NCBI GenBank assembly: GCA_963712165.1
Contig: CAVQGY010000002.1
Coordinates: 618,795 to 682,794, forward strand
DNA from: an uncultured Chloroflexia bacterium
GTDB lineage: Bacteria; Chloroflexota; Anaerolineae; Anaerolineales; UBA11858
Length of the DNA stretch: 64,000 bases
Direction: 5' to 3'
Part shown: positions 1-64,000 of the stretch, piece by piece
Position numbering within the stretch: position 1 is the stretch's first letter
How the letters are laid out: each line of letters opens with the position of its first letter
Notes under the pieces: generated by a model
Database searches by the model: none
Told to the model about the DNA's origin: nothing
The model's input: the letters and a program-made list of their open reading frames with translations, nothing else
Position numbers and translations under genes: made by a program

Positions 1-536
1 GCAGTTTCAATCATCAGCACTCCCCGACCGTAGATCATCCCGGGACGCAGGGCGACCGGCGCGATAGGACCGCGTTCGTCGGAGTCAAAGAGAAGTTTTT
101 CAGCCGTCAGGCGGGTCTGGGCATGGACCGAATCTGGTTGCCCATTGAGAGTGCCAGATGCTGGACGATCTGGGAATGTCTCCCCTTCGACATGGGGAAA
201 ACTGATCAGGATGATCTTGCTGACGCCGGCATCCCTGGCAACTTCCAGGAGATTCTTGAAGTACCCCACATTCGTGATGGGCAAGAACCGCTCGGGCCTG
301 GGAGCAAAAAGGACCCCGGCAAAATGGACAATGCAATCCACATTCCGGCAGGCGTTAAGCAGCGTGTCAGGCTTTCCGAGATCGCCTTGATAAACTGTCA
401 CATTCGAGTGACCATCGGTTCGGAAAGGCAATGGGGTTTGATGAATAAGCAGGTGGAGTTGATGGCTGCTGGGTAGAAGGTGACTCGCCAGGATAGATCC
501 AAGGTTGCCTGCAGCGCCAGTGATTAATATTCTCAT
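1..536 (-). CDS. NAD(P)-dependent oxidoreductase/epimerase (SDR-like), 3' end outside window
   Basis: Minus strand from ATG at 536 reads MRILITGAAGNLGS (Rossmann GxxGxxG); not in the ORF track because it runs off the edge. Confidence 0.75.
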   Translation of the reverse strand, partial: MRILITGAAGNLGSILASHLLPSSHQLHLLIHQTPLPFRTDGHSNVTVYQGDLGKPDTLLNACRNVDCIVHFAGVLFAPRPERFLPITNVGYFKNLLEVARDAGVSKIILISFPHVEGETFPDRPASGTLNGQPDSVHAQTRLTAEKLLFDSDERGPIAPVALRPGMIYGRGVLMIET

Positions 537-735
537 ATTTTCATTCTGCCTGAAGTTGATCCAGCTAATACTACATATATTGTATCAATCCCGGGGTACT
601 CACACTATTCAGTGATGATCGTATTCCTGGGGGGTGTTTCGCGAGTTCACGAAGGATCTTTTTTGTGAGGTTATCCATCTTCCCTATTCAAATCCCTGGC
701 CATCTATTACGATGCCATACTATCAAATGACGCAG

Positions 736-1809
736 TTATCGATAGACAGATGAAATGCTCTCCCGCGCCTCGTTCCAACAAGTTATATCAGTGGAATCCG
801 TGAACTGGTTCACCGATCCGATCTGCCTTTTTAAGGACTTCAGTCGCGGGGATTGAATTTTTTGCATAAGGGCCTGGACGAATCGTCCTGAATCAGGCAC
901 CTGATAAGGCCGGTCATGAAAATTGCTGATCTTCGGCTCGATATATTCTGTGATCGAGAGCTCGTTATGCATCTCCGCCAGGAGCAAATACACCTGACTG
1001 ATGATTTTTTCCCTTTCCTTCCAATTTTCTTGTGTAAATACCCTCTTCAGCAAAGGCTCCAGTTTCTGGGCACAGTTCAGCCTGCTGAAGGCAGTCCCAA
1101 ACCACTTCATATAGGGAGCGTACTCCTTTTCCATGTAGAAACAAATCCCCATGATCTCCTTCACCTGCCGGGCTGCCACTACCCTGGAACCCAACTCGTC
1201 CCCAACATCACCGCAGCGGGCCATAAAGGGCTCTTCCTGATCGATTCGCAACCACTGACTTGCCAGGATGAAATACCAGATATCATCGGGATACCAGTTG
1301 AGTACCCTCTTGATCTCCTGGAGAGCACCAAGACCATCATGGAAGACCCTGCCGCTCTGGATACCCCGGAGCAGCAATTCCGGTGTACGGAGCCAATCGA
1401 TCTCCGTAATCCCGTTGAGCGGGTTGAACCCAAGGTGCCATGTAAAATAGGAATCGACAGCGAATGTGCGTGCCCTATGAATGATGGGGTATTCGGTCCT
1501 CTCCCCCATTAGGTAGTCATTCTCAAAATGGGTGGAGTATCCCTTGTAGGTAAAGGGTAGTTTGTTGGCCAGAAAGTCATAGATCTGGTCTCCCACTACC
1601 TCGTAATCATCTGTTGAAAAAAACAGATCAACCCGGGGTCCCCAGTCATGGTCGATGGAACGCTGGTCATCAAATCCCAAGACGTCGGATCCGGTGATCA
1701 ACCGACCTGCCGAATACTCAATCTCAGGAAAATGTTCCTCCAATAGCGGCGCAACAATCTCGAAATAGAAATCATGGCTCAGTTGCAGTCCCTTAATATG
1801 AGGGGGCAT
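736..1809 (-). CDS. DUF4037 domain protein
   Basis: GSDVLGFDD..S.DHDWGPR motif and C-terminal YAPY.KW typical of this family. Confidence 0.75.
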   Translation of the reverse strand: MPPHIKGLQLSHDFYFEIVAPLLEEHFPEIEYSAGRLITGSDVLGFDDQRSIDHDWGPRVDLFFSTDDYEVVGDQIYDFLANKLPFTYKGYSTHFENDYLMGERTEYPIIHRARTFAVDSYFTWHLGFNPLNGITEIDWLRTPELLLRGIQSGRVFHDGLGALQEIKRVLNWYPDDIWYFILASQWLRIDQEEPFMARCGDVGDELGSRVVAARQVKEIMGICFYMEKEYAPYMKWFGTAFSRLNCAQKLEPLLKRVFTQENWKEREKIISQVYLLLAEMHNELSITEYIEPKISNFHDRPYQVPDSGRFVQALMQKIQSPRLKSLKRQIGSVNQFTDSTDITCWNEARESISSVYR

Positions 1810-1833
1810 TATGATTCCTCCATTTGATCACAT

Positions 1834-2526
1834 TCACTCACTAGTTATTGGTGTTTTATTCCGAATAATCCGCTCCGTTACATATCTATGAATATAGAAG
1901 GTATAGGGTATTCCAAGATTGGTTTCAATAAGTGAATTGATCACAAGCGGCTTCCAGGCAGCCGGCCGGATCCCGCTGATGATCAAGGACCCTTCCCAGG
2001 CAAATTGTACACCTATGCCAATCGCCAGCAGCATGAGAAGATTCACCTTTTCTCTACCCTTCAGATTCCTGATGATGATCCAAATATATCCCAGGCACAG
2101 TATCAATACCATTACTCCGTGATATGACCCTGTGCCGCGAGAAATGGATATGTCAGGAAAGTTAGCCCCAAAATTCTGGCTTAATTGCCCGATGGTGACC
2201 CAACCCAAAATGGGCAGCAAGGACCACTCGACCGCGTGACCATCTTGATCTAGCAATAACCAAATCCACGCAAAATTGGTAAACCCGTAACTGATGCTCA
2301 ACCACAGCAGGAACCAGGCAGGATTTGCTCCCATAACTTGTCGGGTCCCAAGCAGCGTATAGAAAATCCCATAGTCCACCAGAAAATACACCACGCCTGC
2401 AATCAGTCCTACGACGACAGCTGTTCGCTTTTTAAAATAGAATAGAACACCACCAAATATCAACAACCAGATTATGTCAAGGACAATATATAGCGAACTA
2501 AATGTACGAGCGACAGAATAATCCAT
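1834..2526 (-). CDS. hypothetical multi-pass membrane protein
   Basis: 230 aa ORF with several hydrophobic helices and RBS. Confidence 0.7.
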   Translation of the reverse strand: MDYSVARTFSSLYIVLDIIWLLIFGGVLFYFKKRTAVVVGLIAGVVYFLVDYGIFYTLLGTRQVMGANPAWFLLWLSISYGFTNFAWIWLLLDQDGHAVEWSLLPILGWVTIGQLSQNFGANFPDISISRGTGSYHGVMVLILCLGYIWIIIRNLKGREKVNLLMLLAIGIGVQFAWEGSLIISGIRPAAWKPLVINSLIETNLGIPYTFYIHRYVTERIIRNKTPITSE

Positions 2527-2570
2527 ACCCTTCCCCTTTGCCAGATATCAGTTTCTAATCCAACGGCTAC

Positions 2571-3014
2571 TTAGTTTTGGGTTGCATCCTGTAAGGCGCC
2601 TCGCGCCGGATCTGACGGAGTTCTTACTGTCCTGGACAGGCTGAATACAATCACCAATCCGACCAGGTAGACACTGATCGTCAACCAGAAGTAGCCGTGC
2701 ACTATGTCATCCGGCAGCATCTTCATCAACCTCCCCACATCATTTGGATCTGTCAAACCGCTCCTGTAGTTATGGATCGAATTCACCAGCGGGGAAATGA
2801 TCCCGATGGCAATCAGGTTGAGCCAGATCCAACGCCTTTTAAATCGTACTAACATGCATACAGCAAAGATAACTGAAAAAGTCATAAAATCACACAAGTA
2901 CGGCGCTCCGAGGGATGCTGCTGTAACAGGCCCATCCCAGTCCACATAACCCCAGTAGCCTTGGGTAGGCCAGAAAACGAACTCAGTGATCCTGGCGCCC
3001 TCGATCATTGCCAT
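2571..3014 (-). CDS. hypothetical membrane protein (start uncertain, possibly truncated)
   Basis: Hydrophobic ORF just downstream of the last degenerate attC. Confidence 0.5.
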   Translation of the reverse strand: MAMIEGARITEFVFWPTQGYWGYVDWDGPVTAASLGAPYLCDFMTFSVIFAVCMLVRFKRRWIWLNLIAIGIISPLVNSIHNYRSGLTDPNDVGRLMKMLPDDIVHGYFWLTISVYLVGLVIVFSLSRTVRTPSDPARGALQDATQN

Positions 3015-3149
3015 TACCGCGTGACTGGCTTCATGCCGAAATGTACCCAGCAGCTGGTATATCGGATAGGCGAGGATCCATAGAAGATCGGTTTTCTTAA
3101 TTCTTCTCCTCCCGAAAAAGAAAATAGATGGTTTTGGCTTCTACCAGGA

Positions 3150-3306
3150 GCTTGGCGTATGAGTTCACTTGGCGCCGGTTTTTTCTCGGTTGTCCATCAT
3201 CGGCTCTGGGTCCGCCGCAGGCACTCAGGTGCCTGTCCTGAGCCCCGCTTCTCTAACTCCGTCAAAGATCAGGTTAAACTCTGTCAAAGGAGAGCAGGGG
3301 TTAGTT
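3150..3306 (-). repeat. degenerate attC with micro-element insertion
   Basis: GTATGAGTTCAC...TCAGGTG[CCTGTCCTGAGC..]GAGCAGGGGTTAG. Confidence 0.55.
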
Positions 3307-3400
3307 GTCGTTGCCACTATATAAGCGTGCAAATCTTATGGTACGTGGATGAGCGAAAAAAAGCACTGTTAAAATAATTGAAATACTACATCCGATTTCT

Positions 3401-5056
3401 CTATTCTCCTCGGCCCTGGTTCATTTTCTTATGTAAGTGCTCCGGCCATTGGGAAAAATCCTCAGCGGGATATATTTCGAGTTCCGGGCCGTTTTGGGTT
3501 AGTAAATCTGCTGTTTTGCAGCCGAGAACATTTTTTGCCGCGGCCAGGCCAGAGCTGGTTACACCTGCTACTCCATGGCTTAGTGTGCTAGCTCCGCACA
3601 TGTATAAGCCTGCTATTTCGGTTTTGACGGGGAAGGAACCGGGCCCAACTTGCCTGCGGCTTTTTGAGATGCCGTATTGGTTGCCTCGGGTGGCGCTCAG
3701 ATAATATTCGTTTGTAAGTGGTGTGCCTAAATTCCAATAAACTACCTTATCAGATATGCCTGGGATGTGTTTTTCTAAAGTTTGGAACATTTTCCAAGCC
3801 AGGTCTTCTTTGAGTCCCTGGTAAGCGTCTGGGCGAGAACCCTGGTCTGAATCAGCCCATTCTTCAAAAGCAGCGTAATCTACAAAGGTGAAAGCCTCGC
3901 AGGTGTGGTGACCGCGCCCTTTGCCAGAGGTGTGCATTTTGGATGGGTCTTTGAGGGTGGTCACTGTTAAGAACATCATGCCAGGACGCTCAGCCGTCAA
4001 AGCGTGATCGGTTAAACCTTGTTTATATAATTCGTCTACATTTTCATTGTCGTAAAGCCAATAATTACCAGAATCCAGCCCGGCCTGTTCTAAATCCATA
4101 TCGAGCGCGAAAAATAGGCTCAACGCCGAAACGGAATAGGTAACGCGATCTAATTTGGCGACTAACTTTTGGCTCAGCGATTTGCGCCCGATAAGTTTTC
4201 CAAAGGTGATTTCCGGGTCGGCGTTGCTGATAACCGTCTCGGCGTGAATTTCTTCTCCATCCGCCAAGCGGATGCCGCACACACGCCCACCTTTGAGGAG
4301 GATTTTATCCACTCTGGTTTTGAGGCGTATTTCACCGCCGGCTCTTTTCAAAACCTTAACAAACGCTCTCGGGATGGCAAATGCGCCTCCGATCGGATAA
4401 TATCCCCCGTTGAAATAATGGTGCAAAATGCTAACTGGAACAAAGGCTGAAACTTGTGTAGGCGGCATGCCATGGTCGCCTGATTGCCCCGCTAAAATTC
4501 CTTGTAGAACGGGGTCATCAATAAAATGTTCGATCAAGTCTTGCCCCGAACGTGTGATCCAGCGGAGCAGCGAGATTGAGCCAATGGCGGCTTTGACTTT
4601 TTCAAGCGCACCTTTATCACTACCCAATTTGCTGAGCATTGCGACCATTTTTTCGGCGGTATCAAGATACCCATCAATGCCTTCAGATTCGTGCGGGAAA
4701 TATTCTTTTAGTCTCGCTGCTAGATTATCTTTACCTTTTGGGAAATCAAATTGCTGATCGCCTATTCGAATGTGGTCATATCCTTCGGGATTAAGTTCGG
4801 AGAAAGCGAGGTCGCCTGACACACCCAGTCCTTGATAAATGCGGCGCAGTGGCCCTCCTTCTTCGATACCACCAATATAATGCACGCCAGGGCTAAAGCG
4901 ATAGCCATTCAAGGTGAATGAGTGCGTCCATCCGCCGGGCACTTCATGTTGCTCGCAGACGAGAACGCTCTTTCCCGCTTGGGCTAAGGCAACCGCAGCG
5001 GTTAGGCCTCCCGCACCTGAGCCAATGACAATGATGTCGTAATATTTTTTGGACAT
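3401..5056 (-). CDS. phytoene desaturase/retinol saturase-like FAD oxidoreductase
   Basis: YDIIVIGSGAGGL, E...PGG, C-terminal GLYMCGAS..HGV.G. Confidence 0.85.
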   Translation of the reverse strand: MSKKYYDIIVIGSGAGGLTAAVALAQAGKSVLVCEQHEVPGGWTHSFTLNGYRFSPGVHYIGGIEEGGPLRRIYQGLGVSGDLAFSELNPEGYDHIRIGDQQFDFPKGKDNLAARLKEYFPHESEGIDGYLDTAEKMVAMLSKLGSDKGALEKVKAAIGSISLLRWITRSGQDLIEHFIDDPVLQGILAGQSGDHGMPPTQVSAFVPVSILHHYFNGGYYPIGGAFAIPRAFVKVLKRAGGEIRLKTRVDKILLKGGRVCGIRLADGEEIHAETVISNADPEITFGKLIGRKSLSQKLVAKLDRVTYSVSALSLFFALDMDLEQAGLDSGNYWLYDNENVDELYKQGLTDHALTAERPGMMFLTVTTLKDPSKMHTSGKGRGHHTCEAFTFVDYAAFEEWADSDQGSRPDAYQGLKEDLAWKMFQTLEKHIPGISDKVVYWNLGTPLTNEYYLSATRGNQYGISKSRRQVGPGSFPVKTEIAGLYMCGASTLSHGVAGVTSSGLAAAKNVLGCKTADLLTQNGPELEIYPAEDFSQWPEHLHKKMNQGRGE

Positions 5057-5095
5057 ATTCCTCTTGTTCAAAATTTTGACAGATTCGAATTTCAT

Positions 5096-5183
5096 CAATA
5101 AAAAGATAAGCTCACCCGACTAAGATAACTTGATTATCCATACGCCGCCAGCCCACAAAGATCGGGTGAAGCCTGGGTTAGCC
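5096..5183 (-). repeat. degenerate attC
   Basis: AAGCTCACCCGA...TCGGGTGAAGCCTGGGTTAGCC; R' eroded. Confidence 0.55.
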
Positions 5184-5216
5184 GCCAATGAGTTAATGAA
5201 TTGAAAAGGTCCCCAT

Positions 5217-5693
5217 TCAAGAATCCTTGATTGGGCGAATTGCTGCCATTGTTCGATTTGCAGCGTATTGCATAAGTTGCTCTCGCGTAGGCTTTGGACT
5301 CATGCCTTCAAGTTTAAGCATCGCACCCATAAACTTGGGATGGAGTTTTAAACGGTGCTCGAGGAAATCCGCGATTTGAGCGGGATCGGTGATTGGATCT
5401 GCTTGACCCAGAAATGTATAGGAACCCACGGTCAATTTCACATTTGGATCTGCTGACAGGTTTTGGAACCAATCCGCCTTGGCTCCCCGCGCCGAACCCA
5501 GATAGATAACCCCATCGATTTCTTCGAATTGGAGCGGTGTTATCCTGGGCAGACCAGATTTGCGTCCCTTTGTTTCTAATAAAAGCACAAAACCCCCTAC
5601 AAGCGAGCCGAGCCCCACCGAGTAGGCAATCCTCGGGGGTAAAAAACGAAGAAGACGCCATACGAAACGTGGAATTTTTTCAACCCTGTTCAT
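5217..5693 (-). CDS. F420-dependent (deazaflavin) nitroreductase family oxidoreductase
   Basis: LLLETKGRKSGLPR.TPL, ADWFQNL.A.P.V motifs. Confidence 0.85.
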   Translation of the reverse strand: MNRVEKIPRFVWRLLRFLPPRIAYSVGLGSLVGGFVLLLETKGRKSGLPRITPLQFEEIDGVIYLGSARGAKADWFQNLSADPNVKLTVGSYTFLGQADPITDPAQIADFLEHRLKLHPKFMGAMLKLEGMSPKPTREQLMQYAANRTMAAIRPIKDS

Positions 5694-5782
5694 ACCGGTC
5701 CCTTATTAAAGATTTTCCAGTGGTTTTTCAGTGTATTCTATCTACTCTTATTATATATGTCCTTGCGGTATTTCAATTCCGG

Positions 5783-6274
5783 CTACCTTCCGGCGCTGAT
5801 TTCTATCGGTATCAAGCGAAAGCAAGGAAAGAATTTTGCTGCTTTTTCTATACTGGAAGGGTCCTCAAGGGTCACGCTTTCCCCGGCCCAGCGTGACCAG
5901 ATCTTTGCGCTATTGGGATTGATCCTGATTGCCTCACTCAATCTCCCTATGATTTCAGCGTCATTATAAGGTTTAGCGATGGCATCAAAGCTCTCATGGC
6001 CAATCTGTACCTGAACACGGGGATTAGCCGCAATATTAAGCCTCCAGTCAGTTTTTCCGCCCCAGCCTGCCATGATGATTGGATGCCCCGTGCTTTTCTC
6101 GCGTTGATATTCAACAGGTGTACAATGTTGCTTTCCGCTCTTGCGTCCGGTCGTGGTCAATAATAAAACAAAGCTGCTGAATATTGGCAATCCTATCCGA
6201 TAAAAGAATAGCGGCGTTTTAAACAACCACTTGAAGATAGGTCCAGGATTATCTTTAGGAACCAATCGAGTCAT
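5783..6274 (-). CDS. F420-dependent (deazaflavin) nitroreductase family oxidoreductase
   Basis: LLLTTTGRKSGK, DWRLNI.ANPRV motifs. Confidence 0.85.
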   Translation of the reverse strand: MTRLVPKDNPGPIFKWLFKTPLFFYRIGLPIFSSFVLLLTTTGRKSGKQHCTPVEYQREKSTGHPIIMAGWGGKTDWRLNIAANPRVQVQIGHESFDAIAKPYNDAEIIGRLSEAIRINPNSAKIWSRWAGESVTLEDPSSIEKAAKFFPCFRLIPIEISAGR

Positions 6275-6440
6275 AATTAATTCTTCTGCTCTTAAAGTGA
6301 TGCGTAACAGGAGGCTGAGATTTTGTTTTCCCATTTTCAGTTTGATCAAACTCCGACAATCTCTTTTATTCTAGAGGCCATTCTTGACGGTGGTCCCTGT
6401 TTGTGAACCACTTATTATGATATTTTATCGGTAATTTTCA

Positions 6441-7250
6441 TTATTTATCATTATCAGCTGGCAGGGTCATTGCGCAGCGAAACCCCACGCGCTGATTGGG
6501 CCTGACAGAATGAGAAGAATCACGGAAGAATGTCTTGGCAACCGCTGCATCTGAAGCCCATGATCCACCGCGCAAACCATGGTCTAATACTTCATCTGCA
6601 CCAGTCGGATTCTTGCTGGGAGCATAAGTGTAATAATCAAACTCAAAATAGTCTGACACCCATTCAGCAGCATTGCCTGCCATATCCAATACGCCATAAA
6701 TGCTTGCTCCCCCCGGGTAGCTTCCTACAGCTACAACACCACCAAGGTTGCTTTCCAGTGTATTTGCTTTTGATGGGTCCCAATGATTGCCCCATGGGTA
6801 TATCCACCCATCAATGCCCCGGGCAGCTTTTTCCCATTCGGCTTCACTCGGAAGACGTTTTCCTACCCAGCGGCAATAGGCGTCTGCCTCTGACCAGAGA
6901 ATTCCAACTACAGGCTCATCCGCCCCCTGTGCTACTATCGAATTGTCCCAGCCTCGTTTCGTCTGGAAGTTGGTCTGGGCAACAAATACTGAAAACGCCG
7001 CATTGGTTACTTCTGTTCGATCAATCGCGTACGCATCAAGATATACTTGACGCTGTGGATTATTTGACTTTCGGTCATCATCTTGGCCCATTAAAAACCA
7101 TCCCGCGGGAACAATGACCATTTCATTCAGCATGGTTTCTGGTGGCTGCGAACAAGATACACACCCAATGCCAAGAAATCCGAGTGTAATGAGAAATAAT
7201 GGCCAACCCCTACCGTATTCGCGAAATAGAAATTGGATAGTCATTTTCAA
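6441..7250 (-). CDS. formylglycine-generating enzyme (FGE-sulfatase) domain protein
   Basis: RLPSEAEWEKAARG, YPWG, DMAGNAAEWV, RGGSW, GFRC. Confidence 0.9.
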   Translation of the reverse strand: MKMTIQFLFREYGRGWPLFLITLGFLGIGCVSCSQPPETMLNEMVIVPAGWFLMGQDDDRKSNNPQRQVYLDAYAIDRTEVTNAAFSVFVAQTNFQTKRGWDNSIVAQGADEPVVGILWSEADAYCRWVGKRLPSEAEWEKAARGIDGWIYPWGNHWDPSKANTLESNLGGVVAVGSYPGGASIYGVLDMAGNAAEWVSDYFEFDYYTYAPSKNPTGADEVLDHGLRGGSWASDAAVAKTFFRDSSHSVRPNQRVGFRCAMTLPADNDK

Positions 7251-7279
7251 CCATTCCTCTTAATAATTCACACGTAACC

Positions 7280-7456
7280 ACCAAGCGAAAGAGCTTCAGG
7301 AAGCATCCTATTGGGCTCCCGCAGCCGGGCCAATTTTTTATTTTCAATTTTCTATCTTCAATTCAAATCGGCTATCAGGTGGTCCCTCCTGAGACCGTCG
7401 ACTCTGACTTCTTCATCGCTCCTATTTGCCTTGCCAAAGGAGAGCGGTAGTTAGGT
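7280..7456 (-). repeat. degenerate attC with insertions in both arms
   Basis: GAGCTTCAGGAAGCATCC.., TTTTCAA loop, CAGGTGGTCCCTCCTGAG..GAGCGGTAGTTAGGT. Confidence 0.65.
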
Positions 7457-7461
7457 GGTTC

Positions 7462-7854
7462 TTAGTCTTCAGAGCACGATGCTTTTCTTGTTAGTTTATT
7501 TATTTTCCTGTAAAGAATAGAGATGTTTATTATTGAAATAATCAAAAGGAAAAAAAACATAAAAACGAGAGCGTATTCGCCGCTTTGTGCAAAATAACCT
7601 GGGCTATTCACTACTGTGTAACAGAGCATGCCTTGTGCAAAGGCCGATAATACCCACCATTCCTGTTTCGATGTCCGTAAAATTATACCCGTCACTATTA
7701 GCGCAATTGCTGTAATGAACTCGATGGCCAGATGAAAAGATATACTCACTGGAGTTGTTTCTAGCTCTGGGACATTACCGGTTGTCAAAAAAAACAACCA
7801 CTGGAAAAACATAAGGGCTCCAATCAACACAGAGCTGATCTTCACAAATTTCAT
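7462..7854 (-). CDS. hypothetical membrane protein (cassette)
   Basis: 130 aa, four hydrophobic segments. Confidence 0.7.
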   Translation of the reverse strand: MKFVKISSVLIGALMFFQWLFFLTTGNVPELETTPVSISFHLAIEFITAIALIVTGIILRTSKQEWWVLSAFAQGMLCYTVVNSPGYFAQSGEYALVFMFFFLLIISIINISILYRKINKLTRKASCSED

Positions 7855-7910
7855 ATTAGTTATCCTTGATAATATTTTTGATAAACATTATTTCGATTTT
7901 TTAACCTGTC

Positions 7911-8036
7911 CGCCTATCTTAAAAGCTCGCCTGATGCCGGGGCCAGTTTCATATAATTATAGAACCAACGCTAAAAAGGGGGAGTAATGATCGAGTAATT
8001 GGTTTGCCCAGCGCTCAGGTGGAGCGGGGGTTTTGT
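7911..8036 (-). repeat. degenerate attC
   Basis: AGCTCGCCTG...CTCAGGTGGAGCGGGGGTTTT. Confidence 0.55.
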
Positions 8037-8051
8037 TTGACCGGTGGTGGA

Positions 8052-8461
8052 TTATTCCTGAATCAAATACTCCGTATTTCTGACCGATAATCCATCAACG
8101 GGATGGTTATTAATCTCAATGATGAGACCGTTTTCCAGATTGAGGGGATAAACCTCGGACATAATGCCATCAACGCAGACCTGCACATCTATCCTGTTTC
8201 CTTCAATTTCTACTGTCTCAACAATCTGTTGGTCCGAGGAGCTGAGCCTGATCCTCAATCTCTTGAGTGCCTACCATGGAGAGGATCAAGCTGCCATTGA
8301 TAAAGATTTCAACCTCTTTATCAAGAAAGCCGTATCCAAGTCCTACTAGCAATTTCGCCAGGTAATTCCTGAACCAGGCCTTCTTGGGGCAGTACAGCGC
8401 ATCCTCCAAGAACGGAGATGGCAATTAATAACAAGATAAGCTTCTTTATTTTATTTAACAT
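8052..8461 (-). pseudogene. frameshifted lipoprotein-like gene
   Basis: Signal peptide MLNKIKK...LGGC followed by fragments in three frames (8321-8461, 8218-8424, 8052-8258). Confidence 0.5.
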
Positions 8462-8737
8462 AGCTGATGAGCCTCGCGAAGCGCCCTGAGTGGATACGAA
8501 GGGTTGCGAAACAGTCATTAGGGCACCCGCAGCAGGATTCAAGTAATCAGTAATCAGTCTGCCCGGTCGGAAGCTAAGCATCCACCGGTCTTCGGTCTCT
8601 TGGCCCCTGTCCAGAGCCCTTCACTTCGCTCAGGATAAACTCCGCGAAGAACCGGTCGTTCGCCCTTCAACTCGTTTCCTTCGCTCTAGCTCAGCTCAGG
8701 CAGGGAAAACCTGGCCGAAGGGGGGCGGGGGTTAGCC
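8458..8737 (-). repeat. expanded attC with nested insertions
   Basis: GATGAGCCTCGCGAAGC[CCCTGAG..CGAAGGG]..CACCCGCAGC...GCCGAAGGGGGGCGGGGGTTAGCC. Confidence 0.7.
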
Positions 8738-8746
8738 TACGTTCTC

Positions 8747-9412
8747 TTAGTGAACAGCATTTATAAACCATCCACCCACAGGTGAGGCGAAATTTAATAA
8801 AATATGAGCAAGTACAGTCCAGCGGATGGATCCGCTGGTTCTAGCCACCCAGCCCCAAACAAGTCCCAGGAGAATTGAAATCAGGGCAAATCTTAAAGTA
8901 TCGGCCGTTATCGTTCCAGAATCTACAATTTGGGGAGATAGATGCCAAAACCCAAACCAAATTGCTGGATAAAGATAACCCCAAAACAAATTTCCATTAA
9001 AAGCGACAACATAAGTTCCACGCCAGAGGATTTCTTCAAATGTTCCATTTGATATAGCATAGAAGAGCGAAAATAAAATAAACAGGGTAGTAGTCCCTTT
9101 GATGCTTGAGGAAAATTGAGTTAAGTATAGAAGGAGGGGGGGACCCGAGAGGAGGAGCAATCCCAGCCAGATCGGCTTGCCAAATTGCGGATCTGGTTTG
9201 CTAAACATTTCTCTTATTCCTTCAAGACCTACTGTGACCAAGGGTAACAAGAAACACCATACAAGCCAATAAAATATGAAACCAAATAGATAAGCTTTTT
9301 CACGACCAAGATTCGTGCTGAGATATCGGAAGAGAAAAAATGTTGAGACTAACAACACTGGAGGAGAGCCAAGAAGAATGTATTGTCTCGTATTAAACGA
9401 TGTAATCCCCAT
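8747..9412 (-). CDS. CPBP (Abi/CAAX) intramembrane metalloprotease
   Basis: EEILWRG, FGFWH, HxxxN motifs. Confidence 0.85.
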   Translation of the reverse strand: MGITSFNTRQYILLGSPPVLLVSTFFLFRYLSTNLGREKAYLFGFIFYWLVWCFLLPLVTVGLEGIREMFSKPDPQFGKPIWLGLLLLSGPPLLLYLTQFSSSIKGTTTLFILFSLFYAISNGTFEEILWRGTYVVAFNGNLFWGYLYPAIWFGFWHLSPQIVDSGTITADTLRFALISILLGLVWGWVARTSGSIRWTVLAHILLNFASPVGGWFINAVH

Positions 9413-9436
9413 AGGTAATACTCCAATCTTTAGGTA

Positions 9437-9710
9437 GGTTAACCGATGAGCTTTGCGAAGCATCTAGCCTGCGGGTAAGGGCACCTGCTCTGAGCGGACC
9501 CCGAGAACTTCGCTTCTCTCTGCATAAACTCCGCCGAGGGGGCAGTTGAAGAGTCAGGTGGTCCCTCCTGAGCCCTTCGACTCTGACTCCGTCATCGCTC
9601 CCTTCGCTATAACTCAGGGCAGGCAGGGTAAACCTAGCCGAAGGGGACCCCCCTGAGCAAAGCCGAAGGGGACCCTCCTGAGCAAAGCCGAAGGGGAGCG
9701 GGGGTTAGGT
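9437..9710 (-). repeat. expanded attC with nested and tandem micro-elements
   Basis: Insertions in both L boxes and loop; two tandem GACCCYCCTGAGCAAAGCCGAAGGG units at 9646-9695. Confidence 0.8.
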
Positions 9711-9726
9711 GGCAGTAAAAATCATT

Positions 9727-10383
9727 TCATCTATTCATTTCAGCCTTGGATTTTATAAAACGAATGATTGGAACCAAATAATAATTAAAAAAATAACTCG
9801 CTACTGCGATTAGCATTATGGTAAATACACTAAATCCGTTTTCTGCAATATCTCTTATAACTATATAAAGGACATAGCCGACAATTGCTAAACGAATAGC
9901 TATGGTCGTTGCAGAAAGAATAAGATCGGAATATTCAACTTCTATAGGAAGAGTAGTTTGTTCTTCCCAGGCAGGATTGCTCTTTAATCCAAAATGATAG
10001 TAAAGGTCATCTCTTGTGCTAACTTTGAGAATAACTCCAGTTGGGGCCTTAACTAATGTCGCTTCGGCAATAATGTTCAAAGGAATAAACCAGTTCCCAC
10101 AATGCAATCCATCTTCTGATAAGAACAGAACGCTTCGTCTCGCCTTCGCCCAACCCAGGCCAGGTCTGGTCTTGCAGTCGCTTTTCATCATTCTGGCTTT
10201 TGTAGCTCCTGCCGTTATAAGTTGTAGATCTGGATTTTTCCTCTCAAATTGCTTTACTTTCGTTGGTACATGATTAAACAGCGAAGTGCCTGATCTACGA
10301 GTTAACAACCAGATCACAGTGGTTGGAACAATAATAAGAAAAGCCATTGTGCCATAACATAAAAAATAACCATCTTCCATCAT
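9727..10383 (-). CDS. hypothetical membrane protein (cassette)
   Basis: Start moved to MMEDG with GGAG RBS; the longer ORF-track start lies inside attC. Confidence 0.65.
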   Translation of the reverse strand: MMEDGYFLCYGTMAFLIIVPTTVIWLLTRRSGTSLFNHVPTKVKQFERKNPDLQLITAGATKARMMKSDCKTRPGLGWAKARRSVLFLSEDGLHCGNWFIPLNIIAEATLVKAPTGVILKVSTRDDLYYHFGLKSNPAWEEQTTLPIEVEYSDLILSATTIAIRLAIVGYVLYIVIRDIAENGFSVFTIMLIAVASYFFNYYLVPIIRFIKSKAEMNR

Positions 10384-10409
10384 GTTCTCCTTGTAAATTG
10401 GGTTATGCC

Positions 10410-10610
10410 ACCTACTGGATGAGCTCACTTGTCCTGAGGCACGAAGGGTTGCGAAGCAGCTTCCCTGCTGGTAAGGGCACACGCGGCAGGATCTGTAATC
10501 AGTATACAGTATTCAGTGATAAGAATACACGGTCGGAAGCGAAGTTTCATCCGGTCTTCCGTCCTCGGTCCCGATCCACCGCAGGAGCTCAGGTGGATCG
10601 GGGGTTAGCT
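10410..10610 (-). repeat. attC with L-box insertion
   Basis: GGATGAGCTCAC[TTGTCCTGAGGCACGAAGGG..]...CAGGTGGATCGGGGGTTAGCT. Confidence 0.75.
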
Positions 10611-10796
10611 TGTGCACTCATCGTTCTTAACCCTAGAAATCAAATATTCAATCAGCTGGAAGGTATTGATCGCTGTGATTTCAACGCCAGGGTTGTTACG
10701 GGCAAATATTCCATCGGCAAATACTTGGCTTATTGATTCAATCCCGGGAAAATTGTCAGTTACGGAACTATTTCCCAGGTTAAATCGTGCTTTCAT
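10605..10796 (-). CDS. small hypothetical protein (mini-cassette)
   Basis: 63 aa ORF filling the interval between two attC; stop in R''. Confidence 0.5.
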   Translation of the reverse strand: MKARFNLGNSSVTDNFPGIESISQVFADGIFARNNPGVEITAINTFQLIEYLISRVKNDECTS

Positions 10797-10808
10797 AAAT
10801 CACCTGCG

Positions 10809-10867
10809 ATCTAACGGTTGAGTTGGGTGCAGTTTTCTGTAGGGGCGCCTCCCAGTAGGCCTTAGAT
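10809..10867 (-). repeat. short degenerate attC
   Basis: ATCTAACGGTTGAG...CCTTAGAT, ~59 bp. Confidence 0.45.
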
Positions 10868-11466
10868 TATTGGGTTTCCAGGTTCGATACCTCGTCATAA
10901 ACCTTTTGTCCCTTTAAAGAGGACACTCCGCCTGAAACCATGAAAGCCATTGCTCTTCCACTGTCTATTTCAAGTGGCGTAATTTGTTCTCTGTTGGCAA
11001 TGATCACAAACCCGCCCAGGTTGAAAGCTTGAGGAACGTACACCGCAACGCTATCTGCTGCACCTAGGTCCGACAAGAACTCTCTAGTAATAAACCCCAT
11101 AAACTGGATGCCACTTCCAGGCAGGAGCGAGACCATCACAGGCTGATTAAACTGCTTTTCATCCCCAACGAATGCGCTCATCATATCCTTAACAGAGGAA
11201 TAGATCATCTTTCCGACAGGCATACGGTTAAATAGGTTGTCGATGAGGTTTGTTAAGCTCCTAGCAAGAACTGTAGAGACAAGGAAGCCAGTAATAGTGA
11301 CCAGCGACAACATGAGCAGAAAACCCAAACCCGGGATATCAAAATCAAATACTTGATCAATCCTTAAGAAGACTATATATAGGACGTAGACAGTTGCGAC
11401 TATTGGGATGAGAAATAATAAACCTTGACCGAAGTATGCAGCAATTTTTTTCACGGATCCTCCCAT
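10867..11466 (-). CDS. DUF502 domain membrane protein
   Basis: YSSVKD, GFIT, AVYVPQAFN.GG, AMAFMVSGG. Confidence 0.85.
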   Translation of the reverse strand: MGGSVKKIAAYFGQGLLFLIPIVATVYVLYIVFLRIDQVFDFDIPGLGFLLMLSLVTITGFLVSTVLARSLTNLIDNLFNRMPVGKMIYSSVKDMMSAFVGDEKQFNQPVMVSLLPGSGIQFMGFITREFLSDLGAADSVAVYVPQAFNLGGFVIIANREQITPLEIDSGRAMAFMVSGGVSSLKGQKVYDEVSNLETQ

Positions 11467-11518
11467 GATTGGTAATTTTGGTAGACTTACTGCCTAGACT
11501 GGATTCTAAGTAACCCGA

Positions 11519-11647
11519 TTTTTACGGATGAGCTCACTTGTCCTGAGGAACGAAGGGTCGCGAAGCATCCTTTAGCTCACCCGCAGTCGGGCCCAATTTT
11601 TAAATTTTCATTTCACCCAGGCTTTCAGGTGGACTCGGGGGTTATTA
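11519..11647 (-). repeat. attC with L-box insertion
   Basis: GGATGAGCT[CACTTGTCCTGAGGAACGAAGGG]TCGCGAAGCATCCTTTAGCTCACCCGCAG...GGTGGACTCGGGGGTTAT. Confidence 0.75.
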
Positions 11648-12136
11648 TATTTCCTCTCCTGTATCTGGCAAATCTTGATCTTCTGTTGTTAATTCTTTGA
11701 TCATCCGGACACTATCTAGTGGACGATCTGTATATAAACTCACATAGTCCCAACCTAAGACTTGATAGAATGGCACTGCAGTCAAACTCGCGTCAAGCCA
11801 AAGACCATCCACATTATGAGCGATGGCATCCTCGTATGCATGCTCCATTAACATAGTTCCAATACCTTGTCTGGAGAATTCAGGTTCAACACAAATAGAA
11901 CAAAGCTCATTCGTTTCAGGGTACCAGCGAACATACCCTAGCAATCTTCCGCCATCTTCAGCTATAAAAACCCGCTGTGTTTCCAAACGCCAATAATATT
12001 TTTCCAGGGGGCTTTTATTGATCCACTCCTCTAATTGCTGGATTGTATAGTCGTCTCGACACAGCTCCATTACAGCTCGGTCATGAAGCTCTTTCATTTT
12101 TTGGACATCATCAATAACTGCTTTCCTGATGATCAT
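11645..12136 (-). CDS. GNAT family N-acetyltransferase
   Basis: V.P...RQGIG..L, ASLTAVPFY..LG. Confidence 0.85.
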   Translation of the reverse strand: MIIRKAVIDDVQKMKELHDRAVMELCRDDYTIQQLEEWINKSPLEKYYWRLETQRVFIAEDGGRLLGYVRWYPETNELCSICVEPEFSRQGIGTMLMEHAYEDAIAHNVDGLWLDASLTAVPFYQVLGWDYVSLYTDRPLDSVRMIKELTTEDQDLPDTGEEI

Positions 12137-12156
12137 TGTGGATCGACTTTTTAGAA

Positions 12157-12196
12157 CGTAGCGGATGAGATTTTCATAGGGGAGCTTGTGTTAGAC
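12157..12196 (-). repeat. collapsed attC remnant
   Basis: GCGGATGAG...GGAGCTTGTGTTAGAC; central part deleted. Confidence 0.4.
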
Positions 12197-12231
12197 CGCC
12201 AGTGATTAATCGTGGCGTCTATCTGCCTTCG

Positions 12232-12789
12232 TCATTTTGTTTTACATGTCCATAACACAAAACTTACATCTTCAGATTTGATTTCTTTCTGTTCAACTAA
12301 GTCAAATCCTGTAGATTCTAAGGTCTGTTTGAGAGATTTAAGCGATCGATTCGCGCCTGGGACTCCCTTGTCTTTGGCAATAATAAAACTTCCTGAGGGT
12401 ACCAGGATGCGTTGGACCTCTTTCAAACCTTGGTGAAGATCATGCCAATGATCAACTGAGTCGAAAGCAAAGACAAGATTGGCGATGTTATCATCAACTG
12501 GTATTTCTTCTGCTGATCCTACCTTGAAATCGATCTGATAATCAACCTCATGTTTTTCTGTCAATTCTTTTGCGATCTCGATCATTCGTGGTACAGGGTC
12601 AATCCCGATCAAGGTGCCATCTTTGACCCTGGCCGCTGCATGGCGAAGGGCGGATCCAGTACCACAACCCACATCAATGATAGTTGAATGATCAGGTAGG
12701 TCTATATTCTCTACAGCCAATTTATTGGTGGGGTAATCACCATAGTTAGCTGCGTACCATTCCGCTGTTTCCGAATTCCATTCAGTCAT
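12232..12789 (-). CDS. class I SAM-dependent methyltransferase
   Basis: IIDVGCGTG, GIDP, RILVPSG. Confidence 0.9.
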   Translation of the reverse strand: MTEWNSETAEWYAANYGDYPTNKLAVENIDLPDHSTIIDVGCGTGSALRHAAARVKDGTLIGIDPVPRMIEIAKELTEKHEVDYQIDFKVGSAEEIPVDDNIANLVFAFDSVDHWHDLHQGLKEVQRILVPSGSFIIAKDKGVPGANRSLKSLKQTLESTGFDLVEQKEIKSEDVSFVLWTCKTK

Positions 12790-12816
12790 AGTTTTTTAAG
12801 ATGGTCGTTCTATGGG

Positions 12817-12895
12817 AGGTGCCCTTTGCCTTCGCTTTCCTCATCAGGCTCGGGACAGGAAGGACAGGCCAGTCGAAGGGGAGCTGAAGTTGGGC
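12817..12895 (-). repeat. half attC remnant with micro-element
   Basis: AGGTGCCC...GTCGAAGGGGAGCTGAAGTTGGGC. Confidence 0.4.
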
Positions 12896-12904
12896 AGCAG
12901 ACAC

Positions 12905-13801
12905 CTACTCGCTTCTCTGCAGTAAATATTCATCAAAAAACCCTACCACACGCTCCTCGTACTTAATAGGATACATGGGGTACATTCCTACATGGTTCAC
13001 ACCAGCTTCAGTCCATAAATAGCGGGGATCTCCTGAAGCATCATACAGGCGCTTTGCAGAATCTGCGGGTATCATGCCATCCGCTTCTCCCTGGATGATC
13101 ATTACTGGTCGAGGACTTATCGCTCTAATTCGATCTACCGGACGCAACATTTCTACCTTCACCCCGGTTTCTTTCTCAGCAAAGAATCGGATAAATGGCA
13201 AGAATATCCTGCTTGATACCGCCCATCTCAGTTCATCTTCCAGTGTGGGAAAGGCGCTATCCACTATCACAGCCTCTATCTCAAGGCGCCTCGATGCCAG
13301 CTCCAGCACTGCCACTCCCCCCATAGAACTTCCCCAGGCTCCGATATGCTCCACGCCTGCCTGGCGCAAAGCGTACTCTAACGCAGCCTCCACATCCAAT
13401 GCTTCATAATATCCTAATGTGCTCAGTTCTCCACCGCTATCACCATGTGCCCGAAAATCCCATGCCAGGACCCCGTATCCATTACGCGCATATAGCACAT
13501 ATTGGTCTACAGACCGCTTATCCCCATGACCATGGGCAACCAAAATCAGCGCTCCGTTTACTGGAGGTGTATACCACGCTGCCAGCTCTATCCCATCAAC
13601 AGTGACCAATTGAATATTTTCGTAGTCAATCCCATATACATCTGGTGTTTTGTTATCTAAAAGTTGGTTTCGTTGTGGATGTAAGTATCTTGAAGTGCTG
13701 TTAAAAGATGCGAATGCAATACTCCCGATAAACAATCCGCATAATACGATCAGGCCAAAGGAGAACAGATTGAACCAATACCGCCAACCCTTATTCTTCA
13801 T
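12905..13801 (-). CDS. membrane-anchored alpha/beta hydrolase
   Basis: DFRAHGDS, GSSMGG nucleophile elbow, QGEAD, catalytic His. Confidence 0.9.
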   Translation of the reverse strand: MKNKGWRYWFNLFSFGLIVLCGLFIGSIAFASFNSTSRYLHPQRNQLLDNKTPDVYGIDYENIQLVTVDGIELAAWYTPPVNGALILVAHGHGDKRSVDQYVLYARNGYGVLAWDFRAHGDSGGELSTLGYYEALDVEAALEYALRQAGVEHIGAWGSSMGGVAVLELASRRLEIEAVIVDSAFPTLEDELRWAVSSRIFLPFIRFFAEKETGVKVEMLRPVDRIRAISPRPVMIIQGEADGMIPADSAKRLYDASGDPRYLWTEAGVNHVGMYPMYPIKYEERVVGFFDEYLLQRSE

Positions 13802-13827
13802 TTATTCCTTCATTCCATATGTGGACT

Positions 13828-13970
13828 GGCTAACGGATGAGCTTCGCGAAGTATCTTTTGGGCACCTAGTGTCAGGACCAGCTGTTATTGATTATAGATC
13901 AGAAACCAAAAAGGTTATAAGAGTTAGAATGCCCAGGGAGCGAGGAGATCAGGTATTGCGGGTCTTGGGT
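13828..13970 (-). repeat. degenerate attC with L-box insertion
   Basis: GGCTAACGGATGAGCT[TCGCGAAGTATCTTTTGGG]CACC...TCAGGTATTGCGGGTCTTGGG. Confidence 0.6.
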
Positions 13971-13992
13971 GGTTTTGGTGCTGAAAGGCACC

Positions 13993-15135
13993 CTATGCCT
14001 TCCTCATTTGCTTGTGATGAAATAACCATATTCCGATCACAAAATATAACGCTGAAAGGAAAGATAGTGATATTAATTCATAGCCAACATCCATGAATCC
14101 GGCCCCAAGGGTGAGTATTTTATTCAATGCGACGATGGCATGGGTAGGAGGGATAATATCGTAGAGATTGATAACACGTCCAGCCACTTCAAAAAAACGG
14201 ATGCGAGGTAGAGGATACACTGCACCAGAGAAAAACATGAAGAAGATCAGGGGAAAGTTGGCGATGATGAATGCCTGGCTAACGGTCTTCGAAAAGGCAG
14301 CAACGATTAAACCAACACCGACGACTGCAATGGATGTGATTGCCCCAATGATCATCGCTGTCCAGATGGGACCCTCGCTTTCAAACCCCAGTGCCATCGC
14401 GGAAAGAAGTGTCAGGATTATTGCAGTGATGCCCAGCAGGATAGTCGATAGGCTGACCCCGGTGAGCAAATCGAAAGCCTTCATGCGGGTGAGTTTCAAG
14501 CGGTGCAAAGTCCCGGATTCGACTTCGTAAGCGATTGTCATAGAAACGATGAAGACCAGCATCACAACTGATATGATGAGCATCCCCGGCACGTACAGGT
14601 CGAATTCGGAACGGCCTCCCGACGCCCCCAACGCAATCTCTTCCATCGTGATTGGACGCGTTTCATTTGTGACCTCCTGCACGAATTCGTCAACGGCACT
14701 ACTGGCCAATATAGCGCCAACGGCGTAGTAGGGGTTGGTCAGGTCGCCAATCAGGGTGAGCATAGATGCGGCGGATTTGTCCCCCTGGGAAGCTGCCAGG
14801 AGCGTTTCAGAGAAATCCTCCGGGATAATGATAAGAACTTCGGCGTCGCGATCCCGGAGCAGAATCTCGCCTTCCTCTCGATCGCTTATGGTTGTCACAT
14901 CCAGGAGGGGATCGCCGCTGGCGTAGGAAAGGGTCTCCAGCACGGTAACTATTTCTGCCCCAGATGATCCCAGGTCTTGATTAAGTATCATCACGCCGTA
15001 GGTTGTCGAGCCGCTCGGAATCATTAACCAGTACAGCAGAACGAAGAACGGCCCGATGATCAAGCTAAGACTCATCGTGCTCCAGTCACGCGACTGTTCC
15101 TTGAGGCTTTTCCAAAATATCTTAATTATTTTCAT
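13993..15135 (-). CDS. ABC-2 type transporter permease
   Basis: E.ESGTL.RL, FFSGAVYP, P.THA motifs. Confidence 0.9.
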   Translation of the reverse strand: MKIIKIFWKSLKEQSRDWSTMSLSLIIGPFFVLLYWLMIPSGSTTYGVMILNQDLGSSGAEIVTVLETLSYASGDPLLDVTTISDREEGEILLRDRDAEVLIIIPEDFSETLLAASQGDKSAASMLTLIGDLTNPYYAVGAILASSAVDEFVQEVTNETRPITMEEIALGASGGRSEFDLYVPGMLIISVVMLVFIVSMTIAYEVESGTLHRLKLTRMKAFDLLTGVSLSTILLGITAIILTLLSAMALGFESEGPIWTAMIIGAITSIAVVGVGLIVAAFSKTVSQAFIIANFPLIFFMFFSGAVYPLPRIRFFEVAGRVINLYDIIPPTHAIVALNKILTLGAGFMDVGYELISLSFLSALYFVIGIWLFHHKQMRKA

Positions 15136-16070
15136 TCCCGCAATCTCCGTCCAGTTAGAAGGATGAAGACATCTTCCAGAGAATTTTCCCGCACCCGCAC
15201 TTCCCCGGGTTGAACCCCCGCCGCAGTGAACCTTTCTAGTATCACTGGAAGCAGGTTCACAACATCGAGGGCGCGGATATACAGAGTTTCATCCGTCATG
15301 GTGATGATGGCGCGATCTTCTAAATTATCCAGAGCTACCCGGGTGGGGGCACTTTTATCTGGCAGGGTGATTTCCAGAACATCACCCTCGCCCACGCTAT
15401 GTTTGAGCGCCTTCGGTGAATCAAGGACGAGCAGTTCTCCATAATCGATGATCGCGACCCGGTCCGCGATACGTTCAGCTTCGTCCATGTTGTGAGTGGT
15501 CAGAATGATGGTTTTTGTCTGGGCAAGGGTCTTGATATACTCGCGCACTCTGATACGGCTTTGAGGATCGAGCCCGGCTTCAGGTTCGTCGAGAATTACA
15601 ATTTCCGGATCATGGACGAGTGCCATTGCGAGGTTTAAGCGACGCTGCATACCTCCTGATAGGGTCCTGGCGAGTTTATGAGCAACCTCGATCAGATCCA
15701 ATTTTTCCAGTAAATGATTGGACTGTTGCCGAGCCTGAGCGGCCTTGAGACCGTACATCTCCCCGATGAACTGAAGTTGTTCCAAGCAGGTTAGTTTCTT
15801 CCAGAGCACAATTTCCTGCGGACAGACTCCTACTCTGCTTCGGAGATCTGCGCTGCCGCTGGAGATGGTTTGACCATGGATCGTTACCTGTCCATCGTCC
15901 GGTTGGAGCAGTCCGCACATCATGTTGATCGAGGTCGTCTTGCCAGCACCATTAGGACCCAGTAAACCAAACACCTCCCCGGCATACACTTCAAGACTGA
16001 GATTCTTTACAGCGAAGAGGTCCCCGTAGCTTTTAGTTAGGCCATTGGCCTGAAGAACAACCTTATTCAC
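15132..16070 (-). CDS. ABC transporter ATP-binding protein
   Basis: GPNGAGKTT, LSGGMQRR, ILDEP, TTH; GTG start inferred. Confidence 0.92.
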   Translation of the reverse strand: MNKVVLQANGLTKSYGDLFAVKNLSLEVYAGEVFGLLGPNGAGKTTSINMMCGLLQPDDGQVTIHGQTISSGSADLRSRVGVCPQEIVLWKKLTCLEQLQFIGEMYGLKAAQARQQSNHLLEKLDLIEVAHKLARTLSGGMQRRLNLAMALVHDPEIVILDEPEAGLDPQSRIRVREYIKTLAQTKTIILTTHNMDEAERIADRVAIIDYGELLVLDSPKALKHSVGEGDVLEITLPDKSAPTRVALDNLEDRAIITMTDETLYIRALDVVNLLPVILERFTAAGVQPGEVRVRENSLEDVFILLTGRRLRE

Positions 16071-16147
16071 GTTTGAAGCCCCTTTGTCAGTAAGGGTGTG
16101 GCGTATCTGAACTTGTTTGGAGACAATCCTGCTGTTACTGTTCTTCC

Positions 16148-16349
16148 GACTAACGGATGAGCTCACATGTCCTGAGGATCGAAGAGTTGCGAAGCATCTA
16201 TCCTGCGGGTAAGGGCACCCGTAGCAGGATTCAAGTATTCAGTAATCATTGTAACCGGTCGGAAGCGAAGCTTCCATCCGTCTTCGGTCTCTTTACACCG
16301 GTCGTTCGATCAGCGACCATCCTGCTGCCGGGTGGAGCGGGGGTTAGCC
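16148..16349 (-). repeat. attC with L-box insertion
   Basis: GACTAACGGATGAGCTCAC[ATGTCCTGAGG..]...GGGTGGAGCGGGGGTTAGCC. Confidence 0.8.
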
Positions 16350-16397
16350 GTTCAAAAATGGGAACCTAATCCTGCCCCATGCTTTTATCCAGTTTTG

Positions 16398-16853
16398 TCA
16401 CTTCACTAAAAGAGGAGCTCCTGAATAGTTCGCCCAAGTACCCTGCAACATTTCGGCACAGTCCAACGCATATAGGCCTGGTTCAAGATCGAAGATCATC
16501 AACCGAGTGTCACTTATCACCGGCTTGTGGCTCTCGATAGAGGCCCATGTAGGAAAACTGGTTGATGTTTTTCCCTCACTATAGTGATCAAGAAAATCAT
16601 CCCAGGTCTTACCTTCTTCAAGTCTATATATCCTGAGAGTTACATTCGCTTCTGTGGTATTGTCAAAAGTGAGAGTAAATTCTCCACGGGTAATTACCGG
16701 GGGACCTTCATATATGCATTTTTCTGGTTCAAAAGTGACGGTAAGTGCGTCAACATCTACCGGGGCAATAGTCTCTTCAGTTTGAGAACAACTTGATAGG
16801 AGCACGGGGACAATGAGGAGAAGGATGATCCCTAGTTGGGAAATACATTTCAT
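16398..16853 (-). CDS. hypothetical lipoprotein
   Basis: Lipobox LLSSC, GGAGG RBS. Confidence 0.65.
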   Translation of the reverse strand: MKCISQLGIILLLIVPVLLSSCSQTEETIAPVDVDALTVTFEPEKCIYEGPPVITRGEFTLTFDNTTEANVTLRIYRLEEGKTWDDFLDHYSEGKTSTSFPTWASIESHKPVISDTRLMIFDLEPGLYALDCAEMLQGTWANYSGAPLLVK

Positions 16854-16926
16854 ATTAAACCTCCTAATGTTAATTGCTTCTAACCGGGACTTCCGTGTAT
16901 TATCCTTCCTCCTCGTTTTGTTGGAT

Positions 16927-17042
16927 GCCTGCCGGATGAGCTCATTTGTCCTGAGGAACGAAGGGTTGCGAAACATCTACCCTGCGGGTAAGGGCACCTG
17001 CTCTGAGCGGAGACGAAGAGTCGGGTGGAGCGTGGGTTAGCC
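16927..17042 (-). repeat. attC with insertion; loop is one unexpanded micro-element
   Basis: Loop CTCTGAGCGGAGACGAAGAG; R' mutated (CCTGCC). Confidence 0.75.
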
Positions 17043-17489
17043 AGCAACTGTATAACCACTTTCTAGAATTGCTTTGATATTCTCCAAGCGCTCGCGTAAT
17101 TTGCGGAATAGGATCGCCCGGATAATCGGTTCAAAAAGTTTTAGTATCCCGTGGTAATGAAGTGTTTCGCGCTGGATCAGCTGAGTCCCATCCTTCTCTT
17201 GAATGAACTGATAGGCCAGTTGGCCATACATCCCAGCGCCTTTGAAATCTTCTTCAAGATGCTCGTTCGGTTCAAAACGAGTGATCTCGGACAGTATCTC
17301 GCCTCGATAGAAAGGTAGCATCTGTACCACTTCGCGGTAACAGGTTCCTACGCCTGGAGGACCAGGCGTTGTTTTTTCTAATACCAAGACGGGAGAACCC
17401 TCCTCCTGAGGAAATTTGTCCTTGTCTCTCAAGAAGGTAAAAACATCAATTGGTTCCCGATTGATCAATATGGACAATTCGAAGTACAT
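17037..17489 (-). CDS. SRPBCC family protein
   Basis: I.INRE..DVF.F, PPGVGT.Y.E, EIT.FEPN; stop in R''. Confidence 0.8.
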   Translation of the reverse strand: MYFELSILINREPIDVFTFLRDKDKFPQEEGSPVLVLEKTTPGPPGVGTCYREVVQMLPFYRGEILSEITRFEPNEHLEEDFKGAGMYGQLAYQFIQEKDGTQLIQRETLHYHGILKLFEPIIRAILFRKLRERLENIKAILESGYTVAG

Positions 17490-17522
17490 GAAATATTCCT
17501 TTGCAATAAGGTAAATTTGGCT

Positions 17523-17580
17523 GGCTAACTGAAGAGCTCACCTGGCGGCGGTGCTAGTCAGCTGCGACGATCTATTATGT
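17523..17580 (-). repeat. short attC (degenerate)
   Basis: GGCTAAC..GAGCTCACCTGGC..GTCAGCTG...ATTATGT. Confidence 0.55.
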
Positions 17581-17583
17581 GTT

Positions 17584-17955
17584 CTAAAGCTCATAAGAGA
17601 GCTGAAATTGGTGGCCGTTCTCGTCTTGAGTAATGACCATAGATCCCGAAATAGATTGAAGCTCTCCACTTCCCGAACCCCTGAGAATGGTGATTTCTAA
17701 AGTCTGGCTCTCTCCATCCATAATCCCTTTGTGGACCAGCGTGAACGAGCCTTTCTTTCCTTCTAGCGAACCAGAGACCTCTTCGATGGCATAGTAGGCC
17801 GCCGCCCCGGCTTCCGTCCTCTTACTAATCATCTGACCGGTCCCGCTAGCGGTCAGACCACCAACGTAGGACTTTTTGATCAGCATCCGACCGGCAGAAA
17901 AGCCATCGTCAACTTGCGGTGTCAATTCGACGCTGAATGTTCCAGATACGGACAT
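17584..17955 (-). CDS. DUF3224 domain protein
   Basis: G.F.V, YYAIE.V.GSLEGKKGSF.LVH, GSGSGEL..ISG. Confidence 0.85.
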   Translation of the reverse strand: MSVSGTFSVELTPQVDDGFSAGRMLIKKSYVGGLTASGTGQMISKRTEAGAAAYYAIEEVSGSLEGKKGSFTLVHKGIMDGESQTLEITILRGSGSGELQSISGSMVITQDENGHQFQLSYEL

Positions 17956-18054
17956 TTATTAACCTCCTCGTTTGAAGCTCGGGCTGGGAAAGACAGACCA
18001 AGTAGTCCCACTAGGATAAGAGAATAAAATTACCTCACCGCATACTTCCTAGAC

Positions 18055-18326
18055 ACATAACGGATGAGCTCACTTGTCCTGAGGCACGAAGGGTTGCGAA
18101 GCATCTACCCTGCGGGTAAGGGCACCTGCTCTGAGCGGACCCCGAGAACTTCGCTTCGCTCTGCATAAACTCCGCCGAGGGGGCAGTTGAAGAGTCAGGT
18201 GGTCCCTTCTGAGCCCTTCGACTCTGACTCCGTCATCGCTCCCTTCGCTATAACTCAGGGCAGGCAGGGTAAACCTAGCCGAAGGGGACCCCCCTGAGCA
18301 AAGCCGAAGGGGAGCGGAGGTTAGCT
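18055..18326 (-). repeat. fully expanded attC (inserts in both L boxes and loop)
   Basis: 272 bp from ACATAAC to GTTAGCT; right part near-identical to 9437-9710. Confidence 0.85.
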
Positions 18327-18335
18327 GACTAATTG

Positions 18336-18647
18336 TTAGTCCTTATGGCCAAGCACATTCTCTGCTCGGGCCAGAAGGGAATCGAGGTTTTTGTATGTAT
18401 CTTCTGCCCTTTTGGCGACTTTACAAATGACAACAACTACTTCATTATCAAATATTGCATAAATAATCCGATACTGCCCTTGTCTAACCCGATATAAACG
18501 TTCTTCAAGTTTTACACAACCGGACGGCCTCGGATCTTCGCGAAGAGAGCGCATGGAAGTGACCACGCGCTCCAGTTGTTTTTTAGGTATTCGTATTAGC
18601 TGTTTTTCAACCTTGTGATGGATTTTTAGCGTATACCTTGGAGTCAT
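18336..18647 (-). CDS. relE: RelE/ParE family toxin
   Basis: L..DPRP.G..KL, YRVRQGQYRIIY.I. Confidence 0.85.
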   Translation of the reverse strand: MTPRYTLKIHHKVEKQLIRIPKKQLERVVTSMRSLREDPRPSGCVKLEERLYRVRQGQYRIIYAIFDNEVVVVICKVAKRAEDTYKNLDSLLARAENVLGHKD

Positions 18648-18904
18648 TGACCAATCCGCTCAAATACTTCTTCAGCATCTAATGCAACGTCAGGGTTTTC
18701 CATGTACTCTGCAATAGCCTGGCGACCATCAAGTAGATCTTCTAGGAGTTCAACTCGTTCAACTAAACTATCAAAAAGCTCAGGATCGATTAGCATAGCC
18801 TTAGGTTTGCTGTGAGAAAGTACCAGGAGAGGTCCATCTTCCAAGGAAGTTAGTAAAGATGATAAATCTGATCTTAGCTCGGAAACAGTAGTTGTCCTAA
18901 ACAT
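18644..18904 (-). CDS. Phd/YefM family antitoxin
   Basis: T.SELRS.LS.LL, P..V...KP.A; 4-nt overlap with toxin. Confidence 0.85.
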   Translation of the reverse strand: MFRTTTVSELRSDLSSLLTSLEDGPLLVLSHSKPKAMLIDPELFDSLVERVELLEDLLDGRQAIAEYMENPDVALDAEEVFERIGQ

Positions 18905-18917
18905 AGTCACCCTCATA

Positions 18918-18976
18918 ATGTACATAAATAATAATGAATTACGTACGCATTATATAACAAGAAAGGGGATTGTCAA
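18918..18976 (-). promoter_or_regulatory. TA promoter TTGACA-N16-TATAAT with TGTACA/CGTACG palindromes
   Basis: tgtcaa 18971-76 and attata 18949-54 on +; atgtacat 18918-25 resembles the yefM-yoeB operator core. Confidence 0.65.
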
Positions 18977-18999
18977 GGATTTTAAGTGTATGGATTGGC

Positions 19000-19216
19000 A
19001 GCTAACGGATGAGTTCACCCGTCCTGAGCGGAGCCCGAGCACTTCGCTTCGCTCTGCATAAACTCCGCCGAGGGGGCAGTTGAAGAGTCAGGTGGTCCCT
19101 CCTGAGCCCTTCGACTCTGACTCCGTCATCGTTCCCTTCGCTATAACTCAGGGCAGGCAGGGTAAACCTAGCCGAAGGGGACCTCCTGAGCAAAGCCGAA
19201 GGAGCGGGGGTTAGGC
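19000..19216 (-). repeat. expanded attC with nested insertions
   Basis: Same loop and L-box insert as 18055-18326. Confidence 0.85.
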
Positions 19217-19219
19217 AGA

Positions 19220-20032
19220 TCACATTCCCCAAAAAAGATAGAAGATCACTGCTTGTGGCCCATAATTCATTATGCCATGTAAGAGTGCTGGCGCAATAAC
19301 ACCTTCACTTTTTTCACGAACTAATCCAAAAAACAGACCCGCAATAATCGTCCATATAACGTGAGGCCAATTCAGCGTTCCAGAAAACCAGCCTGCGTGC
19401 CAAAAACCAAAAAGGATAGAGCTGATTATCAATCCCCATCCCCAACGAATTCCAAAAAACTGTTTGGGCTGGCCAAAAGCCGAATCAAGTCGAGATTGAA
19501 TATATCCCCGGAACAAGATTTCTTCACTCAAGGCAACAAGCAGGTAGAAATAAATAATTGAGACAATGACACTTCCTAGCCTCGACGAAATCTGTGTCAG
19601 CATTGGAAACAGTAATAAACTGGACCCAGCCCCGATTTTTTGCCGAACGGGCTGTTTATGGCGGACCATCCAAGCAAACCAGATAAGCAGCCCAATTTCG
19701 ATTGAGGAAATCAGGATTACGCCAACCCACTGCGTCCAATCTATCCAACTTAGAACGACACTTAACGTAAAAACGGGAAAGAAGCCCAGCTTGATGATTT
19801 CACCTTGATATGCCAATTTCTCCCGCATAGAGTTATCTTTTTGTTTTCGACAACTGATCAAGTAAATTGGGATTGATATCAACAGAAGAGTAGCATATCC
19901 TGCGATATGGTAACCGCCAAAAGAGTGGCTTATATTCGCGGCAACGGGATTTGATTGTATGGCCCAGAAAATATTAACCAACAAGAGGAAAATTAAGCTT
20001 ACTTCAATAACGGCAAGTATTTTAGATTTCAT
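19220..20032 (-). CDS. CPBP (Abi/CAAX) intramembrane metalloprotease
   Basis: EEILFRG, FGFWH, HGIMN. Confidence 0.85.
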   Translation of the reverse strand: MKSKILAVIEVSLIFLLLVNIFWAIQSNPVAANISHSFGGYHIAGYATLLLISIPIYLISCRKQKDNSMREKLAYQGEIIKLGFFPVFTLSVVLSWIDWTQWVGVILISSIEIGLLIWFAWMVRHKQPVRQKIGAGSSLLLFPMLTQISSRLGSVIVSIIYFYLLVALSEEILFRGYIQSRLDSAFGQPKQFFGIRWGWGLIISSILFGFWHAGWFSGTLNWPHVIWTIIAGLFFGLVREKSEGVIAPALLHGIMNYGPQAVIFYLFWGM

Positions 20033-20047
20033 CTCAATTAATTATGG

Positions 20048-20105
20048 ACCTGACGGATGAGCTCAGCGGTGTGTACACCAGCGTCCGCTGCAGTGCGGGT
20101 TAGGC
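20048..20105 (-). repeat. short 58-bp attC
   Basis: GAGCTCAGCGG..CCGCTGCAGTGCGGGTTAGGC; sibling of 35714-35771. Confidence 0.75.
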
Positions 20106-20113
20106 AGAATCCA

Positions 20114-20770
20114 TTAATCCGCAAGCCCAACCTCGCGAGCAAGATCATCATAAAATGCGATCTGAGCTTCTATCCTCTCTTTAGCCCAAAATCCTGAAAT
20201 GTCGAAATAAAAAGAATCGGGAAGATCAGTAAATTTCTTTGTATTATCTTTACCAAACTGGGCTATCTCGCGGAATCCCATGATCTTGTCGGGAAATGCA
20301 GGAATACCACACATGAATGCAGCAATACTGACTGCACCTACCTTGGACAATTTATCTGCATCCCAGAGAATTCGTGCATCTTCCGCATCTTCGGGAATAG
20401 TTCTAGGTGGATTAGAATGATTAGCCACGCAATAACATACTGCTTCTACTTTGTCTTCTGGGAAACCGAGCGAGGCGAGATGCTCGCGTGCCCATTGTTC
20501 GGCTTCAGCAGGATGATTATTGTCCTGGTATTGTGGCTGAAACCGATCATGGATCCATACCGAAGCAATAACAACTTCCTCGTCTCCGCCAACTAATTCC
20601 ATCAATCGTGTAGCATCTCTTTCTACCTGCAAGACATGCTCAAGCCGATAATTGAAATATGGGGGATTGTCAGGTGTAGAGCCAGGCCAATGGCTATGAG
20701 CGGCTTCTCGTGTGATCGATTCCAAATCAGATCGCAAGATTGCTAGCCATTCACTGGTTATACTTCTCAT
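20114..20770 (-). CDS. HD domain protein
   Basis: EH..V, WIHD, ILWDADKL. Confidence 0.85.
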   Translation of the reverse strand: MRSITSEWLAILRSDLESITREAAHSHWPGSTPDNPPYFNYRLEHVLQVERDATRLMELVGGDEEVVIASVWIHDRFQPQYQDNNHPAEAEQWAREHLASLGFPEDKVEAVCYCVANHSNPPRTIPEDAEDARILWDADKLSKVGAVSIAAFMCGIPAFPDKIMGFREIAQFGKDNTKKFTDLPDSFYFDISGFWAKERIEAQIAFYDDLAREVGLAD

Positions 20771-20814
20771 GCCTGTTCCTTGATTCGACTATAAAAAGAT
20801 GAATATAGAATTCT

Positions 20815-20951
20815 ACCTAACGGATGAGCTCACCCGCAGCCACATAATTAGTATAAAGCAAAAAGTCAGCAGGTCTTGTTATTAAAGATTTATTACACAT
20901 CGCTTTTAATGGCCACCGCGACTTGGCTGTCGGGTGGAGCGTGGGTTATGT
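20815..20951 (-). repeat. attC
   Basis: Canonical arms, no insertion. Confidence 0.9.
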
Positions 20952-21335
20952 ACTCGATCTAGATTCACTTTCATAACTATCAGATACAAGATGAAAGTGA
21001 AGTTGATCAACTTCTTGGGCATTGCCACCATTAGCAATTAAACGATATCCAAAACTATCTAGGCCAAACCTCTGAACCAGCTCTTTTACAGCCTCAAATA
21101 AGCCAGATTCAAATCCAGAGTCATCTGATGGCAAGTCCATTAATGATCTGAACTTGGCTTTTGGAACGATAAGAATATGGAGTGGATATGATGGAGATGG
21201 ATGATAGAAAGCAATCAGTGTATTGGTCTCAATCAGTTTCTCGCCCGGGATCGCAAAACTAAAATAAGCAATGATCCAGTGTAGGATCAAGCCGCCTAAC
21301 CAGGTTTTAGCGATCGAATACAGGAAACGGTTCAT
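20946..21335 (-). CDS. HIT domain protein
   Basis: HILIVPK, GYRLIANGG..QEV.QLHFHLV. Confidence 0.85.
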   Translation of the reverse strand: MNRFLYSIAKTWLGGLILHWIIAYFSFAIPGEKLIETNTLIAFYHPSPSYPLHILIVPKAKFRSLMDLPSDDSGFESGLFEAVKELVQRFGLDSFGYRLIANGGNAQEVDQLHFHLVSDSYESESRSST

Positions 21336-21360
21336 GTTTTTAGAGAGTTAAGCCTAATGT

Positions 21361-21470
21361 ACATAACGGATGAGCTCAGCGGCTCTTAGCGGACCCCGAG
21401 CACTTCGCTTCTCTCTGCATAAACTCCGCCGAGGGGGCAGGCGAAGAGTCAGGTTGAGCGGGGGTTATGT
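21361..21470 (-). repeat. attC with expanded loop
   Basis: ACATAACGGATGAGCTC...GTCAGGTTGAGCGGGGGTTATGT. Confidence 0.8.
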
Positions 21471-22448
21471 TGCTTCATGTGTTCTAGAGCGTTTAAGAAT
21501 TTTCTGTGCTGCTAATGTGACCCATCTTGACGGGTCCTTCTTTTGTCCGAATTCCCAAGTTTTCCAATCCATCCAAATTGATCCAGCTGTAAATCTGCCA
21601 ATTTCATCAGCCTTTTGATTTATCACTTCAATCATTTCGTGCAATCGGTGGTCTTCCAGTGTCCAAGGTATTTGCGTCAATACGTCCGCGACATGTAATA
21701 TGTCGTACCAAATCAATGGTGCTTTCATTTTAGAAAAATCTGTTCCCATCGCAAATAAATAGGGACGCCTTTCTTTTCTCTGCTCCCAAAGGGATAATAT
21801 TGTTTCTACCCCGATTTTTACTGCTGGATTTTTATATTGATCAGGAAACTGTGTTAATAATTGCAGCATCACCAAAGTAGCATATGGACACGGGTCAGAT
21901 ATCCTTCCAGGCCCCCTGAATTTTCCCAAAACTGGAGAAACAGAGCATGGCCATCCATTGTCTCTATGCAATTCAACAAGATAATTGACTGCATTCTGAA
22001 CTTGGGTTGTCTTTCCTTCTCCGAATTTCACTAGAGAATACGCAACTAATGGTGCATCACAAAGCATCCATGCATACTGATCTTCTCCTGTTCCACCATA
22101 TCCAGGTTTAATATTTACTAATACCTGGAACTGGTTTTCGGGTGATTGATATTGTTTTATACGCTTGATGATTTTGGCAATTCCGGGATCATTTGCCTTC
22201 AATCCAATATCTGCCAGAAAGCCAAGTTTATGTAGATGATGGCCAGCCTTTTTATGTGATTTCAAGATTGGACCGGGCCAATCTGATAATTCGGTTATTA
22301 AGTTTTGGATTTCGGGATTGGATAAGGTTGCATTATATGCATTTATTACTTGGGGTTCGTTTTCTGCCTGATCAAGCAAATCTAGACGCGTGCGATATTC
22401 TATCCAGGGTTCTCCATCTAATAACCAACTGATCAATTCTTCATTCAT
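21465..22448 (-). CDS. hypothetical protein, prenyltransferase-like alpha/alpha fold
   Basis: ISWLL.GEPWIEY, DNGWPC, PSRWVT pattern. Confidence 0.7.
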   Translation of the reverse strand: MNEELISWLLDGEPWIEYRTRLDLLDQAENEPQVINAYNATLSNPEIQNLITELSDWPGPILKSHKKAGHHLHKLGFLADIGLKANDPGIAKIIKRIKQYQSPENQFQVLVNIKPGYGGTGEDQYAWMLCDAPLVAYSLVKFGEGKTTQVQNAVNYLVELHRDNGWPCSVSPVLGKFRGPGRISDPCPYATLVMLQLLTQFPDQYKNPAVKIGVETILSLWEQRKERRPYLFAMGTDFSKMKAPLIWYDILHVADVLTQIPWTLEDHRLHEMIEVINQKADEIGRFTAGSIWMDWKTWEFGQKKDPSRWVTLAAQKILKRSRTHEAT

Positions 22449-22486
22449 TAATTCTCGTCCTTTTGACAGGAAAAATCCTTATAGCA

Positions 22487-22721
22487 ACATAACGGATGAG
22501 CTCACTTGTCCTGAGGCACGAAGGGTTGCGAAGCATCTACCCTGCGGGTAAGGGCACCCGCATCCGGGTCCAATTTTCAATTTTCAATTTTCAATCTCCA
22601 ATTCATCCCGGCTGTCAGGTGGTCCCTCCTTCGCCCTTCGATTCTGACCCCATCATCCCTCCCTTTGTTGTAGCTCAGGGCAGGCAGGGTGAACCTGGCC
22701 GAAGGGGAGCGCAGGTTAGGC
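22487..22721 (-). repeat. expanded attC, inserts in both L boxes
   Basis: Left insert as 18055, TTTTCAA loop, right nested insert. Confidence 0.85.
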
Positions 22722-22732
22722 GGTATCTTTAA

Positions 22733-23245
22733 TCATTCTTCTTTATCAAAAAACAATTCCTTAATCGGTGGACCATCATCAATCAGAACCAGCTGATTAT
22801 TTCGTATTTCTACGCGATCAACAAATAATAAATCTTGAATAAATTGAGAGCTATCATACTTCGTAACTAAAACCCTGGAATAATCAGAGATCTGTTTATA
22901 TCCTTTTGGACAGCTTTCTAAAGAGGATTCGATTCTAGTAATATCAAGCCTGCCTCTTGGTCCCAACTTTAAATCGCCATGATAAGTATTGCATCCATCA
23001 TAACCATATATTGATTCGGGTTGAAAGATCACAGATTGTTCGTTCCAATAATAGACAATATCAATATTCGATTCCTGATCAATACTTGGTGCTCGTTTTC
23101 CATCCACCAAAACACTGGCTAGCTTCCATTCACCCTCCAAGGAGTTCCTGTACATAATTTGATCATTAAAAACGAAAATATATATTCCGATGGAAAATAT
23201 TGCTGCTGCGATAATTCCTAAGAGAATATACAAACGCTTTTTCAT
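22733..23245 (-). CDS. META domain protein
   Basis: W.L.S, GYDGCNTY.G, S.L..C. Confidence 0.75.
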   Translation of the reverse strand: MKKRLYILLGIIAAAIFSIGIYIFVFNDQIMYRNSLEGEWKLASVLVDGKRAPSIDQESNIDIVYYWNEQSVIFQPESIYGYDGCNTYHGDLKLGPRGRLDITRIESSLESCPKGYKQISDYSRVLVTKYDSSQFIQDLLFVDRVEIRNNQLVLIDDGPPIKELFFDKEE

Positions 23246-23255
23246 GAATATATTC

Positions 23256-23463
23256 GCCTAACGGATGAGCTAACTTGGCGCCGGGCCAATTTTTAATTTT
23301 CAATTTTCAATCTTCAATTCATCCCGGCTGTAGGGTGGTCCCTCCTGAGCCCTTCGTCTCTGACTCCATCATCGCTCACTTTGTTATAACTCAGGGCAGG
23401 CAGGGTAAACCTGGCCGAAGGGGACCCTCCTGAGCGAAGTCGAAGAGGAGCTGGGGGTTACGG
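23256..23463 (-). repeat. expanded attC with nested insertion
   Basis: Right L box carries nested insert plus GACCCTCCTGAGCGAAGTCGAAGA. Confidence 0.8.
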
Positions 23464-23491
23464 TGCATATAAAAATAATAACTTATGGTTC

Positions 23492-24190
23492 TCAAAATGC
23501 TTGATTGTATCGTTGCCTAAGTTCTTCCTCAGAGATCAAAGGTCGACTGATCATTTCAAGAGATTTGTGGTTCAAAACACCTTTTTGGATAAATTCGCTG
23601 CCAATCTTTCTTAATTCTTCCAAAATCTCTTCCCCGTCATTGGTGTATTGACCTTCCTGCTTCATAGCAAATGCATGGGGTCTGAGAACTGCCCCACTGA
23701 ATTCCACGCTTGCATTTTCGGCTAGTTCTTCAACGATGCGAACTACAGTGCTCATGTTTTCCTTTTCCCACCAGCCACCGGTTGATACTAAAACGAGCTT
23801 CTTAATGTTCACTCCCGGCCGAAAACGGGCTCTTGTGCGATCTTGGCGAAACTCAAGATAAGGTTCCACTAATGGACATAGACGATTGATAAAATTTTGC
23901 ATGGCGCCAGGAAGTGGGATGTAAACAGGTGTGGCAATGATGAGAATAGCAGCTTCCTTTAATTTTGGGTAGAGTATTTGCATACCATCATCAAAGCAAC
24001 AATTTCCTGGGCTCTCGTACCAACAATACATACTCCCGCAAGAGCATGGTTTGATTTCTAATTTACTGGCATAGAATAATTCAACTTCTGCTCCAGCATC
24101 AGTTATGCCTTGAATGAAGGGAGAAAGGACCGCAGCTGTATTTCCCTTACCTTTTCGGGGACTCCCATTAATTGCCAATACTTTTACCAT
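23492..24190 (-). CDS. flavodoxin family protein (NADPH-dependent FMN reductase-like, Cys-rich)
   Basis: INGSPRKG.GNT, C.C...C, ATPVY. Confidence 0.9.
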   Translation of the reverse strand: MVKVLAINGSPRKGKGNTAAVLSPFIQGITDAGAEVELFYASKLEIKPCSCGSMYCWYESPGNCCFDDGMQILYPKLKEAAILIIATPVYIPLPGAMQNFINRLCPLVEPYLEFRQDRTRARFRPGVNIKKLVLVSTGGWWEKENMSTVVRIVEELAENASVEFSGAVLRPHAFAMKQEGQYTNDGEEILEELRKIGSEFIQKGVLNHKSLEMISRPLISEEELRQRYNQAF

Positions 24191-24223
24191 ATTAGCCTCC
24201 TTGGAGAGTTATATTACTTTTGC

Positions 24224-24338
24224 GCCAAACGGGTGAGCTCACCTGGCGCTGGGGCTAGCTGTCAATGATTATAGATGAAGAACCAATAATGGGGATTAAA
24301 GACCGGAGCCTGGCGTTCAGGCGCAGCGGGGGTTATGT
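24224..24338 (-). repeat. attC (divergent)
   Basis: GCCAAACGGGTGAGCTCACCTG...CAGGCGCAGCGGGGGTTATGT. Confidence 0.7.
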
Positions 24339-24347
24339 GCAAAATGC

Positions 24348-24926
24348 CTATGGATAAGGTCTAACCAGGTAGTATCCATAAGCGATGACTTCCCTGAATA
24401 TTGAGTAAATATCTCTAAGGCCAAAATAATATGCGTGAGCGGAGTAGACAGATCCCAAATCAAACTTACTACAAGCCAGTTTTATTCTTGGTATGTGGAA
24501 ATAGTTAGATATGACCATAACACTAGACAGATTATTTTTTTCCATGATCTGGAGGGAGTTCTCAACGGTCATGAAAGTATTCATCCCATTATTATCAACA
24601 AGTAAATTGGACTCGGGAATTCCTTGTGATACTAGGTAATCCTTCATGACTAAAGCTTCATTAAATCCTTCTTTTCCCAAACCACCACTCACAATAACCT
24701 TTTCAAAGTAGTTGGTGCTATATAGTTGAATAGTCCGGTTTAAGCGGGATAAGAGACGTGCAGATGGTTCCCCTGATGGCATTACTTTATTTCCGAAGAC
24801 TAATCCAACATCAGCTGGCCCTAACTCATCAGTGAGTCCATCCCATATGATTAATCCAGCTGATAAAGCAAACAAGATTGACGCAGCTAGAGTAATTACC
24901 TTGGCCTTCCTTTTCCAAGTTTTCAT
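24348..24926 (-). CDS. YdcF/SanA (DUF218) family protein
   Basis: VFG, IVSGG, EA..M, SNYFHIPR, RE. Confidence 0.88.
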   Translation of the reverse strand: MKTWKRKAKVITLAASILFALSAGLIIWDGLTDELGPADVGLVFGNKVMPSGEPSARLLSRLNRTIQLYSTNYFEKVIVSGGLGKEGFNEALVMKDYLVSQGIPESNLLVDNNGMNTFMTVENSLQIMEKNNLSSVMVISNYFHIPRIKLACSKFDLGSVYSAHAYYFGLRDIYSIFREVIAYGYYLVRPYP

Positions 24927-24933
24927 TTTTTTC

Positions 24934-25154
24934 TCCTAACGGATGAGCTTCGCGAAGCATCCTTTAGGGCACCTGCAGCCGGCTCCAATTTTTAATTTTC
25001 AACCTTCAATTCATCCCGGCTGTCTGGTGGTCCCTCCAGAGCCCTTCAACTCTGACCCCATCATCGCTCCCTTCGTTATAACTCAGGACAGGCGTGGCAA
25101 ACCTGGTCGAAGGGGACCCTCCTGAGCAAAGCCGAAGGTGAGCGTTGATTAGGA
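24934..25154 (-). repeat. expanded attC, inserts in both L boxes
   Basis: GAGCT[TCGCGAAGCATCCTTTAGGG]CACC... nested right insert; R'' mutated. Confidence 0.8.
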
Positions 25155-25430
25155 TGCCCCTCCATCTTGATTAAGCTCGACCCCAAGCTCAATTACAGCT
25201 TTAGTGGTCTCGTATTTGATTTGGGATGAAATAAAACCGAGGGTGAAAGCAACCAGAATGGGGGAAATCAAAAATAGCTCTAAACACTCAAGGCGACCCA
25301 GCATACCAAAAGCAAAAAAAGCAAGCAGAGAAAGAATGAGGATCGTTCCTGCTAGAAGCATATTCCGATGGGCTGTGCGGCGTCGAATCTCCAGGATCTC
25401 CAAATAGGATTTTAGTGAGGTTTCCTTCAT
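25149..25430 (-). CDS. small membrane protein
   Basis: 93 aa, two TM segments, GGAG RBS. Confidence 0.65.
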   Translation of the reverse strand: MKETSLKSYLEILEIRRRTAHRNMLLAGTILILSLLAFFAFGMLGRLECLELFLISPILVAFTLGFISSQIKYETTKAVIELGVELNQDGGAS

Positions 25431-25511
25431 GCTAATCTCCTTTTCAGCGCGAATCTAGAAATTATTCCCTGATCAGAATCACGAATATTATAAAACAAAA
25501 GGAATAAGGCA

Positions 25512-25675
25512 ACCTGCCGGATGGACTTCGTGAAGCATCTTTTCGGGCACCTGCTGCAGGCTTCAAGTAATCAGCAATCAGACTGCCCGGTCGGAAGCGA
25601 AGCTTCCCCCGGTCGTTCGCGCAGCGAACATCCTGCTGTCATCCGGAGCGTTGCGGAGGAGAGCGGGGGTTAGCA
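25512..25675 (-). repeat. attC with insertions, R' mutated
   Basis: GTCA[TCCGGAGCGTTGCGGAGGA]GAGCGGGGGTTAGCA. Confidence 0.7.
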
Positions 25676-25680
25676 ATTCC

Positions 25681-26229
25681 CTAATCAGGGAACCAGAATT
25701 TCCTACTAATAAATGGGGGATCTCTTTCAATTCGCAATAAGGCTAGATTGTCGAGCTGGAATTCGAAACTCGGCTTTTCTAGCGTGCTTAAGAATGACCA
25801 AACTAACTCAAACTTCTCAGAAGTTACACCTTTTGATGCCAATGTGACATGATAGTGTAAATCAATAGTATCAAATTCTGCCCAAGTAACCCAGTTGATC
25901 TTTCTCAAACCTTCAAATAATGATTCATGAATATCACGGATCCCTTGTGCCGGAGTGCAATCTATGAAAACAACATGATCGTTTGTGTGATCAAAAGAAC
26001 CAAAATCCAGTAGTTGCCATCTGGACTTTGAGTTGTTTACACAAACCTCTTGGACGACTTCTTCCACTATGGATATGTCTTCAACAAGAAAACCATATTT
26101 AAATGTGATGTGGGCAGGAACAGAGTGATTCATTTCTAGGTCGAAACGTTTTCCAATTTCATAACGTAGTTCGAAATAATAGTTGCTAACATCCTTTGGA
26201 AGAAGAGAAACTATCGCGACTTCAATCAT
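25681..26229 (-). CDS. 2'-5' RNA ligase (2H phosphoesterase) family protein
   Basis: Two HxT motifs: AHITF, YHVTL. Confidence 0.85.
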   Translation of the reverse strand: MIEVAIVSLLPKDVSNYYFELRYEIGKRFDLEMNHSVPAHITFKYGFLVEDISIVEEVVQEVCVNNSKSRWQLLDFGSFDHTNDHVVFIDCTPAQGIRDIHESLFEGLRKINWVTWAEFDTIDLHYHVTLASKGVTSEKFELVWSFLSTLEKPSFEFQLDNLALLRIERDPPFISRKFWFPD

Positions 26230-26249
26230 AGATTATCAGTTTGGGGAAT

Positions 26250-26426
26250 TGCTAACGGAAGAGCTCACCCGCAGCAGGATCTATATTCAGTATACAGTAT
26301 TCAGCGATCAAACTGCCCGGTGGGAAGCGAAGCTTCCCCTGGTCTTCGGTCTCTTTTCCCCGGTCGTTCGTGCAGCGAACATCCTGCTGTCATCCGGAGC
26401 GTTGCGGAGGAGAGCGGGGGTTATGC
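26250..26426 (-). repeat. attC with L-box insertion
   Basis: Same TCCGGAGCGTTGCGGAGGA insert as 25512-25675. Confidence 0.8.
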
Positions 26427-26515
26427 GGCATAGCATCGATCAAAGGACGAAGTCGGGATCCCCCGCAACGACCAGTTCGATACCTTTCTGAACCCATACT
26501 ACATCCTCTGATTCC

Positions 26516-27478
26516 TCAGTTCAACAGCACCTCGAGATTGGATTCAAACTCACTCAGATTCTCTGCTGGGTTGATGTCATAGTTCATAACATAGTTAGCG
26601 AACATCATTATTCGAGCCATGATGAAGGCATCAAGCTGCTGATCAGAAGCTATTGGCCAGGGCTAAATCACCTCGTAACCACTTCTGAAGGAATCGTAAA
26701 ACAATGAGAAATCATCTCTGAAACGCACGTGGTATAGCGCAGTCCCTAGATCTTGTTCTGGCCTTCCATAAGCGATATCCTCAAAATCATACATGTAAAT
26801 CTTCCCATGGTAAATCTTCAGGTTGCACGGATGAGGATCATTGTGGATGACAATGGGGGGGCAATCATTCCAGGCTTGATCGATGGCATGCTGCGATATA
26901 GAAGCACCGATTCTGAAGAGTTCCTGTCGTCTTGGAGGAAGAAGATTTGGATCCTTTCTGGAAAGAATGACTTCCTCATCCCAGTAGAAGACTCGATCGT
27001 TTCTCAGGATACTGAAGTCGAGGGTAGGCTTGAAATCCGCAGAAGCCTTGTGAAGCTCTGCAATACTCGTGCCTAGATAGCGATACGAGCGAGGTGAAAG
27101 ATCTCTCAGTTGCCTTCCAGGCACCCAGGAAATGAGGATAAAATGGGCAGTTTCAGGAAGCCAGAGGCTTTCGATTTTTGTGATGTATTCCCCCTCAGTA
27201 TTGGCAAATGGTGTCTCAATGGACAAAGGTGAATGCTGGCTGATATGTATCAGAAACTGCATCTCACCCTTGAGCTGAACATAATCGTGTTCGCTTGGGA
27301 TATGGAACTTTGCAGCGAAGATTCCTTGGTCAGATTTGATCCGAAACACCGGTCTCGAATTGTACGACACGAAACTGACAGAATCAATCTCGAGCGGATA
27401 TGCACCAAGCTTTTCGATGAGAACTCGGCGATACCTCTGAATTTTTCCCCGTGGTGTGAGCGATTCGAAATCTTTCAT
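26516..27478 (-). pseudogene. aminoglycoside/homoserine kinase-like phosphotransferase with in-frame TAG at 26663-65
   Basis: IHNDPHPCN, DFED; the frame continues PWPIASDQQLDAFIMAR... to TGA at 26516. Confidence 0.7.
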
Positions 27479-27490
27479 GGGTTCCTTTTT

Positions 27491-27588
27491 TCCTAACGTA
27501 TGAGCTCACCTGCAGCCGGGTCCAATTTTTAATTTTCAATTTTCAATCTTCAATTCATCCCAGCTGTCGGGTGGAGCGGGGGTTAGGG
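27491..27588 (-). repeat. attC (TTTTCAA-loop family)
   Basis: Canonical arms. Confidence 0.9.
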
Positions 27589-27590
27589 CA

Positions 27591-28088
27591 CTATTCCTGC
27601 TTCTGAAAACGCAAAATATACTCTAAATCATCAGGGGCATATTTCTTGAACAGCTCGATTGATCTATCCTCTAATACTCCTCCAAAATAGGTTTTTATGT
27701 GCCGGTTAATATAAGGATTGGTTTCAATGCTAAGACTTGACTGACCGATATTGTCGTGTAAAGAAAAGATGATATGGGGGATATCGGCCATAACCGTGGC
27801 TCCTAAACACATAGGGCAAGGTTCGACGGTTGTGAAGAGTATAGCTTTACGGTAATCCTTCCAAAGTTGTTCTCCCCCAGCCAACATCGCATTTAGTTCA
27901 GCATGGCTTAACTGACTCTTGACTTCGTTATGGCGAGCCCGCCCCCGCGAAATAACCTGATTATCGATGACAACAACGGCTCCGATTGGTATTTCTCCAG
28001 CCTGCCCAGCCAGCATGGCTTCATCGAGAGCTTGTTTCATGAACTCTTCCAAGTCGATTTCGGAGATTTCAGGATCAAGAAAATGCAT
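27591..28088 (-). CDS. TadA-like nucleoside deaminase
   Basis: GEIPIGAV, HAE, TVEPCPMC. Confidence 0.88.
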   Translation of the reverse strand: MHFLDPEISEIDLEEFMKQALDEAMLAGQAGEIPIGAVVVIDNQVISRGRARHNEVKSQLSHAELNAMLAGGEQLWKDYRKAILFTTVEPCPMCLGATVMADIPHIIFSLHDNIGQSSLSIETNPYINRHIKTYFGGVLEDRSIELFKKYAPDDLEYILRFQKQE

Positions 28089-28115
28089 AAATAACCTTGA
28101 AAATAAATGTAGTTG

Positions 28116-28242
28116 CCCTAACGGATGAGCTTCGCGAAGCATCCTGAACGCAGTGAAGGGCACCTGCAGCCGGGTCCAATTTTTAATTTTCAATTTTCAA
28201 TCTTCAATTCATCCCAGCTGTCGGGTGGAGCGGGGGTTAAGT
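28116..28242 (-). repeat. attC with L-box insertion
   Basis: GAGCT[TCGCGAAGCATCCTGAACGCAGTGAAGGG]CACC. Confidence 0.85.
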
Positions 28243-28252
28243 TTGGTCCGGT

Positions 28253-28558
28253 CTAGGCAATTGAATAAGAACGAACTTCTTGTTCTAAACGATCACCCAA
28301 CTCATCTTCGGCGACATCCAGATCATAATCACTTTGAAGACCCATCCAGAACTGAGCCGAGTTGCCAAAGAAGCGGGACAGCCGTAAGGACGTATCTGCT
28401 GTAACGCGCCTCTTACCCATCACGATTTCATTGATGCGGCGGGCATCAACACCAATGTTTATAGCCAGGCGGTTCTGGCTCAAATCCATCGGTTTGAGAA
28501 ACTCTTCCAATAACACTTCCCCTGGATGTACTGGTTTCAACTTTTTCTCAGTCATCAT
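28253..28558 (-). CDS. higA: HigA antitoxin
   Basis: HPGEVLLEEFL, RINEIV.GKR.VTADT.LRL, FWMGLQ. Confidence 0.92.
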   Translation of the reverse strand: MMTEKKLKPVHPGEVLLEEFLKPMDLSQNRLAINIGVDARRINEIVMGKRRVTADTSLRLSRFFGNSAQFWMGLQSDYDLDVAEDELGDRLEQEVRSYSIA

Positions 28559-28569
28559 ATACCTACCTT

Positions 28570-28851
28570 CTAATGATAATCAGTGATCTCAACGTTGTAT
28601 GCATCCCCATCAGCCCATTCAAAACAGATTCTCCACTGTTGGTTGATCCTGATACTGTGCTGCCCTGCTCGATCTCCCTTGAGCTTTTCCAATCGATTGG
28701 CAGGAGGGAGGCGAAGATCCTCAAGATCAATGGAGTTGTTGATCATTCGTAATTTTCGATAGGCCGTTTGCTGGATGGATTGAGGCAGCTTGCGCGAATG
28801 AAGCCGGGAGAAGATCCTTTCGGTTTCTTTGTCTTTGAACGACCTGATCAT
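28570..28851 (-). CDS. higB: HigB (RelE-like) toxin
   Basis: MIRSF, LRLPPANRLEKLKGDR.GQHSIRINQQWRICF, DYH. Confidence 0.92.
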   Translation of the reverse strand: MIRSFKDKETERIFSRLHSRKLPQSIQQTAYRKLRMINNSIDLEDLRLPPANRLEKLKGDRAGQHSIRINQQWRICFEWADGDAYNVEITDYH

Positions 28852-28857
28852 GAGTGA

Positions 28858-28886
28858 ATTATATAGCGTAACGCACTAAGCGTCAA
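28858..28886 (-). promoter_or_regulatory. higBA promoter TTGACG-N17-TATAAT
   Basis: cgtcaa 28881-86, attata 28858-63; ATG 7 nt downstream. Confidence 0.75.
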
Positions 28887-28921
28887 GCACAATACCACAG
28901 GAATAGAAGGAACAGGAATCA

Positions 28922-29046
28922 AACTAACGGATTGAGCTCACCCGCAGCCGGTTTTTCCCGGCCTCTTCACCCCGGTCCTCGGTCTCTTTATCCCGGTCGT
29001 GAACGCAGCGAACCATACCGGCTGTCGGGTGGAGCGGGGGTTAGGA
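28922..29046 (-). repeat. attC
   Basis: Canonical arms. Confidence 0.9.
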
Positions 29047-29069
29047 TGTAAATAATGACGACATTCTGT

Positions 29070-29423
29070 TTAGTTATTGCTCCAATCTGGTTTCCCTGAC
29101 CAGTCTGGATAATAGTAATCCGCCTTGACCCAACCGGTTGCACCATCAGAATTTACCCAATAAAAGATGATTCCATCATCTTTTTTCTTTGATGTCACTG
29201 TAGCATCACGACAACAACCAATACAAGTAGTTAAATATGCGCTGGTCTGTGAATTTATATATGGGGCTTTATAAACCCTAATTCCGCCTACCCTATCATT
29301 ATCACATAACCAACCCTTTTCATTGGTTGGGGTGATGCCCGTTGAACTATCTGTACTGCAGCTGATCAAGATTGCACTACTTATCAGCAAGAAGATAATG
29401 ATGACAATGCCCTCTTTTTTCAT
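29070..29423 (-). CDS. hypothetical lipoprotein (SH3-like C-terminus)
   Basis: Lipobox LISC, GWV motif, GGAGG RBS. Confidence 0.65.
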   Translation of the reverse strand: MKKEGIVIIIFLLISSAILISCSTDSSTGITPTNEKGWLCDNDRVGGIRVYKAPYINSQTSAYLTTCIGCCRDATVTSKKKDDGIIFYWVNSDGATGWVKADYYYPDWSGKPDWSNN

Positions 29424-29483
29424 CCACTCCTCCCTGTAGGTCTTTTTTAGAAATCAGTTGGTGGCATGTTCTCCTTATGTAGA

Positions 29484-29963
29484 TCAATCTTCAGTGTTCA
29501 TCTCTTTCAGTTCTTGAAGATACAGATCCAGGGTTTCCTCGTATATCAGTGCCTGATTACATCGATCATCAGAACCAATCATTGATTCATGGCCGGATAT
29601 CTCGGCGAGATATCCGGCATATTTGCCAAAATAACATTGTTCTGTAAACAAGGCGAAATTGAGGAGGGCTGAGTGCGCCTGGGAAGCAGAGAGGGGGAAA
29701 TCACATCCCTGTATTTCTTCTTTCAGCGCCATCATTTGCTTGATGATCGGTTCCAGGTCTTCTGTTGGCGTGGTCGCCGCTGCTGCCGCCAGGCCGTTCA
29801 CCTCATTTCTGAAATTATCGAACTCCCATATGGCCCGCTCACTTAAGGTCATTAACAAGGGATCTGGCGTGCTGGTTGGTCCCGTCTTGACTGATTCGCT
29901 ACAGGATGTGATTAATAATAGTCCGGCCAACAATATGATTGAGGATTTTGTCTTTGATTTCAT
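29484..29963 (-). CDS. hypothetical lipoprotein
   Basis: Lipobox ITSC, PTSTP linker. Confidence 0.65.
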   Translation of the reverse strand: MKSKTKSSIILLAGLLLITSCSESVKTGPTSTPDPLLMTLSERAIWEFDNFRNEVNGLAAAAATTPTEDLEPIIKQMMALKEEIQGCDFPLSASQAHSALLNFALFTEQCYFGKYAGYLAEISGHESMIGSDDRCNQALIYEETLDLYLQELKEMNTED

Positions 29964-30190
29964 CTTTTCTCTTGTATTACTTAATAGTATAAAGTAACAA
30001 AACTTGAGTGACTTAATAGAATATAAGCACTATGACCACGAATATAAAAAATATCGCGCCCCCAATAACCAAACAACTTGAATTTGGACCTCCACATCGC
30101 GGTTTCTGTAGATAAATTTTGGACATTATATTCTCTAGGAGACGTTATTCTATGAGCATCTCATATATAGGATTCTTCTTCCATCAATCA

Positions 30191-30307
30191 TCCTAACGGA
30201 TTGAGCTCACCTGCAGCCGGGTCGTGGTTTGAAAGATCGTACACCCCAGGCCATCCACCTTAACCGGCTGTCATCCGCAGCGAAGCGCAGGAGAGCGGGG
30301 GTTATGT
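30191..30307 (-). repeat. attC with hairpin insertion in L box
   Basis: GTCA[TCCGCAGCGAAGCGCAGGA]GAGC replaces GGTG. Confidence 0.85.
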
Positions 30308-30877
30308 ATCATTTTCAACATTAGACATGAACCAATTCGCTTCATCAGGCACAAACAGGTAAAAATCTTCAATTCCTGCTTTGCCGTTTAAGATTTGGAT
30401 CATCTCTTTTGAATCATCAAGATACCTAGACGCATTGTCGATTGATATCTCTTCTTCCCAGGATGTACTTGGAACACGTGGCACATCTCCATCTGCAAGT
30501 ATTTGAAAGCTGTTTTCTGTTAGAACCTCGGTTTTACAATGAGCTAGAGTATTTCTCAGAGCAATCATCCTGCTAAAAGTTTGAAATGGTCTCGAACCAT
30601 AATCAATGTTCATTTTAAGAATAGCCCCCAAGGTTTCCAGTTTTTCCTTTAGAGATAATTTTCTTTCGATAGTATCCCAAAAATCAGTTATATGAGCACC
30701 GAGATGGTTCAAATATGCTTCAAATGAGAACGCTGAAAAAACCATGGACGAAGCAATGAGATTGTTACTCCCTTTTTCTTCAGCCTTTGCCTTTTTTAGA
30801 CATGTGTAACTAATGTTCCTAAGATATGCGAATGTATAAACGGTCCGGTGGACATCAACCGTCTTTTTTTCAGTCAT
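30302..30877 (-). CDS. HEPN-like domain protein
   Basis: FSFEAYLN and RNTLAH (RxxxxH). Confidence 0.6.
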   Translation of the reverse strand: MTEKKTVDVHRTVYTFAYLRNISYTCLKKAKAEEKGSNNLIASSMVFSAFSFEAYLNHLGAHITDFWDTIERKLSLKEKLETLGAILKMNIDYGSRPFQTFSRMIALRNTLAHCKTEVLTENSFQILADGDVPRVPSTSWEEEISIDNASRYLDDSKEMIQILNGKAGIEDFYLFVPDEANWFMSNVENDT

Positions 30878-30894
30878 AGGTATTAGTTAATGAT

Positions 30895-31016
30895 ACATAA
30901 CGGATGAGCTCACCTGCAGCCGGGTCCAATTTTTAATTTTCAATTTTCAATCTTCAATTCATCCCAGCTGTCAGGTGCCTGCCCAGAGCGAAGACGAAGG
31001 GGAGCGGGGATTAGGT
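30895..31016 (-). repeat. attC with 24-nt insertion
   Basis: GGTG[CCTGCCCAGAGCGAAGACGAAGGG]GAGC; R'' ATTAG. Confidence 0.85.
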
Positions 31017-31035
31017 AAACCAAAAAGTTAAAGCA

Positions 31036-31332
31036 TCAAGCCAATACCTTAACCTCGTTCAAAATTTGGTCGCCACTTTGCATATCAAGTAATTCAAGGT
31101 CGTAGTGGGATTGAAGATTCAGCCAAAACTGGGGAGAAATACCAAAGAAATGGCCTAAGCGAAAAGCTGTATCAGCAGAAATTGACCGTTTTCCATGAAC
31201 GATCTCATTGATCCTTCTGGGATCAACGCTAATATCCTTGGCTAAACGGTACTGGGTAATTTCCATCGGGTTGAGGAACTCTTCCAGAAGGATTTCGCCT
31301 GGGTGGATTGGTTCTAATTCTCGCTTGCTCAT
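31036..31332 (-). CDS. higA: HigA antitoxin
   Basis: HPGEILLEEFL, RINEIVHGKR, FWLNLQ. Confidence 0.92.
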   Translation of the reverse strand: MSKRELEPIHPGEILLEEFLNPMEITQYRLAKDISVDPRRINEIVHGKRSISADTAFRLGHFFGISPQFWLNLQSHYDLELLDMQSGDQILNEVKVLA

Positions 31333-31350
31333 CTTGTGCTCCTCAAACAG

Positions 31351-31635
31351 TTAAGAATGATAGTCTGTTATTTCAACTTGATAAACATTGCCATCACGCC
31401 ACTGAAAACAAATACGCCATTGATCATTAATGCGGATACTGTGCTGCCCGGACCGATCCCCTTTGAGTTTTTCCAACCGGTTACCTGGTGGGATACGAAG
31501 CTGTGATAACTCTGTAGCAGCATGAAGGACCAATAACTTTCTTGTGCCCCTACGCCAGATATCTGGAGGAAGCTTACGGGGCTTTTGGCCATGAAATAAT
31601 GATTCAGTATCATGGTCTTGGAATGATTTGATCAT
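31351..31635 (-). CDS. higB: HigB toxin
   Basis: LRIPPGNRLEKLKGDRSGQHSIRINDQWRICF. Confidence 0.92.
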   Translation of the reverse strand: MIKSFQDHDTESLFHGQKPRKLPPDIWRRGTRKLLVLHAATELSQLRIPPGNRLEKLKGDRSGQHSIRINDQWRICFQWRDGNVYQVEITDYHS

Positions 31636-31643
31636 CTTAGAGA

Positions 31644-31672
31644 ATAATAGCGCAAAACGCTAATAGTGTCAA
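31644..31672 (-). promoter_or_regulatory. higBA promoter TTGACA-N17-TATTAT
   Basis: tgtcaa 31667-72, ataata 31644-49. Confidence 0.7.
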
Positions 31673-31692
31673 GCACAATGGTTTGTGGTTAT

Positions 31693-31822
31693 ACCTAACG
31701 GTTTGCGTTAGCCGCAAGTGGGCGGGACGAGACAACGCTGATTGGACGGATTTTACCTGAGCACAGAATCAACTCCTTTTAGCGGTGCGAATCCCACTTG
31801 TCGGCTGCAGGCTGTGTTAGGG
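31693..31822 (-). repeat. attC of a different sequence family
   Basis: ACCTAACGGTTTGCGTTAGCCGCAAGTGGG...CCCACTTGTCGGCTGCAGGCTGTGTTAGG. Confidence 0.8.
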
Positions 31823-31852
31823 GCAGTGAAACAACTCCGAGAGTCATGTCTA

Positions 31853-32422
31853 CTAATCCGCGGAATATTCACTCCGAAGCAGTCCGTACATTGCACTACC
31901 GTGATACTTCCCGTCATCTTCTAAAGTATACTCTCGGCGGATTCCTTCACATGTGAATCCCAACTTCTCCAACATTCGCACCGACTGGTGATTGTCTTCG
32001 ATAGTCGGTGCCTCTATACGATTCAATCCCATCTGATCAAAACCGAAGCGAATCACCCTTCGAGCAGCTTCGCTCCCTATTCCTTGACCCCAGAATTCAT
32101 GAGCTAGGTCATAACCAAGCATAGCCCGATTGTGAATACTCCAACGGTGAAATCCAATCATACCGATGATCCTGTCAACTTCCTGTAGTGTAATACCCCA
32201 AATAACACCACCGGTCCCTTCATACTCAGCATTGTAGGATCTGATCAACTCCTCAGATTCAGCTATCTCGGTATGCGGCTCTGCGTTGTACCTTTGAACT
32301 ATCGGATCACTGGAGAAAACAAAAACATCCGCTGCATCCGACATTTTGGGCTGCCTTATATACAGCCTCTCGGTCCTGAGAACTGGAAATTCCGACCAGC
32401 CTGTTTCATCATTGAAAACCAT
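31853..32422 (-). CDS. RimJ/RimL-type GNAT acetyltransferase
   Basis: FP.LRTERL, WGQGIGSEA, N..S.RMLEKLGF..EG. Confidence 0.9.
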   Translation of the reverse strand: MVFNDETGWSEFPVLRTERLYIRQPKMSDAADVFVFSSDPIVQRYNAEPHTEIAESEELIRSYNAEYEGTGGVIWGITLQEVDRIIGMIGFHRWSIHNRAMLGYDLAHEFWGQGIGSEAARRVIRFGFDQMGLNRIEAPTIEDNHQSVRMLEKLGFTCEGIRREYTLEDDGKYHGSAMYGLLRSEYSAD

Positions 32423-32455
32423 TAAAAATTTATCTCCATTAGAACTGACTACTGC

Positions 32456-32605
32456 ACCTAACGGATGAGCTCAGCTGCAGCCGGGTTTTTCCCGGTCTCT
32501 TCACCCCCGGTCCTCCGTCTCCCGTCCCCGGTCGTTCGCGCAGCGAACCTCACCGGCTGTCGGGTGCCTGCCCAGAGCGAAGACGAAAGGGAGCGGGGGT
32601 TAGAT
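32456..32605 (-). repeat. attC with 24-nt insertion
   Basis: GGTG[CCTGCCCAGAGCGAAGACGAAAGG]GAGC. Confidence 0.85.
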
Positions 32606-32613
32606 GCCTTCAA

Positions 32614-33021
32614 CTACCCTTGAGAAATGTATTTACCTAAATCAAAGGCAATCGAAGGAAATTCATTTAATATTTTTTGGTCCACAGTAATCAGATGTGT
32701 ATCAAGATCTTGGGCAAGAGCAACAAATTCACAATCATAGGCAGAACAATCGGAAGATGAGACTAGATTAAGGACCTGGAAAGATGCTACTTCATATTCT
32801 CGCCCATTCATTAGATTGATTGACTCAAGGATGATATCCTGACATTGGTTTATGGATAAAATATCCTTTCTTAGATAGTGAGCTAAAACATTTCTAAACT
32901 CGCTCCGCCACAATACAGGAGCAGCCCATTGATCATCCTTTTGCAACAAATTCTCTGCTTGGGATGAGAATTCACCTTCCAAAAATAGATAGGCGATAAT
33001 GTTGGTATCTACAACAATCAT
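32614..33021 (-). CDS. vapC: VapC (PIN) toxin
   Basis: VVDTN, E..N.L, SAYDCEFVALA, LIT.D. Confidence 0.9.
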   Translation of the reverse strand: MIVVDTNIIAYLFLEGEFSSQAENLLQKDDQWAAPVLWRSEFRNVLAHYLRKDILSINQCQDIILESINLMNGREYEVASFQVLNLVSSSDCSAYDCEFVALAQDLDTHLITVDQKILNEFPSIAFDLGKYISQG

Positions 33022-33260
33022 GGTCGCCCAACACTCTTAGTCTGGGTCAAATCCTGATTAGTGACCGGGTGATTTGCAGTGAGGGTTCTTAGTTTTCGTG
33101 CTTTATAGAGAAGCTTTTCAGTATCAATTGCCTGACTTTCAACGGTATTTTCAATACAGATGATGATTTCACTATTAATGCTGCGTCTATTCATATCGGC
33201 AGATATTTTGAGTTTTTTATAAAGGTCAGGGGGAATGTTCTTAACAGTAAAATTAGTCAT
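33018..33260 (-). CDS. Arc/FitA-like ribbon-helix-helix antitoxin
   Basis: TVKNIP..LY..LK..A..NRRSINSEI; overlaps vapC. Confidence 0.85.
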   Translation of the reverse strand: MTNFTVKNIPPDLYKKLKISADMNRRSINSEIIICIENTVESQAIDTEKLLYKARKLRTLTANHPVTNQDLTQTKSVGRP

Positions 33261-33287
33261 TCTTACCTCCCTAGCGGTTCCAATATA

Positions 33288-33321
33288 AAACCATTATGGT
33301 TTATTAGTAGCAATTTGTCAA
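33288..33321 (-). promoter_or_regulatory. vapBC promoter TTGACA-N17-CATAAT with palindromic operator
   Basis: tgtcaa 33316-21; aaaccattatggttt palindrome over the -10. Confidence 0.65.
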
Positions 33322-33343
33322 TACCAAAACAATAAATCAAGGC

Positions 33344-33473
33344 ATCTAACGGTCTCGAGCTCAGCTGCCCAGCGGCTCAGGCAACGGTCCAGCCATTCTC
33401 ACGCATTCTGGCAGGCAGGACACCACCCAACTTTCCGCACGCCAGCCGGGTCAGCTGCAGCGAGTGGTTAGCT
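33344..33473 (-). repeat. attC of a different sequence family
   Basis: ATCTAACGGTCTCGAGCTCAGCTGCCC...GGGTCAGCTGCAGCGAGTGGTTAGCT. Confidence 0.8.
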
Positions 33474-34168
33474 GGATCGGCGTCCAATATCTAGAAGGAC
33501 ATTGACAAGTTCATCTGTCTCTGTGAACGCGTGATCTGTGGTTATCTCACAATAGCTCCAGTTTGGATCTGACTTCACCCTTGGAGCTTGATCAACTGTG
33601 TATCTTAATGAGAGGGAGGTCTTCCTTGCCCTCCGTGCAATACACATAGGTTTTTGGGATTTGCACAGCCTGTGGATTCGCAATGGTGATTTTCGTTTGC
33701 ATGGTCGCGAGGGGATGCCCCGTATGCCGTGGATTCGCGCCAGGCCAATCTGGGATCATTTGCCACCCATCACCGTGTGCTTCCGCATTTGCCCTAAGGT
33801 ATTCCATAACCTGAGGCCCGACAATATCGGCGATCGATTGGCCGTCTCTTGGAATGATGCCATCTAGGATAACCAAGTGGGCAATACGTTCTGGGGACTC
33901 CTCGAGCACGCCTGCTGCTACCATTCCTCCATAGCTATGCCCGAGAAGGATTACCTCTTCGAGTTCTTCAAACTTGAGTACCATCAGGATATCTTGAATA
34001 TGTGTCTTGAGGTCAATATTCGGGTTGGTTAGGTGGATGCGTTCGCCAACACCAGTGTAGGTTGGACTGAATACTTCATGACCTGCATCCCGAAGTCGAG
34101 ATTCGATCCCTCTCTCGAACCCACCACCCCCCTGTGTGTCCGCCAGCGCAGAACAAGAACGTCGCCAT
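33468..34168 (-). pseudogene. alpha/beta hydrolase (methylesterase-like), frameshifted
   Basis: MATFLFCAGG..GGW start; GHEVFSPTYTG.GER and GHSYGG in another frame; C-terminus in a third frame. Confidence 0.7.
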
Positions 34169-34202
34169 TTTCGCCTCCTTTGGCTCCCAAACTATCAGAT
34201 CC

Positions 34203-34351
34203 AGCTAACGGATGAGCTCACCCGCAGTCGGGCCAGTTTTTAGTAATCAGTATTCAGAGATCAGTCACCACGTTCTAATTTTTAATTTTCAATTCATCCC
34301 GGCTGTCGGGTGCCTGCCCAGAGCGAAGACGAAGGGGAGCGGGGGTTAGCT
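34203..34351 (-). repeat. attC with 24-nt insertion and heptamer loop
   Basis: Near-identical to 34873-35021. Confidence 0.88.
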
Positions 34352-34366
34352 GGCGCCCCATTGCAT

Positions 34367-34855
34367 TTATTGGTCAGATAGCAGTTGGGGAGCCAGTTTA
34401 TTAGGGTAACGATAATCCTTCGGTCCGCAGGGAAATTCAGACAGCCAAAGTTCAAGACCCAACAAGCTAAAATCTTCATGCATTTGAATGTAAGTCTTTG
34501 CATTAAGTATGAGGTCATTCATTGTGCCAAGCACACTTGGATTGGAGGTTCTTGCGATTGATACCTCTCTCATCTCGGCTAATTCCATGGATACGGCTCG
34601 CTCTGAAACATCTAAATGAAAAAGAAGTTCAGATAACCTTGAGCGGAAATTGGGAAGTAATTGCTTTCTCTCTCTAAGTGGCATGATAACTGATAATAAT
34701 GATTGCTCACTTACAAAGATGATCAAACGATGATGCCCCTTGAACAAAACGTTTCCATACCAATCTCCCATGCGATTAGTTGGTTGTGGTGGGGAATCCA
34801 CAGCTGGTACTTGTAGCTTATCAATCAATTTTCGCGTACATCTAACTGAGAACAT
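34367..34855 (-). CDS. DUF6933-like hypothetical protein (intact copy)
   Basis: RCT.KL, GDWYGN, ARTSN.SVLG.MND, L...PCG. Confidence 0.7.
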   Translation of the reverse strand: MFSVRCTRKLIDKLQVPAVDSPPQPTNRMGDWYGNVLFKGHHRLIIFVSEQSLLSVIMPLRERKQLLPNFRSRLSELLFHLDVSERAVSMELAEMREVSIARTSNPSVLGTMNDLILNAKTYIQMHEDFSLLGLELWLSEFPCGPKDYRYPNKLAPQLLSDQ

Positions 34856-34872
34856 TGGATCTTTTATTGTCC

Positions 34873-35021
34873 AGCTAACGGATGAGCTCAACCGCAGCCG
34901 GGCCAGTTTTTAGTAATCAGTATTCAGAGATCAGTCACCACGTTCTAATTTAAAATTTTCAATTCATCCCGGCTGTCGGGTGCCTGCCCAGAGCGAAGAC
35001 GAAGGGGAGCGGGGGTTAGTT
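34873..35021 (-). repeat. attC with 24-nt insertion at 34983-35006
   Basis: GGTG[CCTGCCCAGAGCGAAGACGAAGGG]GAGC. Confidence 0.88.
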
Positions 35022-35035
35022 TGTGATTTCAAATA

Positions 35036-35695
35036 TCATTTCTTAGCAAAACTATATGCAGCTTGTTCTGAATGAATTACCTCAGTATTGGTAAATTTGT
35101 GTCTCAAAATGAAATCAGCTGCGTTATTCGAAAGGATATAAGTACCACCATGGTTTATTGGATGAAAGAAATCCTCACCTGTCCAAGTATCTTTTTCAAT
35201 TACAATCCTTTCTCTACTTCTCCAGCTTCCTCCGGAGCTACCTCCACCTGGTCCACAAGTTTTGCAGTAATCAATTGATGGCTTAGTCATCCAATCAATA
35301 CCCATTTCATCGTAATTCACTCGGGTCATAGATCTAGATAGATAGACCCCGAATAACTTCGGTGGATCCATTTGCTTGGCCTTTTTTGTGGTTCCCATCT
35401 GAATTATATTAATTGGCAGGATTTCTTGTATACCAGATAATTTCTCTTCCTTATACAGACTTACAAACCTCTTTGAAACAAGAAAATCACAACCCCCAGC
35501 ACCTGCAACAAAATCCCCAAGCCTCCCCGGATTCTTTATCACTACATCATAGGGTGGCTCCCAATGGAGCATTGATATCGGGTTATTACATTCAGGACAT
35601 CTTAAGCAATCAGAGTAAACCGCGTTCGCAGTCATTTCGTACCACGAAAAGCTTTGGCTGAATCTCTTGATTCTTAGAATGTAAAAATCGTCCAT
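35036..35695 (-). CDS. double-CXXC protein, possibly DUF1629/Imm11-like immunity protein
   Basis: CPEC and CKTCG, FLVSKRF, W.GEDFF. Confidence 0.55.
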   Translation of the reverse strand: MDDFYILRIKRFSQSFSWYEMTANAVYSDCLRCPECNNPISMLHWEPPYDVVIKNPGRLGDFVAGAGGCDFLVSKRFVSLYKEEKLSGIQEILPINIIQMGTTKKAKQMDPPKLFGVYLSRSMTRVNYDEMGIDWMTKPSIDYCKTCGPGGGSSGGSWRSRERIVIEKDTWTGEDFFHPINHGGTYILSNNAADFILRHKFTNTEVIHSEQAAYSFAKK

Positions 35696-35713
35696 ATTAT
35701 TTTCTGATCATCA

Positions 35714-35771
35714 AACTAACGGATGAGCTCAGCGGCGCGTTCCCCAGCGTCCGCTGCAGTGGGGGTTAGCT
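35714..35771 (-). repeat. short 58-bp attC
   Basis: AACTAACGGATGAGCTCAGCGG...CCGCTGCAGTGGGGGTTAGCT. Confidence 0.85.
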
Positions 35772-35781
35772 TGACTTATTT

Positions 35782-36596
35782 TTACTGTTCACCTTGCAGG
35801 GTACTTTGTCTGATAAAGAAATCCAATACGATCTCAACATATCTTTCTGACCTAGGCAGTGAGTGATCGGCATTGGTAACTATTGCTAGTTCTAAATGAG
35901 GAATGAGACGATACAGTTCCACCATTTGTTCGACTGAGGCTACAGTATCTCTATCTCCTAGCAAGATTAAAGCGGGATCTGTGATGCGATTGAAATCTTC
36001 ATTTTCGTAGACAACTGGTGTAAACTATAGTTCAGATATCACAGATGACAAGTCCTTCCAATATTCAGAGCCCTGTGAGGAATGTATCATTTGCCACTTT
36101 TCACATGATTCCGGTCTGATTTCTTGAATCTATTTAGATCGATCTGGCCCGGAGCTTCAATATCAATATTAGCTAGACCTTGTAGATAACCCTCAGAAAA
36201 CTCCTTCCAGGCCCCTGAGATGACAAGCACCTTTGCCAAACCAGGGTATCTGATTCCCAGCTCAATAGCGATTTGGCCGCCATCACTCCAACCACAAACG
36301 AATGGGCTATCAATATTCTTTGCGGAAATGAATGCAGCAATATCATCTGCCATCAACTGATAACTTAAATCAGATAGAGGGTTTTCTGTACGTCCATGTC
36401 CTCGACTATCAGGTGAAATAACTCTGAAGTGTTTGGCAAGAACCTCGGTTACAGGTCTGGCCATCTCCGAGGTAGCCATACCGCCATGGAGAAACACTAA
36501 AGGATCCCCAGTGCTAAATTCTTGGTAGTAAATTTCAATTCCGTTCGCAGAAATGAAATTACCTTGTTCAGAATTGGCGTTCATTTTCTCGACCAT
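35782..36596 (-). pseudogene. alpha/beta hydrolase, frameshift plus nonsense codon
   Basis: LHGG, DSRGHGRT, GWSDGG; C-terminal GDRD..H fragment at 35782-35964. Confidence 0.7.
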
Positions 36597-36767
36597 GTTT
36601 GCCCAATCCTTTCTCCGAACCGGAGACATTGCAGTTTCCAGAGATTTCTAATAAATCCTGGATCATACAATAAGAAAAGGAAAGTGTTTTTTCTCTAGAT
36701 AGACTTGCTGATCATATCAAGTGGCTAAAATGGCAAATAAATATATATTCTTGAACCCCAATAAGAT

Positions 36768-38213
36768 CTATGGCGTGGGCGGCGTCCAGGTAATGGTCCA
36801 GGGGCCGGGTAGTGGTACGGTCTGATACAGTGTGAGTTCAAAAGTCAGGATGCCGGTGGGCACAGGTTCGTCGGTAAGGAAATTTTGTGCGTAATTTATC
36901 CGCTTGTTAGGGCGGTGATCGACCATTCCCTCGGATACTTCCGTCATCGAAGGCGATAGATCATGGATGGTCAACGAAAAAGATGAACGTTCGGGAACAT
37001 CAATACCAGAATGCCACTTGAGGAGATAGCCCTTCTCGAGCATCTGCACCTGGTCGATAACGAAATCATATCCACCCAGTTTAAAGGGTAAATTGAGCTC
37101 CCATTGTTCCCCTGAACCCGGATCAGGACCGGTATCAAATTGGAACTGGAAGGTATCCGATTGGTGGATATTGACTTGATCCAAGGTGATTTTTAGCGGA
37201 CCGGTCACCGGTTTCGGGATCTCATATGCCCAGGAATAAAACCAGGTCCAGACGGTTACAGGCGAAATGTCCTGCCGTACTTTGAACGAGACAGTTTCCC
37301 CAAGAGCATTCTCAATTTTTGGTTTATAAATGGAATCGCTGCCCCCATACATAACCACGGGGCCGGGCAAATCACCCGCATCTGTAAAGTTGCCCATCAG
37401 GACATAGGAATTTTCCATCTCAATGATTTTATCCAGATACAACCCAGAGCCTTTGGGAACATTAGTGGGCCGAATCGGCAAGGATGATAAGTGGGGTTCC
37501 GGCGTAGAAATTTCGGTCTGGAGATCGTCAGTTGGGGTGATTGAGCCAATGTAATTAGGGCTAACAGACTCGTACGTAACCTCGATTTCTGTCGCCGGGG
37601 TAACCATATTTATTGGAGCCGGGACCAACAGCAATTCTATGACTGGCATCTGGCACGGAGAAATAAAGATCACCTTTCTGGTCTGTGCCGGAAGCGGTGC
37701 AAATGTTAAGCTTGACTCAAAGCTCATTGGTGCACCACGATATGACTCCATGTCGCCTCCCCCGCCGCCTGTGAAATTTAACAAACTTCCATCGGGCAGC
37801 GCTAACCCAGGAGAATCCGTACAAATTGGGAAACCAGAATCAACCGGAGGAATGCCATCAACCCGGTAGGCGACATAGGTACGCATGGAATCAGCCACCA
37901 ACCGGTTTACCGTCACCATGATGCCAGCCTGATTTACCGAAACTGGTTCGGCCAAAATGTAGATTCCATCGCCCTGTTCCACAATCCCCACTCCGGGAAA
38001 ATAGCCAATCGACCTGCCAACAGCATAAGCCACGCCGGTCAACAGGGTGAGGGCACATAAAATGGAAAAAGCCATCAGAACAGGCCTGGACCGTAAGGTA
38101 CCCGTGAAGGTTACTCTTTCAAGCTGCGCGGCGATACGCGGATACAGATTCAGGTTATCTGACACATGCGTCCGAGCGGCGGCATCCAAGTATTCACGTG
38201 GGGTCTTTTTCAT
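36768..38213 (-). CDS. putative anti-sigma factor (DUF4179-like)
   Basis: Short N-terminus, one TM, large extracytoplasmic region; overlaps the ECF sigma stop. Confidence 0.7.
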   Translation of the reverse strand: MKKTPREYLDAAARTHVSDNLNLYPRIAAQLERVTFTGTLRSRPVLMAFSILCALTLLTGVAYAVGRSIGYFPGVGIVEQGDGIYILAEPVSVNQAGIMVTVNRLVADSMRTYVAYRVDGIPPVDSGFPICTDSPGLALPDGSLLNFTGGGGGDMESYRGAPMSFESSLTFAPLPAQTRKVIFISPCQMPVIELLLVPAPINMVTPATEIEVTYESVSPNYIGSITPTDDLQTEISTPEPHLSSLPIRPTNVPKGSGLYLDKIIEMENSYVLMGNFTDAGDLPGPVVMYGGSDSIYKPKIENALGETVSFKVRQDISPVTVWTWFYSWAYEIPKPVTGPLKITLDQVNIHQSDTFQFQFDTGPDPGSGEQWELNLPFKLGGYDFVIDQVQMLEKGYLLKWHSGIDVPERSSFSLTIHDLSPSMTEVSEGMVDHRPNKRINYAQNFLTDEPVPTGILTFELTLYQTVPLPGPWTITWTPPTP

Positions 38214-38794
38214 TGATCACTCCTTTGCGAGCTCAGCAGGTCACGCAGACGTGTACGGGCGGCATGCAACAACCACTTGATCGTGCCGGGCGCAATAGTC
38301 AAATCCTTCGCCATTTCCAGTTCGCTCATTTCAAGGTAATAGCGCTGGACAATCACTGCGCGCTGTCGGGGCGTAAGTTTGGATAGGGTGTTGAGAATTT
38401 CAAGGGAGAGTTGGGCAAATTCGACCTGCGTTTCGACCGAAGCAGCACTCGTAAGCAGGGTTTCCAGCATGGCGGGATCAGCATCCAGCGAGACAGATTT
38501 ACCGTCTCGACGAACCTCATTCAAGGCCGCATTGACCACACTGCGCATCAGATAGGGCTCAAAAGGTCGGGTCTCATCAATATGCTGGCTGCGCCGGTAC
38601 AGACGGATGAATGTTTCCTGGACTATGTCCTCGGCAAGGGATTCATCATGTGTAACGAGAAACGCGGCTCGAACGGCCTTAACCTGATAATGATTGACCA
38701 ATACTTCCAACCCGCTGATCTGACTGTTTTTCATGCGCTGAATGGCTGCGCGATCATCCATGTAATTCTCCATTGCTTGTGTACGCGTCCACAT
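38210..38794 (-). CDS. ECF RNA polymerase sigma factor
   Basis: AEDIVQETFI, FEPYL...VN, L..RQR.VI..RYY..MS..E.A..L....GT.K..L..AR. Confidence 0.9.
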   Translation of the reverse strand: MWTRTQAMENYMDDRAAIQRMKNSQISGLEVLVNHYQVKAVRAAFLVTHDESLAEDIVQETFIRLYRRSQHIDETRPFEPYLMRSVVNAALNEVRRDGKSVSLDADPAMLETLLTSAASVETQVEFAQLSLEILNTLSKLTPRQRAVIVQRYYLEMSELEMAKDLTIAPGTIKWLLHAARTRLRDLLSSQRSDQ

Positions 38795-39266
38795 TAGATA
38801 TACACATTGAACTGCTAAAAGGTTGGGTCAAGTTGAGACTGACTAATAAACGATCAAGATTTTCAGATTTTATGTTTTAAACATGAGCCAGTGATCAGCA
38901 TATCAACTGAAAAACCGAGTTTACTGGCACGTTAATATTTTCATTTATAAATTTGTTCGTACCGGGCAAACCTGTTGACAGCTGCTGTGAACCACACTGT
39001 GGAAATGTCACCTAAGTATAAATGAGTAGTGCTAAAAATTTTCCAATTCTGTATGTTGGTAAAAAGAAAGATAAGGAGGGGTGGGAACCGACGTGTGTCC
39101 AATCCAGTCAAGCTGGATGAATTGCAGCAAATAAAAAAAGCACCTCCTGTTTCTTTATTATCTCACAAGAGGCACTTTCTTTTCTTGTCTTCTTTTTCGG
39201 GGTCAGTTCAGATTTTTGGGTCTTTTTTTATGAGACTATAGGGCTTTTCGTGATCTTGAAATAGAG

Positions 39267-39389
39267 AGCTAACGGATGAGCTCACCCGCAGCGGGTTTGC
39301 TTTTAATGATTATGGAACCAATACCGATAAGAGGGGGAAACCTTTAAAAACCGGCCGTGGCCAGCTGTCGGGTGGAGCGGGGGTTAGGT
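39267..39389 (-). repeat. attC
   Basis: Canonical arms. Confidence 0.9.
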
Positions 39390-39412
39390 ATCAATCTACG
39401 TACATACATTAA

Positions 39413-40177
39413 TCACGGTATTATTTTGTTGATTAATTCATATACTTTTTTGATTTGTAGCAAGAGTCCGATTGCCATTGTGAAAGCTGTTATACCTATT
39501 ACAAACGGATTTATCATATTTGGCGGGAAGATATCAACTAATAACAGGTCTATACCAATTATTATGAACGCCACGATGGATATTACTAATAGTGTTACAC
39601 CAAACACACGCAAACCACGAGATTTATTCCTGCCACCTCTTTTTAAGTCAAGAGATAAATCTTCATTGATCTCAAGTTCTGGATATACATTTTCAGTTTT
39701 ATATAACCAGTCAATCATTCTTGATCGTATTGATGATAATACGCCTTCAACAGCGGTTGGATGAAACGAAAATCTAGTAACATCAACTTTTAAAACTTCT
39801 TTAATAATGTCAGCCCTTGATATATCTCTCACAGTGATATCATTTTCAAGAGAAGCAAATCTTTCTAATTCCGCAACACCTTGTCTAAGTCTATCTTCAT
39901 TTATGAAGTGGAGTTTTGGATCTGTAATAACGAGCGGCCTGGCCCATTCATCCGATCTGGTCCCAGCTACGGTCCTGTATTCAGGAACAATAGTATCATC
40001 GGTCAATGATGGGTTTAATGATAAATAACCTTCAAGTTCCAATCTTGTCCAATTTTCTAAATCTTGAAACTCTAATCTCTTAGATAGTGTAAGTAATTTG
40101 GGCAGAAGAAGACTCAACGGCGCTGAGTAAGCTTCTTTAGTTATTTCAATGAACAAATGTTTAGTATTTTGATTCAT
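39413..40177 (-). CDS. AbiTii-like domain protein with two C-terminal TM helices
   Basis: LS.LL.K...L...L....L..W...ELEGY....VPEYR. Confidence 0.65.
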   Translation of the reverse strand: MNQNTKHLFIEITKEAYSAPLSLLLPKLLTLSKRLEFQDLENWTRLELEGYLSLNPSLTDDTIVPEYRTVAGTRSDEWARPLVITDPKLHFINEDRLRQGVAELERFASLENDITVRDISRADIIKEVLKVDVTRFSFHPTAVEGVLSSIRSRMIDWLYKTENVYPELEINEDLSLDLKRGGRNKSRGLRVFGVTLLVISIVAFIIIGIDLLLVDIFPPNMINPFVIGITAFTMAIGLLLQIKKVYELINKIIP

Positions 40178-40206
40178 ATTTAATTATTACCGGTCTATGA
40201 TTGTAT

Positions 40207-40307
40207 ACCTAACGGATTGAGCTCACCTGGCGCCGGGTCGTGGTTTGTAAGATCGATTATCCAGGCCGACCACCTTAACCGGCGGTCAGGTGGAGCGGGG
40301 GTTAGGC
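40207..40307 (-). repeat. attC
   Basis: Canonical arms. Confidence 0.92.
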
Positions 40308-41198
40308 GACCATTTCATCATTAATTAACGATACTACCTTTTCAAAGTTCGCCCGTTCATTTTTTCTTGAGGACCTAACGTAATTCCATAGTGCATCAAA
40401 AATCTCTTTATCTTCTTTGAAGATACATAACAAAGGGGAGAAAGCAGTATTTAGAATAGCTAATCTAGAATCTGATTGTGTATCTATAAAGATTTTTAAT
40501 AAAGCTTTGATAACTTTTTGGTCTTTACCAAATCCAATCAAGAGACGGGCAGCATCTTCCATTGTTAGGTTTGTTGATTTCTTTTCACCTAACAATATCT
40601 CTAGAAGATTATCCCGGTCTACATTCTCAAAGTTTATCCGGTGTAAAGCAGAATTAACCAATGACCTAAACTTAATATCATTTTTTCGCTTATCAGATTT
40701 TAATATTTTCTTTAACCTTGGGGCTAATTCTTTTATCTTCAAATAACCTGCCGCTTCAATTTTCCTCTCTTCTTCAATATTATTAGTAAAAGCCTGGATT
40801 ACTAACCTTTTTGCTTCTTTTATTTCATCATCTTCTAGCGCGGAGAATATATACCCTCCTAATCCGTTATATAAGTAATAAGCATAATATCCAAAAACAT
40901 GATAATAGAAATTAATGAAAGCTTCAGAATTATAAGGCTGCTCATTTTTGATCGTGATAGCTAGGTCATATGCTTTTGCTAGGAGTTCAATGATTTTATC
41001 TGGAAACCAATGGTTATGATTATTATTCTCATAATCTGAAATAAGATCCCATATCGCATATAAGTCCGATTCGTAGATACGATCCAGGTATTTTGAAATT
41101 TTTTCTTCCTCCCTGGAGAAATACCAATCTTCCTCCTCTGAAAGAAGACTAATAGTTTGATCAAGTACGAATATTAACTCTTCAGTTTTTGGATCCAT
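40302..41198 (-). CDS. hypothetical protein (HEAT-like helical)
   Basis: 298 aa AT-rich ORF, stop in R''. Confidence 0.6.
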   Translation of the reverse strand: MDPKTEELIFVLDQTISLLSEEEDWYFSREEEKISKYLDRIYESDLYAIWDLISDYENNNHNHWFPDKIIELLAKAYDLAITIKNEQPYNSEAFINFYYHVFGYYAYYLYNGLGGYIFSALEDDEIKEAKRLVIQAFTNNIEEERKIEAAGYLKIKELAPRLKKILKSDKRKNDIKFRSLVNSALHRINFENVDRDNLLEILLGEKKSTNLTMEDAARLLIGFGKDQKVIKALLKIFIDTQSDSRLAILNTAFSPLLCIFKEDKEIFDALWNYVRSSRKNERANFEKVVSLINDEMVA

Positions 41199-41212
41199 AT
41201 TTCAATTTAGGA

Positions 41213-41313
41213 GCATAACGTAATAGCTAACCTGCAGCCGGGTCTTTGTTTTGATGATCCATTATACGAAAACGCCCACCTTAACCGGCTGTCAGGTGGA
41301 GCGTGGGTTAGGT
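41213..41313 (-). repeat. attC
   Basis: Canonical arms. Confidence 0.9.
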
Positions 41314-41317
41314 AGCA

Positions 41318-41842
41318 TCAATCATTTTCAGCTTGGTTCTTGTTTTTAATTGAAATATATATGAACCCACTTAATGCACTTGCACCTGTAGCTACTGGTA
41401 AAAATAAAAGTGAGTTAAAAACTAAGAACCCCATTAATCCTTGTGGGGTTAATAGAAAGGAAAACAAACTATCTTGAACAAACTCTAATTGTTCTGGTGA
41501 GTATGCTCTGAATATCAGATTTTGATCACCAATAAAAGCTAATGCCATTCTAGCAACTATTGAAACGAAACTATCTATGATTGCAGCTGATAATCCAGCT
41601 AATGCTCCAAACTTTGCACCATTAGAGGGTAAAGAATCATTTGGCATATAATAGCCCGCAAGGATTCCCGGTGCTGGATAAAGTAGCAGAAATGAACAAC
41701 ACTTTATCCAATCGATAATTGCCCCAATAGCTGGGGGTAATATGTAACTAAAGAATCCAAAAATAGTTATTAGGCTAAGAACAATTCCGCCAATTAAGCC
41801 AGCTTTCATCCAAGTTTTCATAGTTCTTTCCCTATGATTCAT
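41318..41842 (-). CDS. hypothetical membrane protein
   Basis: AGLIGG, GA..GALAG helices. Confidence 0.65.
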   Translation of the reverse strand: MNHRERTMKTWMKAGLIGGIVLSLITIFGFFSYILPPAIGAIIDWIKCCSFLLLYPAPGILAGYYMPNDSLPSNGAKFGALAGLSAAIIDSFVSIVARMALAFIGDQNLIFRAYSPEQLEFVQDSLFSFLLTPQGLMGFLVFNSLLFLPVATGASALSGFIYISIKNKNQAEND

Positions 41843-41853
41843 ATACCTTTGCT

Positions 41854-41953
41854 ACCTAACGGATGAGCTCACCCGCAGCCGGGTCTTGTATTTATTGTAG
41901 CAAATCCCAGGCCGCCCACCTTAACCGGCTGTCGGGTGGAGCGGGGGTTATGT
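41854..41953 (-). repeat. attC
   Basis: Canonical arms. Confidence 0.92.
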
Positions 41954-42661
41954 GGGTTCATCTATTACCAACGATGTCCAATAAGCTTTACCTGATCCAC
42001 CCGCGCCTAAAGGATCTATTGATAGAAATTTATCTAATAGTTCCTCTTTCTTGGATAATTGATTATCTTGCTCAGCAGAGTTAATGTAGAAGAAATCTGT
42101 TTCATTGCTCGCAGCGAAATTAAGGCATTGGAACATTTTCTGACTACTTGAAAACATTGTACGGACCTCATCTTCTGAACCGATACTTTCATGATCCCAA
42201 AAGACAACCGGACAATCACCGTCGTCCATTTGCTCCCTGGTATCGAAACATACAGGACCAGCATCCCAGAATGACTCCGCTCCAAATGGAACAAGACCGA
42301 TTTCAATAATCCGCTCAGGAGCCCAAGAATTGAAGCATAAATCTGTCAATGTTCCAGACCAGTTTTGTGGTGTATGCTCTGGAAATCTAATACCTTCTTC
42401 CGTCAAACGGAAAAAGTATTTGTACATCAAGAAATCCTTATATAAAGGAGGATATGAGTGGTTTATTTCCTTTTCAATTTTCTCTATATCACTCATTGTT
42501 ACTTTACTTGGTATAGCTTTCCAGTTATACAACCCACTCTTACTTTTGAAAGGACGCCCTCTCATTAACCTCGGAGGCTTAAGAGGACAAGTCATAAATC
42601 CATGGCTATCCATGTAATTCAAAGCTGTATCAACAAATTTAGTTGCGATAGATTCATTCAT
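41948..42661 (-). CDS. SMI1/KNR4 (SUKH) family protein
   Basis: DIEKIEKEI..SYP..YKDFL, LVPFG, CFD, PVVFWDHE. Confidence 0.8.
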   Translation of the reverse strand: MNESIATKFVDTALNYMDSHGFMTCPLKPPRLMRGRPFKSKSGLYNWKAIPSKVTMSDIEKIEKEINHSYPPLYKDFLMYKYFFRLTEEGIRFPEHTPQNWSGTLTDLCFNSWAPERIIEIGLVPFGAESFWDAGPVCFDTREQMDDGDCPVVFWDHESIGSEDEVRTMFSSSQKMFQCLNFAASNETDFFYINSAEQDNQLSKKEELLDKFLSIDPLGAGGSGKAYWTSLVIDEPT

Positions 42662-42670
42662 AATGAAGCC

Positions 42671-42771
42671 AAATAACGAATGAGCTCACCCGCAGCCGGG
42701 TTTTATTTTAGCCCCATCACACTTCCCAGGCGCCCAACTTAACCGGCTGTCGGGTGGAGCGGGGGTTAGGA
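42671..42771 (-). repeat. attC
   Basis: Canonical arms. Confidence 0.92.
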
Positions 42772-43557
42772 TGCATCTTTTCTATCTGATCTAATCGCAC
42801 TTAAGTTATAGATTACTACTACTAATAAGAGAGAGACAACAACAAACACAATACAACCAAATACTTGCTTTTCCCAATATGATGGACCATGTGGATTATA
42901 AAACGCTTCACTTGGATAGCATTCATTTAGGGAATAAATTACTGTAACTTCAACGCTAAACTCCTCATTCTCATAAATGTATGGTAAGTTGAATTTCTGC
43001 TGATCTGGAACTATAACATCAACTGGTCTATCACCCCCATACCCTGATACATTATTGTTCTCGAATAAATCAAGATAATAACTTAATCCGATTGGCATTA
43101 GCCCATTATAACTAGGGCTCAGACTCAGCATTTTCAATCCATGGTAACTCTCGATGATTTCCCAGTCGTAATACCATTTTGTTCCTTCTGTATTACTAAT
43201 ATATGCCCATTCCCAAGCTCTATTAGAAACAACTTTCAAGCACAGGTCTTCTGTCGGGCAAGGCTCATAATCACGATGTGATTCCATCCATTGTGATTCG
43301 GATTCTAAATATATAGGAATGTTTGTTTCATTCGTTATGTTTATTAAGTCAGAATTATCAAAACATAAATCTGGATCTTGCCTTTCAATGAAGAAATTGA
43401 TTCCATCTGGAGAATTATGATCTTCGAGTTCAAAATGAACGATAAACCAATCTAATGGCAATGGCGGACTAGCTTCAGCCGAACAGGAAGCAAGTACCAA
43501 TATGGCCATTATTGAAACAAGTATCCAAACGAAGAGCTTTATTATTTTGACCTTCAT
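42766..43557 (-). CDS. hypothetical lipoprotein with C-terminal TM
   Basis: Lipobox LASC; stop in R''. Confidence 0.6.
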   Translation of the reverse strand: MKVKIIKLFVWILVSIMAILVLASCSAEASPPLPLDWFIVHFELEDHNSPDGINFFIERQDPDLCFDNSDLINITNETNIPIYLESESQWMESHRDYEPCPTEDLCLKVVSNRAWEWAYISNTEGTKWYYDWEIIESYHGLKMLSLSPSYNGLMPIGLSYYLDLFENNNVSGYGGDRPVDVIVPDQQKFNLPYIYENEEFSVEVTVIYSLNECYPSEAFYNPHGPSYWEKQVFGCIVFVVVSLLLVVVIYNLSAIRSDRKDAS

Positions 43558-43575
43558 TATGAATCTCGTTTTGCA

Positions 43576-43676
43576 TCCTAACGGATTGAGCTCACCTGCA
43601 GCCGGGTCTTGTTTTAATGATCCATTATCCCAGGCCATCCACCTTAACCGGCTGTCAGGTGGAGCGGGGGTTATGC
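43576..43676 (-). repeat. attC
   Basis: Canonical arms. Confidence 0.92.
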
Positions 43677-43689
43677 AGAGGCTTTATTG

Positions 43690-44160
43690 TCACCTTAGCC
43701 AATAAGATTGGAAATCCGACTCACACATCTGCATTAACCAATTCCTCAACCCGGTAGCAATGCTCTCCCATTGAGATGGATCATGCTCATGAAATCCATC
43801 CAGAACAGGAGATTCCTCACCTTCCAAATTCCTGGTGTCAATTATTATGTAGTCTCCAACACCCTTAAGCATAGCGAATGGAATTAAACCCCTAACCGTT
43901 TCCCCGCCATAAACCTCAGAGAGTTTGCGACACCTAAAATCGAGCTCGTTAGCAGAAAAAACTGAGTATTCACCAAGTAGTGCGCCATTTGAAAATATAT
44001 AGAAAAATTCAAGCTCTCTTGGAATTTCAAAAATCATGTTTTGTTTTAAGTCTTGCATTTTCCCAGCGGCAATGCCTTCCTGAAGTTTGAATCCAAACTC
44101 AGGATCTTTTCTAACTTCCTCTGGAAGTGACTTTATGTATTCCCTCAGAAAGTCGTACAT
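43690..44160 (-). CDS. SMI1/KNR4 (SUKH) family protein
   Basis: IP.EL..FY..SNG, LIPFA...GDYI.ID, IA.GL..WL. Confidence 0.8.
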   Translation of the reverse strand: MYDFLREYIKSLPEEVRKDPEFGFKLQEGIAAGKMQDLKQNMIFEIPRELEFFYIFSNGALLGEYSVFSANELDFRCRKLSEVYGGETVRGLIPFAMLKGVGDYIIIDTRNLEGEESPVLDGFHEHDPSQWESIATGLRNWLMQMCESDFQSYWLR

Positions 44161-44198
44161 CTTTTATTTTCCTGCTAGCCTTGAAAAAAATCGCCGAT

Positions 44199-44322
44199 GC
44201 ATAACGTATGAGCTCACCCGCAGCCGGGTTTGCATTTAATGATTATAGAACCAAAACCAATAAGGGGAAAAGATTAATAAAAGCCCGGCGTGGCAGGCTG
44301 TCGGGTGGAGCGGGGGTTAGCT
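44199..44322 (-). repeat. attC
   Basis: Canonical arms. Confidence 0.92.
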
Positions 44323-44337
44323 GGCGCCCCATTGCAT

Positions 44338-44797
44338 TTATTGGTCAGATAGCAGTTGGGGAGCCAGTTTATTAGGGTAACGATAATCCTTCGGTCCGCA
44401 GGGAAATTCAGACAGCCAAAGTTCAAGACCCAACAAGCTAAAATCTTCATGCATTTGAATGTAAGTCTTTGCATTAAGTATGAGGTCATTCATTGTGCCA
44501 AGCACACTTGGATTGGAGGTTCTTGCGATTGATACCTCTCTCATCTCGGCTAATTCCATGGATACGGCTCGCTCTGAAACATCTAAATGAAAAAGAAGTT
44601 CAGATAACCTTGAGCGGAAATTGGGAAGTAATTGCTTTAAGTGGCATGATAACTGATAATAATGATTGCTAAAAGATGATCAAACGATGATGCCCTTGAA
44701 CAAAACGTTTCCATACCAATCTCCCATCGATTAGGTGGGGAATCCACACGGACTTGTAGCTTATCAATAATTTTCGCGTACATCTAACTGAGAACAT
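44338..44797 (-). pseudogene. second copy of the DUF6933-like cassette with multiple small deletions
   Basis: Matches 34367-34855 apart from several indels. Confidence 0.7.
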
Positions 44798-44814
44798 TGG
44801 ATCTTTTATTGTCC

Positions 44815-44939
44815 AGCTAACGGATGAGCTCACCCGCAGCCGGATGGGCTTTTAATGATTATAGATTAAGAACCAATAAAGGGAAACGAAAGACCAAATT
44901 ACCAACGTGGCAGGCTGTCGGGTGGAGCGTGGGTTAGCT
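44815..44939 (-). repeat. attC
   Basis: Canonical arms. Confidence 0.92.
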
Positions 44940-45239
44940 TACAGGAGAATAGATCCGAACTTCATTTTCAAGCCGATCTTCGAGCCGATCTTTTTCGACC
45001 TCTAAATCATACCGTGCCTGCAAGCGGAGCCAAAATCCTTCTGACAACCCAAAAAATCTTTCCAGGCGCAAGGCAGTATCAGCAGATACACCACGTTTTC
45101 CATGGACTATCTCATTAATCCGGCGAGGTGGAACACTAATGTCTTTAGCAAGACGATACTGGCTAATACCCATAGGAATTAAAAACTCTTCTAATAGGAT
45201 TTCTCCAGGATGAATCGGATCAAGTTTTTTACTAGCCAT
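44934..45239 (-). CDS. higA: HigA antitoxin
   Basis: HPGEILLEEFL, RINEIVHGKRGVSADTALRL. Confidence 0.92.
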   Translation of the reverse strand: MASKKLDPIHPGEILLEEFLIPMGISQYRLAKDISVPPRRINEIVHGKRGVSADTALRLERFFGLSEGFWLRLQARYDLEVEKDRLEDRLENEVRIYSPVS

Positions 45240-45241
45240 AA

Positions 45242-45529
45242 TTACTCCCTGTGGTAATCAACAATTTCAACATGATGAGCAGCCCCATTTTTCCAGACAA
45301 AACATATACGCCAGCGTTGGTTAACCCGGATACTGTGTTGTCCATCACGATCACCAACTAATTTTTCTAAACGATTTCCAGGTGGAATTCGCATATCATT
45401 AAGAACTTTTGCAACGTTGAGGAGTTCAAGTTTGCGACGGGCATTACGTTGGATGTCAGGTGGAAGTTTCCGAGAAAACTCCCGGTTAAAAACTTTCTCA
45501 GTTTCAGTATCTGCAAAGCTCTTAATCAT
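45242..45529 (-). CDS. higB: HigB toxin
   Basis: MIKSF, RIPPGNRLEKL.GDR.GQHSIRVNQRWRICF. Confidence 0.92.
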   Translation of the reverse strand: MIKSFADTETEKVFNREFSRKLPPDIQRNARRKLELLNVAKVLNDMRIPPGNRLEKLVGDRDGQHSIRVNQRWRICFVWKNGAAHHVEIVDYHRE

Positions 45530-45536
45530 TAGTTGT

Positions 45537-45565
45537 ATAATAACGCATTGCGATAATAACGTCAA
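45537..45565 (-). promoter_or_regulatory. higBA promoter TTGACG-N17-TATTAT
   Basis: cgtcaa 45560-65, ataata 45537-42. Confidence 0.7.
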
Positions 45566-45606
45566 GCGTTACTATAGGGAAATTATTGAGAAGTAGTTTT
45601 CCTGGA

Positions 45607-45730
45607 AGCTAACGGAATAGCTCACCCGCAGCCGGATGGGCCTTTAATGATTATAGAACCAAAACCAATAAGGGGAAAAGAGTAATAAAAGTCCGACGTG
45701 GCAGGCTGTCGGGTGGAGCGGAGGTTAGGT
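45607..45730 (-). repeat. attC
   Basis: Canonical arms. Confidence 0.92.
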
Positions 45731-45742
45731 GTTGCCTTTTGA

Positions 45743-46693
45743 TTAGTCACGCCAAACGGGATATATTCCATCGTCTAACAACTTAATAATCTCACCAGTT
45801 GCCACGTTCAATTTAAAGATGCTGTAGTCCTCTATTTGAGCACACATACCTTTTGATTTTGGTACCATACACAAATGGTAAACAAGCCATTTTCCATCAG
45901 GAGACCATTGTGGTGCTGGTGGGACATCCTCAATAAGTAATTTGCTGCCTGACATAATTGCATCATAGTCTACCAATTTGGTAGTTGATAAATCATGGAG
46001 CGAAATAATATAAATACCATCGAACCAAGTATAAGCGGCCGAATTGCCGTCCGGAGAGAGTGCCGCATTTAATCCTTGCCCAATGTTTTCTGTTTCTTTT
46101 GATTCTTTATTCCACAACTTCATGGTAAATCCATAGGGGTTAACAGACCTTTGCGAATAAAGAATAAAGTTATTTGATGAAGAAACGGAGAAACTTATTA
46201 TTGTCTGTAGTTCGCCTGGTTTGGAATCCTCGACTTCCACATATACACTTACCTCTTTACACTTTTCAACATCAACAAGAATTATTCTAGAATAATTATC
46301 AAGTAATATCACATGCTTTGGATCAGGTAATGGTGATGCAATCCAGCCAATTTGCCATTTTCGCCAATTGCATATAGAGATCGTTCCGTCATAATTCCAG
46401 ATTGAAAAATATCCTGGGTCGCTGTGAGGATATCCGAAATCTCCTGGGGACTGACGGAATAATAACTTACTTCCATCACCAGACCATGTAGGTTGTGTTA
46501 CATAGATATCAGTATTGATAACCTCTGCTAATGATCCGTCAGCATTGATGAATCCTATCTTAGGATCATCAACATCATTAGCTTCATAAACTATCTGTCT
46601 ATCGGGTAAATCCGGCAGGTGTGTCCTTGAACAACTTAACAATAACAGGGTGGAAATGACCGCAAATGAAAGCAAAGCGATGCATTTCTTCAT
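45743..46693 (-). CDS. TolB-like beta-propeller lipoprotein
   Basis: Lipobox LLSC; P.WS.DG and P.WSPDG repeats. Confidence 0.8.
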   Translation of the reverse strand: MKKCIALLSFAVISTLLLLSCSRTHLPDLPDRQIVYEANDVDDPKIGFINADGSLAEVINTDIYVTQPTWSGDGSKLLFRQSPGDFGYPHSDPGYFSIWNYDGTISICNWRKWQIGWIASPLPDPKHVILLDNYSRIILVDVEKCKEVSVYVEVEDSKPGELQTIISFSVSSSNNFILYSQRSVNPYGFTMKLWNKESKETENIGQGLNAALSPDGNSAAYTWFDGIYIISLHDLSTTKLVDYDAIMSGSKLLIEDVPPAPQWSPDGKWLVYHLCMVPKSKGMCAQIEDYSIFKLNVATGEIIKLLDDGIYPVWRD

Positions 46694-46715
46694 AATCTAT
46701 CTGTCCTTGTCATAC

Positions 46716-46818
46716 ACCTAACGGATGAGCTAACCCGCAGCCGGGTCGTAGGTTTGTGAAGGATCAATTTCCCAGGCCATCCACCTTAACCGGCTGTCAG
46801 GTGGAGCGTGGGTTAGCC
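46716..46818 (-). repeat. attC
   Basis: Canonical arms. Confidence 0.9.
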
Positions 46819-46858
46819 TCTTATGGATCGATGTAATCAGTCCTGCAAAGATTCAGTT

Positions 46859-47314
46859 TCATACAGTTATGGCAGCACCGATTTTCCAGTATTCTTGATC
46901 CAATCCTTCCTCTCTGCAAAACTTATAAAAGTCTGGGGCAAGTTTTCTAGTCATTTCTTCACAAGTATAAATTGGTTTATCACTATCTGGTATTGTCTCA
47001 CCCCATCCTTCCTGAGGGTCTAAGCCATTGCTTACGGCAAGAGCAGCCATGAACACATAAACACTTTGTTGACCTTCATGGACCTCAGACAATAAAACAT
47101 TACCTGGACCACTTTTTATTATTATTTCATCAAGATTATCAACGGTTTCCTGCAGGATGATTAATCCGGCAACACTGCTGACAGTGGCAATATCTGTTTG
47201 AATATGGCCTTTTGGTAGTTGAGTAAACTTGGGTCCTAATAAGCCTAGGGCCTTGCTTGAAACCGCAGACAATTTATCCCATCTTTTATTTATATCTTCT
47301 TGAGAAAAAACCAT
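46859..47314 (-). CDS. hypothetical protein
   Basis: 151 aa cassette ORF with AAGGA RBS. Confidence 0.6.
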   Translation of the reverse strand: MVFSQEDINKRWDKLSAVSSKALGLLGPKFTQLPKGHIQTDIATVSSVAGLIILQETVDNLDEIIIKSGPGNVLLSEVHEGQQSVYVFMAALAVSNGLDPQEGWGETIPDSDKPIYTCEEMTRKLAPDFYKFCREEGLDQEYWKIGAAITV

Positions 47315-47356
47315 GTTGCATCCTTTTGATGATTTTCAAAGTATCAAAATAATGCC

Positions 47357-47457
47357 ATCTAACGGATGAGCTCACCTGCAGCCGGGTTGTGGTTTGTAAG
47401 ATCGTGGGTCCCAGGTCGTCCACCTTAACCGGCTGTCAGGTGGAGCGGGGGTTAGCA
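47357..47457 (-). repeat. attC
   Basis: Canonical arms. Confidence 0.92.
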
Positions 47458-47468
47458 TACCAATTTTA

Positions 47469-47873
47469 TTATCCTAACCTCGTTAACAGATCGTCGATTG
47501 CAGCATACCAATCAGTTGGAGTATCACCACCTTCTTCCCAAAGAAGCTTTAGCTCGGAGGTATCATCATGCCTGATTATATTTACGGCTTTGCGAGTCTT
47601 TTCTACCAATTTCTCATCAGGTTTCTTCTTTTGAGATTGAATCCATTCAGGAACACCAATGGGTAGCTTCTCGAGAGGTTTTCCAATTAAGGCAGCAATA
47701 ATCTCTGCAGCAGCAAGTCCCTCGCAACAAATATTTAAATCTATAAATTTCCGGGAATCTACGACCTTGGAAATCGTTTTTTCTACTAAACGAAGCTTTC
47801 TTGATTCCTTGAGATCATAAATCCAATCTAGCGCGGTGTCATTTTCGAAATTTCCAGCTCCCCATGCACCCAT
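47469..47873 (-). CDS. DUF4259 domain protein
   Basis: MGAWG.G.FENDTALDW, LAAAE, SEL..LW.E. Confidence 0.88.
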   Translation of the reverse strand: MGAWGAGNFENDTALDWIYDLKESRKLRLVEKTISKVVDSRKFIDLNICCEGLAAAEIIAALIGKPLEKLPIGVPEWIQSQKKKPDEKLVEKTRKAVNIIRHDDTSELKLLWEEGGDTPTDWYAAIDDLLTRLG

Positions 47874-47904
47874 GTTTCTCCTCCCTTTAGAAGATGTTTG
47901 GTTA

Positions 47905-48006
47905 TGCTAACGGATTGAGCTCACCTGCAGCCGGGTCTTGGTTTGAAAGATCATACATCCCAGGCCGTCCACCTTAACCGGCTGTCAGGTGGAGCGGGGG
48001 TTATGT
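47905..48006 (-). repeat. attC
   Basis: Canonical arms. Confidence 0.92.
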
Positions 48007-48019
48007 TGTGAGTATATAC

Positions 48020-48412
48020 CTAAACAAGACAAATTGAAGTGGTAGAGACAGATAGATTTATCTCCAAGCTGGGGGTTGCTGCAACAGCCCAAGAACACTC
48101 CTTATCAGACTGATTAATGTTTTGAGGTAGATCAATATTTGACTTGATGTTATTTTGTGTTAACCATATTCTTAATTGATCAAGAATCTCCAACTGTTTT
48201 GGCACTGGTAAAGCAGTATTTGAGGGGGTTTTCCAATAACTGAAACCTCCCAAAATTAAAATATCGGAAGGAGAAGAGGAATTGCCCATTTCCCATTCGA
48301 TTTCAAGCATTTGCCCAGACTCTTCGTAGGAGATAGTACCCATCCGCATTGAGCTGGTCAATCGAAATGGACTTTCATCAGATTTCATATCAGCTTTGTT
48401 TTGATTATCCAT
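48020..48412 (-). CDS. hypothetical protein, possibly immunity-like
   Basis: G.I.YEE.G..L.I.WE, W..P pattern; C-terminus may be frameshifted. Confidence 0.5.
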   Translation of the reverse strand: MDNQNKADMKSDESPFRLTSSMRMGTISYEESGQMLEIEWEMGNSSSPSDILILGGFSYWKTPSNTALPVPKQLEILDQLRIWLTQNNIKSNIDLPQNINQSDKECSWAVAATPSLEINLSVSTTSICLV

Positions 48413-48416
48413 AACA

Positions 48417-48590
48417 ACATAACGGATAGCTCACCCGCAGCCGGGTCTGGTTTGAAGATCCTATCCCAGGCCGTCCACCTTAACTATGAGCTCACCGCAG
48501 CGGGTTTGCATTTAATGATTATAGAAAAAAAATAAGGGGAAAAGATTAATAGAAGCGGGTGCAGGCTGTCAGGTGGAGCGGGGGTTAGCT
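48417..48590 (-). repeat. fused/chimeric double attC
   Basis: One attC is cut at ..CCTTAAC (48484) and joined to TATGAGCTCACC of a 44199-type attC; many 1-nt deletions. Confidence 0.7.
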
Positions 48591-48605
48591 GGCGCCCCAT
48601 TGCAT

Positions 48606-49096
48606 TTATTGGTCAGATAGCAGTTGGGGAGCCAGTTTATTAGGGTAACGATAATCCTTCGGTCCGCAGGGAAATTCAGACAGCCAAAGTTCAAGACCCA
48701 ACGAGCAAAATCTTCATGCATTTGAATGTAAGTCTTTGGATTAAGTATGAGGTCGTTCATTGTGCCAAGCACACTTGGATTGGAGGTTCTTGCGATTGAT
48801 ACCTCTCTCATCTCGGCTAATTCCATGGATACGAGCTCGCTCTGAAACATCTGAAATGAAAAAGAAGTTGCAGATAACCTTGAGCGGAAATTGGGAAGTA
48901 ATTGCTTTCTCTCTCGAGAGTGGATGATAACTGATAATAATGATTGCTCACTTACAAAGATGATCAAACGATGATGCCCCTTGAACAAAACGTTTCCATA
49001 CCAATCTCCCATGCGATTAGTTGGTTGTGGTGGGGAATCCACAGCTGGTACTTGTAGCTTATCAATCAATTTTCGCGTACATCTAACTGAGAACAT
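48606..49096 (-). pseudogene. third copy of the DUF6933-like cassette, frameshifted, lacking its own R'
   Basis: Matches 34367-34855 with indels; joined at ~49115 to unrelated AT-rich DNA. Confidence 0.65.
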
Positions 49097-49341
49097 TGGA
49101 TCTTTTATTGTCCAGGAATTATTGCCGAATCGATATTGAGAATTCTGGAGCTTACTTAACTGACATTGGAGAAATAAATGCACCTGTGTTATTGCATTAA
49201 TGATTTTTTTGTTCAAAATGAAGTTGTGTTCTATTGGATATGAGTATTTGGTTTGAATAGGAAGGAATTAGAATTGGAGTTTTTGATACTACGTGTGGAA
49301 ATAAAGAATTCGTTAGATGAGCTGTATTATAAATAATCACC

Positions 49342-49442
49342 ACCTAACGGATTGAGCTAACCTGCTGCCGGGTCGTGGTTTGAAGGATCGATTTCCCAGG
49401 CCGCGCACCTTAACCGGCAGTCAGGTTGAGCGGTGGTTAGGT
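49342..49442 (-). repeat. attC of the first cassette
   Basis: Canonical arms; GTTAGGTAGCC pairs with GGCTACCTAAC at 49995-50005. Confidence 0.92.
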
Positions 49443-49464
49443 AGCCTCTTATGGGTCAATGTAA

Positions 49465-49986
49465 TCAGTCAGTCAAAGACTCCACCTTCAAGAAAAAATT
49501 ATGCAGATCGATCATTTTTTGACCTGCAAATGTTCCGCAACTTGGAGCAGAAAATGCGGTGGTCAGTTCAATATCATTTTGTAACTTCTGACTATTTACC
49601 GCGATAATGATATTTGCTTCGTTTGCGCCGCGAAGGCTGTATCTTACATAATCTCTCTTAAATTGCTTCATAGACTTCGCTTTTGATGCCTTATAAGCTG
49701 GCCAATCACTTTCCTTGTTGTTTTTCCATTCAGGTGGATAATCATCCTCATCCATATATTCACAATCAAAGAATTTGCTTTCAATAATTGGGCCTATTTC
49801 ATCTGGATGATCAAAAGCTATTTTTATTGCTCCATCATCTTTTTCAATATAAGCTCCAAGGAAATAATAAGATGATACGATTATGGCTTCTTTGCTATTT
49901 CTCGAAATAAAAACACTACACTGGTTCACAAATTTCATGCTTGGTTTACTTGTGGGTTCTTTCCCTGGAAATAGTTTCATAATCAT
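49465..49986 (-). CDS. hypothetical protein, first cassette (possible CdiI-like immunity protein)
   Basis: WPAYKAS..KS.K.F..DY pattern; the ORF-track start at 50016 lies beyond the cassette boundary. Confidence 0.55.
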   Translation of the reverse strand: MIMKLFPGKEPTSKPSMKFVNQCSVFISRNSKEAIIVSSYYFLGAYIEKDDGAIKIAFDHPDEIGPIIESKFFDCEYMDEDDYPPEWKNNKESDWPAYKASKAKSMKQFKRDYVRYSLRGANEANIIIAVNSQKLQNDIELTTAFSAPSCGTFAGQKMIDLHNFFLKVESLTD

Positions 49987-49998
49987 CCAATTATGGCT

Positions 49999-50115
49999 AC
50001 CTAACGTTCTGCCCATGCGAGGTTAATCAGTGTCTTCGAATGTAAGCATTATCGCCTAGAGTGCTACCGATAAGAAGCAGGATTTCATCAGAAATGACCT
50101 AACGTTAATTATCTT
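49999..50115 (-). other. attI region: two candidate GTTAGGT core sites (50005 and 50103)
   Basis: ACCTAACGTT occurs at 49999-50008 and 50097-50106; the second has an L-box-like GATAAT upstream. Confidence 0.6.
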
Positions 50116-50169
50116 ACAAATGCGCGATAAGCACTTAGGCGTTATCGTGCAATAGAACTGCCTAAGGTA

Positions 50170-50199
50170 TTGATTCTTGTCCCTGGTCCTAGCTATAAT
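50170..50199 (+). promoter_or_regulatory. putative PintI: TTGATT-N18-TATAAT
   Basis: -35 at 50170-75, -10 at 50194-99, upstream of the intI ATG. Confidence 0.55.
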
Positions 50200-50202
50200 C
50201 GC

Positions 50203-50211
50203 AGTATAGCA
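50203..50211 (-). promoter_or_regulatory. candidate Pc: extended -10 TGnTATACT facing the array
   Basis: Reverse complement of agtatagca. Confidence 0.35.
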
Positions 50212-50236
50212 TATTCGTTCTCATCAAGGGGGTTGG

Positions 50237-51226
50237 ATGACTGAGAAGAAACTCCTCGACCGCGTCCGTGAGGTCCTGCGCCGCAAGAACTACGCCTACC
50301 GCACTGAACAGGCTTACTTGTCCTGGATCAAGCGTTATATCTTCTACCACAACCTGAAACACCCTGCAGACCTCACCGAACCCGATATCGAATCCTTCCT
50401 GACCTATCTCGCCGTTGACCGCAGGGTAGCTCCTTCTACCCAAAATCAGGCGCTGGCAGCCCTCAAGTTTCTTTACCAAGAGGTCCTCCACCTCCCCCTT
50501 GACGAAGATATTCTCCCCGTCCCTGCCAAACGCTCCAAACACCTGCCCGTGGTGCTCAACCGGCGGGAGGTCCAGGCCCTTTTATCCCATTTGAGTGGTG
50601 TTCACCTGTTAATCTGCCAGCTGCTCTACGGTGCCGGCCTGCGGGTCTCCGAAGGCCTCCAGATGCGGATCATGGACATCGACTTCGACCGGGGCGAGAT
50701 TATTGTCCGCAGCGGCAAAGGGGGCAAGGACCGCCGCACCATGTTGCCGGAGGTGGTTCGGCCGGCATTGAAACGCCATCTTAAAGCGGTCAAGCTGGCC
50801 CACGAGAACGCGCTGGCAGCAGGCCATGGTACTGTGGCGCTGCCCCGGGGACTGGCCCGTAAATATCCCGGCGCGGCCAGCGAATGGGGCTGGCAGTATC
50901 TCTTCCCGGCTCCCAAGCCCTCCACCGACCCTCGCACAGGCGCCTTCAGGCGCTACCACCTGCATCCCTCGGGAGTACGGCGGGCTGTCCGGGAGGCGGC
51001 CCGCAGAGCGGGTTTGACCAAACATGCCACCCCCCATACCTTCCGGCACAGCTTTGCCACCCACTTGCTGGAGGATGGCTACGACATCCGCACTGTCCAG
51101 GAGCTGTTAGGCCACGCCGATGTCAAGACCACCATGATCTACACCCATGTGCTTAATAAAGGAGGCAAGGGAGTGAAAAGTCCCCTGGATGGAATTATTA
51201 AGGGAAAAGAAATCAGTAAACGGTGA
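50237..51226 (+). CDS. intI: integron integrase
   Basis: [25 protein letters not shown], integron-specific insert [42 protein letters not shown]. Confidence 0.97.
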
Positions 51227-51315
51227 TCAGTAATCGGTAATCAGTATTCCGGGATAAATCTCAGGAAAGCACTTAAGGACAGTGGTTTCCTGGTCGCTAT
51301 CTTCAATTTTCAATT
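51224..51315 (+). repeat. heptamer tandem repeats (GTAATCR, TYTTCAA) downstream of intI
   Basis: gtgatcagtaatcggtaatcagtattc; cttcaattttcaatt. Confidence 0.55.
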
Positions 51316-51374
51316 GGATCCCAAGCGCAGGATCGGCTTCCCCCAGCCAGCCTTAAGTTAGAAAATCCCGCAGG

Positions 51375-51926
51375 TCAAACACTTGGGAGAGAGCCGTAAA
51401 GGCCAGGCTGTGCCGGAATAGGCCGCTTTTGATCTCCCCTTTGAGCTCCTCCAGACTTAACACCGCGACGGTCCAGGTTTTCCCCCTTCTCCTGGGCTGG
51501 TGGGGCGGTCTTATGCGCGTCCCGGGCCAGCCAGTGGTGGCAGCGGTTGTTGATATAAGCCGGGTTGGGCGCCACCCAGCCCAGATAAACCCAATCCCCG
51601 CTGCTGAATCCGGTCTCTTCTAGGAGCTCCCGAGCTGCGGCTTCGCGGGAATCCTCTCCCGGCTCGACGATCCCGGCCGGGATCTCCAGCGTGATCTCGC
51701 CACTACCAAAGCGGTACTGCTGAACCAGCACCAACCTGCCTTCCGGAGTTAACGCTACCACGTTGACCCAGTCCGGCGCTTCCAATACGGTGGCTTTTAC
51801 GGTGTGTCCATTGCGGGGGTTTTCCAGCCAATCGAACCGGGTCCGAAACAGGGTCAGGTCGGGGCCGGGTTCTGTTTTGATATGTTTCCAGCTTTTAAGG
51901 GGATTGGAGTCGTTCACGGATGCCAT
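51375..51926 (-). CDS. NUDIX hydrolase (ADP-ribose pyrophosphatase-like); C-terminus probably frameshifted
   Basis: LEIPAG..E.GE....AA.RELLEETG. Confidence 0.85.
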   Translation of the reverse strand: MASVNDSNPLKSWKHIKTEPGPDLTLFRTRFDWLENPRNGHTVKATVLEAPDWVNVVALTPEGRLVLVQQYRFGSGEITLEIPAGIVEPGEDSREAAARELLEETGFSSGDWVYLGWVAPNPAYINNRCHHWLARDAHKTAPPAQEKGENLDRRGVKSGGAQRGDQKRPIPAQPGLYGSLPSV

Positions 51927-51934
51927 CCTGATAG

Positions 51935-51977
51935 GTTAAACGCTCAACGTTAAACGTTAAACGTTCAACGTTTAACG
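51935..51977. repeat. heptamer tandem repeat (AACGTTH)n
   Basis: gttaaacgctcaacgttaaacgttaaacgttcaacgtttaacg. Confidence 0.75.
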
Positions 51978-52018
51978 ACTTCCGTTGCTCAATAGAAGAC
52001 TGCTTACAAACGGATATT

Positions 52019-53827
52019 TTAATCCACCGTTAACGTCTTACTCAGGTTTCTCGGGAAATCTGGGTCATACCCCCGCGCCAGGCTGCAGCGGTAGGATAGC
52101 AGTTGCAAAGGAACCACACTCAACAGGGCCACCGCGGCCGGGACCAGATCTGCTGGCAAGTCTGGTTTCGGTATGATCAGCGTCTGGTGGGCATTGGCAT
52201 CCAGGCGGGGGTCCTCCAGGCCGATGGCGATGACATGACCGCCCCGGCAGGTAACCTCGTTGATCCCGCTGACGATCAAGGGGATATCCTCGGGTCCGGC
52301 GGTGAAGATCACCGGGTAGCCGTCATAAACCGCGGAAAGCGGACCATGTTTAAACTCGGTCGACAGCATGCCCTCGCAGTGGGCATAGGTGATCTCCTTG
52401 AATTTCAAGGCGCCTTCCAGGGCCACCGGGTAGGTCAGTCCGTAGCCCAGGCTGTAAAGATCATCCCATCCGTCCAGCTTCTCGACCAGGGGCTCGATTT
52501 GTTCTTCTGTCTTCTCAAGGGTCAGGTCGATCAGGTCCGGTATCTTCCGCAGTGGGGACGTTTTATGTCCGCCCCAGCGCAGGGCGATATAGAGCAGGGC
52601 CAGAACCTGGTTGAGATAGGTCTTGGTGGCCGGCACGCTGATCTCGTATCCGCAAGCCAGGGGTAGGTGCACGTCGCTGATCAGGGTCAGGGTCGATCCA
52701 ACCACATTGACCAGGTCGAGCACGCCCATGCCCCGGGCCCGGGCGGCCTCCACGGCATTGATAACATCCTTGGTTTCTCCGCTCTGGGTGATGAATATCC
52801 CCACATCCTCCGGCCCCACCGCATTTCCGTACTGGGCCGAGAATTGGGGCGCTATCACGGGGATGGCAGACCGGCCGGCGAATTTGTTAAAGTAGATCGA
52901 TCCCAGCAGTCCTGCATGGTAGCTGGTGCCGCAGGCGATGACATAGATGTCCCGGGCCTGGTCCAGTTTTTCAATGAATTGGTCCACCTCAATGGTTCTA
53001 TCCAGTAGATCCAAAAGTTCCCCGGCCACCTTGCTCTGCTCGTGGATCTCCTTGAGCATGAAGTGAGGATAGCCTCCTTTCTGGGCTGCTTCCATGCTGT
53101 CTTCCACGATCTCCGGGTCGCGCTCAATGATCGATCCATCTTCTACGCTGGTGATCTCATATCCCCCTGCCCAGAAGCTGATGATCTCGCCGTCCTGCAG
53201 GCGCAGGATCTGTGGTGTGAGGGGCAGGATCGAGGGCAGGTCAGATCCGATGCATACCATATCATCAGTGATCCCGGCCACCAGGCCGGAGCCCATCTTG
53301 ATGGCATAGAGGCGGTCTTCGCCCACTGCCCCGATCACAAAACTATAATCGCCTTCGAGGTCTTTGGTGGCCATCCGGATAGCTTCCACCATCCCGTGTC
53401 CCCGGTCCACATAGCGCTCCACGGCATGCACGCAGCTCTCGCCATCATTTTCAGATCGCACGGTCATACCCTCGGCCCGGAATTCACTCATCAGTTCGAC
53501 ATTATTGACCACATTGCCGTTGTGGGCTCCGACCAGGTCGCCGTCAGAATCCAGGTGGGGTTGGGAATTGATCTTCGAAGGGGCACCGAAGGTGGCCCAG
53601 CGCAGCTGCAGGATGGCCCGGTCCCCGGTCATTTCCGCGAAGTTGTACTTCTCCGCCACTTCCTGGACCTTGCCGGCATCCTTCCGCAAATCGATTTCCC
53701 CTTCCGCGGGAAGAGTAGCTGCCCCAACAGTGTCGTATCCCCGGTATGACAAACGCTCCCCGGCTCCAATCAGGATAGGACCGAGCTCGATGGTTTCCCT
53801 GGTTACAATACCAAAAATGCCGCACAT
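52019..53827 (-). CDS. glmS: glutamine-fructose-6-phosphate transaminase (isomerizing)
   Basis: MCGIFG, RGYD, HNG, MLKEIHEQ, QSGET, EGALKFKE, KHGP, PRNLSKTLTV. Confidence 0.9.
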   Translation of the reverse strand: MCGIFGIVTRETIELGPILIGAGERLSYRGYDTVGAATLPAEGEIDLRKDAGKVQEVAEKYNFAEMTGDRAILQLRWATFGAPSKINSQPHLDSDGDLVGAHNGNVVNNVELMSEFRAEGMTVRSENDGESCVHAVERYVDRGHGMVEAIRMATKDLEGDYSFVIGAVGEDRLYAIKMGSGLVAGITDDMVCIGSDLPSILPLTPQILRLQDGEIISFWAGGYEITSVEDGSIIERDPEIVEDSMEAAQKGGYPHFMLKEIHEQSKVAGELLDLLDRTIEVDQFIEKLDQARDIYVIACGTSYHAGLLGSIYFNKFAGRSAIPVIAPQFSAQYGNAVGPEDVGIFITQSGETKDVINAVEAARARGMGVLDLVNVVGSTLTLISDVHLPLACGYEISVPATKTYLNQVLALLYIALRWGGHKTSPLRKIPDLIDLTLEKTEEQIEPLVEKLDGWDDLYSLGYGLTYPVALEGALKFKEITYAHCEGMLSTEFKHGPLSAVYDGYPVIFTAGPEDIPLIVSGINEVTCRGGHVIAIGLEDPRLDANAHQTLIIPKPDLPADLVPAAVALLSVVPLQLLSYRCSLARGYDPDFPRNLSKTLTVD

Positions 53828-54010
53828 AGTTTTCACCCTCCTGGAGAGGTGTTGGTTTTGAGCCATTATTCTACCATTTCAGCCCAGGTAAATAGTCATC
53901 AGTTGACTTGATTTGGGCCAGATCCTGATCCATCCTCAAGCTAAGACCCACCTGTTATTCGATGATAAAATAGTCATATCTTGTGAGCGAAAATAGGTGA
54001 GGATAGACAT

Positions 54011-54331
54011 ATGGGTGAAAGCATATCCCGGGAAGATTTCCGACGGCTGGCTGAGCTGGCCTCTCTGGAGCTACCGGAAGAAGAAGCAGAGTATCTAAGA
54101 AAGGAATTGAACAACCAGATGATCTCCATAGAGGTCCTGGAGTCCATTCCGATTGACGCTGAAACTGGCAAGGCAGCCCACGGTCTGCCCTATACAGACC
54201 TTAACAGCGCTCCACCACGGGAGGATATCAGCCGCCAGGATCCCAACCGCCAGGCGATCCTCGACCAGGCCCCGGAATTGGAGGATGGCTACATTGTTGT
54301 CCCGGATATCTCTCACCAGGAGCTGGAGTAA
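54011..54331 (+). CDS. gatC: Asp/Glu-tRNA amidotransferase subunit C-like
   Basis: LAELA.LEL..EE, RED, IL.QAP...DGY..VP. Confidence 0.8.
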   Translation: MGESISREDFRRLAELASLELPEEEAEYLRKELNNQMISIEVLESIPIDAETGKAAHGLPYTDLNSAPPREDISRQDPNRQAILDQAPELEDGYIVVPDISHQELE

Positions 54332-54334
54332 GGC

Positions 54335-55936
54335 ATGAAGACTTGTGATCTACCTGCTTATACTGTCGCTGACCTGATCAAGACCAAGCAGATCTCTGCG
54401 GAGGAAGTCCTGGAAGATACCCTGGAGAGGATTCACCAGGTAGACGGGCGCCCAGGGGAAGTTGATGCCCCCGAAGCGCACTCGAAGGAAGATCTCTCCA
54501 CAGTGCATGCCTTCACACTGGTCACGGAAGACTACGCCAGGGAGCAAGCCCGGAAGATTGACCGGCTAATCCAGGAGGGAGTCAATCCCGGCCCGCTGGC
54601 AGGTGTGCCCTATACAGCCAAGGACATCTTCACCGTAAAAGGGATCCGGTCGACGGCCGGGTCCAAGATACTTTCCAACTACATCGCGCCCTACTCGGCC
54701 ACCGTGGTAGAACGCATGGAAGCTGCTGGCGCGGTGATGCTCGGCAAGGTCAATCTGGACGAGTTCACTTATGGATCCTCCAGCGAATCCTCCGCCTATA
54801 AACCAGTGCCCCGTAATCCCTGGGATACCAGCCGTGTGGTAGGGGGGTCCTCCGGCGGAAGCGCCGCTGCAGTCGCGGCTGGAGAAGGCGCCATTTCCCT
54901 GGGAACGGATACCGGGGGCTCGATCCGGCACCCGGCATCTTTCTGCGGCACAGTAGGTTTAAAGCCAACTTACGGCCGGGTCTCACGCTACGGCTTGATC
55001 GCCTTTGGGTCTTCCCTGGACTGCCCGGGTCCGCTGACCAGGAATGTCACCGACGCAGCCCTTGCTCTCCAGGCTATCGCCGGCCAGGACCCCCGCGACG
55101 CCACCTCGGCTACAGTGCCCGTTCCGGATTATCTGGCAGAGATGGAAAAAGATATTCGAGGCATCCGAATCGGTCTATCCGAGGAATTCTTCCGCGTGAC
55201 CTATTTTGATGCGGAATCCATGGAGCTGGTTGAAAATCCTATCGATCCCCAGATCCAGGACGCGGTGCTCAGCGCGGCCGGTTTCCTGGCCCAGCTGGGC
55301 GCGGATATCGTCACTGATGTGCCGCTGCCTCACACCCAATATGGCGTACCGACCTATTTTGTGATCTCCCGGGTGGAGGCTTCTTCCAACCTGCTCCGCT
55401 TTGATGGGGTCAAATATGGCTATCGGACAGAAGAGACCTTCACGGACCTTCTTGAGCTTTACCGCAAGACCCGCGGTGAGGGATTTGGGATCGAACCTAA
55501 ATTGCGCATGTTGATGGGTATCTACCTCAGCGCAGCCCAGTTTGACAAGGGTTATTACGAAAGAGCCCTGAAAGCCCGGGCCTTGATGCGGGGTGATTTT
55601 GAAACCATTTTCGATCCCAAGGGAAAATACCGCCTGGATGCCCTGCTGACGCCCACCGCGCCTTCAACAGCCTTCCCGATTGGCAGCGTCTACGGCGATT
55701 CGGTCTTGATGCAGTACTCCGATCAGCTCACTGCTACAACAGATCATGCGGGCATTCCCGGACTGTCCTTCCCGGTGGGCTTTGACCGGGACAATCTGCC
55801 TATTGGCGCCCAGGTTTTGGGACCGGATTACAGCGAAGGGCAGCTGCTGCGGATCGCCCACGCCTATGAAAAAGTGACCGCAGCTGAAGATTGGCGGAGT
55901 TTGCAGCCCCCCGTGATTGCTGGCCTGCCTTCCTGA
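54335..55936 (+). CDS. gatA: Asp/Glu-tRNA amidotransferase subunit A (amidase)
   Basis: KD, GK.NLDEF..GSS.E, GGSSGGS, GTDTGGSIR.PA, EASSNL.RFDG.KYG.R. Confidence 0.88.
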   Translation: MKTCDLPAYTVADLIKTKQISAEEVLEDTLERIHQVDGRPGEVDAPEAHSKEDLSTVHAFTLVTEDYAREQARKIDRLIQEGVNPGPLAGVPYTAKDIFTVKGIRSTAGSKILSNYIAPYSATVVERMEAAGAVMLGKVNLDEFTYGSSSESSAYKPVPRNPWDTSRVVGGSSGGSAAAVAAGEGAISLGTDTGGSIRHPASFCGTVGLKPTYGRVSRYGLIAFGSSLDCPGPLTRNVTDAALALQAIAGQDPRDATSATVPVPDYLAEMEKDIRGIRIGLSEEFFRVTYFDAESMELVENPIDPQIQDAVLSAAGFLAQLGADIVTDVPLPHTQYGVPTYFVISRVEASSNLLRFDGVKYGYRTEETFTDLLELYRKTRGEGFGIEPKLRMLMGIYLSAAQFDKGYYERALKARALMRGDFETIFDPKGKYRLDALLTPTAPSTAFPIGSVYGDSVLMQYSDQLTATTDHAGIPGLSFPVGFDRDNLPIGAQVLGPDYSEGQLLRIAHAYEKVTAAEDWRSLQPPVIAGLPS

Positions 55937-56002
55937 CTCAGCAGCCGCACATAAAGGGAAGATCAGACCGGGGGAGAGAACAGACTTCCAGATGGGAGAA
56001 AG

Positions 56003-56707
56003 ATGGTCGATTGGATTGCCTTTGACGCCGATGATACCTTGTGGCGCAATGAGGAATATTATCTGGATGGCAGGGACCAGTTCTTCCAGATCCTGGGAAG
56101 ATATGGCCTGCAACCACAGGAAATGGCGGATTTCGACCGCTTTGAGGTCGATAATATCCCCTATTTCGGTTATGGAGCGATGAGCTTCATCCTTTCCATG
56201 ATCGAGCTGGCTATCGAGATCACGGAAAACAAGATCCATCCCGCTGATATCCAGCAGATCATTCAACTGGGGAAAAAGATGCTGACCCATGAAGTGATCC
56301 TGTTTCCGGGTGTGGAGGAATTGCTGGAATCCCTGTCAGTCGAGTTTCCTCTGATGCTGATCACCAAGGGGGACCTGTTCCACCAGCAGCGAAAATTCAA
56401 GGATTCAGGTTTAGAGGATCATTTTCAGGCCCTTGAAGTGGTCAGCGAAAAAGATCAATCCGTATACAGCGAGATCCTTGATCGGTATGGGATCCGCCCC
56501 GAACGGTTTTTAATGATCGGCAACTCTCTGCGTTCGGATATCCTTCCTGTACTGGATCTGGGCGGCTGGGCACTTCACCTGGCCGGCCATCCTACCTGGT
56601 CCCATGAGGATGACCCTCTTGTGAAATCCTTCCCCGAGCGCTACCTGGAGGCGGAGGGCATTCCCCAGGTATATCAATGCCTGCTCGAGGCAGGTTTGGT
56701 TCAGTGA
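56003..56707 (+). CDS. HAD family hydrolase
   Basis: FDADDTLW.NE, ITKGD, MIGNSLRSDI.P. Confidence 0.9.
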   Translation: MVDWIAFDADDTLWRNEEYYLDGRDQFFQILGRYGLQPQEMADFDRFEVDNIPYFGYGAMSFILSMIELAIEITENKIHPADIQQIIQLGKKMLTHEVILFPGVEELLESLSVEFPLMLITKGDLFHQQRKFKDSGLEDHFQALEVVSEKDQSVYSEILDRYGIRPERFLMIGNSLRSDILPVLDLGGWALHLAGHPTWSHEDDPLVKSFPERYLEAEGIPQVYQCLLEAGLVQ

Positions 56708-56710
56708 TAA

Positions 56711-57235
56711 ATGAATAGTGCCATGTACCTGGCTGCCTGGGGAATCTTCACATTGCTGCTGCTTGGTTTCACGCTGTCCCGACCCCATCCCTACCGCTTT
56801 CCTCGATTCCTGGCTTTTGAGAGCATCCTGACCCTGTTATTTCTGAACGCCAGGGCTTGGTTCCAAGATCCCCTTTCAGTTCACCAGCTGCTCTCCTGGC
56901 TCTTCCTTGCCGGGTCATTGCTCCTGGCGGGGGGCGGTTTATACCTGATCAAGACCCGCGGCAACCCGTCCGGGGATCTTGAGGAAACAACTACCCTGAT
57001 CACAACCGGCCTGTATTCTTATATCCGCCACCCACTTTATGGCTCTCTGATCGCCTTCGGGCTGGGCGCTTTTCTAAAGGATCCCTCTCTGGTTGGGGCT
57101 GCTCTGGTAATTTCAACATTCCTGGGAGCGCAGATGACAGCCCGAATCGAAGAAATCCATAATCTGGAACGCTTCGGGAGTATTTACCAGGACTATATGG
57201 AGAGGACCAAACGGTTCCTACCATTTATATATTAG
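56711..57235 (+). CDS. isoprenylcysteine carboxylmethyltransferase family protein
   Basis: L.TTG.Y..IRHPLY, EE......FG..Y..Y...T.RF.P. Confidence 0.85.
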   Translation: MNSAMYLAAWGIFTLLLLGFTLSRPHPYRFPRFLAFESILTLLFLNARAWFQDPLSVHQLLSWLFLAGSLLLAGGGLYLIKTRGNPSGDLEETTTLITTGLYSYIRHPLYGSLIAFGLGAFLKDPSLVGAALVISTFLGAQMTARIEEIHNLERFGSIYQDYMERTKRFLPFIY

Positions 57236-57255
57236 ATGAGTAAGGCAGGAATGTT

Positions 57256-57924
57256 ATGACCAAGATCCTTGAAAAACAAGGTTGGCATTTGCTGACAGCA
57301 GCACTGCTGGCTGCAGGAGTCTGGTTGGCTGCCCGATGGATGGGCCTGTCAGGTACCGCCCTGGGCCTATCCACCGGAGCCTGGCTGGTACTCGCGGTGG
57401 TCCTGCCTATTCTCCATCAGTTTTATGTGGTCCTGCTCTGGAGGGGAGAATACCATTATCAGTGGCTGTCCCGGAAATATGGGAAGTGGGCTTTTCGGGT
57501 TTGGGCAATCGGGTTCATGATCCTTTTTTTATCCCGCCCGATCACGATCCTGGCCCTGGGGACCGCTGACCGAGGGAGTCTGCCTGTCCCGCCCTGGTTG
57601 AATATTCCCTTGATCGGGATCTTGACCCTGATCTGTATCTATATGGGGTATTCTTTTATAAGATATTTTGGGGCCAAGCGCGCCCTGGGCATGGACCATT
57701 TTGAACCCGATCTCTATCGGGAACTACCTTTTGTGAGGGAGGGGATCTTCAGGTGGTCTTCCAATGCCATGTACACCTATGCTTTCCTGGCGCTGTGGCT
57801 GATCGGCCTGGCCTTCCAGTCCCGGGCTGCTTTGGTGGGAGCTCTTTTCAACCATCTTTTTATCTGGGCCCACTATTTTTTTACTGAGCTCCCGGATATG
57901 CGGGCCATATATGGTGAAAAATGA
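57256..57924 (+). CDS. phosphatidylethanolamine N-methyltransferase-like membrane protein
   Basis: G.DHF, V.EGIF.W.SN.MY, TE.PDM..IY. Confidence 0.7.
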   Translation: MTKILEKQGWHLLTAALLAAGVWLAARWMGLSGTALGLSTGAWLVLAVVLPILHQFYVVLLWRGEYHYQWLSRKYGKWAFRVWAIGFMILFLSRPITILALGTADRGSLPVPPWLNIPLIGILTLICIYMGYSFIRYFGAKRALGMDHFEPDLYRELPFVREGIFRWSSNAMYTYAFLALWLIGLAFQSRAALVGALFNHLFIWAHYFFTELPDMRAIYGEK

Positions 57925-57942
57925 CCCAAAATCATAATCCCG

Positions 57943-57968
57943 GGAACTTTTCCTCCTCCTGCCTCGTC
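57943..57968 (+). promoter_or_regulatory. putative ECF-sigma promoter GGAACT-N16-CGTC
   Basis: Sits directly upstream of the VIT-vWA gene. Confidence 0.5.
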
Positions 57969-58006
57969 ATCTAGTAACAGAGTTATATCTGTTCTGGAGG
58001 TGAGTT

Positions 58007-60386
58007 ATGGAAACCAAATTTCGACCTCATTATAAATGGCTTCTCTGCCTGGCCCTGGTCATGGGGGCTGTTTTTGGCTTTACGGGCACTGCCCGGGCAG
58101 ACGGGATCATCATCCCTGATCCTCCCCCATTTCCCGAACCTGTGCTCTTTGAAGAGAGCTGGTTGAGCATCCGCTACCATCGAGTGACTGTGTCGATCGA
58201 GAATCAGATCGCCGTCACCCGGGTGGAGCAGGAGTTTGTGAACGATCTTGACTGGGAAGTTGAAGGGACCTATATCTTTCCCATACCCACGGGAGCAACC
58301 ATATCAAAATTCGTGATGTGGGTGGATGGTGTGCCCCTGGAATCCCGGATCCTGCCGGCAGAGGAAGCCCGCCAGATCTATGAAGCGATCGTGCGTGAGC
58401 GGCGGGATCCTGCCCTGCTGGAATATATCGGCAGGGATGCGGTCCAGGCTCGGGTCTATCCCATTCCGCCTGGCGGAAGCCGGGTGATCGAGCTGGAATA
58501 CAGCCAGGCTTTGGAAATGGATCAGGGACTGGTCAAGTATCTCTACCCGCTGAACACGGAAAAATTTTCCGCCCAGCCCTTGGAGGAATGTGCAGTCCGG
58601 GTGGAGCTGGTTTCACCCTCAGCCGCTGCGGAGCGTATATTCTCCTACCCATCAGGACCGATTGTCGATCGTAAGAGAAGGGGATTACCGGGCTGTAATG
58701 GGGTATGAGGAATATGACCTATTGCCTGATCAGGATTTTGAGCTCATTTACTCTGTCAGTGAGGAAGATGTAGGACTCAATCTGCTGCTTTATCCAGATG
58801 CTGAGCGAAATGGTTCCTATGAGCGGGGTGGATATTTCCTGCTGATGGCTGCGCCATCTGTGAAAACAGATCAGATCGTCCCCCGGGATATCATCCTGGT
58901 GCTGGACACCTCTGGTTCCATGGAGGGAGTAAAACTGGACCAGGCCAAAGAAGCTGCCAGTTATGTCCTGGAGCATCTCAACCAGGAAGACCGATTCAAT
59001 GTGATCGCCTTTTCCACCGGGATCAGGCGTTTTTCTGCTGATCTGCAGCCTGTTTCATTGGCCAGCCAGGCAGTCTCCTGGATCAATAAGATGCAGGCGT
59101 TGGGCGGCACCAATATCAACCAGGCGCTTCTGGAAGCATTGGCTTTCAACAGCCAGGCTGATCAAGAGGCGTCCCGGCCGCAGGTGATCCTGTTCTTGAC
59201 TGACGGCCTTCCTACAGAAGGGGTCACGGAGGTGGAGCAGATCCTGGCCAATATTGGAGCTACAGCCCCTGCCAATACCCGCCTTTTCTCCTTTGGTGTA
59301 GGGGACGATGTCAACACTGAACTGTTGGATATCCTGGCGGAAGAGAACCGCGGTTTGGTCAGCTATGTCCGCCTGGATGAGCGGATAGATGAGGAGGTGT
59401 CCTCACTGTACGCAAAGATCCAGACACCCGTATTAACGGATCTCGAGATCGATTTTGGGAATGTCCTGGTGGAAGAGCTTTATCCCCCGGAGATGCCTGA
59501 CCTGTTCGCAGGTTCTCAGCTGCTCATCACCGGCCGCTACCGACTGCCCCTTGGAGTATCCGGCCGAGAGGAGATCGAGCTGACAGGCATGGTTGGTTCA
59601 GTGAGCAAGAGCTACAAGTACAAGGTTGATTTTGACCCGGATGTGCTTTCTCCGGAAGGGCACAGCTTTATTCCCCGCCTGTGGGCAGCCAGGAAGATCG
59701 GTTATTTACTGACCCAGATCAGGCACCAGGGAGAGAACTCAGAGTGGGTCGAAGCAGTGATCCAGCTAAGCCTGCAGTACGGGATCATCACCCCCTATAC
59801 TTCGTTCCTAATTGAAGAAGAGGAGCTCTTCTACAGTGAAGGCAGAGACGAGGCCGCCGAGAATCTTGTAGAAGCATTTAGCGGTCCATCCTCAGGAGCA
59901 GATGCAGTGGGCAAGGCGGATGCCGAATCCAGCCTGCGAGCAGCGGAATCCGTGCCACAGGTTTCAATATCAGGCGATGATATGGCACAAGGAGTCCGGG
60001 AACGGGCAGTTAAACATGTGGGAGAGAAGGCCTTTTTCTTCCAGGATGGAACCTGGATGGACAGCCTTTTTGAACCGGAAAGAATGGACCCGGTCCTGAT
60101 TGAGTTTGGCTCAAGTGCCTACTATGATTTCCTTGATGCCCGACCTGCCTGGGGTAAGTACTTTGCCCTGGGTCAGGAGGTGATCTTTGTAGAGGGGAAG
60201 GATGCTTACCGTATCACGACGGGCCCGGGAGGTGTTGAAGACCTGCCAGATGATTTTGATACTGTAGGAAGTGGGACTGAGGAGGAAGGCCGGCAAGACA
60301 ACGGGTTGTTCTCCAATTGGCGGTCGATCTGCTCCTCTCCCTGGTTAGTTGGCCTGGCCCTGTTGGCATGGGTCTGGCGCCGTTAG
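58007..60386 (+). CDS. VIT + vWA domain protein, frameshift near 58620 (probably one gene)
   Basis: VIT motifs (EG.YIFP, DPALLEY) in 58007-58708; MIDAS DTSGSM, GGTN, LTDG in 58590-60386. Confidence 0.8.
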
Positions 60387-60410
60387 GAGTTAAGGGCCAG
60401 TATAGAATAG

Positions 60411-60442
60411 AAAAGAGCCGGGAGAGAACCCCGGCTCTTTTT
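60411..60442. terminator. bidirectional intrinsic terminator
   Basis: AAAAGAGCCGGG-agagaac-CCCGGCTCTTTT between convergent genes. Confidence 0.85.
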
Positions 60443-60459
60443 GGATCGAGCTGGAGATC

Positions 60460-60726
60460 TTATTCGTCTTGGGATTGAAACCGGGGGGCGAAGCGGTTAT
60501 AGAGCCAGGCAACCAGCAAGCCGAGCAGGAATCCATCCACAAATCCATACCCCAGGGCTACCAGGCTGCCGACTGGGCTGACAGTGAACCCCCGGTACCA
60601 ACGGCCCAGCAGGGTGACCTCATGAGTGATCCCTTCGAAGAGGATCATCCACCAGGTCAGAAAGAACCAGTTTACTCCCCAGACAAGTCCGGTTGCCAGG
60701 GCAAAGGCTTTGATATTGAGTTTCAT
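60460..60726 (-). CDS. small membrane protein (family often labelled holin-like)
   Basis: KLN.KAF.LA.G, Y.G...S..GS..G..GFVDG...G...AWLYN. Confidence 0.75.
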   Translation of the reverse strand: MKLNIKAFALATGLVWGVNWFFLTWWMILFEGITHEVTLLGRWYRGFTVSPVGSLVALGYGFVDGFLLGLLVAWLYNRFAPRFQSQDE

Positions 60727-60849
60727 GGGAACCCTCCTTCCTTGTTTGATGATCTCCTTTTGATTATATATAAAAAATAACCATTTTCAGCTCTAAAAGA
60801 GAGCCATTTTGTCCCTGAGTGGGCGATACCAATAACAATTAAGTAAAAA

Positions 60850-60867
60850 TTGTGTAAACATTCACAA
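60850..60867. promoter_or_regulatory. Rex operator-like palindrome
   Basis: TTGTGTAAACATTCACAA vs consensus TTGTGAANNNNTTCACAA (one mismatch). Confidence 0.65.
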
Positions 60868-60995
60868 AAGTCCTCCAAAAACAGAGTGTAACATGGTAAT
60901 ATAGGGCTTGTTACACGCCAGATTTATGAGTGGATAAGGGGGTCGGGGATGGTTGTGTGGCCTTGTTTACAGGTTTTGCACGGGAGGTTATTGGT

Positions 60996-62231
60996 ATGAA
61001 GACTTTATTGATCCTGGGCGCCGGCACAGGGGGAACGATGGTGGCCAATAAGATGGTCCACGAACTGGACTCCCGGGAATGGAACATTATCCTGGTGGAT
61101 AAGGATGAGACGCACTATTATCAGCCAGGATTATTGTTCATCCCTTTTGGTATCTATTCACCCCTTGATGTTGAAAAACCCAAACGTGACTTCATTCCCA
61201 GGGGAGTGAAGTTGATCCTTTCAGATATCGAGCTTATCGAGCCGGAGATGAACCGCGTGATTTTAGCCAAAGATAATCAGGTGATCTCCTATGATTACCT
61301 GGTGATCGCCACCGGGACTTCTATCCAGCCCGCTGAGACAGAAGGATTGCTTGATGGGGGAGGATGGCGGAATAACATCTTTGATTTTTACACACCCGAC
61401 GGCGCAGCAGATCTGGCTCGATTCCTGAAATTCTGGAAAGGCGGTCGCATGGTGGTAAATGTGGCGGAAATGCCCATTAAATGCCCGGTCGCGCCCCTGG
61501 AATTTCTATTTCTAGCTGACTGGTATTTTCATGAGAAAGGGCTGCGTGACAAGGTCGAGATAGTTTTCGCCACGCCATTGGACAGTGCCTTCACAAAACC
61601 TCGGGCAGCCGCCATTTTGGGAGATATGCTGGAAAGAAAAAACATCTTATTAGAACCTAACTTCAATATCGGCCAGGTCGACAATACAAAACAGGCTATC
61701 AGCTCCTGGGATGGGCGGGACATTTCCTATGACCTGCTGGTAACTATACCGACGAATATGGGCGCTGAAGTGATCAAAAAATCCGGCTTGGGCGATGAGC
61801 TCAATTATGTCCCGATAGACAAACACACCCTGCAGTCCACCACCTATGAGAATATTTGGGTGATCGGAGATGCTGGCAATGCGCCGACATCCAAAGCCGG
61901 CTCAGTGGCCCATTTTATGCTGGATGTGTTAATCGAGAATATGCTGCGGCACATGGAAGGGCTTGCCCCCAGGGCTGCTTTTGATGGTCATGCTAACTGT
62001 TTTATTGAGTCTGGATTTGACCAGGGCATCCTGATCGATTTCAACTACGATGTAGAGCCGCTCCCTGGTAAATATCCTCTGCCAGGACTTGGACCTTTCT
62101 CCTTGCTGAAAGAATCGCCTGCCAATCATTGGGGCAAGATGATGTTCCGCTGGGTGTACTGGAACGTATTGCTCAAAGGCGGGGAAATGCCCTTTGAATC
62201 GCAGATGACCATGGCTGGAAAGTGGAGCTAA
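60996..62231 (+). CDS. sqr: sulfide:quinone oxidoreductase-like flavoprotein
   Basis: ILGAGTGG, HYYQPG, KCPVAPLEF, GDA...PTSKAGS, C.IESG. Confidence 0.85.
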   Translation: MKTLLILGAGTGGTMVANKMVHELDSREWNIILVDKDETHYYQPGLLFIPFGIYSPLDVEKPKRDFIPRGVKLILSDIELIEPEMNRVILAKDNQVISYDYLVIATGTSIQPAETEGLLDGGGWRNNIFDFYTPDGAADLARFLKFWKGGRMVVNVAEMPIKCPVAPLEFLFLADWYFHEKGLRDKVEIVFATPLDSAFTKPRAAAILGDMLERKNILLEPNFNIGQVDNTKQAISSWDGRDISYDLLVTIPTNMGAEVIKKSGLGDELNYVPIDKHTLQSTTYENIWVIGDAGNAPTSKAGSVAHFMLDVLIENMLRHMEGLAPRAAFDGHANCFIESGFDQGILIDFNYDVEPLPGKYPLPGLGPFSLLKESPANHWGKMMFRWVYWNVLLKGGEMPFESQMTMAGKWS

Positions 62232-62234
62232 GAG

Positions 62235-62828
62235 ATGGCAATCGAAAAAGAAATCACTGCTCTCCATCATAAAGTCGATACCCTGACCGAACAGATGGCG
62301 TTCCTGACCGAACAGGCGGAATCCCAGATGCGCCGGGCTCAGGAGTTTGAAGAATTGAAGGCTGATTTGATTCCTATTGGGAACCAATTGGTCAACTTAA
62401 CCATCCGGGAATTGGAGGAGGTGGGCGCTGAATTCGAGCTGGAAGATCTGCTCTACCTGCTCAAGCGTGTCCTTCGCAATACCAACTTGATCTTGGCCAT
62501 GATGGACCGCTTCGAAGCCCTGATGGGCATCGCCGATGAAGTTGAACTGCTTGGCAAGCAGGTCTTCTCGACGGTGGTAGAGGAACTGGACCGGTTGGAA
62601 AGTAATGGGACATTCATCCAGGGTGGAGCAATGCTGCGATCCCTGAGTGACGGGGAGACCCTTGGCGATTTGAACCGAGCTCTGCAAGCATTTGTCACTG
62701 AACCGGAGGGAGGCTCGCCATCCATCTTTTCCATCCTGAAGGAAATCAACCGGCCAGAAGCCAGGCGGGGTTTAGGCCGCCTGCTTAATGTGCTCAACGC
62801 CCTGGGTACCTCCCGGGGAGAAATATAA
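62235..62828 (+). CDS. DUF1641 domain protein
   Basis: C-terminal S.F.ILK....PE.RRGLG..L..L..LG. Confidence 0.8.
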   Translation: MAIEKEITALHHKVDTLTEQMAFLTEQAESQMRRAQEFEELKADLIPIGNQLVNLTIRELEEVGAEFELEDLLYLLKRVLRNTNLILAMMDRFEALMGIADEVELLGKQVFSTVVEELDRLESNGTFIQGGAMLRSLSDGETLGDLNRALQAFVTEPEGGSPSIFSILKEINRPEARRGLGRLLNVLNALGTSRGEI

Positions 62829-62857
62829 ATAATAGTGTCGATAAAAGGAGAATAGTA

Positions 62858-63166
62858 ATGACTCTGGATATTTTGGATAGCGTAGCTTTTGATGACGACG
62901 GCTTTATGGTAGACGCTTCTGACTGGACAATGGAAATTGGCCAGGCTATTGCCGAAGCCTTAGAGGTAGCCCTGACCGACCGCCACTGGCAGGTGATCAA
63001 TTTTGCTCGTAGCGATTTCGAAAATAATGGGGAACCACCTACATTGCGCCGCATCACACAGCAAACCGAGATCAGCATGAAGGAAATGTATCAGTTATTC
63101 CCGGACGGCCCGGCGAAAATTGCTGCCAATATTGCTGGACTAAAGAAACCGACTGGCTGCATCTAA
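62858..63166 (+). CDS. TusE/DsrC family sulfur relay protein
   Basis: DGF..D...W, LT..HW.VI...R, LFP.GP, AGL.KP.GCI C-terminal Cys. Confidence 0.9.
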   Translation: MTLDILDSVAFDDDGFMVDASDWTMEIGQAIAEALEVALTDRHWQVINFARSDFENNGEPPTLRRITQQTEISMKEMYQLFPDGPAKIAANIAGLKKPTGCI

Positions 63167-63187
63167 TACTAAAAATAGGAGATCAAA

Positions 63188-63700
63188 ATGGCTAAACCTT
63201 CTCGAGCTCTACATCAAAGTTCTGGGACCAATGGGAAACGCAAACTGGCCCTGGTGGCATCCAAGGGGTCCCTGGATATGGCTTATCCGCCCCTGATCCT
63301 TGCCAATGCTGCCAGGATGAGCGGGATTGATGTGGAAATGTTTTTCACTTTCTGGGGTCTGGATATCATCACTAAAAAGAAAATGGGCAAACTGAATGTC
63401 GCTACGGTTGGTAATCCCAATATGCATCCCTGGTTTGGGATCCCCACTTTGCTGGGTGCCCTGCCAGGCATGTCCGCAGCAGCTTCCTGGATGATGCGGG
63501 GCGAGATCAAGAAGCTTGGTTTTCCCCGTGTCCCTGAATTCATCGAACTGGTGATCGATGCTGGTGCCAAGGTGTATGGCTGCCAAATGTCCATGGATAT
63601 GATGAAATTGACGGTGGATGACCTTGTAGAAGGCGCAACCGTGCTGGGAGCCATGGAGTTTATGGAGCTCACCGATGGGGCCCAGATCGTCTTCGTCTAG
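63188..63700 (+). CDS. DsrE/DsrF/DrsH-like (DsrE2) protein
   Basis: KG.LDMAYP.LILA, FFTFWGL, CQMSMDMM. Confidence 0.88.
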   Translation: MAKPSRALHQSSGTNGKRKLALVASKGSLDMAYPPLILANAARMSGIDVEMFFTFWGLDIITKKKMGKLNVATVGNPNMHPWFGIPTLLGALPGMSAAASWMMRGEIKKLGFPRVPEFIELVIDAGAKVYGCQMSMDMMKLTVDDLVEGATVLGAMEFMELTDGAQIVFV

Positions 63701-63720
63701 GAAATACTGGATTACAACAC

Positions 63721-63752
63721 AAAGCCCTGAACGTTGGTGTTCAGGGCTTTTT
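63721..63752. terminator. intrinsic terminator
   Basis: AAAGCCCTGAAC-gttggt-GTTCAGGGCTTTTTT. Confidence 0.88.
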
Positions 63753-63776
63753 TGTTTCTAGGAATCAGACGTAAGT

Positions 63777-64000
63777 CTATTTCTTATCCTCTTCTACAAC
63801 CTGTTCGGTCTTGCCTGAGGCCAGATGGTATCTCGCAGGACTCTCCCCGGCTCTGAAACCGCAGATCATGATCAGGGCATTTGTGACCGTTTGTCCAGGA
63901 TTATGCCATTTGTGTTCTAGATCGGCAGAGAAAAGCAGGGCGTCCCCGGCTTCCAGCGTATAGGTTTCATCGCCTACCTGATATACCAGTTCACCCCGGA
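63777..64000 (-). CDS. cupin domain protein (probably XRE-cupin regulator), 5' end outside window
   Basis: GELVYQVGDETYTLEAGDALLFSADLEHKWHNP. Confidence 0.7.
   Translation of the reverse strand, partial: RGELVYQVGDETYTLEAGDALLFSADLEHKWHNPGQTVTNALIMICGFRAGESPARYHLASGKTEQVVEEDKK

Follow-up and report, generated by a model that had tools for sequence, protein, structure and literature searches.

Small nested hairpin repeats interrupt intI-distal attC sites of a chromosomal integron in Chloroflexota

Small repeats and elements that enter attC sites

Elements of the IS1111-attC group and group IIC-attC introns occupy a defined position in the folded attC site, in a fixed orientation, and can inactivate the site. 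With lengths in the kilobase range, they code for a DEDD transposase or a reverse transcriptase. In contrast, the units considered here are 19–29 nt long and non-coding, and neither enzyme family was found in the genome; TnpB, IS110 and RVT_1 gave no match genome-wide. Small dispersed repeats (SDR) of the Nostocaceae were reportedly described by Elhai et al. in 2008 (Genome Res 18:1484). According to passages that cite this work (PMC5861425, PMC3116915) these are, like the units, repeats of 21–27 nt that enter other repeats and themselves, with neither an encoded enzyme nor a known mechanism. They belong to another phylum, however, the likeness is one of description, and no link to attC or GIY-YIG genes is known for them.

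REP/REPIN elements with RAYT (Y1), and BIMEs, are short palindromes outside genes whose stems covary; they take terminator-like positions, form mosaic clusters, flank the gene of their presumed enzyme and serve as targets for other elements. The units resemble them in all of this, but are smaller, nest in each other and in attC, and flank a GIY-YIG gene instead of a Y1 gene, the local Y1 genes having other hairpins.

The Ssn/SRM system (NTS/dRS3 in Neisseria; Chenal et al. 2025, PMC11893778) comprises oriented hairpin repeats of 20–50 nt whose 5' tag is of the GTCAT type and whose centre is of the GCG.A.GC type. They lie on one or both sides of small (about 95–115 aa) single-domain GIY-YIG genes and are found in many phyla, mostly between genes. 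The units share each of these features. Binding of Ssn to its own hairpin is limited to ssDNA and to one strand, and cleavage falls a few nucleotides upstream; such ssDNA-only, strand-specific biology would be a further likeness. The arrangement of genes and repeats described below is the one published for the Ssn ssDNA nucleases and SRM/NTS repeats (PMC11893778). The repeats themselves differ, with units of the form CCTGAGCG.AG.CGAAGG as against ATTCCCGCG..GCGGGAAT in SRM, and the published degenerate SRM pattern matched nowhere in the window (0) and at 12 places in the genome, versus 16 in the reversed genome. The paper describes neither nesting nor insertion into other hairpins and mentions neither integrons nor Chloroflexota; its supplementary tables may list related motifs. 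The core of the units contains GCGAAGC, GCGCAGC or GCGTAGC, which are extraordinarily stable DNA mini-hairpins according to the abstract of a review (PMC13037366) that deals with the physical chemistry of oligonucleotides and not with genomic repeats.

Interrupted L boxes in the distal array

The window, the whole stretch of 64,000 nt analysed, comes from a Chloroflexota genome and holds a sedentary chromosomal integron. The protein encoded by intI (50237..51226, + strand, 329 aa) has the Pfam domains Phage_integrase and Phage_int_SAM_4 and scores 443 bits against NCBIfam TIGR02249 (integron integrase; cut-off 265). The cassette array holds 49 attC sites (3150..49440). Its + strand is the attC bottom strand, the cassette ORFs lie on the − strand, and on the + strand the attC 3' arm, CTG[T]CGGGTG[G]AGCGGGGGTTAG, holds the extrahelical T and G.

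Each arm of the 49 attCs was aligned to a clean consensus and the rows were sorted by eye. Among the 35 intI-distal attCs, 23 have an L box that is split, in either arm, at the position of the extrahelical G, by inserts of 19 to 85 nt or more. Thirteen have an insert in the L' box (GAGCT^CAC) and 17 an insert or replacement in the L'' box (GGTG^GAGC); in the folded stem the two points lie opposite each other, at the L-box extrahelical G. By the same alignment the L boxes of the intI-proximal attCs (39269..49440, + strand) are uninterrupted in 14/14, with no insert in either arm (Fisher p = 1.6e-5 for 23/35 versus 0/14, the attCs not being independent). The array of a second species, beside its own intI, has 5/9 distal attCs filled versus 0/17 proximal, and the intI-proximal attCs of three arrays (14 + 17 + 11) include none with an insert. 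No attC positions other than the two facing stem positions and the apical loop are used, and at least five distinct insert families occur at one common stem position.

The initial annotation stated that a 24-mer splits the attC arm exactly at the extrahelical G, and this was recovered, as were all of its other sequence statements. The 24-mer CCTGCCCAGAGCGAAGACGAAGGG (U1; 0 expected in 100 shuffles) has four copies, all on the + strand, each flanked by GGTG and GAGCG in the 3' arm and thus in the L'' box. They lie at 30978..31001 (attC 30896-31014; a natural empty allele is known), 32567..32590 (one mismatch; attC 32457-32603, with a different loop), 34313..34336 (attC 34204-34349) and 34983..35006 (attC 34874-35019). 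The third is the attC of cassette X (DUF6933), whose two other copies have clean attCs.

Related units are indeed found at GAGCT^CAC. Those of the CACTTGTCCTGAGGCACGAAGGG type directly follow GAGCT in the 5' arm of five attCs (10426, 11535, 16943, 18071 and 22503), and the last of these (22503..22525, +, 23 nt) opens a composite L' insert of 52 nt. Further L' inserts are one of 29 nt (28132..28160, +; attC 28117-28240) and the 20-nt TCGCGAAGCATCCTTTAGGG (24950..24969, +), a family with 5/5 of its genome copies within attC 5' arms. V-type units are replacements with microhomology (TGTCA / GA) and not clean insertions. At 26393..26411 (+) TCCGGAGCGTTGCGGAGGA stands in place of the L''-box GGTG, giving a TGTCAT-tagged unit; further sites are 25642-25660 and, as a variant, 30274-30292, and V-type units are present in same-genus attCs too.

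A unit can also be the loop, as first described: CTCTGAGCGGAGACGAAGAG (17001..17020, +) is the entire apical loop of attC 16930-17040. The loop of an independent attC elsewhere in the genome (C2:1007573) is CACTGAGCAGAGACGAAGTG, with a compensatory stem change. Three-level nesting together with tandem 25-nt copies was found at 9439-9708, 18056-18324 and 19002-19214. At the first of these an outer unit (+) in the L'' box (composite 9560..9645) contains an inverted unit (9573-9599 plus 9624-9633), with the innermost unit at 9600-9623; two tandem 25-nt units GACCCYCCTGAGCAAAGCCGAAGGG (9646..9695, +) stand immediately before GAGCGGGGGTTAG. All first-level units read 5'-CCTG..GAAGG-3' along the attC bottom strand. 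This strand (+) carries 12/12 first-level regular-expression matches, the four U1 and the three V-type copies, and each of the five minus-strand matches is nested within plus-strand units.

The inserts are discrete indels, and empty alleles exist. Clean/filled pairs, as anticipated from the first inspection, exist at several sites. The clean attC 27493-27586 is otherwise identical to the neighbouring attC 28117 (+29 nt), and CALIN attCs a and b have one loop, with versus without the 20-nt L' insert TCGCGAAGCATCCTTTAGGG. At C5:281233 in the genome a level-2 element has no level-3 insert and is the empty site for that level. A 339-nt contig from another study's metagenome (run X6) spans 30936-31298 with exactly 24 nt absent after 30977; this empty allele of 30978-31001 is a single contig of depth 3.5. 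The loop family of attC 30193 (V-type) is common to clean proximal attCs, and in two genomes of the same genus, G034 and G017, the orthologous terminator hairpins carry a short loop in the place of the unit seen here. Logan contigs from other runs reproduce the inserts with 0–1 differences (X1 records 1 and 6; X5 record 17), so the inserts are not assembly artefacts; X1 record 1 spans the 29-nt insert with 0 differences. The loops of the proximal attCs are integron-unique, having no 15-mer in common with DNA outside arrays in the three proximal attCs examined; distal loops, like the L-box inserts, are assembled from dispersed repeats.

The unit class and its neighbouring genes

As judged from stem and loop, the units belong to a motif class of many phyla, a hairpin with a covarying 4–6 bp stem and the loop GAGCGNAG(N)CGA that includes a GCGNAGC mini-hairpin and often follows a GTCAY or GCCTGY tag. 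A census of the strict hairpin gave 9, 16 and 30 matches at 0, 1 and 2 mismatches, versus 0, 0 and 7 with a reversed loop. The motif is present in 19/31 genomes (30 relatives and this one) and the reversed control in none. An exact 18-mer occurs in 120 stretches from many phyla, its upstream tag visibly conserved among the 80 loci listed (87 matches). Nearest-neighbour DNA folding, in a model that leaves out GNA mini-hairpin bonuses, gave units no particular stability (-1.2 and -1.7 kcal/mol, z about 0).

The initial annotation proposed a tiny element that inserts into GAGC-containing hairpins and prefers attC L boxes, an interpretation that is partly supported. The units are discrete, small, non-coding, nesting and GAGC-adjacent, but the class is not attC-specific: 21/30 strict-hairpin copies (<=2 mismatches), and 6/9 exact ones, lie outside the arrays, where they occupy terminator loops, repeat islands and other repeats. 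The particular subfamilies seen in L boxes are nearly confined to the attC arrays of this genome (Lp20 5/5, U1 5/6, U2 6/7 and U3 5/5 copies).

No transposase was found in the window, in agreement with the first inspection. Its 26 larger ORFs, through which the DDE families were covered, had none in Pfam, and the genome-wide matches to Y1_Tnp and GIY-YIG all lie elsewhere. The suggested co-located nuclease has candidates in the genome, outside the window: small GIY-YIG genes number four, and unit-family repeats flank three of these. Among 80 loci with GIY-YIG homologs, AGCGNAGCGA is found <=400 nt from the gene in 51, at a density of 1.23 per kb near versus 0.06 per kb far; the exact 12-nt-loop type of the attCs is near just two of the 80. 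On these distances, the unit class is associated with small stand-alone GIY-YIG genes in many phyla. Any GIY-YIG ORF is present at only 3/120 of the 18-mer loci, gene and unit being 12 and 58 nt apart in two, and a GIY-YIG homolog was not found in genome G027, which has 36 units. The numbers of units and of GIY-YIG gene copies have a Spearman correlation of 0.20 over the 31 genomes (not significant); for the genus it is 0.52 (p = 0.02, among kin that are not independent).

Possible routes of entry into attC

We give slightly better than even odds (about 0.55) to the reading that the inserts are widespread GIY-YIG-linked hairpin repeats which enter the attC bottom strand where it is unpaired, as well as earlier units, and build up in the old section of the array, far from intI. 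The entry points would be the L box at the extrahelical G, in either arm, and the apical loop of the bottom-strand hairpin. Units would also enter the loops of earlier units, which would produce the nesting and the tandem copies. Insertion would take place on single-stranded, folded DNA beside GAGC. It may start with a nick, possibly made when an Ssn-like enzyme confuses the attC arm TGTCA-NNNN-GAGCG with a unit's 5' half; repair would then copy in another unit, and the copies could multiply within the array via attC duplication or gene conversion. Interrupted attCs probably recombine poorly. In favour of this reading are the empty alleles, the distal hot spot in two species, the identity of the motif class, the association of the units with GIY-YIG genes and the strand bias. 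Against it count the lack of fit to the published SRM pattern, the scarcity of the 12-nt-loop type near GIY-YIG homologs and of GIY-YIG ORFs at 18-mer loci, genome G027 and the correlations of unit and gene numbers, the absence of a GIY-YIG gene from the window, the ordinary folding energies, the likeness of neighbouring attCs and the single contig behind the empty metagenome allele. GIY-YIG nucleases cut and do not join, and so cannot alone account for insertion. Hairpin repeats in the attCs of older cassettes may link cassette shuffling to small GIY-YIG nucleases.

Or, is there no ongoing mobility at all? A few ancient indels in attC arms, arising where replication slipped or switched template at hairpins, could have been spread by attC duplication, gene conversion and homologous recombination among very similar attCs, with a common bias toward stable GNA mini-hairpins behind the likeness to other repeats. 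Neighbouring attCs are alike in loop and insert state (34204/34874, 25531/26252, 22488/23257/24935) and near-identical, so many array copies may stem from few events. In an X5 contig the 5' part of attC 28117 is fused to the 3' part of attC 30896 via 62 common loop bases, which shows that arm states get shuffled. L' and V-type inserts are common to two species and therefore old, and the microhomology of the V-type replacements fits as well. However, the L' site has flanking homology of only about 13 nt per side, short for conversion, and the five or more insert sequences at one stem position are unrelated. Units are also found in hairpins that are unrelated and not attCs, for which orthologous empty sites exist, and mere structural bias predicts neither 18-mer identity across phyla nor conserved tags. 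We regard this account as unlikely.

The dedicated attC-specific micro-transposon of the initial annotation would have as its target the L box or a GAGC hairpin of its own, and cassettes would be locked because the IntI L site is destroyed. The near-confinement of the subfamilies to arrays, the two exact insertion positions and the distal bias in two species suit it, and L- and R-box pairing is lost in the predicted MFE fold of filled attCs. It is nevertheless improbable given the copies outside arrays, in terminator loops and other repeats, and in many phyla, all sequence contexts there being counted together; 80 other integron loci (1.02 Mb) contained just 4 strict units, and attC duplication can itself yield subfamily restriction. 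The proximal-clean, distal-filled pattern with the predicted loss of L-box pairing is compatible with cassette locking. Against locking, published EHB deletions abolish recombination for some attC sites only (PMC5027507).

More doubtful still is that the units are REP/REPIN-type elements, ssDNA hairpins moved without target duplication by the Y1 (RAYT or IS200-like) transposases of the genome. The genome has Y1_Tnp genes, three of them full, and a fragment 1.5 kb from the CALIN; the ssDNA hairpin logic and strand bias suit the IS200/IS605 family, whose chemistry can both cut and join (PMC6006769, abstract). The Y1 genes are flanked by other hairpins (GCTCCCGGnnnnCCGGGAGC and similar), however, while units flank GIY-YIG genes, and TnpB is among the families with no match.

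Least probable is that the inserts are selected parts of working attCs, side hairpins at stem-sparing positions that tune folding, end transcription between cassettes or mark cassettes for a nuclease, the pattern then reflecting selection and not targeting: inserts do occur only at already unpaired spots (extrahelical G, apical loop), the VTS is known to vary widely (PMC5371416) and U1-filled attCs have near-perfect arms (alignment scores 32.8–48 of a maximum of 52), but proximal attCs of three arrays lack inserts, L/R pairing is lost in the MFE fold and the arms of older composite-filled attCs have decayed to scores of 24–32 of 52.

Anatomy of the integron and its cassettes

The genome (2.98 Mb in five contigs, of which C1, C2 and C5 are cited here; 96.6% complete) contains an integron integrase gene, intI, at 50237-51226 on the + strand of the window, which corresponds to C2:618795-682794. 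Its product matches Pfam Phage_integrase and SAM_4 and scores 443 bits against NCBIfam TIGR02249 (cut-off 265), with its nearest relatives in Chloroflexota MAGs at a top identity of 83%. Left of intI lie about 60 minus-strand ORFs with imperfect hairpins between them, of consensus CTAACGGATGAGCTCACCCGCAGCCGGGT-loop-ACCGGCTGTCGGGTGGAGCGGGGGTTAG. The arrangement is that of an integron: an integrase gene beside a cassette array in one orientation, with 49 attC sites and - strand ORFs leading away from intI. The hairpins have the R boxes (RYYYAAC / GTTRRRY), L boxes, spacer and loop by which attC sites are defined (PMC5027507, PMC5371416). Here the R boxes are CTAAC/GTTAG, the unpaired central spacer is GGATGA vs GGGGG, the L boxes are GCTCAC/GTG(G)AGC and the variable terminal loops are 20-100+ nt. 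Extrahelical bases are confined to one strand: a T and a G both lie in the 3' arm on the + strand, and this identifies the + strand as the recombinogenic bottom strand. Elsewhere there are a small CALIN, an attC array lacking intI (C2:1006390-1009891), and a lone attC (C2:76326). A plain scan for arm complementarity found no attC sites, because inserts displace the arms, and detection was instead by motif pairing and gapped alignment. The Rfam scan of the window returned no family at gathering score.

The cassette ORFs between 3400 and 49216 were assigned by Pfam. They include an amine oxidase (3401-5098), an FGE-sulfatase (6441-7250), two Rce1-like CAAX proteases (8747-9463 and 19220-20032), an alpha/beta hydrolase (12905-13801), an ABC transporter pair (13993-16166), an HD domain protein (20114-20770), an FMN reductase (23492-24190), an APH-family phosphotransferase (26663-27478), an ECF-type sigma factor beside a 481-aa protein without a family (36768-38794), AbiTii (39413-40177) and SUKH-1 (41948-42661). 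Several overlapping pairs of small ORFs are putatively toxin-antitoxin-like (e.g. 18336-18925, 28253-28851 and 32614-33260). A DUF6933 cassette is present three times (34367-34891, 44320-44816 and 48588-49216); the 44-kb copy has several small deletions and no long ORF, and the 34-kb copy has a nearly identical ORF with an attC loop unlike the other two. At 48419-48588 a truncated attC (ATAACGGATAGCTCACCCGCAGCCGGG..CCACCTTAAC) is fused at its internal loop TTAAC straight onto the next attC (TTAACTATGAGCTC..), which looks like recombination at a secondary AAC site.

Small hairpin inserts in the attC L boxes

Both arms of the 49 attC sites were aligned to the clean, uninterrupted consensus with one long gap allowed, and the rows were classed by eye. 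Among the 35 sites at 3150-35769, an insert made of hairpin repeats of 19-29 nt, here called units, interrupts the 5' arm at GAGCT^CAC (the L' site) in 13 and the 3' arm at GGTG^GAGC (the L'' site) in 17. Three of these 17 are V-type, in which GGTG is replaced, and 23 of the 35 carry at least one insert. The 14 attC sites at 39269-49440 carry none (Fisher p = 1.6e-5, which overstates the significance because the sites are not independent of one another). Once the stem is folded, the L' and L'' positions are opposite each other, at the extrahelical G. What the initial annotation had described in the sequence was borne out on re-check. The 24-mer in the L'' box (U1) is present four times, where shuffles expect none, and a second unit type follows GAGCT in five copies. 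At 16930-17040 the attC loop consists entirely of one unit, and units nested three deep, together with tandem 25-nt copies, are present at 9439-9708, 18056-18324 and 19002-19214.

The units lie at unpaired hairpin positions adjoining GAGC. In attC the target is GGTG^GAGCG; inside an inverted unit it is CCTG^AGCG, which receives a U1-type element in the same relative orientation as in attC, and within unit loops it is GAGC^ or GAGCG^. With every unit comes another GAGC site, and this accounts for both the nesting and the tandem arrays. First-level units are all on the attC bottom strand (12/12 regex hits, 4 U1 copies and 3 V-type copies), and the five minus-strand hits are every one nested. In the unit itself, GAGCGNAG(N)CGA forms a loop closed by a stem that covaries (CCCT/AGGG, TCCT/AGGA, CTCT/AGAG and CACT/AGTG, among others). 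The loop includes GCGNAGC, described as a DNA mini-hairpin (review PMC13037366), and tandem G.A pairs are possible within it. Standard nearest-neighbour folding predicted no special stability for the units. For U1-filled sites the predicted minimum free energy structure keeps the distal stem and loses the pairing of both the L box and the R box.

The inserts are discrete indels, as six comparisons demonstrate. The attC sites at 27493-27586 and 28117-28240 are one site in two states, the second having a 29-nt insert that the first lacks. Two attC sites of the CALIN have identical long loops and differ solely by a 20-nt L' insert. The V-type attC at 30193 has a loop of a family common to clean sites proximal to intI. 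Outside the arrays, a single-copy level-2 element at C5:281233 does not have the level-3 insert. Two of the three near-identical DUF6933 cassettes have a clean attC, and the third has another loop with the 24-nt unit. Finally, a 339-nt contig of a public metagenome run from another study (X6) spans 30936-31298 with exactly 24 nt absent after 30977; this is one contig, at depth 3.5.

The last comparison comes from contigs of four public runs set against 27300-35200, which are informative only where contig cover exists. Contigs from other runs carry the filled state with 0-1 differences, and an assembly artefact is rejected on this reproduction. Production of the units by IntI as micro-cassettes is likewise rejected, the units not being at R boxes and also occurring outside arrays and in loci of many phyla without visible integron context. 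One contig of run X5 joins 28160 to 30911 via 62 common loop bases, giving an attC with both inserts, so that the states of the arms are also shuffled by recombination within loops. Around 30202-30273, contigs of three runs diverge from the window at 30272/30273 into GGTGGAGCG.GGGTTAG, a clean L'' arm in place of the V-type replacement of the window. These contigs may originate from paralogous attC sites of the same loop family.

The unit class beyond attC and its candidate enzymes

Are the units specific to attC, as initially proposed? The L-box subfamilies of this genome are nearly confined to arrays (5/5, 5/6, 6/7 and 5/5 copies), and to that extent the proposal stands; it fails for the class as a whole, most strict copies of which are outside arrays. 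With a strict unit defined as a perfect stem of at least 4 bp around GAGCGNAGNCGA, the genome has 9, 16 and 30 at 0, 1 and 2 mismatches (0, 0 and 7 with the loop reversed), of which 3, 7 and 9 are inside arrays. The others are found within the loops of terminator-like hairpins, in intergenic repeat islands, and inside GTCATCCTGAG..GAAGGATCC and GCGGAGCCTGT..GGGCTC repeats, and the nested form CCCTGAGC^[inverted unit]^CGAAGGG also occurs outside arrays. The loops of distal attC sites consist of repeats present elsewhere in the genome, as those of three proximal sites examined do not, judged by 15-mers since 12-mers gave chance hits everywhere. Complementarity of the flanks around non-array units is modest (10/51 below the 5th percentile of 1000 random controls). 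An inspection of GC skew saw no replication-strand bias in unit orientation, in a small sample diluted by chance matches.

An empty site is found outside the integron too. The terminator hairpin at C2:177.7 kb has a unit in its loop here and a short loop at the orthologous site of two genomes of the same genus (G034 and G017). The intergenic region C2:177550-178290 (650-1390 of retrieved locus L235) is about 714 nt here vs 26-80 nt in five same-genus relatives; here it is filled with fragments whose counterparts lie at eight or more other genomic locations.

In 19 of 31 genomes (this one and 30 relatives) CCTGAGCNNNNYCGAAGG is present, the reversed control being zero in all, and in two same-genus genomes it is again located in attC L'' boxes. 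An exact 18-mer was found in at least 120 stretches across phyla, including Acidobacteriota, Bacteroidota, Alphaproteobacteria, Patescibacteria, Planctomycetota, Cyanobacteria, Chloroflexota and others. The chance expectation in the 596 Gb searched is roughly 120 as well, yet among the 87 hits in the 80 loci listed the tag upstream (GAGCCTGY or GTCAY) is visibly conserved and local multiples occur, so that these hits are not chance. Filled attC sites are no general property of integrons, since 80 integron loci of other taxa (1.02 Mb) had only four strict units. In three unrelated integron loci, of Methylotenera, Anaerolineales and Nodosilinea, strict units lie about 90-1500 nt past the intI match (L047 1133-1200, L071 2503 and L034 1998), those of L047 being an inverted pair. 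In the relative G027, the unit rides in a MITE-like element of about 150 nt whose terminal inverted repeats are GGGTGCATTCCAGATTT .. AAATGCACCC (loci L103-L110), and this element accounts for the majority of that genome's 36 unit copies.

Among the closest known systems is that of Ssn, single-domain GIY-YIG proteins of about 94 aa (cd10448) that have hairpin repeats, the Ssn-related motifs (SRM), alongside their genes (2025, PMC11893778). The Neisseria version of the repeat, NTS, contains dRS3. Ssn binds its repeat only as ssDNA and on one strand, and cuts a few nucleotides upstream; the authors likened NTS-ssnA-NTS to IS and REP/RAYT. How SRM repeats spread is not demonstrated in that paper, which makes no mention of nesting, integrons or Chloroflexota (PMC11893778).

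Four small GIY-YIG genes are present in our genome (C2:98305-98643, C2:293398-293700, C5:69426-69746 and C5:91726-92010), and three are embedded in unit-family repeats. Of these three, one is between 2.5 + 2.5 tandem copies of a repeat of about 145 nt that holds a nested unit, another between inverted GTCATTGCGA..GGCAATC elements, and another comes after a run of four to five tandem repeats that contain GTCATCCTGA..GAAGGATCC. The local proteins match GIY-YIG alone in Pfam and nothing in NCBIfam; the published cd10448 criterion was tblastn E < 1e-10 to N. meningitidis SsnA (PMC11893778). We sampled 80 GIY-YIG homolog loci from many phyla with a three-sequence alignment, a six-sequence one being too divergent. 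In 51 of the 80, AGCGNAGCGA is within 400 nt of the gene, at a density of 1.23 per kb near it vs 0.06 per kb far from it; near against far served as the control because AGCGNAGCGA is mirror-symmetric at N = A, which invalidates reversal. At these loci the gene is usually flanked by TGTCATTCTGAGCGNAGCGAAGAATCTC and the inverse of that sequence.

As a motif class, the units share with SRM the placing of hairpin repeats beside a small single-domain GIY-YIG gene, often inverted on both sides, and judged from sequence the architecture of gene and repeats is that published for Ssn nucleases. The exact 12-nt-loop type of the attC sites, however, is near only 2/80 GIY-YIG loci. Among the 120 listed loci with the 18-mer, three have a small GIY-YIG gene, and in two (L232 and L153) the gene is 12 and 58 nt from the unit and has inverted or tandem units to either side. 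The SRM search pattern of the paper, HGTCWYN(0-2)YYVSBRHN(0-5)WNVSBRGN(0-2)RNCYNB, matched the NTS consensus used as positive control and had 0 matches in the window and 12 in the genome, vs 16 in the reversed genome. Also against a simple identification as Ssn, no GIY-YIG homolog was found in G027, with its 36 units, and the copy numbers of units and GIY-YIG genes are weakly correlated (Spearman 0.20 in 31 genomes, 0.52 in the genus). A GIY-YIG nuclease, moreover, cuts and does not join. Dependence of the units on such a nuclease is a tentative proposal, which we consider less probable than its opposite.

The SDRs of Nostocaceae, dispersed repeats of 21-27 nt inserted into other repeats and into themselves, are like the units in size (19-29 nt here) and self-nesting (three levels here). 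Tandem heptamers (CGTAAGG / CTTACGR) occur at C1:18400-18450 and C2:98770-98800 beside unit-rich regions and a GIY-YIG gene, and recall the heptamer repeats that host cyanobacterial SDRs.

REPs or REPINs would border a Y1/RAYT gene, and the units do not. The genome has three Y1_Tnp genes of about 140 aa, RAYT/IS200-like, at C2:151897 and C2:153940 (together 151897-154284) and C2:714507-714842, the last about 32 kb right of the window, with one fragment at C2:1011458, 1.5 kb off the CALIN. They are bordered by hairpins of their own (GCTCCCGGnnnnCCGGGAGC, AACCAAGCCCC..GGGGCTTGGTT). Elements of the IS1111-attC and group IIC-attC intron kinds, which use a DEDD (IS110-family) transposase and a reverse transcriptase respectively, find no counterpart, as the search of the 96.6% complete genome gave no TnpB, IS110 or reverse transcriptase and no match to PF01548 or PF00078.

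Origin, age and consequences of the inserts

In the attC 3' arm, TGTCA-GGTG-GAGCG is similar to the 5' half of a unit with its tag, TGTCA-TCCT-GAGCG, and the V-type sites look as if such an arm had become a complete unit, with microhomology at either junction. This resemblance leads us to favor a nick-and-copy route. First, single-stranded DNA in its folded form would be nicked, perhaps by an enzyme of the Ssn type, and the nick would be repaired by copying another unit. Multiplication within the array would follow through duplication or conversion of attC sites, as suggested by the near identity of neighboring sites. We give our overall reading of the units, the best explanation at hand, a probability of roughly 0.55.

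Filled sites are found only far from intI, in this genome and in a second species alike. On contig C1 of the relative G007, which has its own intI (80% identity), the 17/17 attC sites beside intI are clean, and 5/9 distal sites have L' inserts, two of them being V-type also (hypergeometric 126/65780 = 0.002). A second G007 array (L001) has 11 proximal sites, all clean. The distal filling is consistent with inserts building up in old cassettes that seldom recombine, with cassettes losing their mobility once filled, or with both. For VCR2, deletion of extrahelical bases lowered recombination 50-fold; at two other sites it had no such effect (PMC5027507). Locking of cassettes by the inserts is plausible and, as that effect differs among attC sites, not a given.

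A bolder and, taken with all its parts, improbable reading would link integron attC sites functionally with Ssn-type ssDNA nucleases. Units would be on the recombinogenic bottom strand in the orientation cut by an Ssn-like enzyme, having entered by an off-target cut at the SRM-like arm TGTCA-NNNN-GAGCG and templated repair. A filled attC would be cleaved just when single-stranded and folded, as in excision, lagging-strand replication, conjugation or transformation. The units would then be a nuclease-enforced brake on the mobility or horizontal replacement of old cassettes, in a unit-gene-unit layout analogous to the NTS-gene-NTS of Neisseria. If this were true, small GIY-YIG nucleases would be the driving force, long looked for, behind very small nested repeats.

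To our knowledge, attC is the only recombination site recognized as a folded single strand. Large IS elements and introns aside, the literature searched describes nothing small that targets attC and no small repeat that interrupts it, and full-text matches to the unit motif were primers only. The kind of repeat, hairpins that are Ssn/SRM-like, REP-like or SDR-like, is already known. New are the target (attC L box and loop), the nesting, the empty alleles, and a motif class, stem plus GAGCGNAG(N)CGA, that the published SRM pattern misses in spite of its presence at 51/80 sampled GIY-YIG loci. Related motifs may already be in the supplementary tables of PMC11893778.

The filled sites form a natural attC series with defined side hairpins at the position of the extrahelical G, usable to test the tolerance of IntI, and the inserts serve, in a sedentary integron, as a structural marker by which old cassettes are told from young ones. 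Ssn/SRM-type repeats can act as very small nested insertions with empty alleles, and the spread of such repeats, cyanobacterial SDRs and Neisseria dRS3/NTS included, becomes testable in a compact system.

As a separate observation, the commonest 11-mers of the genome are combinations of CCWGG and GATC (CCAGGATCAGG, 54 copies; GATCAGGATCA, 48 copies), and the palindrome ACCTCCGAGGT is present 45 times. This looks like a HIP-like over-representation, behind which there may be methylation or repair motifs.

Follow-up and report, generated by a model that had tools for sequence, protein, structure and literature searches.

Short nested modules in the attC sites of a chromosomal integron from an uncultured Anaerolineae-type bacterium

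High identity among the attC sites of a chromosomal array is established (PMC5371416 and PMC4889954), and the length range for described attC given in PMC5371416 is 57-141 bp. How a cassette acquires its attC is unsolved, and the chief reason for placing cassette creation in the host of the array is how alike the attC within chromosomal arrays are. Elements that target attC, such as IS1111-attC insertion sequences and group IIC-attC introns, are kilobase-sized and encode a transposase or reverse transcriptase. Heterocyst-forming cyanobacteria carry very small mobile repeated elements of about 20-30 nt, which are dispersed and nested in one another. The locus analyzed here lies in a 64,000-nt stretch of genomic DNA (the window). 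Like the sedentary VCR-type arrays of Vibrio, it has a divergent integron integrase, a putative attI, dozens of cassettes including toxin-antitoxin pairs, and an attC skeleton that is specific to the lineage and comprises an R box, an unpaired spacer, an L box, and two extrahelical bases. Our preferred explanation, held with modest confidence, is that these are module-bearing attC of a sedentary integron, and that modules have passed from one attC of the array to another by copying or exchange.

The integron and its attC sites

By its sequence, the window holds a canonical chromosomal integron. The full-length intI product matches the integron integrase model TIGR02249 (443 bits, cut-off 265) over residues 6-319 of 329, as expected of an integron-type tyrosine recombinase IntI, and in Pfam it matches Phage_integrase and Phage_int_SAM_4. 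Cassettes ending in attC form an array beside the putative attI and divergent from intI (Table 1), and the attI-like block upstream of intI is kept in position and sequence in relatives L021 and L104. The host is an uncultured Anaerolineae-type (Chloroflexota) bacterium, and the region is the intI-distal half of its sedentary chromosomal integron. The attI-proximal cassette has its boundary at CTAAC, and the IntI of the species with the identical cassette is 83% identical in protein and 77% in DNA. No Rfam model matched window positions 1-52000 at gathering score.

The genus-wide attC skeleton reads CTAAC GGATGAGCTCACCYGCAGCCGGG (loop) CCGGCTGTCRGGTGGAGCGGGGG TTAGG. The fold of simple sites runs from the R box through an unpaired spacer and the L box to the stem, and on the 3' arm one T and one G bulge out; R''/R' (RYYYAAC ... 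GTTRRRY) and L''/L' pairing with extrahelical bases is seen in simple sites 27493 and 47359. Twelve of the 51 sites reach 172-278 nt because short modules occupy three fixed places, and these 12 depart from both the described length and an appreciable recombinogenic fold. Median predicted pfold, a thermodynamic prediction under simple constraints, is 0.069 for 28 sites of up to 150 nt (11 of 39 short sites, which had no anchors, were excluded) versus 3.9e-7 for the 12 longer sites (p=4e-4); single values are 7e-10 for 18057 and 0.064 for 16150. The inserts are thus predicted to lower strongly the probability of the recombinogenic fold, and with folding so lowered, insert-laden cassettes would probably move poorly. 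There is no significant increase in attC length away from intI (Spearman rho 0.22, p=0.13, n=51).

Table 1. Positions of the integron features and of individual attC sites in the window
Feature	Position	Strand	Description
intI, integron integrase	50237..51226	+	divergent from the cassette array
Putative attI region	50097..50150	-	CTAAC/GTTAATTATC...GCGCGATA...TTAGGCGTTAT
Cassette array	3200..49441	-	51 catalogued attC-like sites; + strand is the attC bottom strand
attI-proximal cassette	49342..50006	-	shares all 665 nt, including the attC, with another species' cassette (100% identity)
Reference "empty" attC	27493..27587	+	95 nt, TTTTCAA loop, no insert; canonical fold, pfold 0.71
attC with fullest nest	18057..18325	+	269 nt; left insert, CTCTGAG loop, R0, R1, R2
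Modules of 18057, left arm and loop	L1 18074-18093, L2 18094-18125	+	unit-A loop split by R0 18140-18190
Modules of 18057, right arm	R1 18202-18286, R2 18287-18311	+	
attC	9439..9709	+	L2, CTCTGAG loop, R0, R1, two tandem R2 units
attC	19002..19215	+	CTCTGAG loop, R0, R1, R2; no left insert
attC	22489..22720	+	L1, L2, TTTTCAA loop, R1; left arm identical to 18057
attC	23258..23463	+	TTTTCAA loop, R1, R2
attC	24936..25153	+	short left insert (L2b), TTTTCAA loop, R1, R2
Decayed attC	7280..7456	+	TTTTCAA loop, first half of R1
Longest attC	8460..8737	+	278 nt; AGTAATC loop, left inserts, and divergent modules resembling R0 and R1
attC	10412..10609	+	L1, L2, AGTAATC loop
attC	16150..16348	+	L1, L2, AGTAATC loop only
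attC	16929..17041	+	L1, L2, undivided unit-A loop (CTCTGAGCGGAGACGAAGAG), an "empty" R0 site
attC	21363..21469	+	unit-A loop split by R0; no R1, no left insert
R4 zone (right insert, 20 nt)	25530..30306	+	attC 25530, 26252, 30193
R3 zone (right insert, 24 nt)	30897..35020	+	attC 30897, 32458, 34205, 34875; three loop types

Modules within attC

The modules are non-coding, 20-85 nt long, and located at three fixed hot spots: the left arm, the right arm, and the terminal loop. The left-insert junction is GAGCT^CAC and the right-insert junction GGTG^GAGC; both are identical across all copies, and the two arm hot spots face each other, flanking the extrahelical G of the L box. The attC sites named in a first-pass annotation of this DNA are all real and lie within 2-4 nt of where it had placed them. 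It correctly gave the module combinations of 22489, 18057, 19002, and 16150, as well as a left insert common to 10412, 16150, 16929, 18057, and 22489. This insert is 52 nt long and consists of L1 (20 nt) and L2 (32 nt), both present at all five sites with 85.5-100% pairwise identity, attC left end included. At 9439 only L2 is present, and at 11521 L1 is accompanied by a short variant of L2.

The right insert R1 is 85 nt long. Its nhmmer profile found six full-length places only in the whole genome (E 2.7e-27 to 6.2e-24), at window positions 9561, 18202, 19095, 22622, 23338, and 25030, and partial copies at 7382, 8661, and 3236. The copy at 7382 covers profile positions 1-46 (E 1.1e-5), which agrees with the description of its attC, 7280, as decayed. 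R1 had been called nearly identical at six sites; it is present at all six, but near identity is confined to 9439, 18057, and 19002 (97.6-98.8%), and every pair involving 22489, 23258, or 24936 is 82.4-92.9% identical. By Pfam, the six attC that carry R1 lie next to unrelated genes, as had been noted (no family, ParE/Phd, Rce1-like, META, FMN_red, and no family).

Most modules are versions of one unit of about 20 nt, unit A (CCTGAGCGAAGTCGAAGGG-like), with further units nested in its centre at a constant position. R1 is a unit-A-type shell with two inner layers, and R0 is an inner unit that is found within unit A outside integrons, too. Undivided and divided unit-A states of one site are seen in 16929 versus 18057, and again in the sister genome G007 versus window attC 3200, where the right-arm unit A holds a nested piece of about 41 nt and the orthologous G007 unit A is undivided. 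By themselves the modules are not unusually structured (z -1.6 to +1.0), and therefore no structural reason for nesting was found. Filled and empty states also occur on one backbone: 27493 is empty, 28118 has only a left insert, and 30897 only R3, and by eye the three share an identical 40-nt TTTTCAA loop with 1-4 substitutions elsewhere.

Unit A and R0 occur at many unrelated loci, unlike L1, L2, and full R1. The strict unit-A pattern is found 23 times in the genome versus a mean of 0.5 in 20 shuffles (about 46-fold), with 8 copies within the array and 15 outside, so that it is about 33-fold denser in the array (8 in 47 kb versus 15 in 2.93 Mb elsewhere). As a dispersed repeat, R0 is found across the genus and mostly not in attC. 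Outside the integron this genome has one copy (C1:55519, E 2.7e-13), and R0 was matched in 10 of 24 congeners; of the 12 copies examined in sister genomes, 10 are more than 300 nt from any attC anchor. By eye, most printed sister copies, including both attC-borne ones, are flanked by unit-A-like halves (CCTGAG../..CGAAGGG), and R0 sits between CCTGAGCGAA- and GTCGAAGGG-type halves in attC and in most printed non-attC copies. The two attC-borne sister copies have another position or the opposite orientation compared to this genome. Whether the nest exists free outside attC had been raised in the first-pass annotation; searches of this genome found no copy of L1, L2, or full R1 there, while the inner R0 is free and dispersed.

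Such modules could be non-autonomous mini-elements that insert independently and site-specifically at the L-box bulge or the unit-A centre, in which case nests would be shared through recurrent insertion and not through copying from attC to attC. The constant junctions, the filled and empty states, the excess of unit A over shuffled sequence, and the presence of R0 with its unit-A shell outside attC, in both orientations and at attC positions differing between species, are in line with homing of this kind. Yet no target-site duplication was seen, and homing would require a nest of three layers to be reassembled, or transferred whole, six times. No candidate mobilising gene was found either: the genome has four Y1_Tnp matches, three of them clear genes, and the flanks of these three hold other hairpin repeats and neither unit A nor R0. 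The confinement of L1, L2, and full R1 to attC also counts against homing, and since it leaves other attC as the only possible donors, homing and conversion are hard to separate. We consider independent insertion unlikely as the source of the shared nests.

Mosaic attC and position in the array

Comparison of attC 18057 and 22489 supports mosaicism: their left arms agree at 69 of 69 positions and their R1 at 72 of 85 (Fisher p=3e-4), and their loops differ, so that 18057 has the sequence features of a left/right chimera. The left insert and R1 are found together, each without the other, and both absent, which bears out part of the earlier proposal that the modules combine independently; R1 subtype, however, is tied to the loop. 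The near-identical R1 trio all have the CTCTGAG loop and R0, and the divergent trio all have the TTTTCAA loop. This congruence fits co-inheritance of loop and right arm as well as conversion.

Chimeric joins at the repeated attC skeletons may have arisen during assembly, and the mosaic combinations would then have no counterpart in the cell. This is a metagenome-type assembly, short-read contigs break inside attC, and positions 18092-18258 are unspanned among the pieces listed. We regard such an artefact as very improbable, given that the assembly has only 5 contigs for 2.98 Mb and that arrays of five other genomes have the same modular pattern. Moreover, one independent contig joins the L1-bearing left end of 18057 to unique flank (17357-18091) and another joins the R1/R2 end to the ParE cassette (18259-19005), both with no differences. 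Public contigs for the region break at repeats or attC, which bears on insertion polymorphism; in the public runs holding it, which are short contigs breaking at attC, neither a conversion event nor an insert polymorphism was directly seen.

Inserts follow array position, not loop family, in two species. In this genome (G000), 13 of the 28 sites up to position 28.2 kb have a left insert versus none of 23 nearer intI (p=8e-5), and R3 occurs in four sites within six consecutive ranks (clustering P=0.0014 for all 51 sites, P=0.005 for the distal 37). Outward from intI the right-arm zones have no insert, then R3, then R4, then R1/R2. In sister genome G003, one left insert occurs in 9 of 12 distal versus 0 of 9 proximal attC (p=0.001); it spans at least four loop families, and proximal attC have the same loop families without it.

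The zones could be age strata, or blocks from other lineages. New cassettes might copy a current attC master, with zones recording age and inserts dating genesis, and the first-pass annotation had suggested templating onto new genes. Successive zones of right-arm inserts fit this, as do the three R0+R1+R2 arms, near-identical beside unrelated genes, and homogeneous attC in chromosomal integrons have been taken as a sign that cassettes are created locally (PMC4889954). The G003 distribution does not favour it: an insert found across at least four loop families, which also occur insert-free, would need a separate master for each family, and thus many in parallel. The chimeric 18057 and the shared cassettes described below, with different attC in sister species, also argue against templating, and we judge it a rather improbable source of the zones.

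Left inserts occur at the same attC spot in the arrays of the five sister species examined. Among nine cassettes shared with sister genomes, which could be paralogues or independent captures rather than orthologues, six, at 71-91% nucleotide identity, have unrelated attC interiors, one is 100% identical including attC, and two are not comparable. The HigB/HTH cassette has R3 in this genome, as do its neighbours, and has none in G007; a G002 cassette related to that of 8460 has a simple 122-nt attC. Together with the 18057/22489 arms and the four left-insert/R1 combinations, the six cassettes uphold the earlier view that attC are mosaic and changed after formation. Its use of inserts to barcode the genesis of cassettes is weakened by them: gene and attC interior do not remain together, and therefore inserts record attC history and array position.

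Most likely, then, attC have been rewritten after formation, and inserts track attC history rather than cassette genesis. Under our preferred explanation of copying or exchange within the array, a module present in one attC would reach other attC of that array through the conserved skeleton. The copying mechanism is one that we infer; possible routes are gene conversion over short patches, a switch of template from one folded attC to another, and crossing-over in which cassettes are lost. The outcome would be mosaic sites and zones of neighbouring cassettes that share an arm insert, whatever their gene or loop. More specifically, and tentatively, the attC-only modules (L1/L2, R1, R3, R4) may have spread to neighbours by short-patch copying between folded sites, rewriting attC in place as a form of array concerted evolution; we find this plausible and stop short of adopting it. 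A point against copying is that the hot spots are flanked by no more than about 13-27 nt of skeleton homology, a short length for RecA-type recombination.

Significance and comparison with known systems

With attC in which distinct modules can be recognised at fixed places, this genus is a natural experiment. Modules that follow position, and different attC on shared cassettes, suggest that attC similarity can arise after capture. If in-place rewriting is true, attC homogeneity need not imply cassette creation in that host, and the attC fold would tolerate a branch, or have one targeted to it, at the extrahelical G of the L box. The modules about double the known attC length and put branches at the extrahelical G, which makes these sites suitable substrates for tests of integron integrase tolerance. 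Software for finding attC has default length limits, and these may overlook such long sites.

REP/BIME repeats mobilised by RAYT (Y1) transposases are likewise short, intergenic, and combinatorial, and Y1_Tnp genes are present in this genome; unlike REP/RAYT systems, none of the three clear Y1 genes here is flanked by unit A or R0, and the modules are not stable hairpins alone. IS1111-attC and group IIC-attC elements also place foreign DNA at a defined position inside attC, whereas the inserts here are 20-85 nt, non-coding, and nested. The small dispersed repeats of cyanobacteria resemble the present units in being about 20-30 nt, genome-dispersed, and mutually nested; to our knowledge the sequences are unrelated, and the units here are concentrated in the array. 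Compared to Vibrio VCR-type arrays, attC here are up to 278 nt long versus 57-141 bp in the range given in PMC5371416, and both the arm inserts at the L-box bulge and the terminal structure contribute the extra length. This array has several loop families side by side, and its arm inserts are zoned along it.

Integron, cassette array, and insert anatomy

The source genome (G000) consists of 2.98 Mb in five contigs with approximately 50% G+C, and the window is positions 618795-682794 of its contig C2. The nearest relatives of its integron integrase in the genome collection are from MAGs labelled Chloroflexia, Anaerolineales, or Anaerolineae (83, 70, and 68% identity). Cassettes in the array are typical: they encode ParE/Phd, three HigB/HTH pairs, PIN/RHH, GNAT enzymes, a methyltransferase, and hydrolases, and many of the products have no Pfam family. 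The AbiTii and the two SMI1/KNR4 (SUKH) cassettes are of types linked with defence or immunity functions. The stretch bounded by CTAAC could be a remnant cassette that has no gene, or else a secondary insertion site, and the composite site looks as if two sites had fused and a cassette had been lost. The catalogue of attC and the module calls used here are our own curation.

Features of the integron and modules inserted in its attC (attC are named by start position)
Feature	Position or sites	Length	Strand	Description
Integron integrase gene (intI)	50237-51226		+	ORF; TIGR02249 443 bits (cut-off 265); Pfam Phage_integrase, SAM_4
Cassette array	3200 to 49441		-	Divergent from intI; 51 catalogued attC-like sites
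Left insert L1 + L2	five attC	20 nt + 32 nt
Right insert R1	six full copies	85 nt
Right insert R2		25 nt		0-2 copies in tandem
Right insert R3	attC 30897, 32458, 34205, 34875	24 nt
Right insert R4	attC 25530, 26252, 30193	20 nt
Cassette	26663-27478			APH-family phosphotransferase domain
Cassette	39413-40177			AbiTii domain
Cassettes	41948-42661, 43690-44160			SMI1/KNR4 (SUKH) domain in each
Array stretch with no recognisable attC	35770-39269	3.5 kb		Alpha/beta-hydrolase fragment, 481-aa ORF of no family, ECF-type sigma factor (Sigma70_r2/r4)
Composite site	48418-48589			Left part of CCACCTTAAC-loop attC running straight into a second attC with AATGATTATAG loop
Stretch with CTAAC at both ends	50007-50104	~95 nt		Separates the first cassette from the conserved attI block

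Simple attC, 95-125 nt long, have the + strand sequence CTAAC GGATGAGCTCACCYGCAGCCGGG (loop) CCGGCTGTCRGGTGGAGCGGGGG TTAGG. The folded site consists of R box, unpaired spacer, L box, and stem, and one T and one G bulge out of its 3' arm. These bulges, together with gene orientation, identify the + strand as the bottom strand of attC. Inserts occupy three constant positions. On the left, they come after GAGCT and before CAC; on the right, they separate GGTG from GAGC. When the site folds, these two points lie opposite one another where the L box has its extrahelical G. The terminal loop is the third position. L1, R2, R3, R4, and the CTCTGAG "loop" are versions of one repeat unit of about 20 nt, unit A (CCTGAGCGAAGTCGAAGGG-like). 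The module R0 (51 nt) divides the unit-A loop in attC 9439, 18057, 19002, and 21363, and attC 16929 has the same loop undivided. R1 can be read as a unit-A-like shell (GTCCCTCCTGAG...CCGAAGGG) enclosing inner layers, one of which recurs as a 34-nt piece at C5:281231, so the "multi-layer nest" of the first-pass annotation is a fair description. Clean filled and empty states are seen in three attC that, by eye, have an identical 40-nt TTTTCAA loop with one to four substitutions elsewhere: 27493 has no insert, 28118 has just a left insert, and 30897 has R3 alone.

Predicted folding was compared by forcing the R box and three L-box pairs and comparing ensemble energies. Median probability of the recombinogenic fold was 0.069 for 28 scorable sites of ≤150 nt and 3.9e-7 for 12 longer sites (Mann-Whitney p=4e-4; 11 short sites without anchors were left out), and a lower probability is predicted for long attC. 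Large terminal structures reportedly hinder this fold, and published attC lengths are 57-141 bp (PMC5371416). Length of attC had no significant correlation with distance from intI (rho 0.22, p=0.13), and no Rfam family matched in window positions 1-52000. Modules are not self-contained hairpins, as their DNA folds no better than shuffles (z = -1.63 for L1+L2, +1.02 for R0, -0.86/-0.69 for R1, -0.26 for R2, and -0.35 for R3); the idea that GCGAAGC mini-hairpins explain them was dropped as well.

A fold-back origin of the left insert, by copying of the left end of the same attC, was also considered at 12 sites, two of which had no anchor. Significance was limited to the short variant at 24936. 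This short left insert (..GCATCCTTTAGG; 24936-24975), also present at G000:C2:1008212-1008260, shows complementarity to the left end of its attC (CCTAACGGATG.GC), with 10/11 matching at 24936 (P=0.006). Complementarity was marginal at one CALIN site (P=0.07) and absent from the other eight scorable sites: seven were at shuffle level, and the match at 11521 (P=0.022) is on its own stem, outside the insert. Fold-back origin is only a lead. The short left insert pairs with the R box in the minimum-energy fold, so it could be a decoy that locks the site.

Mosaic attC and their position along the array

In the whole genome, six full R1 copies were detected (E 2.7e-27 to 6.2e-24), all at the attC where the first-pass annotation had placed them as nearly identical. 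Copies from attC 9439, 18057, and 19002 are 97.6-98.8% identical, but pairs that include 22489, 23258, or 24936 are 82.4-92.9% identical, so near-identity is true of half of the copies. Partial copies are at 7382, 8661, and 3236. As had been claimed, genes beside the R1-bearing attC are unrelated, L1 and L2 occur together at each of the five attC assigned the left insert, and the listed combinations of left insert, loop, and right insert are correct in the catalogue. R1 subtype tracks loop family, which counts against independent combination of the modules. All four combinations of left insert and R1 are present. Between attC 18057 and 22489, left arms are identical (69/69), loops differ, and R1 matches at 72/85 positions (Fisher p=3e-4).

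Mis-assembly is a rival explanation for such chimeras, and the genomes compared are metagenome assemblies. Part of the region is present in nine public sequencing runs, the best four of which carry the label marine sediment metagenome. Of the words sampled from window positions 16000-25500, 48-76% are in marine sediment metagenome runs, and 5-14% are in runs of three other studies with the labels sediment, freshwater sediment, or marine sediment. Contigs from four runs examined are short and all end in attC, and the sides of the joints listed are 20-24 nt and within repeats.

Inserts follow array position. Left inserts are in 13 of the 28 sites at positions up to 28.2 kb; the 23 sites nearer intI have none (p=8e-5). 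The four R3 sites have three loop types and fall within six consecutive ranks (P=0.0014, or 0.005 for the distal 37 alone). R4 is also clustered (P=0.02; 0.04), and clustering of R1, R0, and R2 is weak (P=0.02-0.15). One left insert of the sister genome G003 occurs in 9 of 12 distal attC of at least four loop families, compared to 0 of 9 proximal attC with the same families (p=0.001). A rival explanation is that each module homes site-specifically.

Modules outside attC and in sister species

The first-pass annotation had set the occurrence of the complete nested insert as a free unit outside attC against copying. This differs by module: R0 is free outside the integron, but all copies of L1, L2, and full-length R1 in the source genome are in attC. 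One strong R0 copy is at C1:55519-55565 (E 2.7e-13). BLAST of attC 18057 against 41 genomes gave matches in 14 of 24 congeners and in none of 16 genomes from the order's other families; its R0 part matches 10 congeners, often on several contigs each. Ten of 12 R0 copies in fetched loci have no attC anchor within 300 nt, and most of those printed are flanked by unit-A-like halves (by eye). Of the two attC-borne copies, one lies in a left-arm unit (G021) and the other, in reverse orientation, in the loop (G019), unlike those of the source genome. R1 was not found by BLAST in 40 other genomes, and an exact 23-mer of it had one match in metagenome contigs, in a non-attC intergenic region of another organism, with sharing limited to the 23-mer.

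Unit A (strict pattern) occurs 23 times in the source genome, compared to a mean of 0.5 in 20 shuffles; 8 of these fall in the array, and of the 15 beyond it, two belong to a small integrase-less attC cluster. Eighty integron loci of other lineages had one strict match in 0.99 Mb, so colonisation is not general to integrons. Weaker matches to loop families outside the array (E<0.01) number four for AGTAATC, three for CCGGTC, and nine for TTTTCAA, the family made of four to five heptamer repeats (AATTTTC/TTTTCAA) at 22569-22608, 27521-27560, and other positions. Mobilisation of the RAYT/IS200 type was rejected because flanks of the Y1_Tnp genes carry unrelated repeats, and no transposase linked to the modules was found.

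Several other elements were observed on contig C2. Long "CAGTAATCAGTG..." loops occur in the integrase-less cluster (C2:1006400-1009900) of at least four attC, as does a unit-A right insert, again at GGTG^GAGC, and a weak Y1_Tnp match was noted with this cluster at C2:1011458. A solitary degenerate attC at C2:76330-76450 bears two left inserts. A repeat family of about 145 nt with a unit-A-like core (TCCTGAGG....CGAAGGGCCGCAG.CGAAGAGGCGG) is at C2:5250-5550, 14050-14350, 26650-27050, and 293000-294100; its copies are tandem or paired, and at 293.4-293.7 kb they border a small ORF.

Skeleton and loop families are shared by the arrays of five sister genomes (G002, G003, G005, G007, and G021), which as kin do not count as independent samples. 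Their left inserts are lineage-typical variants at the same point, and some of these arrays have unit-A-type right inserts, also at the same point. The left insert is therefore an old attC feature found across the genus, and it did not invade the source genome recently.

Nine window cassettes have relatives in the fetched arrays, with orthology assumed from 71-91% identity. In the comparison of attC on shared cassettes, proposed as a check on copying, interiors differ in six of nine, one is identical, and two could not be compared because the window has no recognisable attC there. In the six (gene identity 71-91%), the attC have only the skeleton ends in common, and forced alignments are 23-60% identical over the longer site. 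In the source genome, the HigB/HTH cassette has R3, as do its neighbours; in G007, the copy of this cassette has a different loop together with a left insert. The right-arm unit A of the amine-oxidase cassette is undivided in G007 and has a nested piece of about 41 nt in the source genome. The differing attC of the six shared cassettes speak against the rival explanation of cassette genesis from successive attC masters.

The attI-proximal cassette (49342-50006) contains a 183-aa ORF of no Pfam family and a 98-nt attC. It is 100% identical over 665 nt, including attC, to L021:2543-3207 from a relative's MAG, and identity ends at the CTAAC box; intI of that MAG is 77% identical in DNA to the window intI. 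Judged from these sequences, this suggests that the cassette was captured recently and that the integron is active.

Proposed origin and relation to known integrons

Three steps make up the best-supported account. Short units from a repeat vocabulary particular to the genus would insert into attC at three permissive points, one nesting inside another; composites found only in attC would then spread or be exchanged among attC of one array via the conserved skeleton; and this spread would produce chimeras and zones. We infer the copying step between attC, for which gene conversion, template switching between folded sites, and crossing-over with cassette loss are candidate mechanisms.

A literature search of titles and abstracts found none on nested short repeats inside attC. 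Within the same scope, no earlier description was found of attC up to 278 nt with nested modules at the L-box bulge, module zoning along arrays in two species, one module common to attC and dispersed repeats outside integrons, or shared cassettes with differing attC interiors. The system itself belongs to the sedentary chromosomal integrons, a known kind. Their within-array attC homogeneity has been described and read as local cassette creation (PMC4889954; PMC5371416), and taxon-specific attC are likewise in print (PMC8352920).
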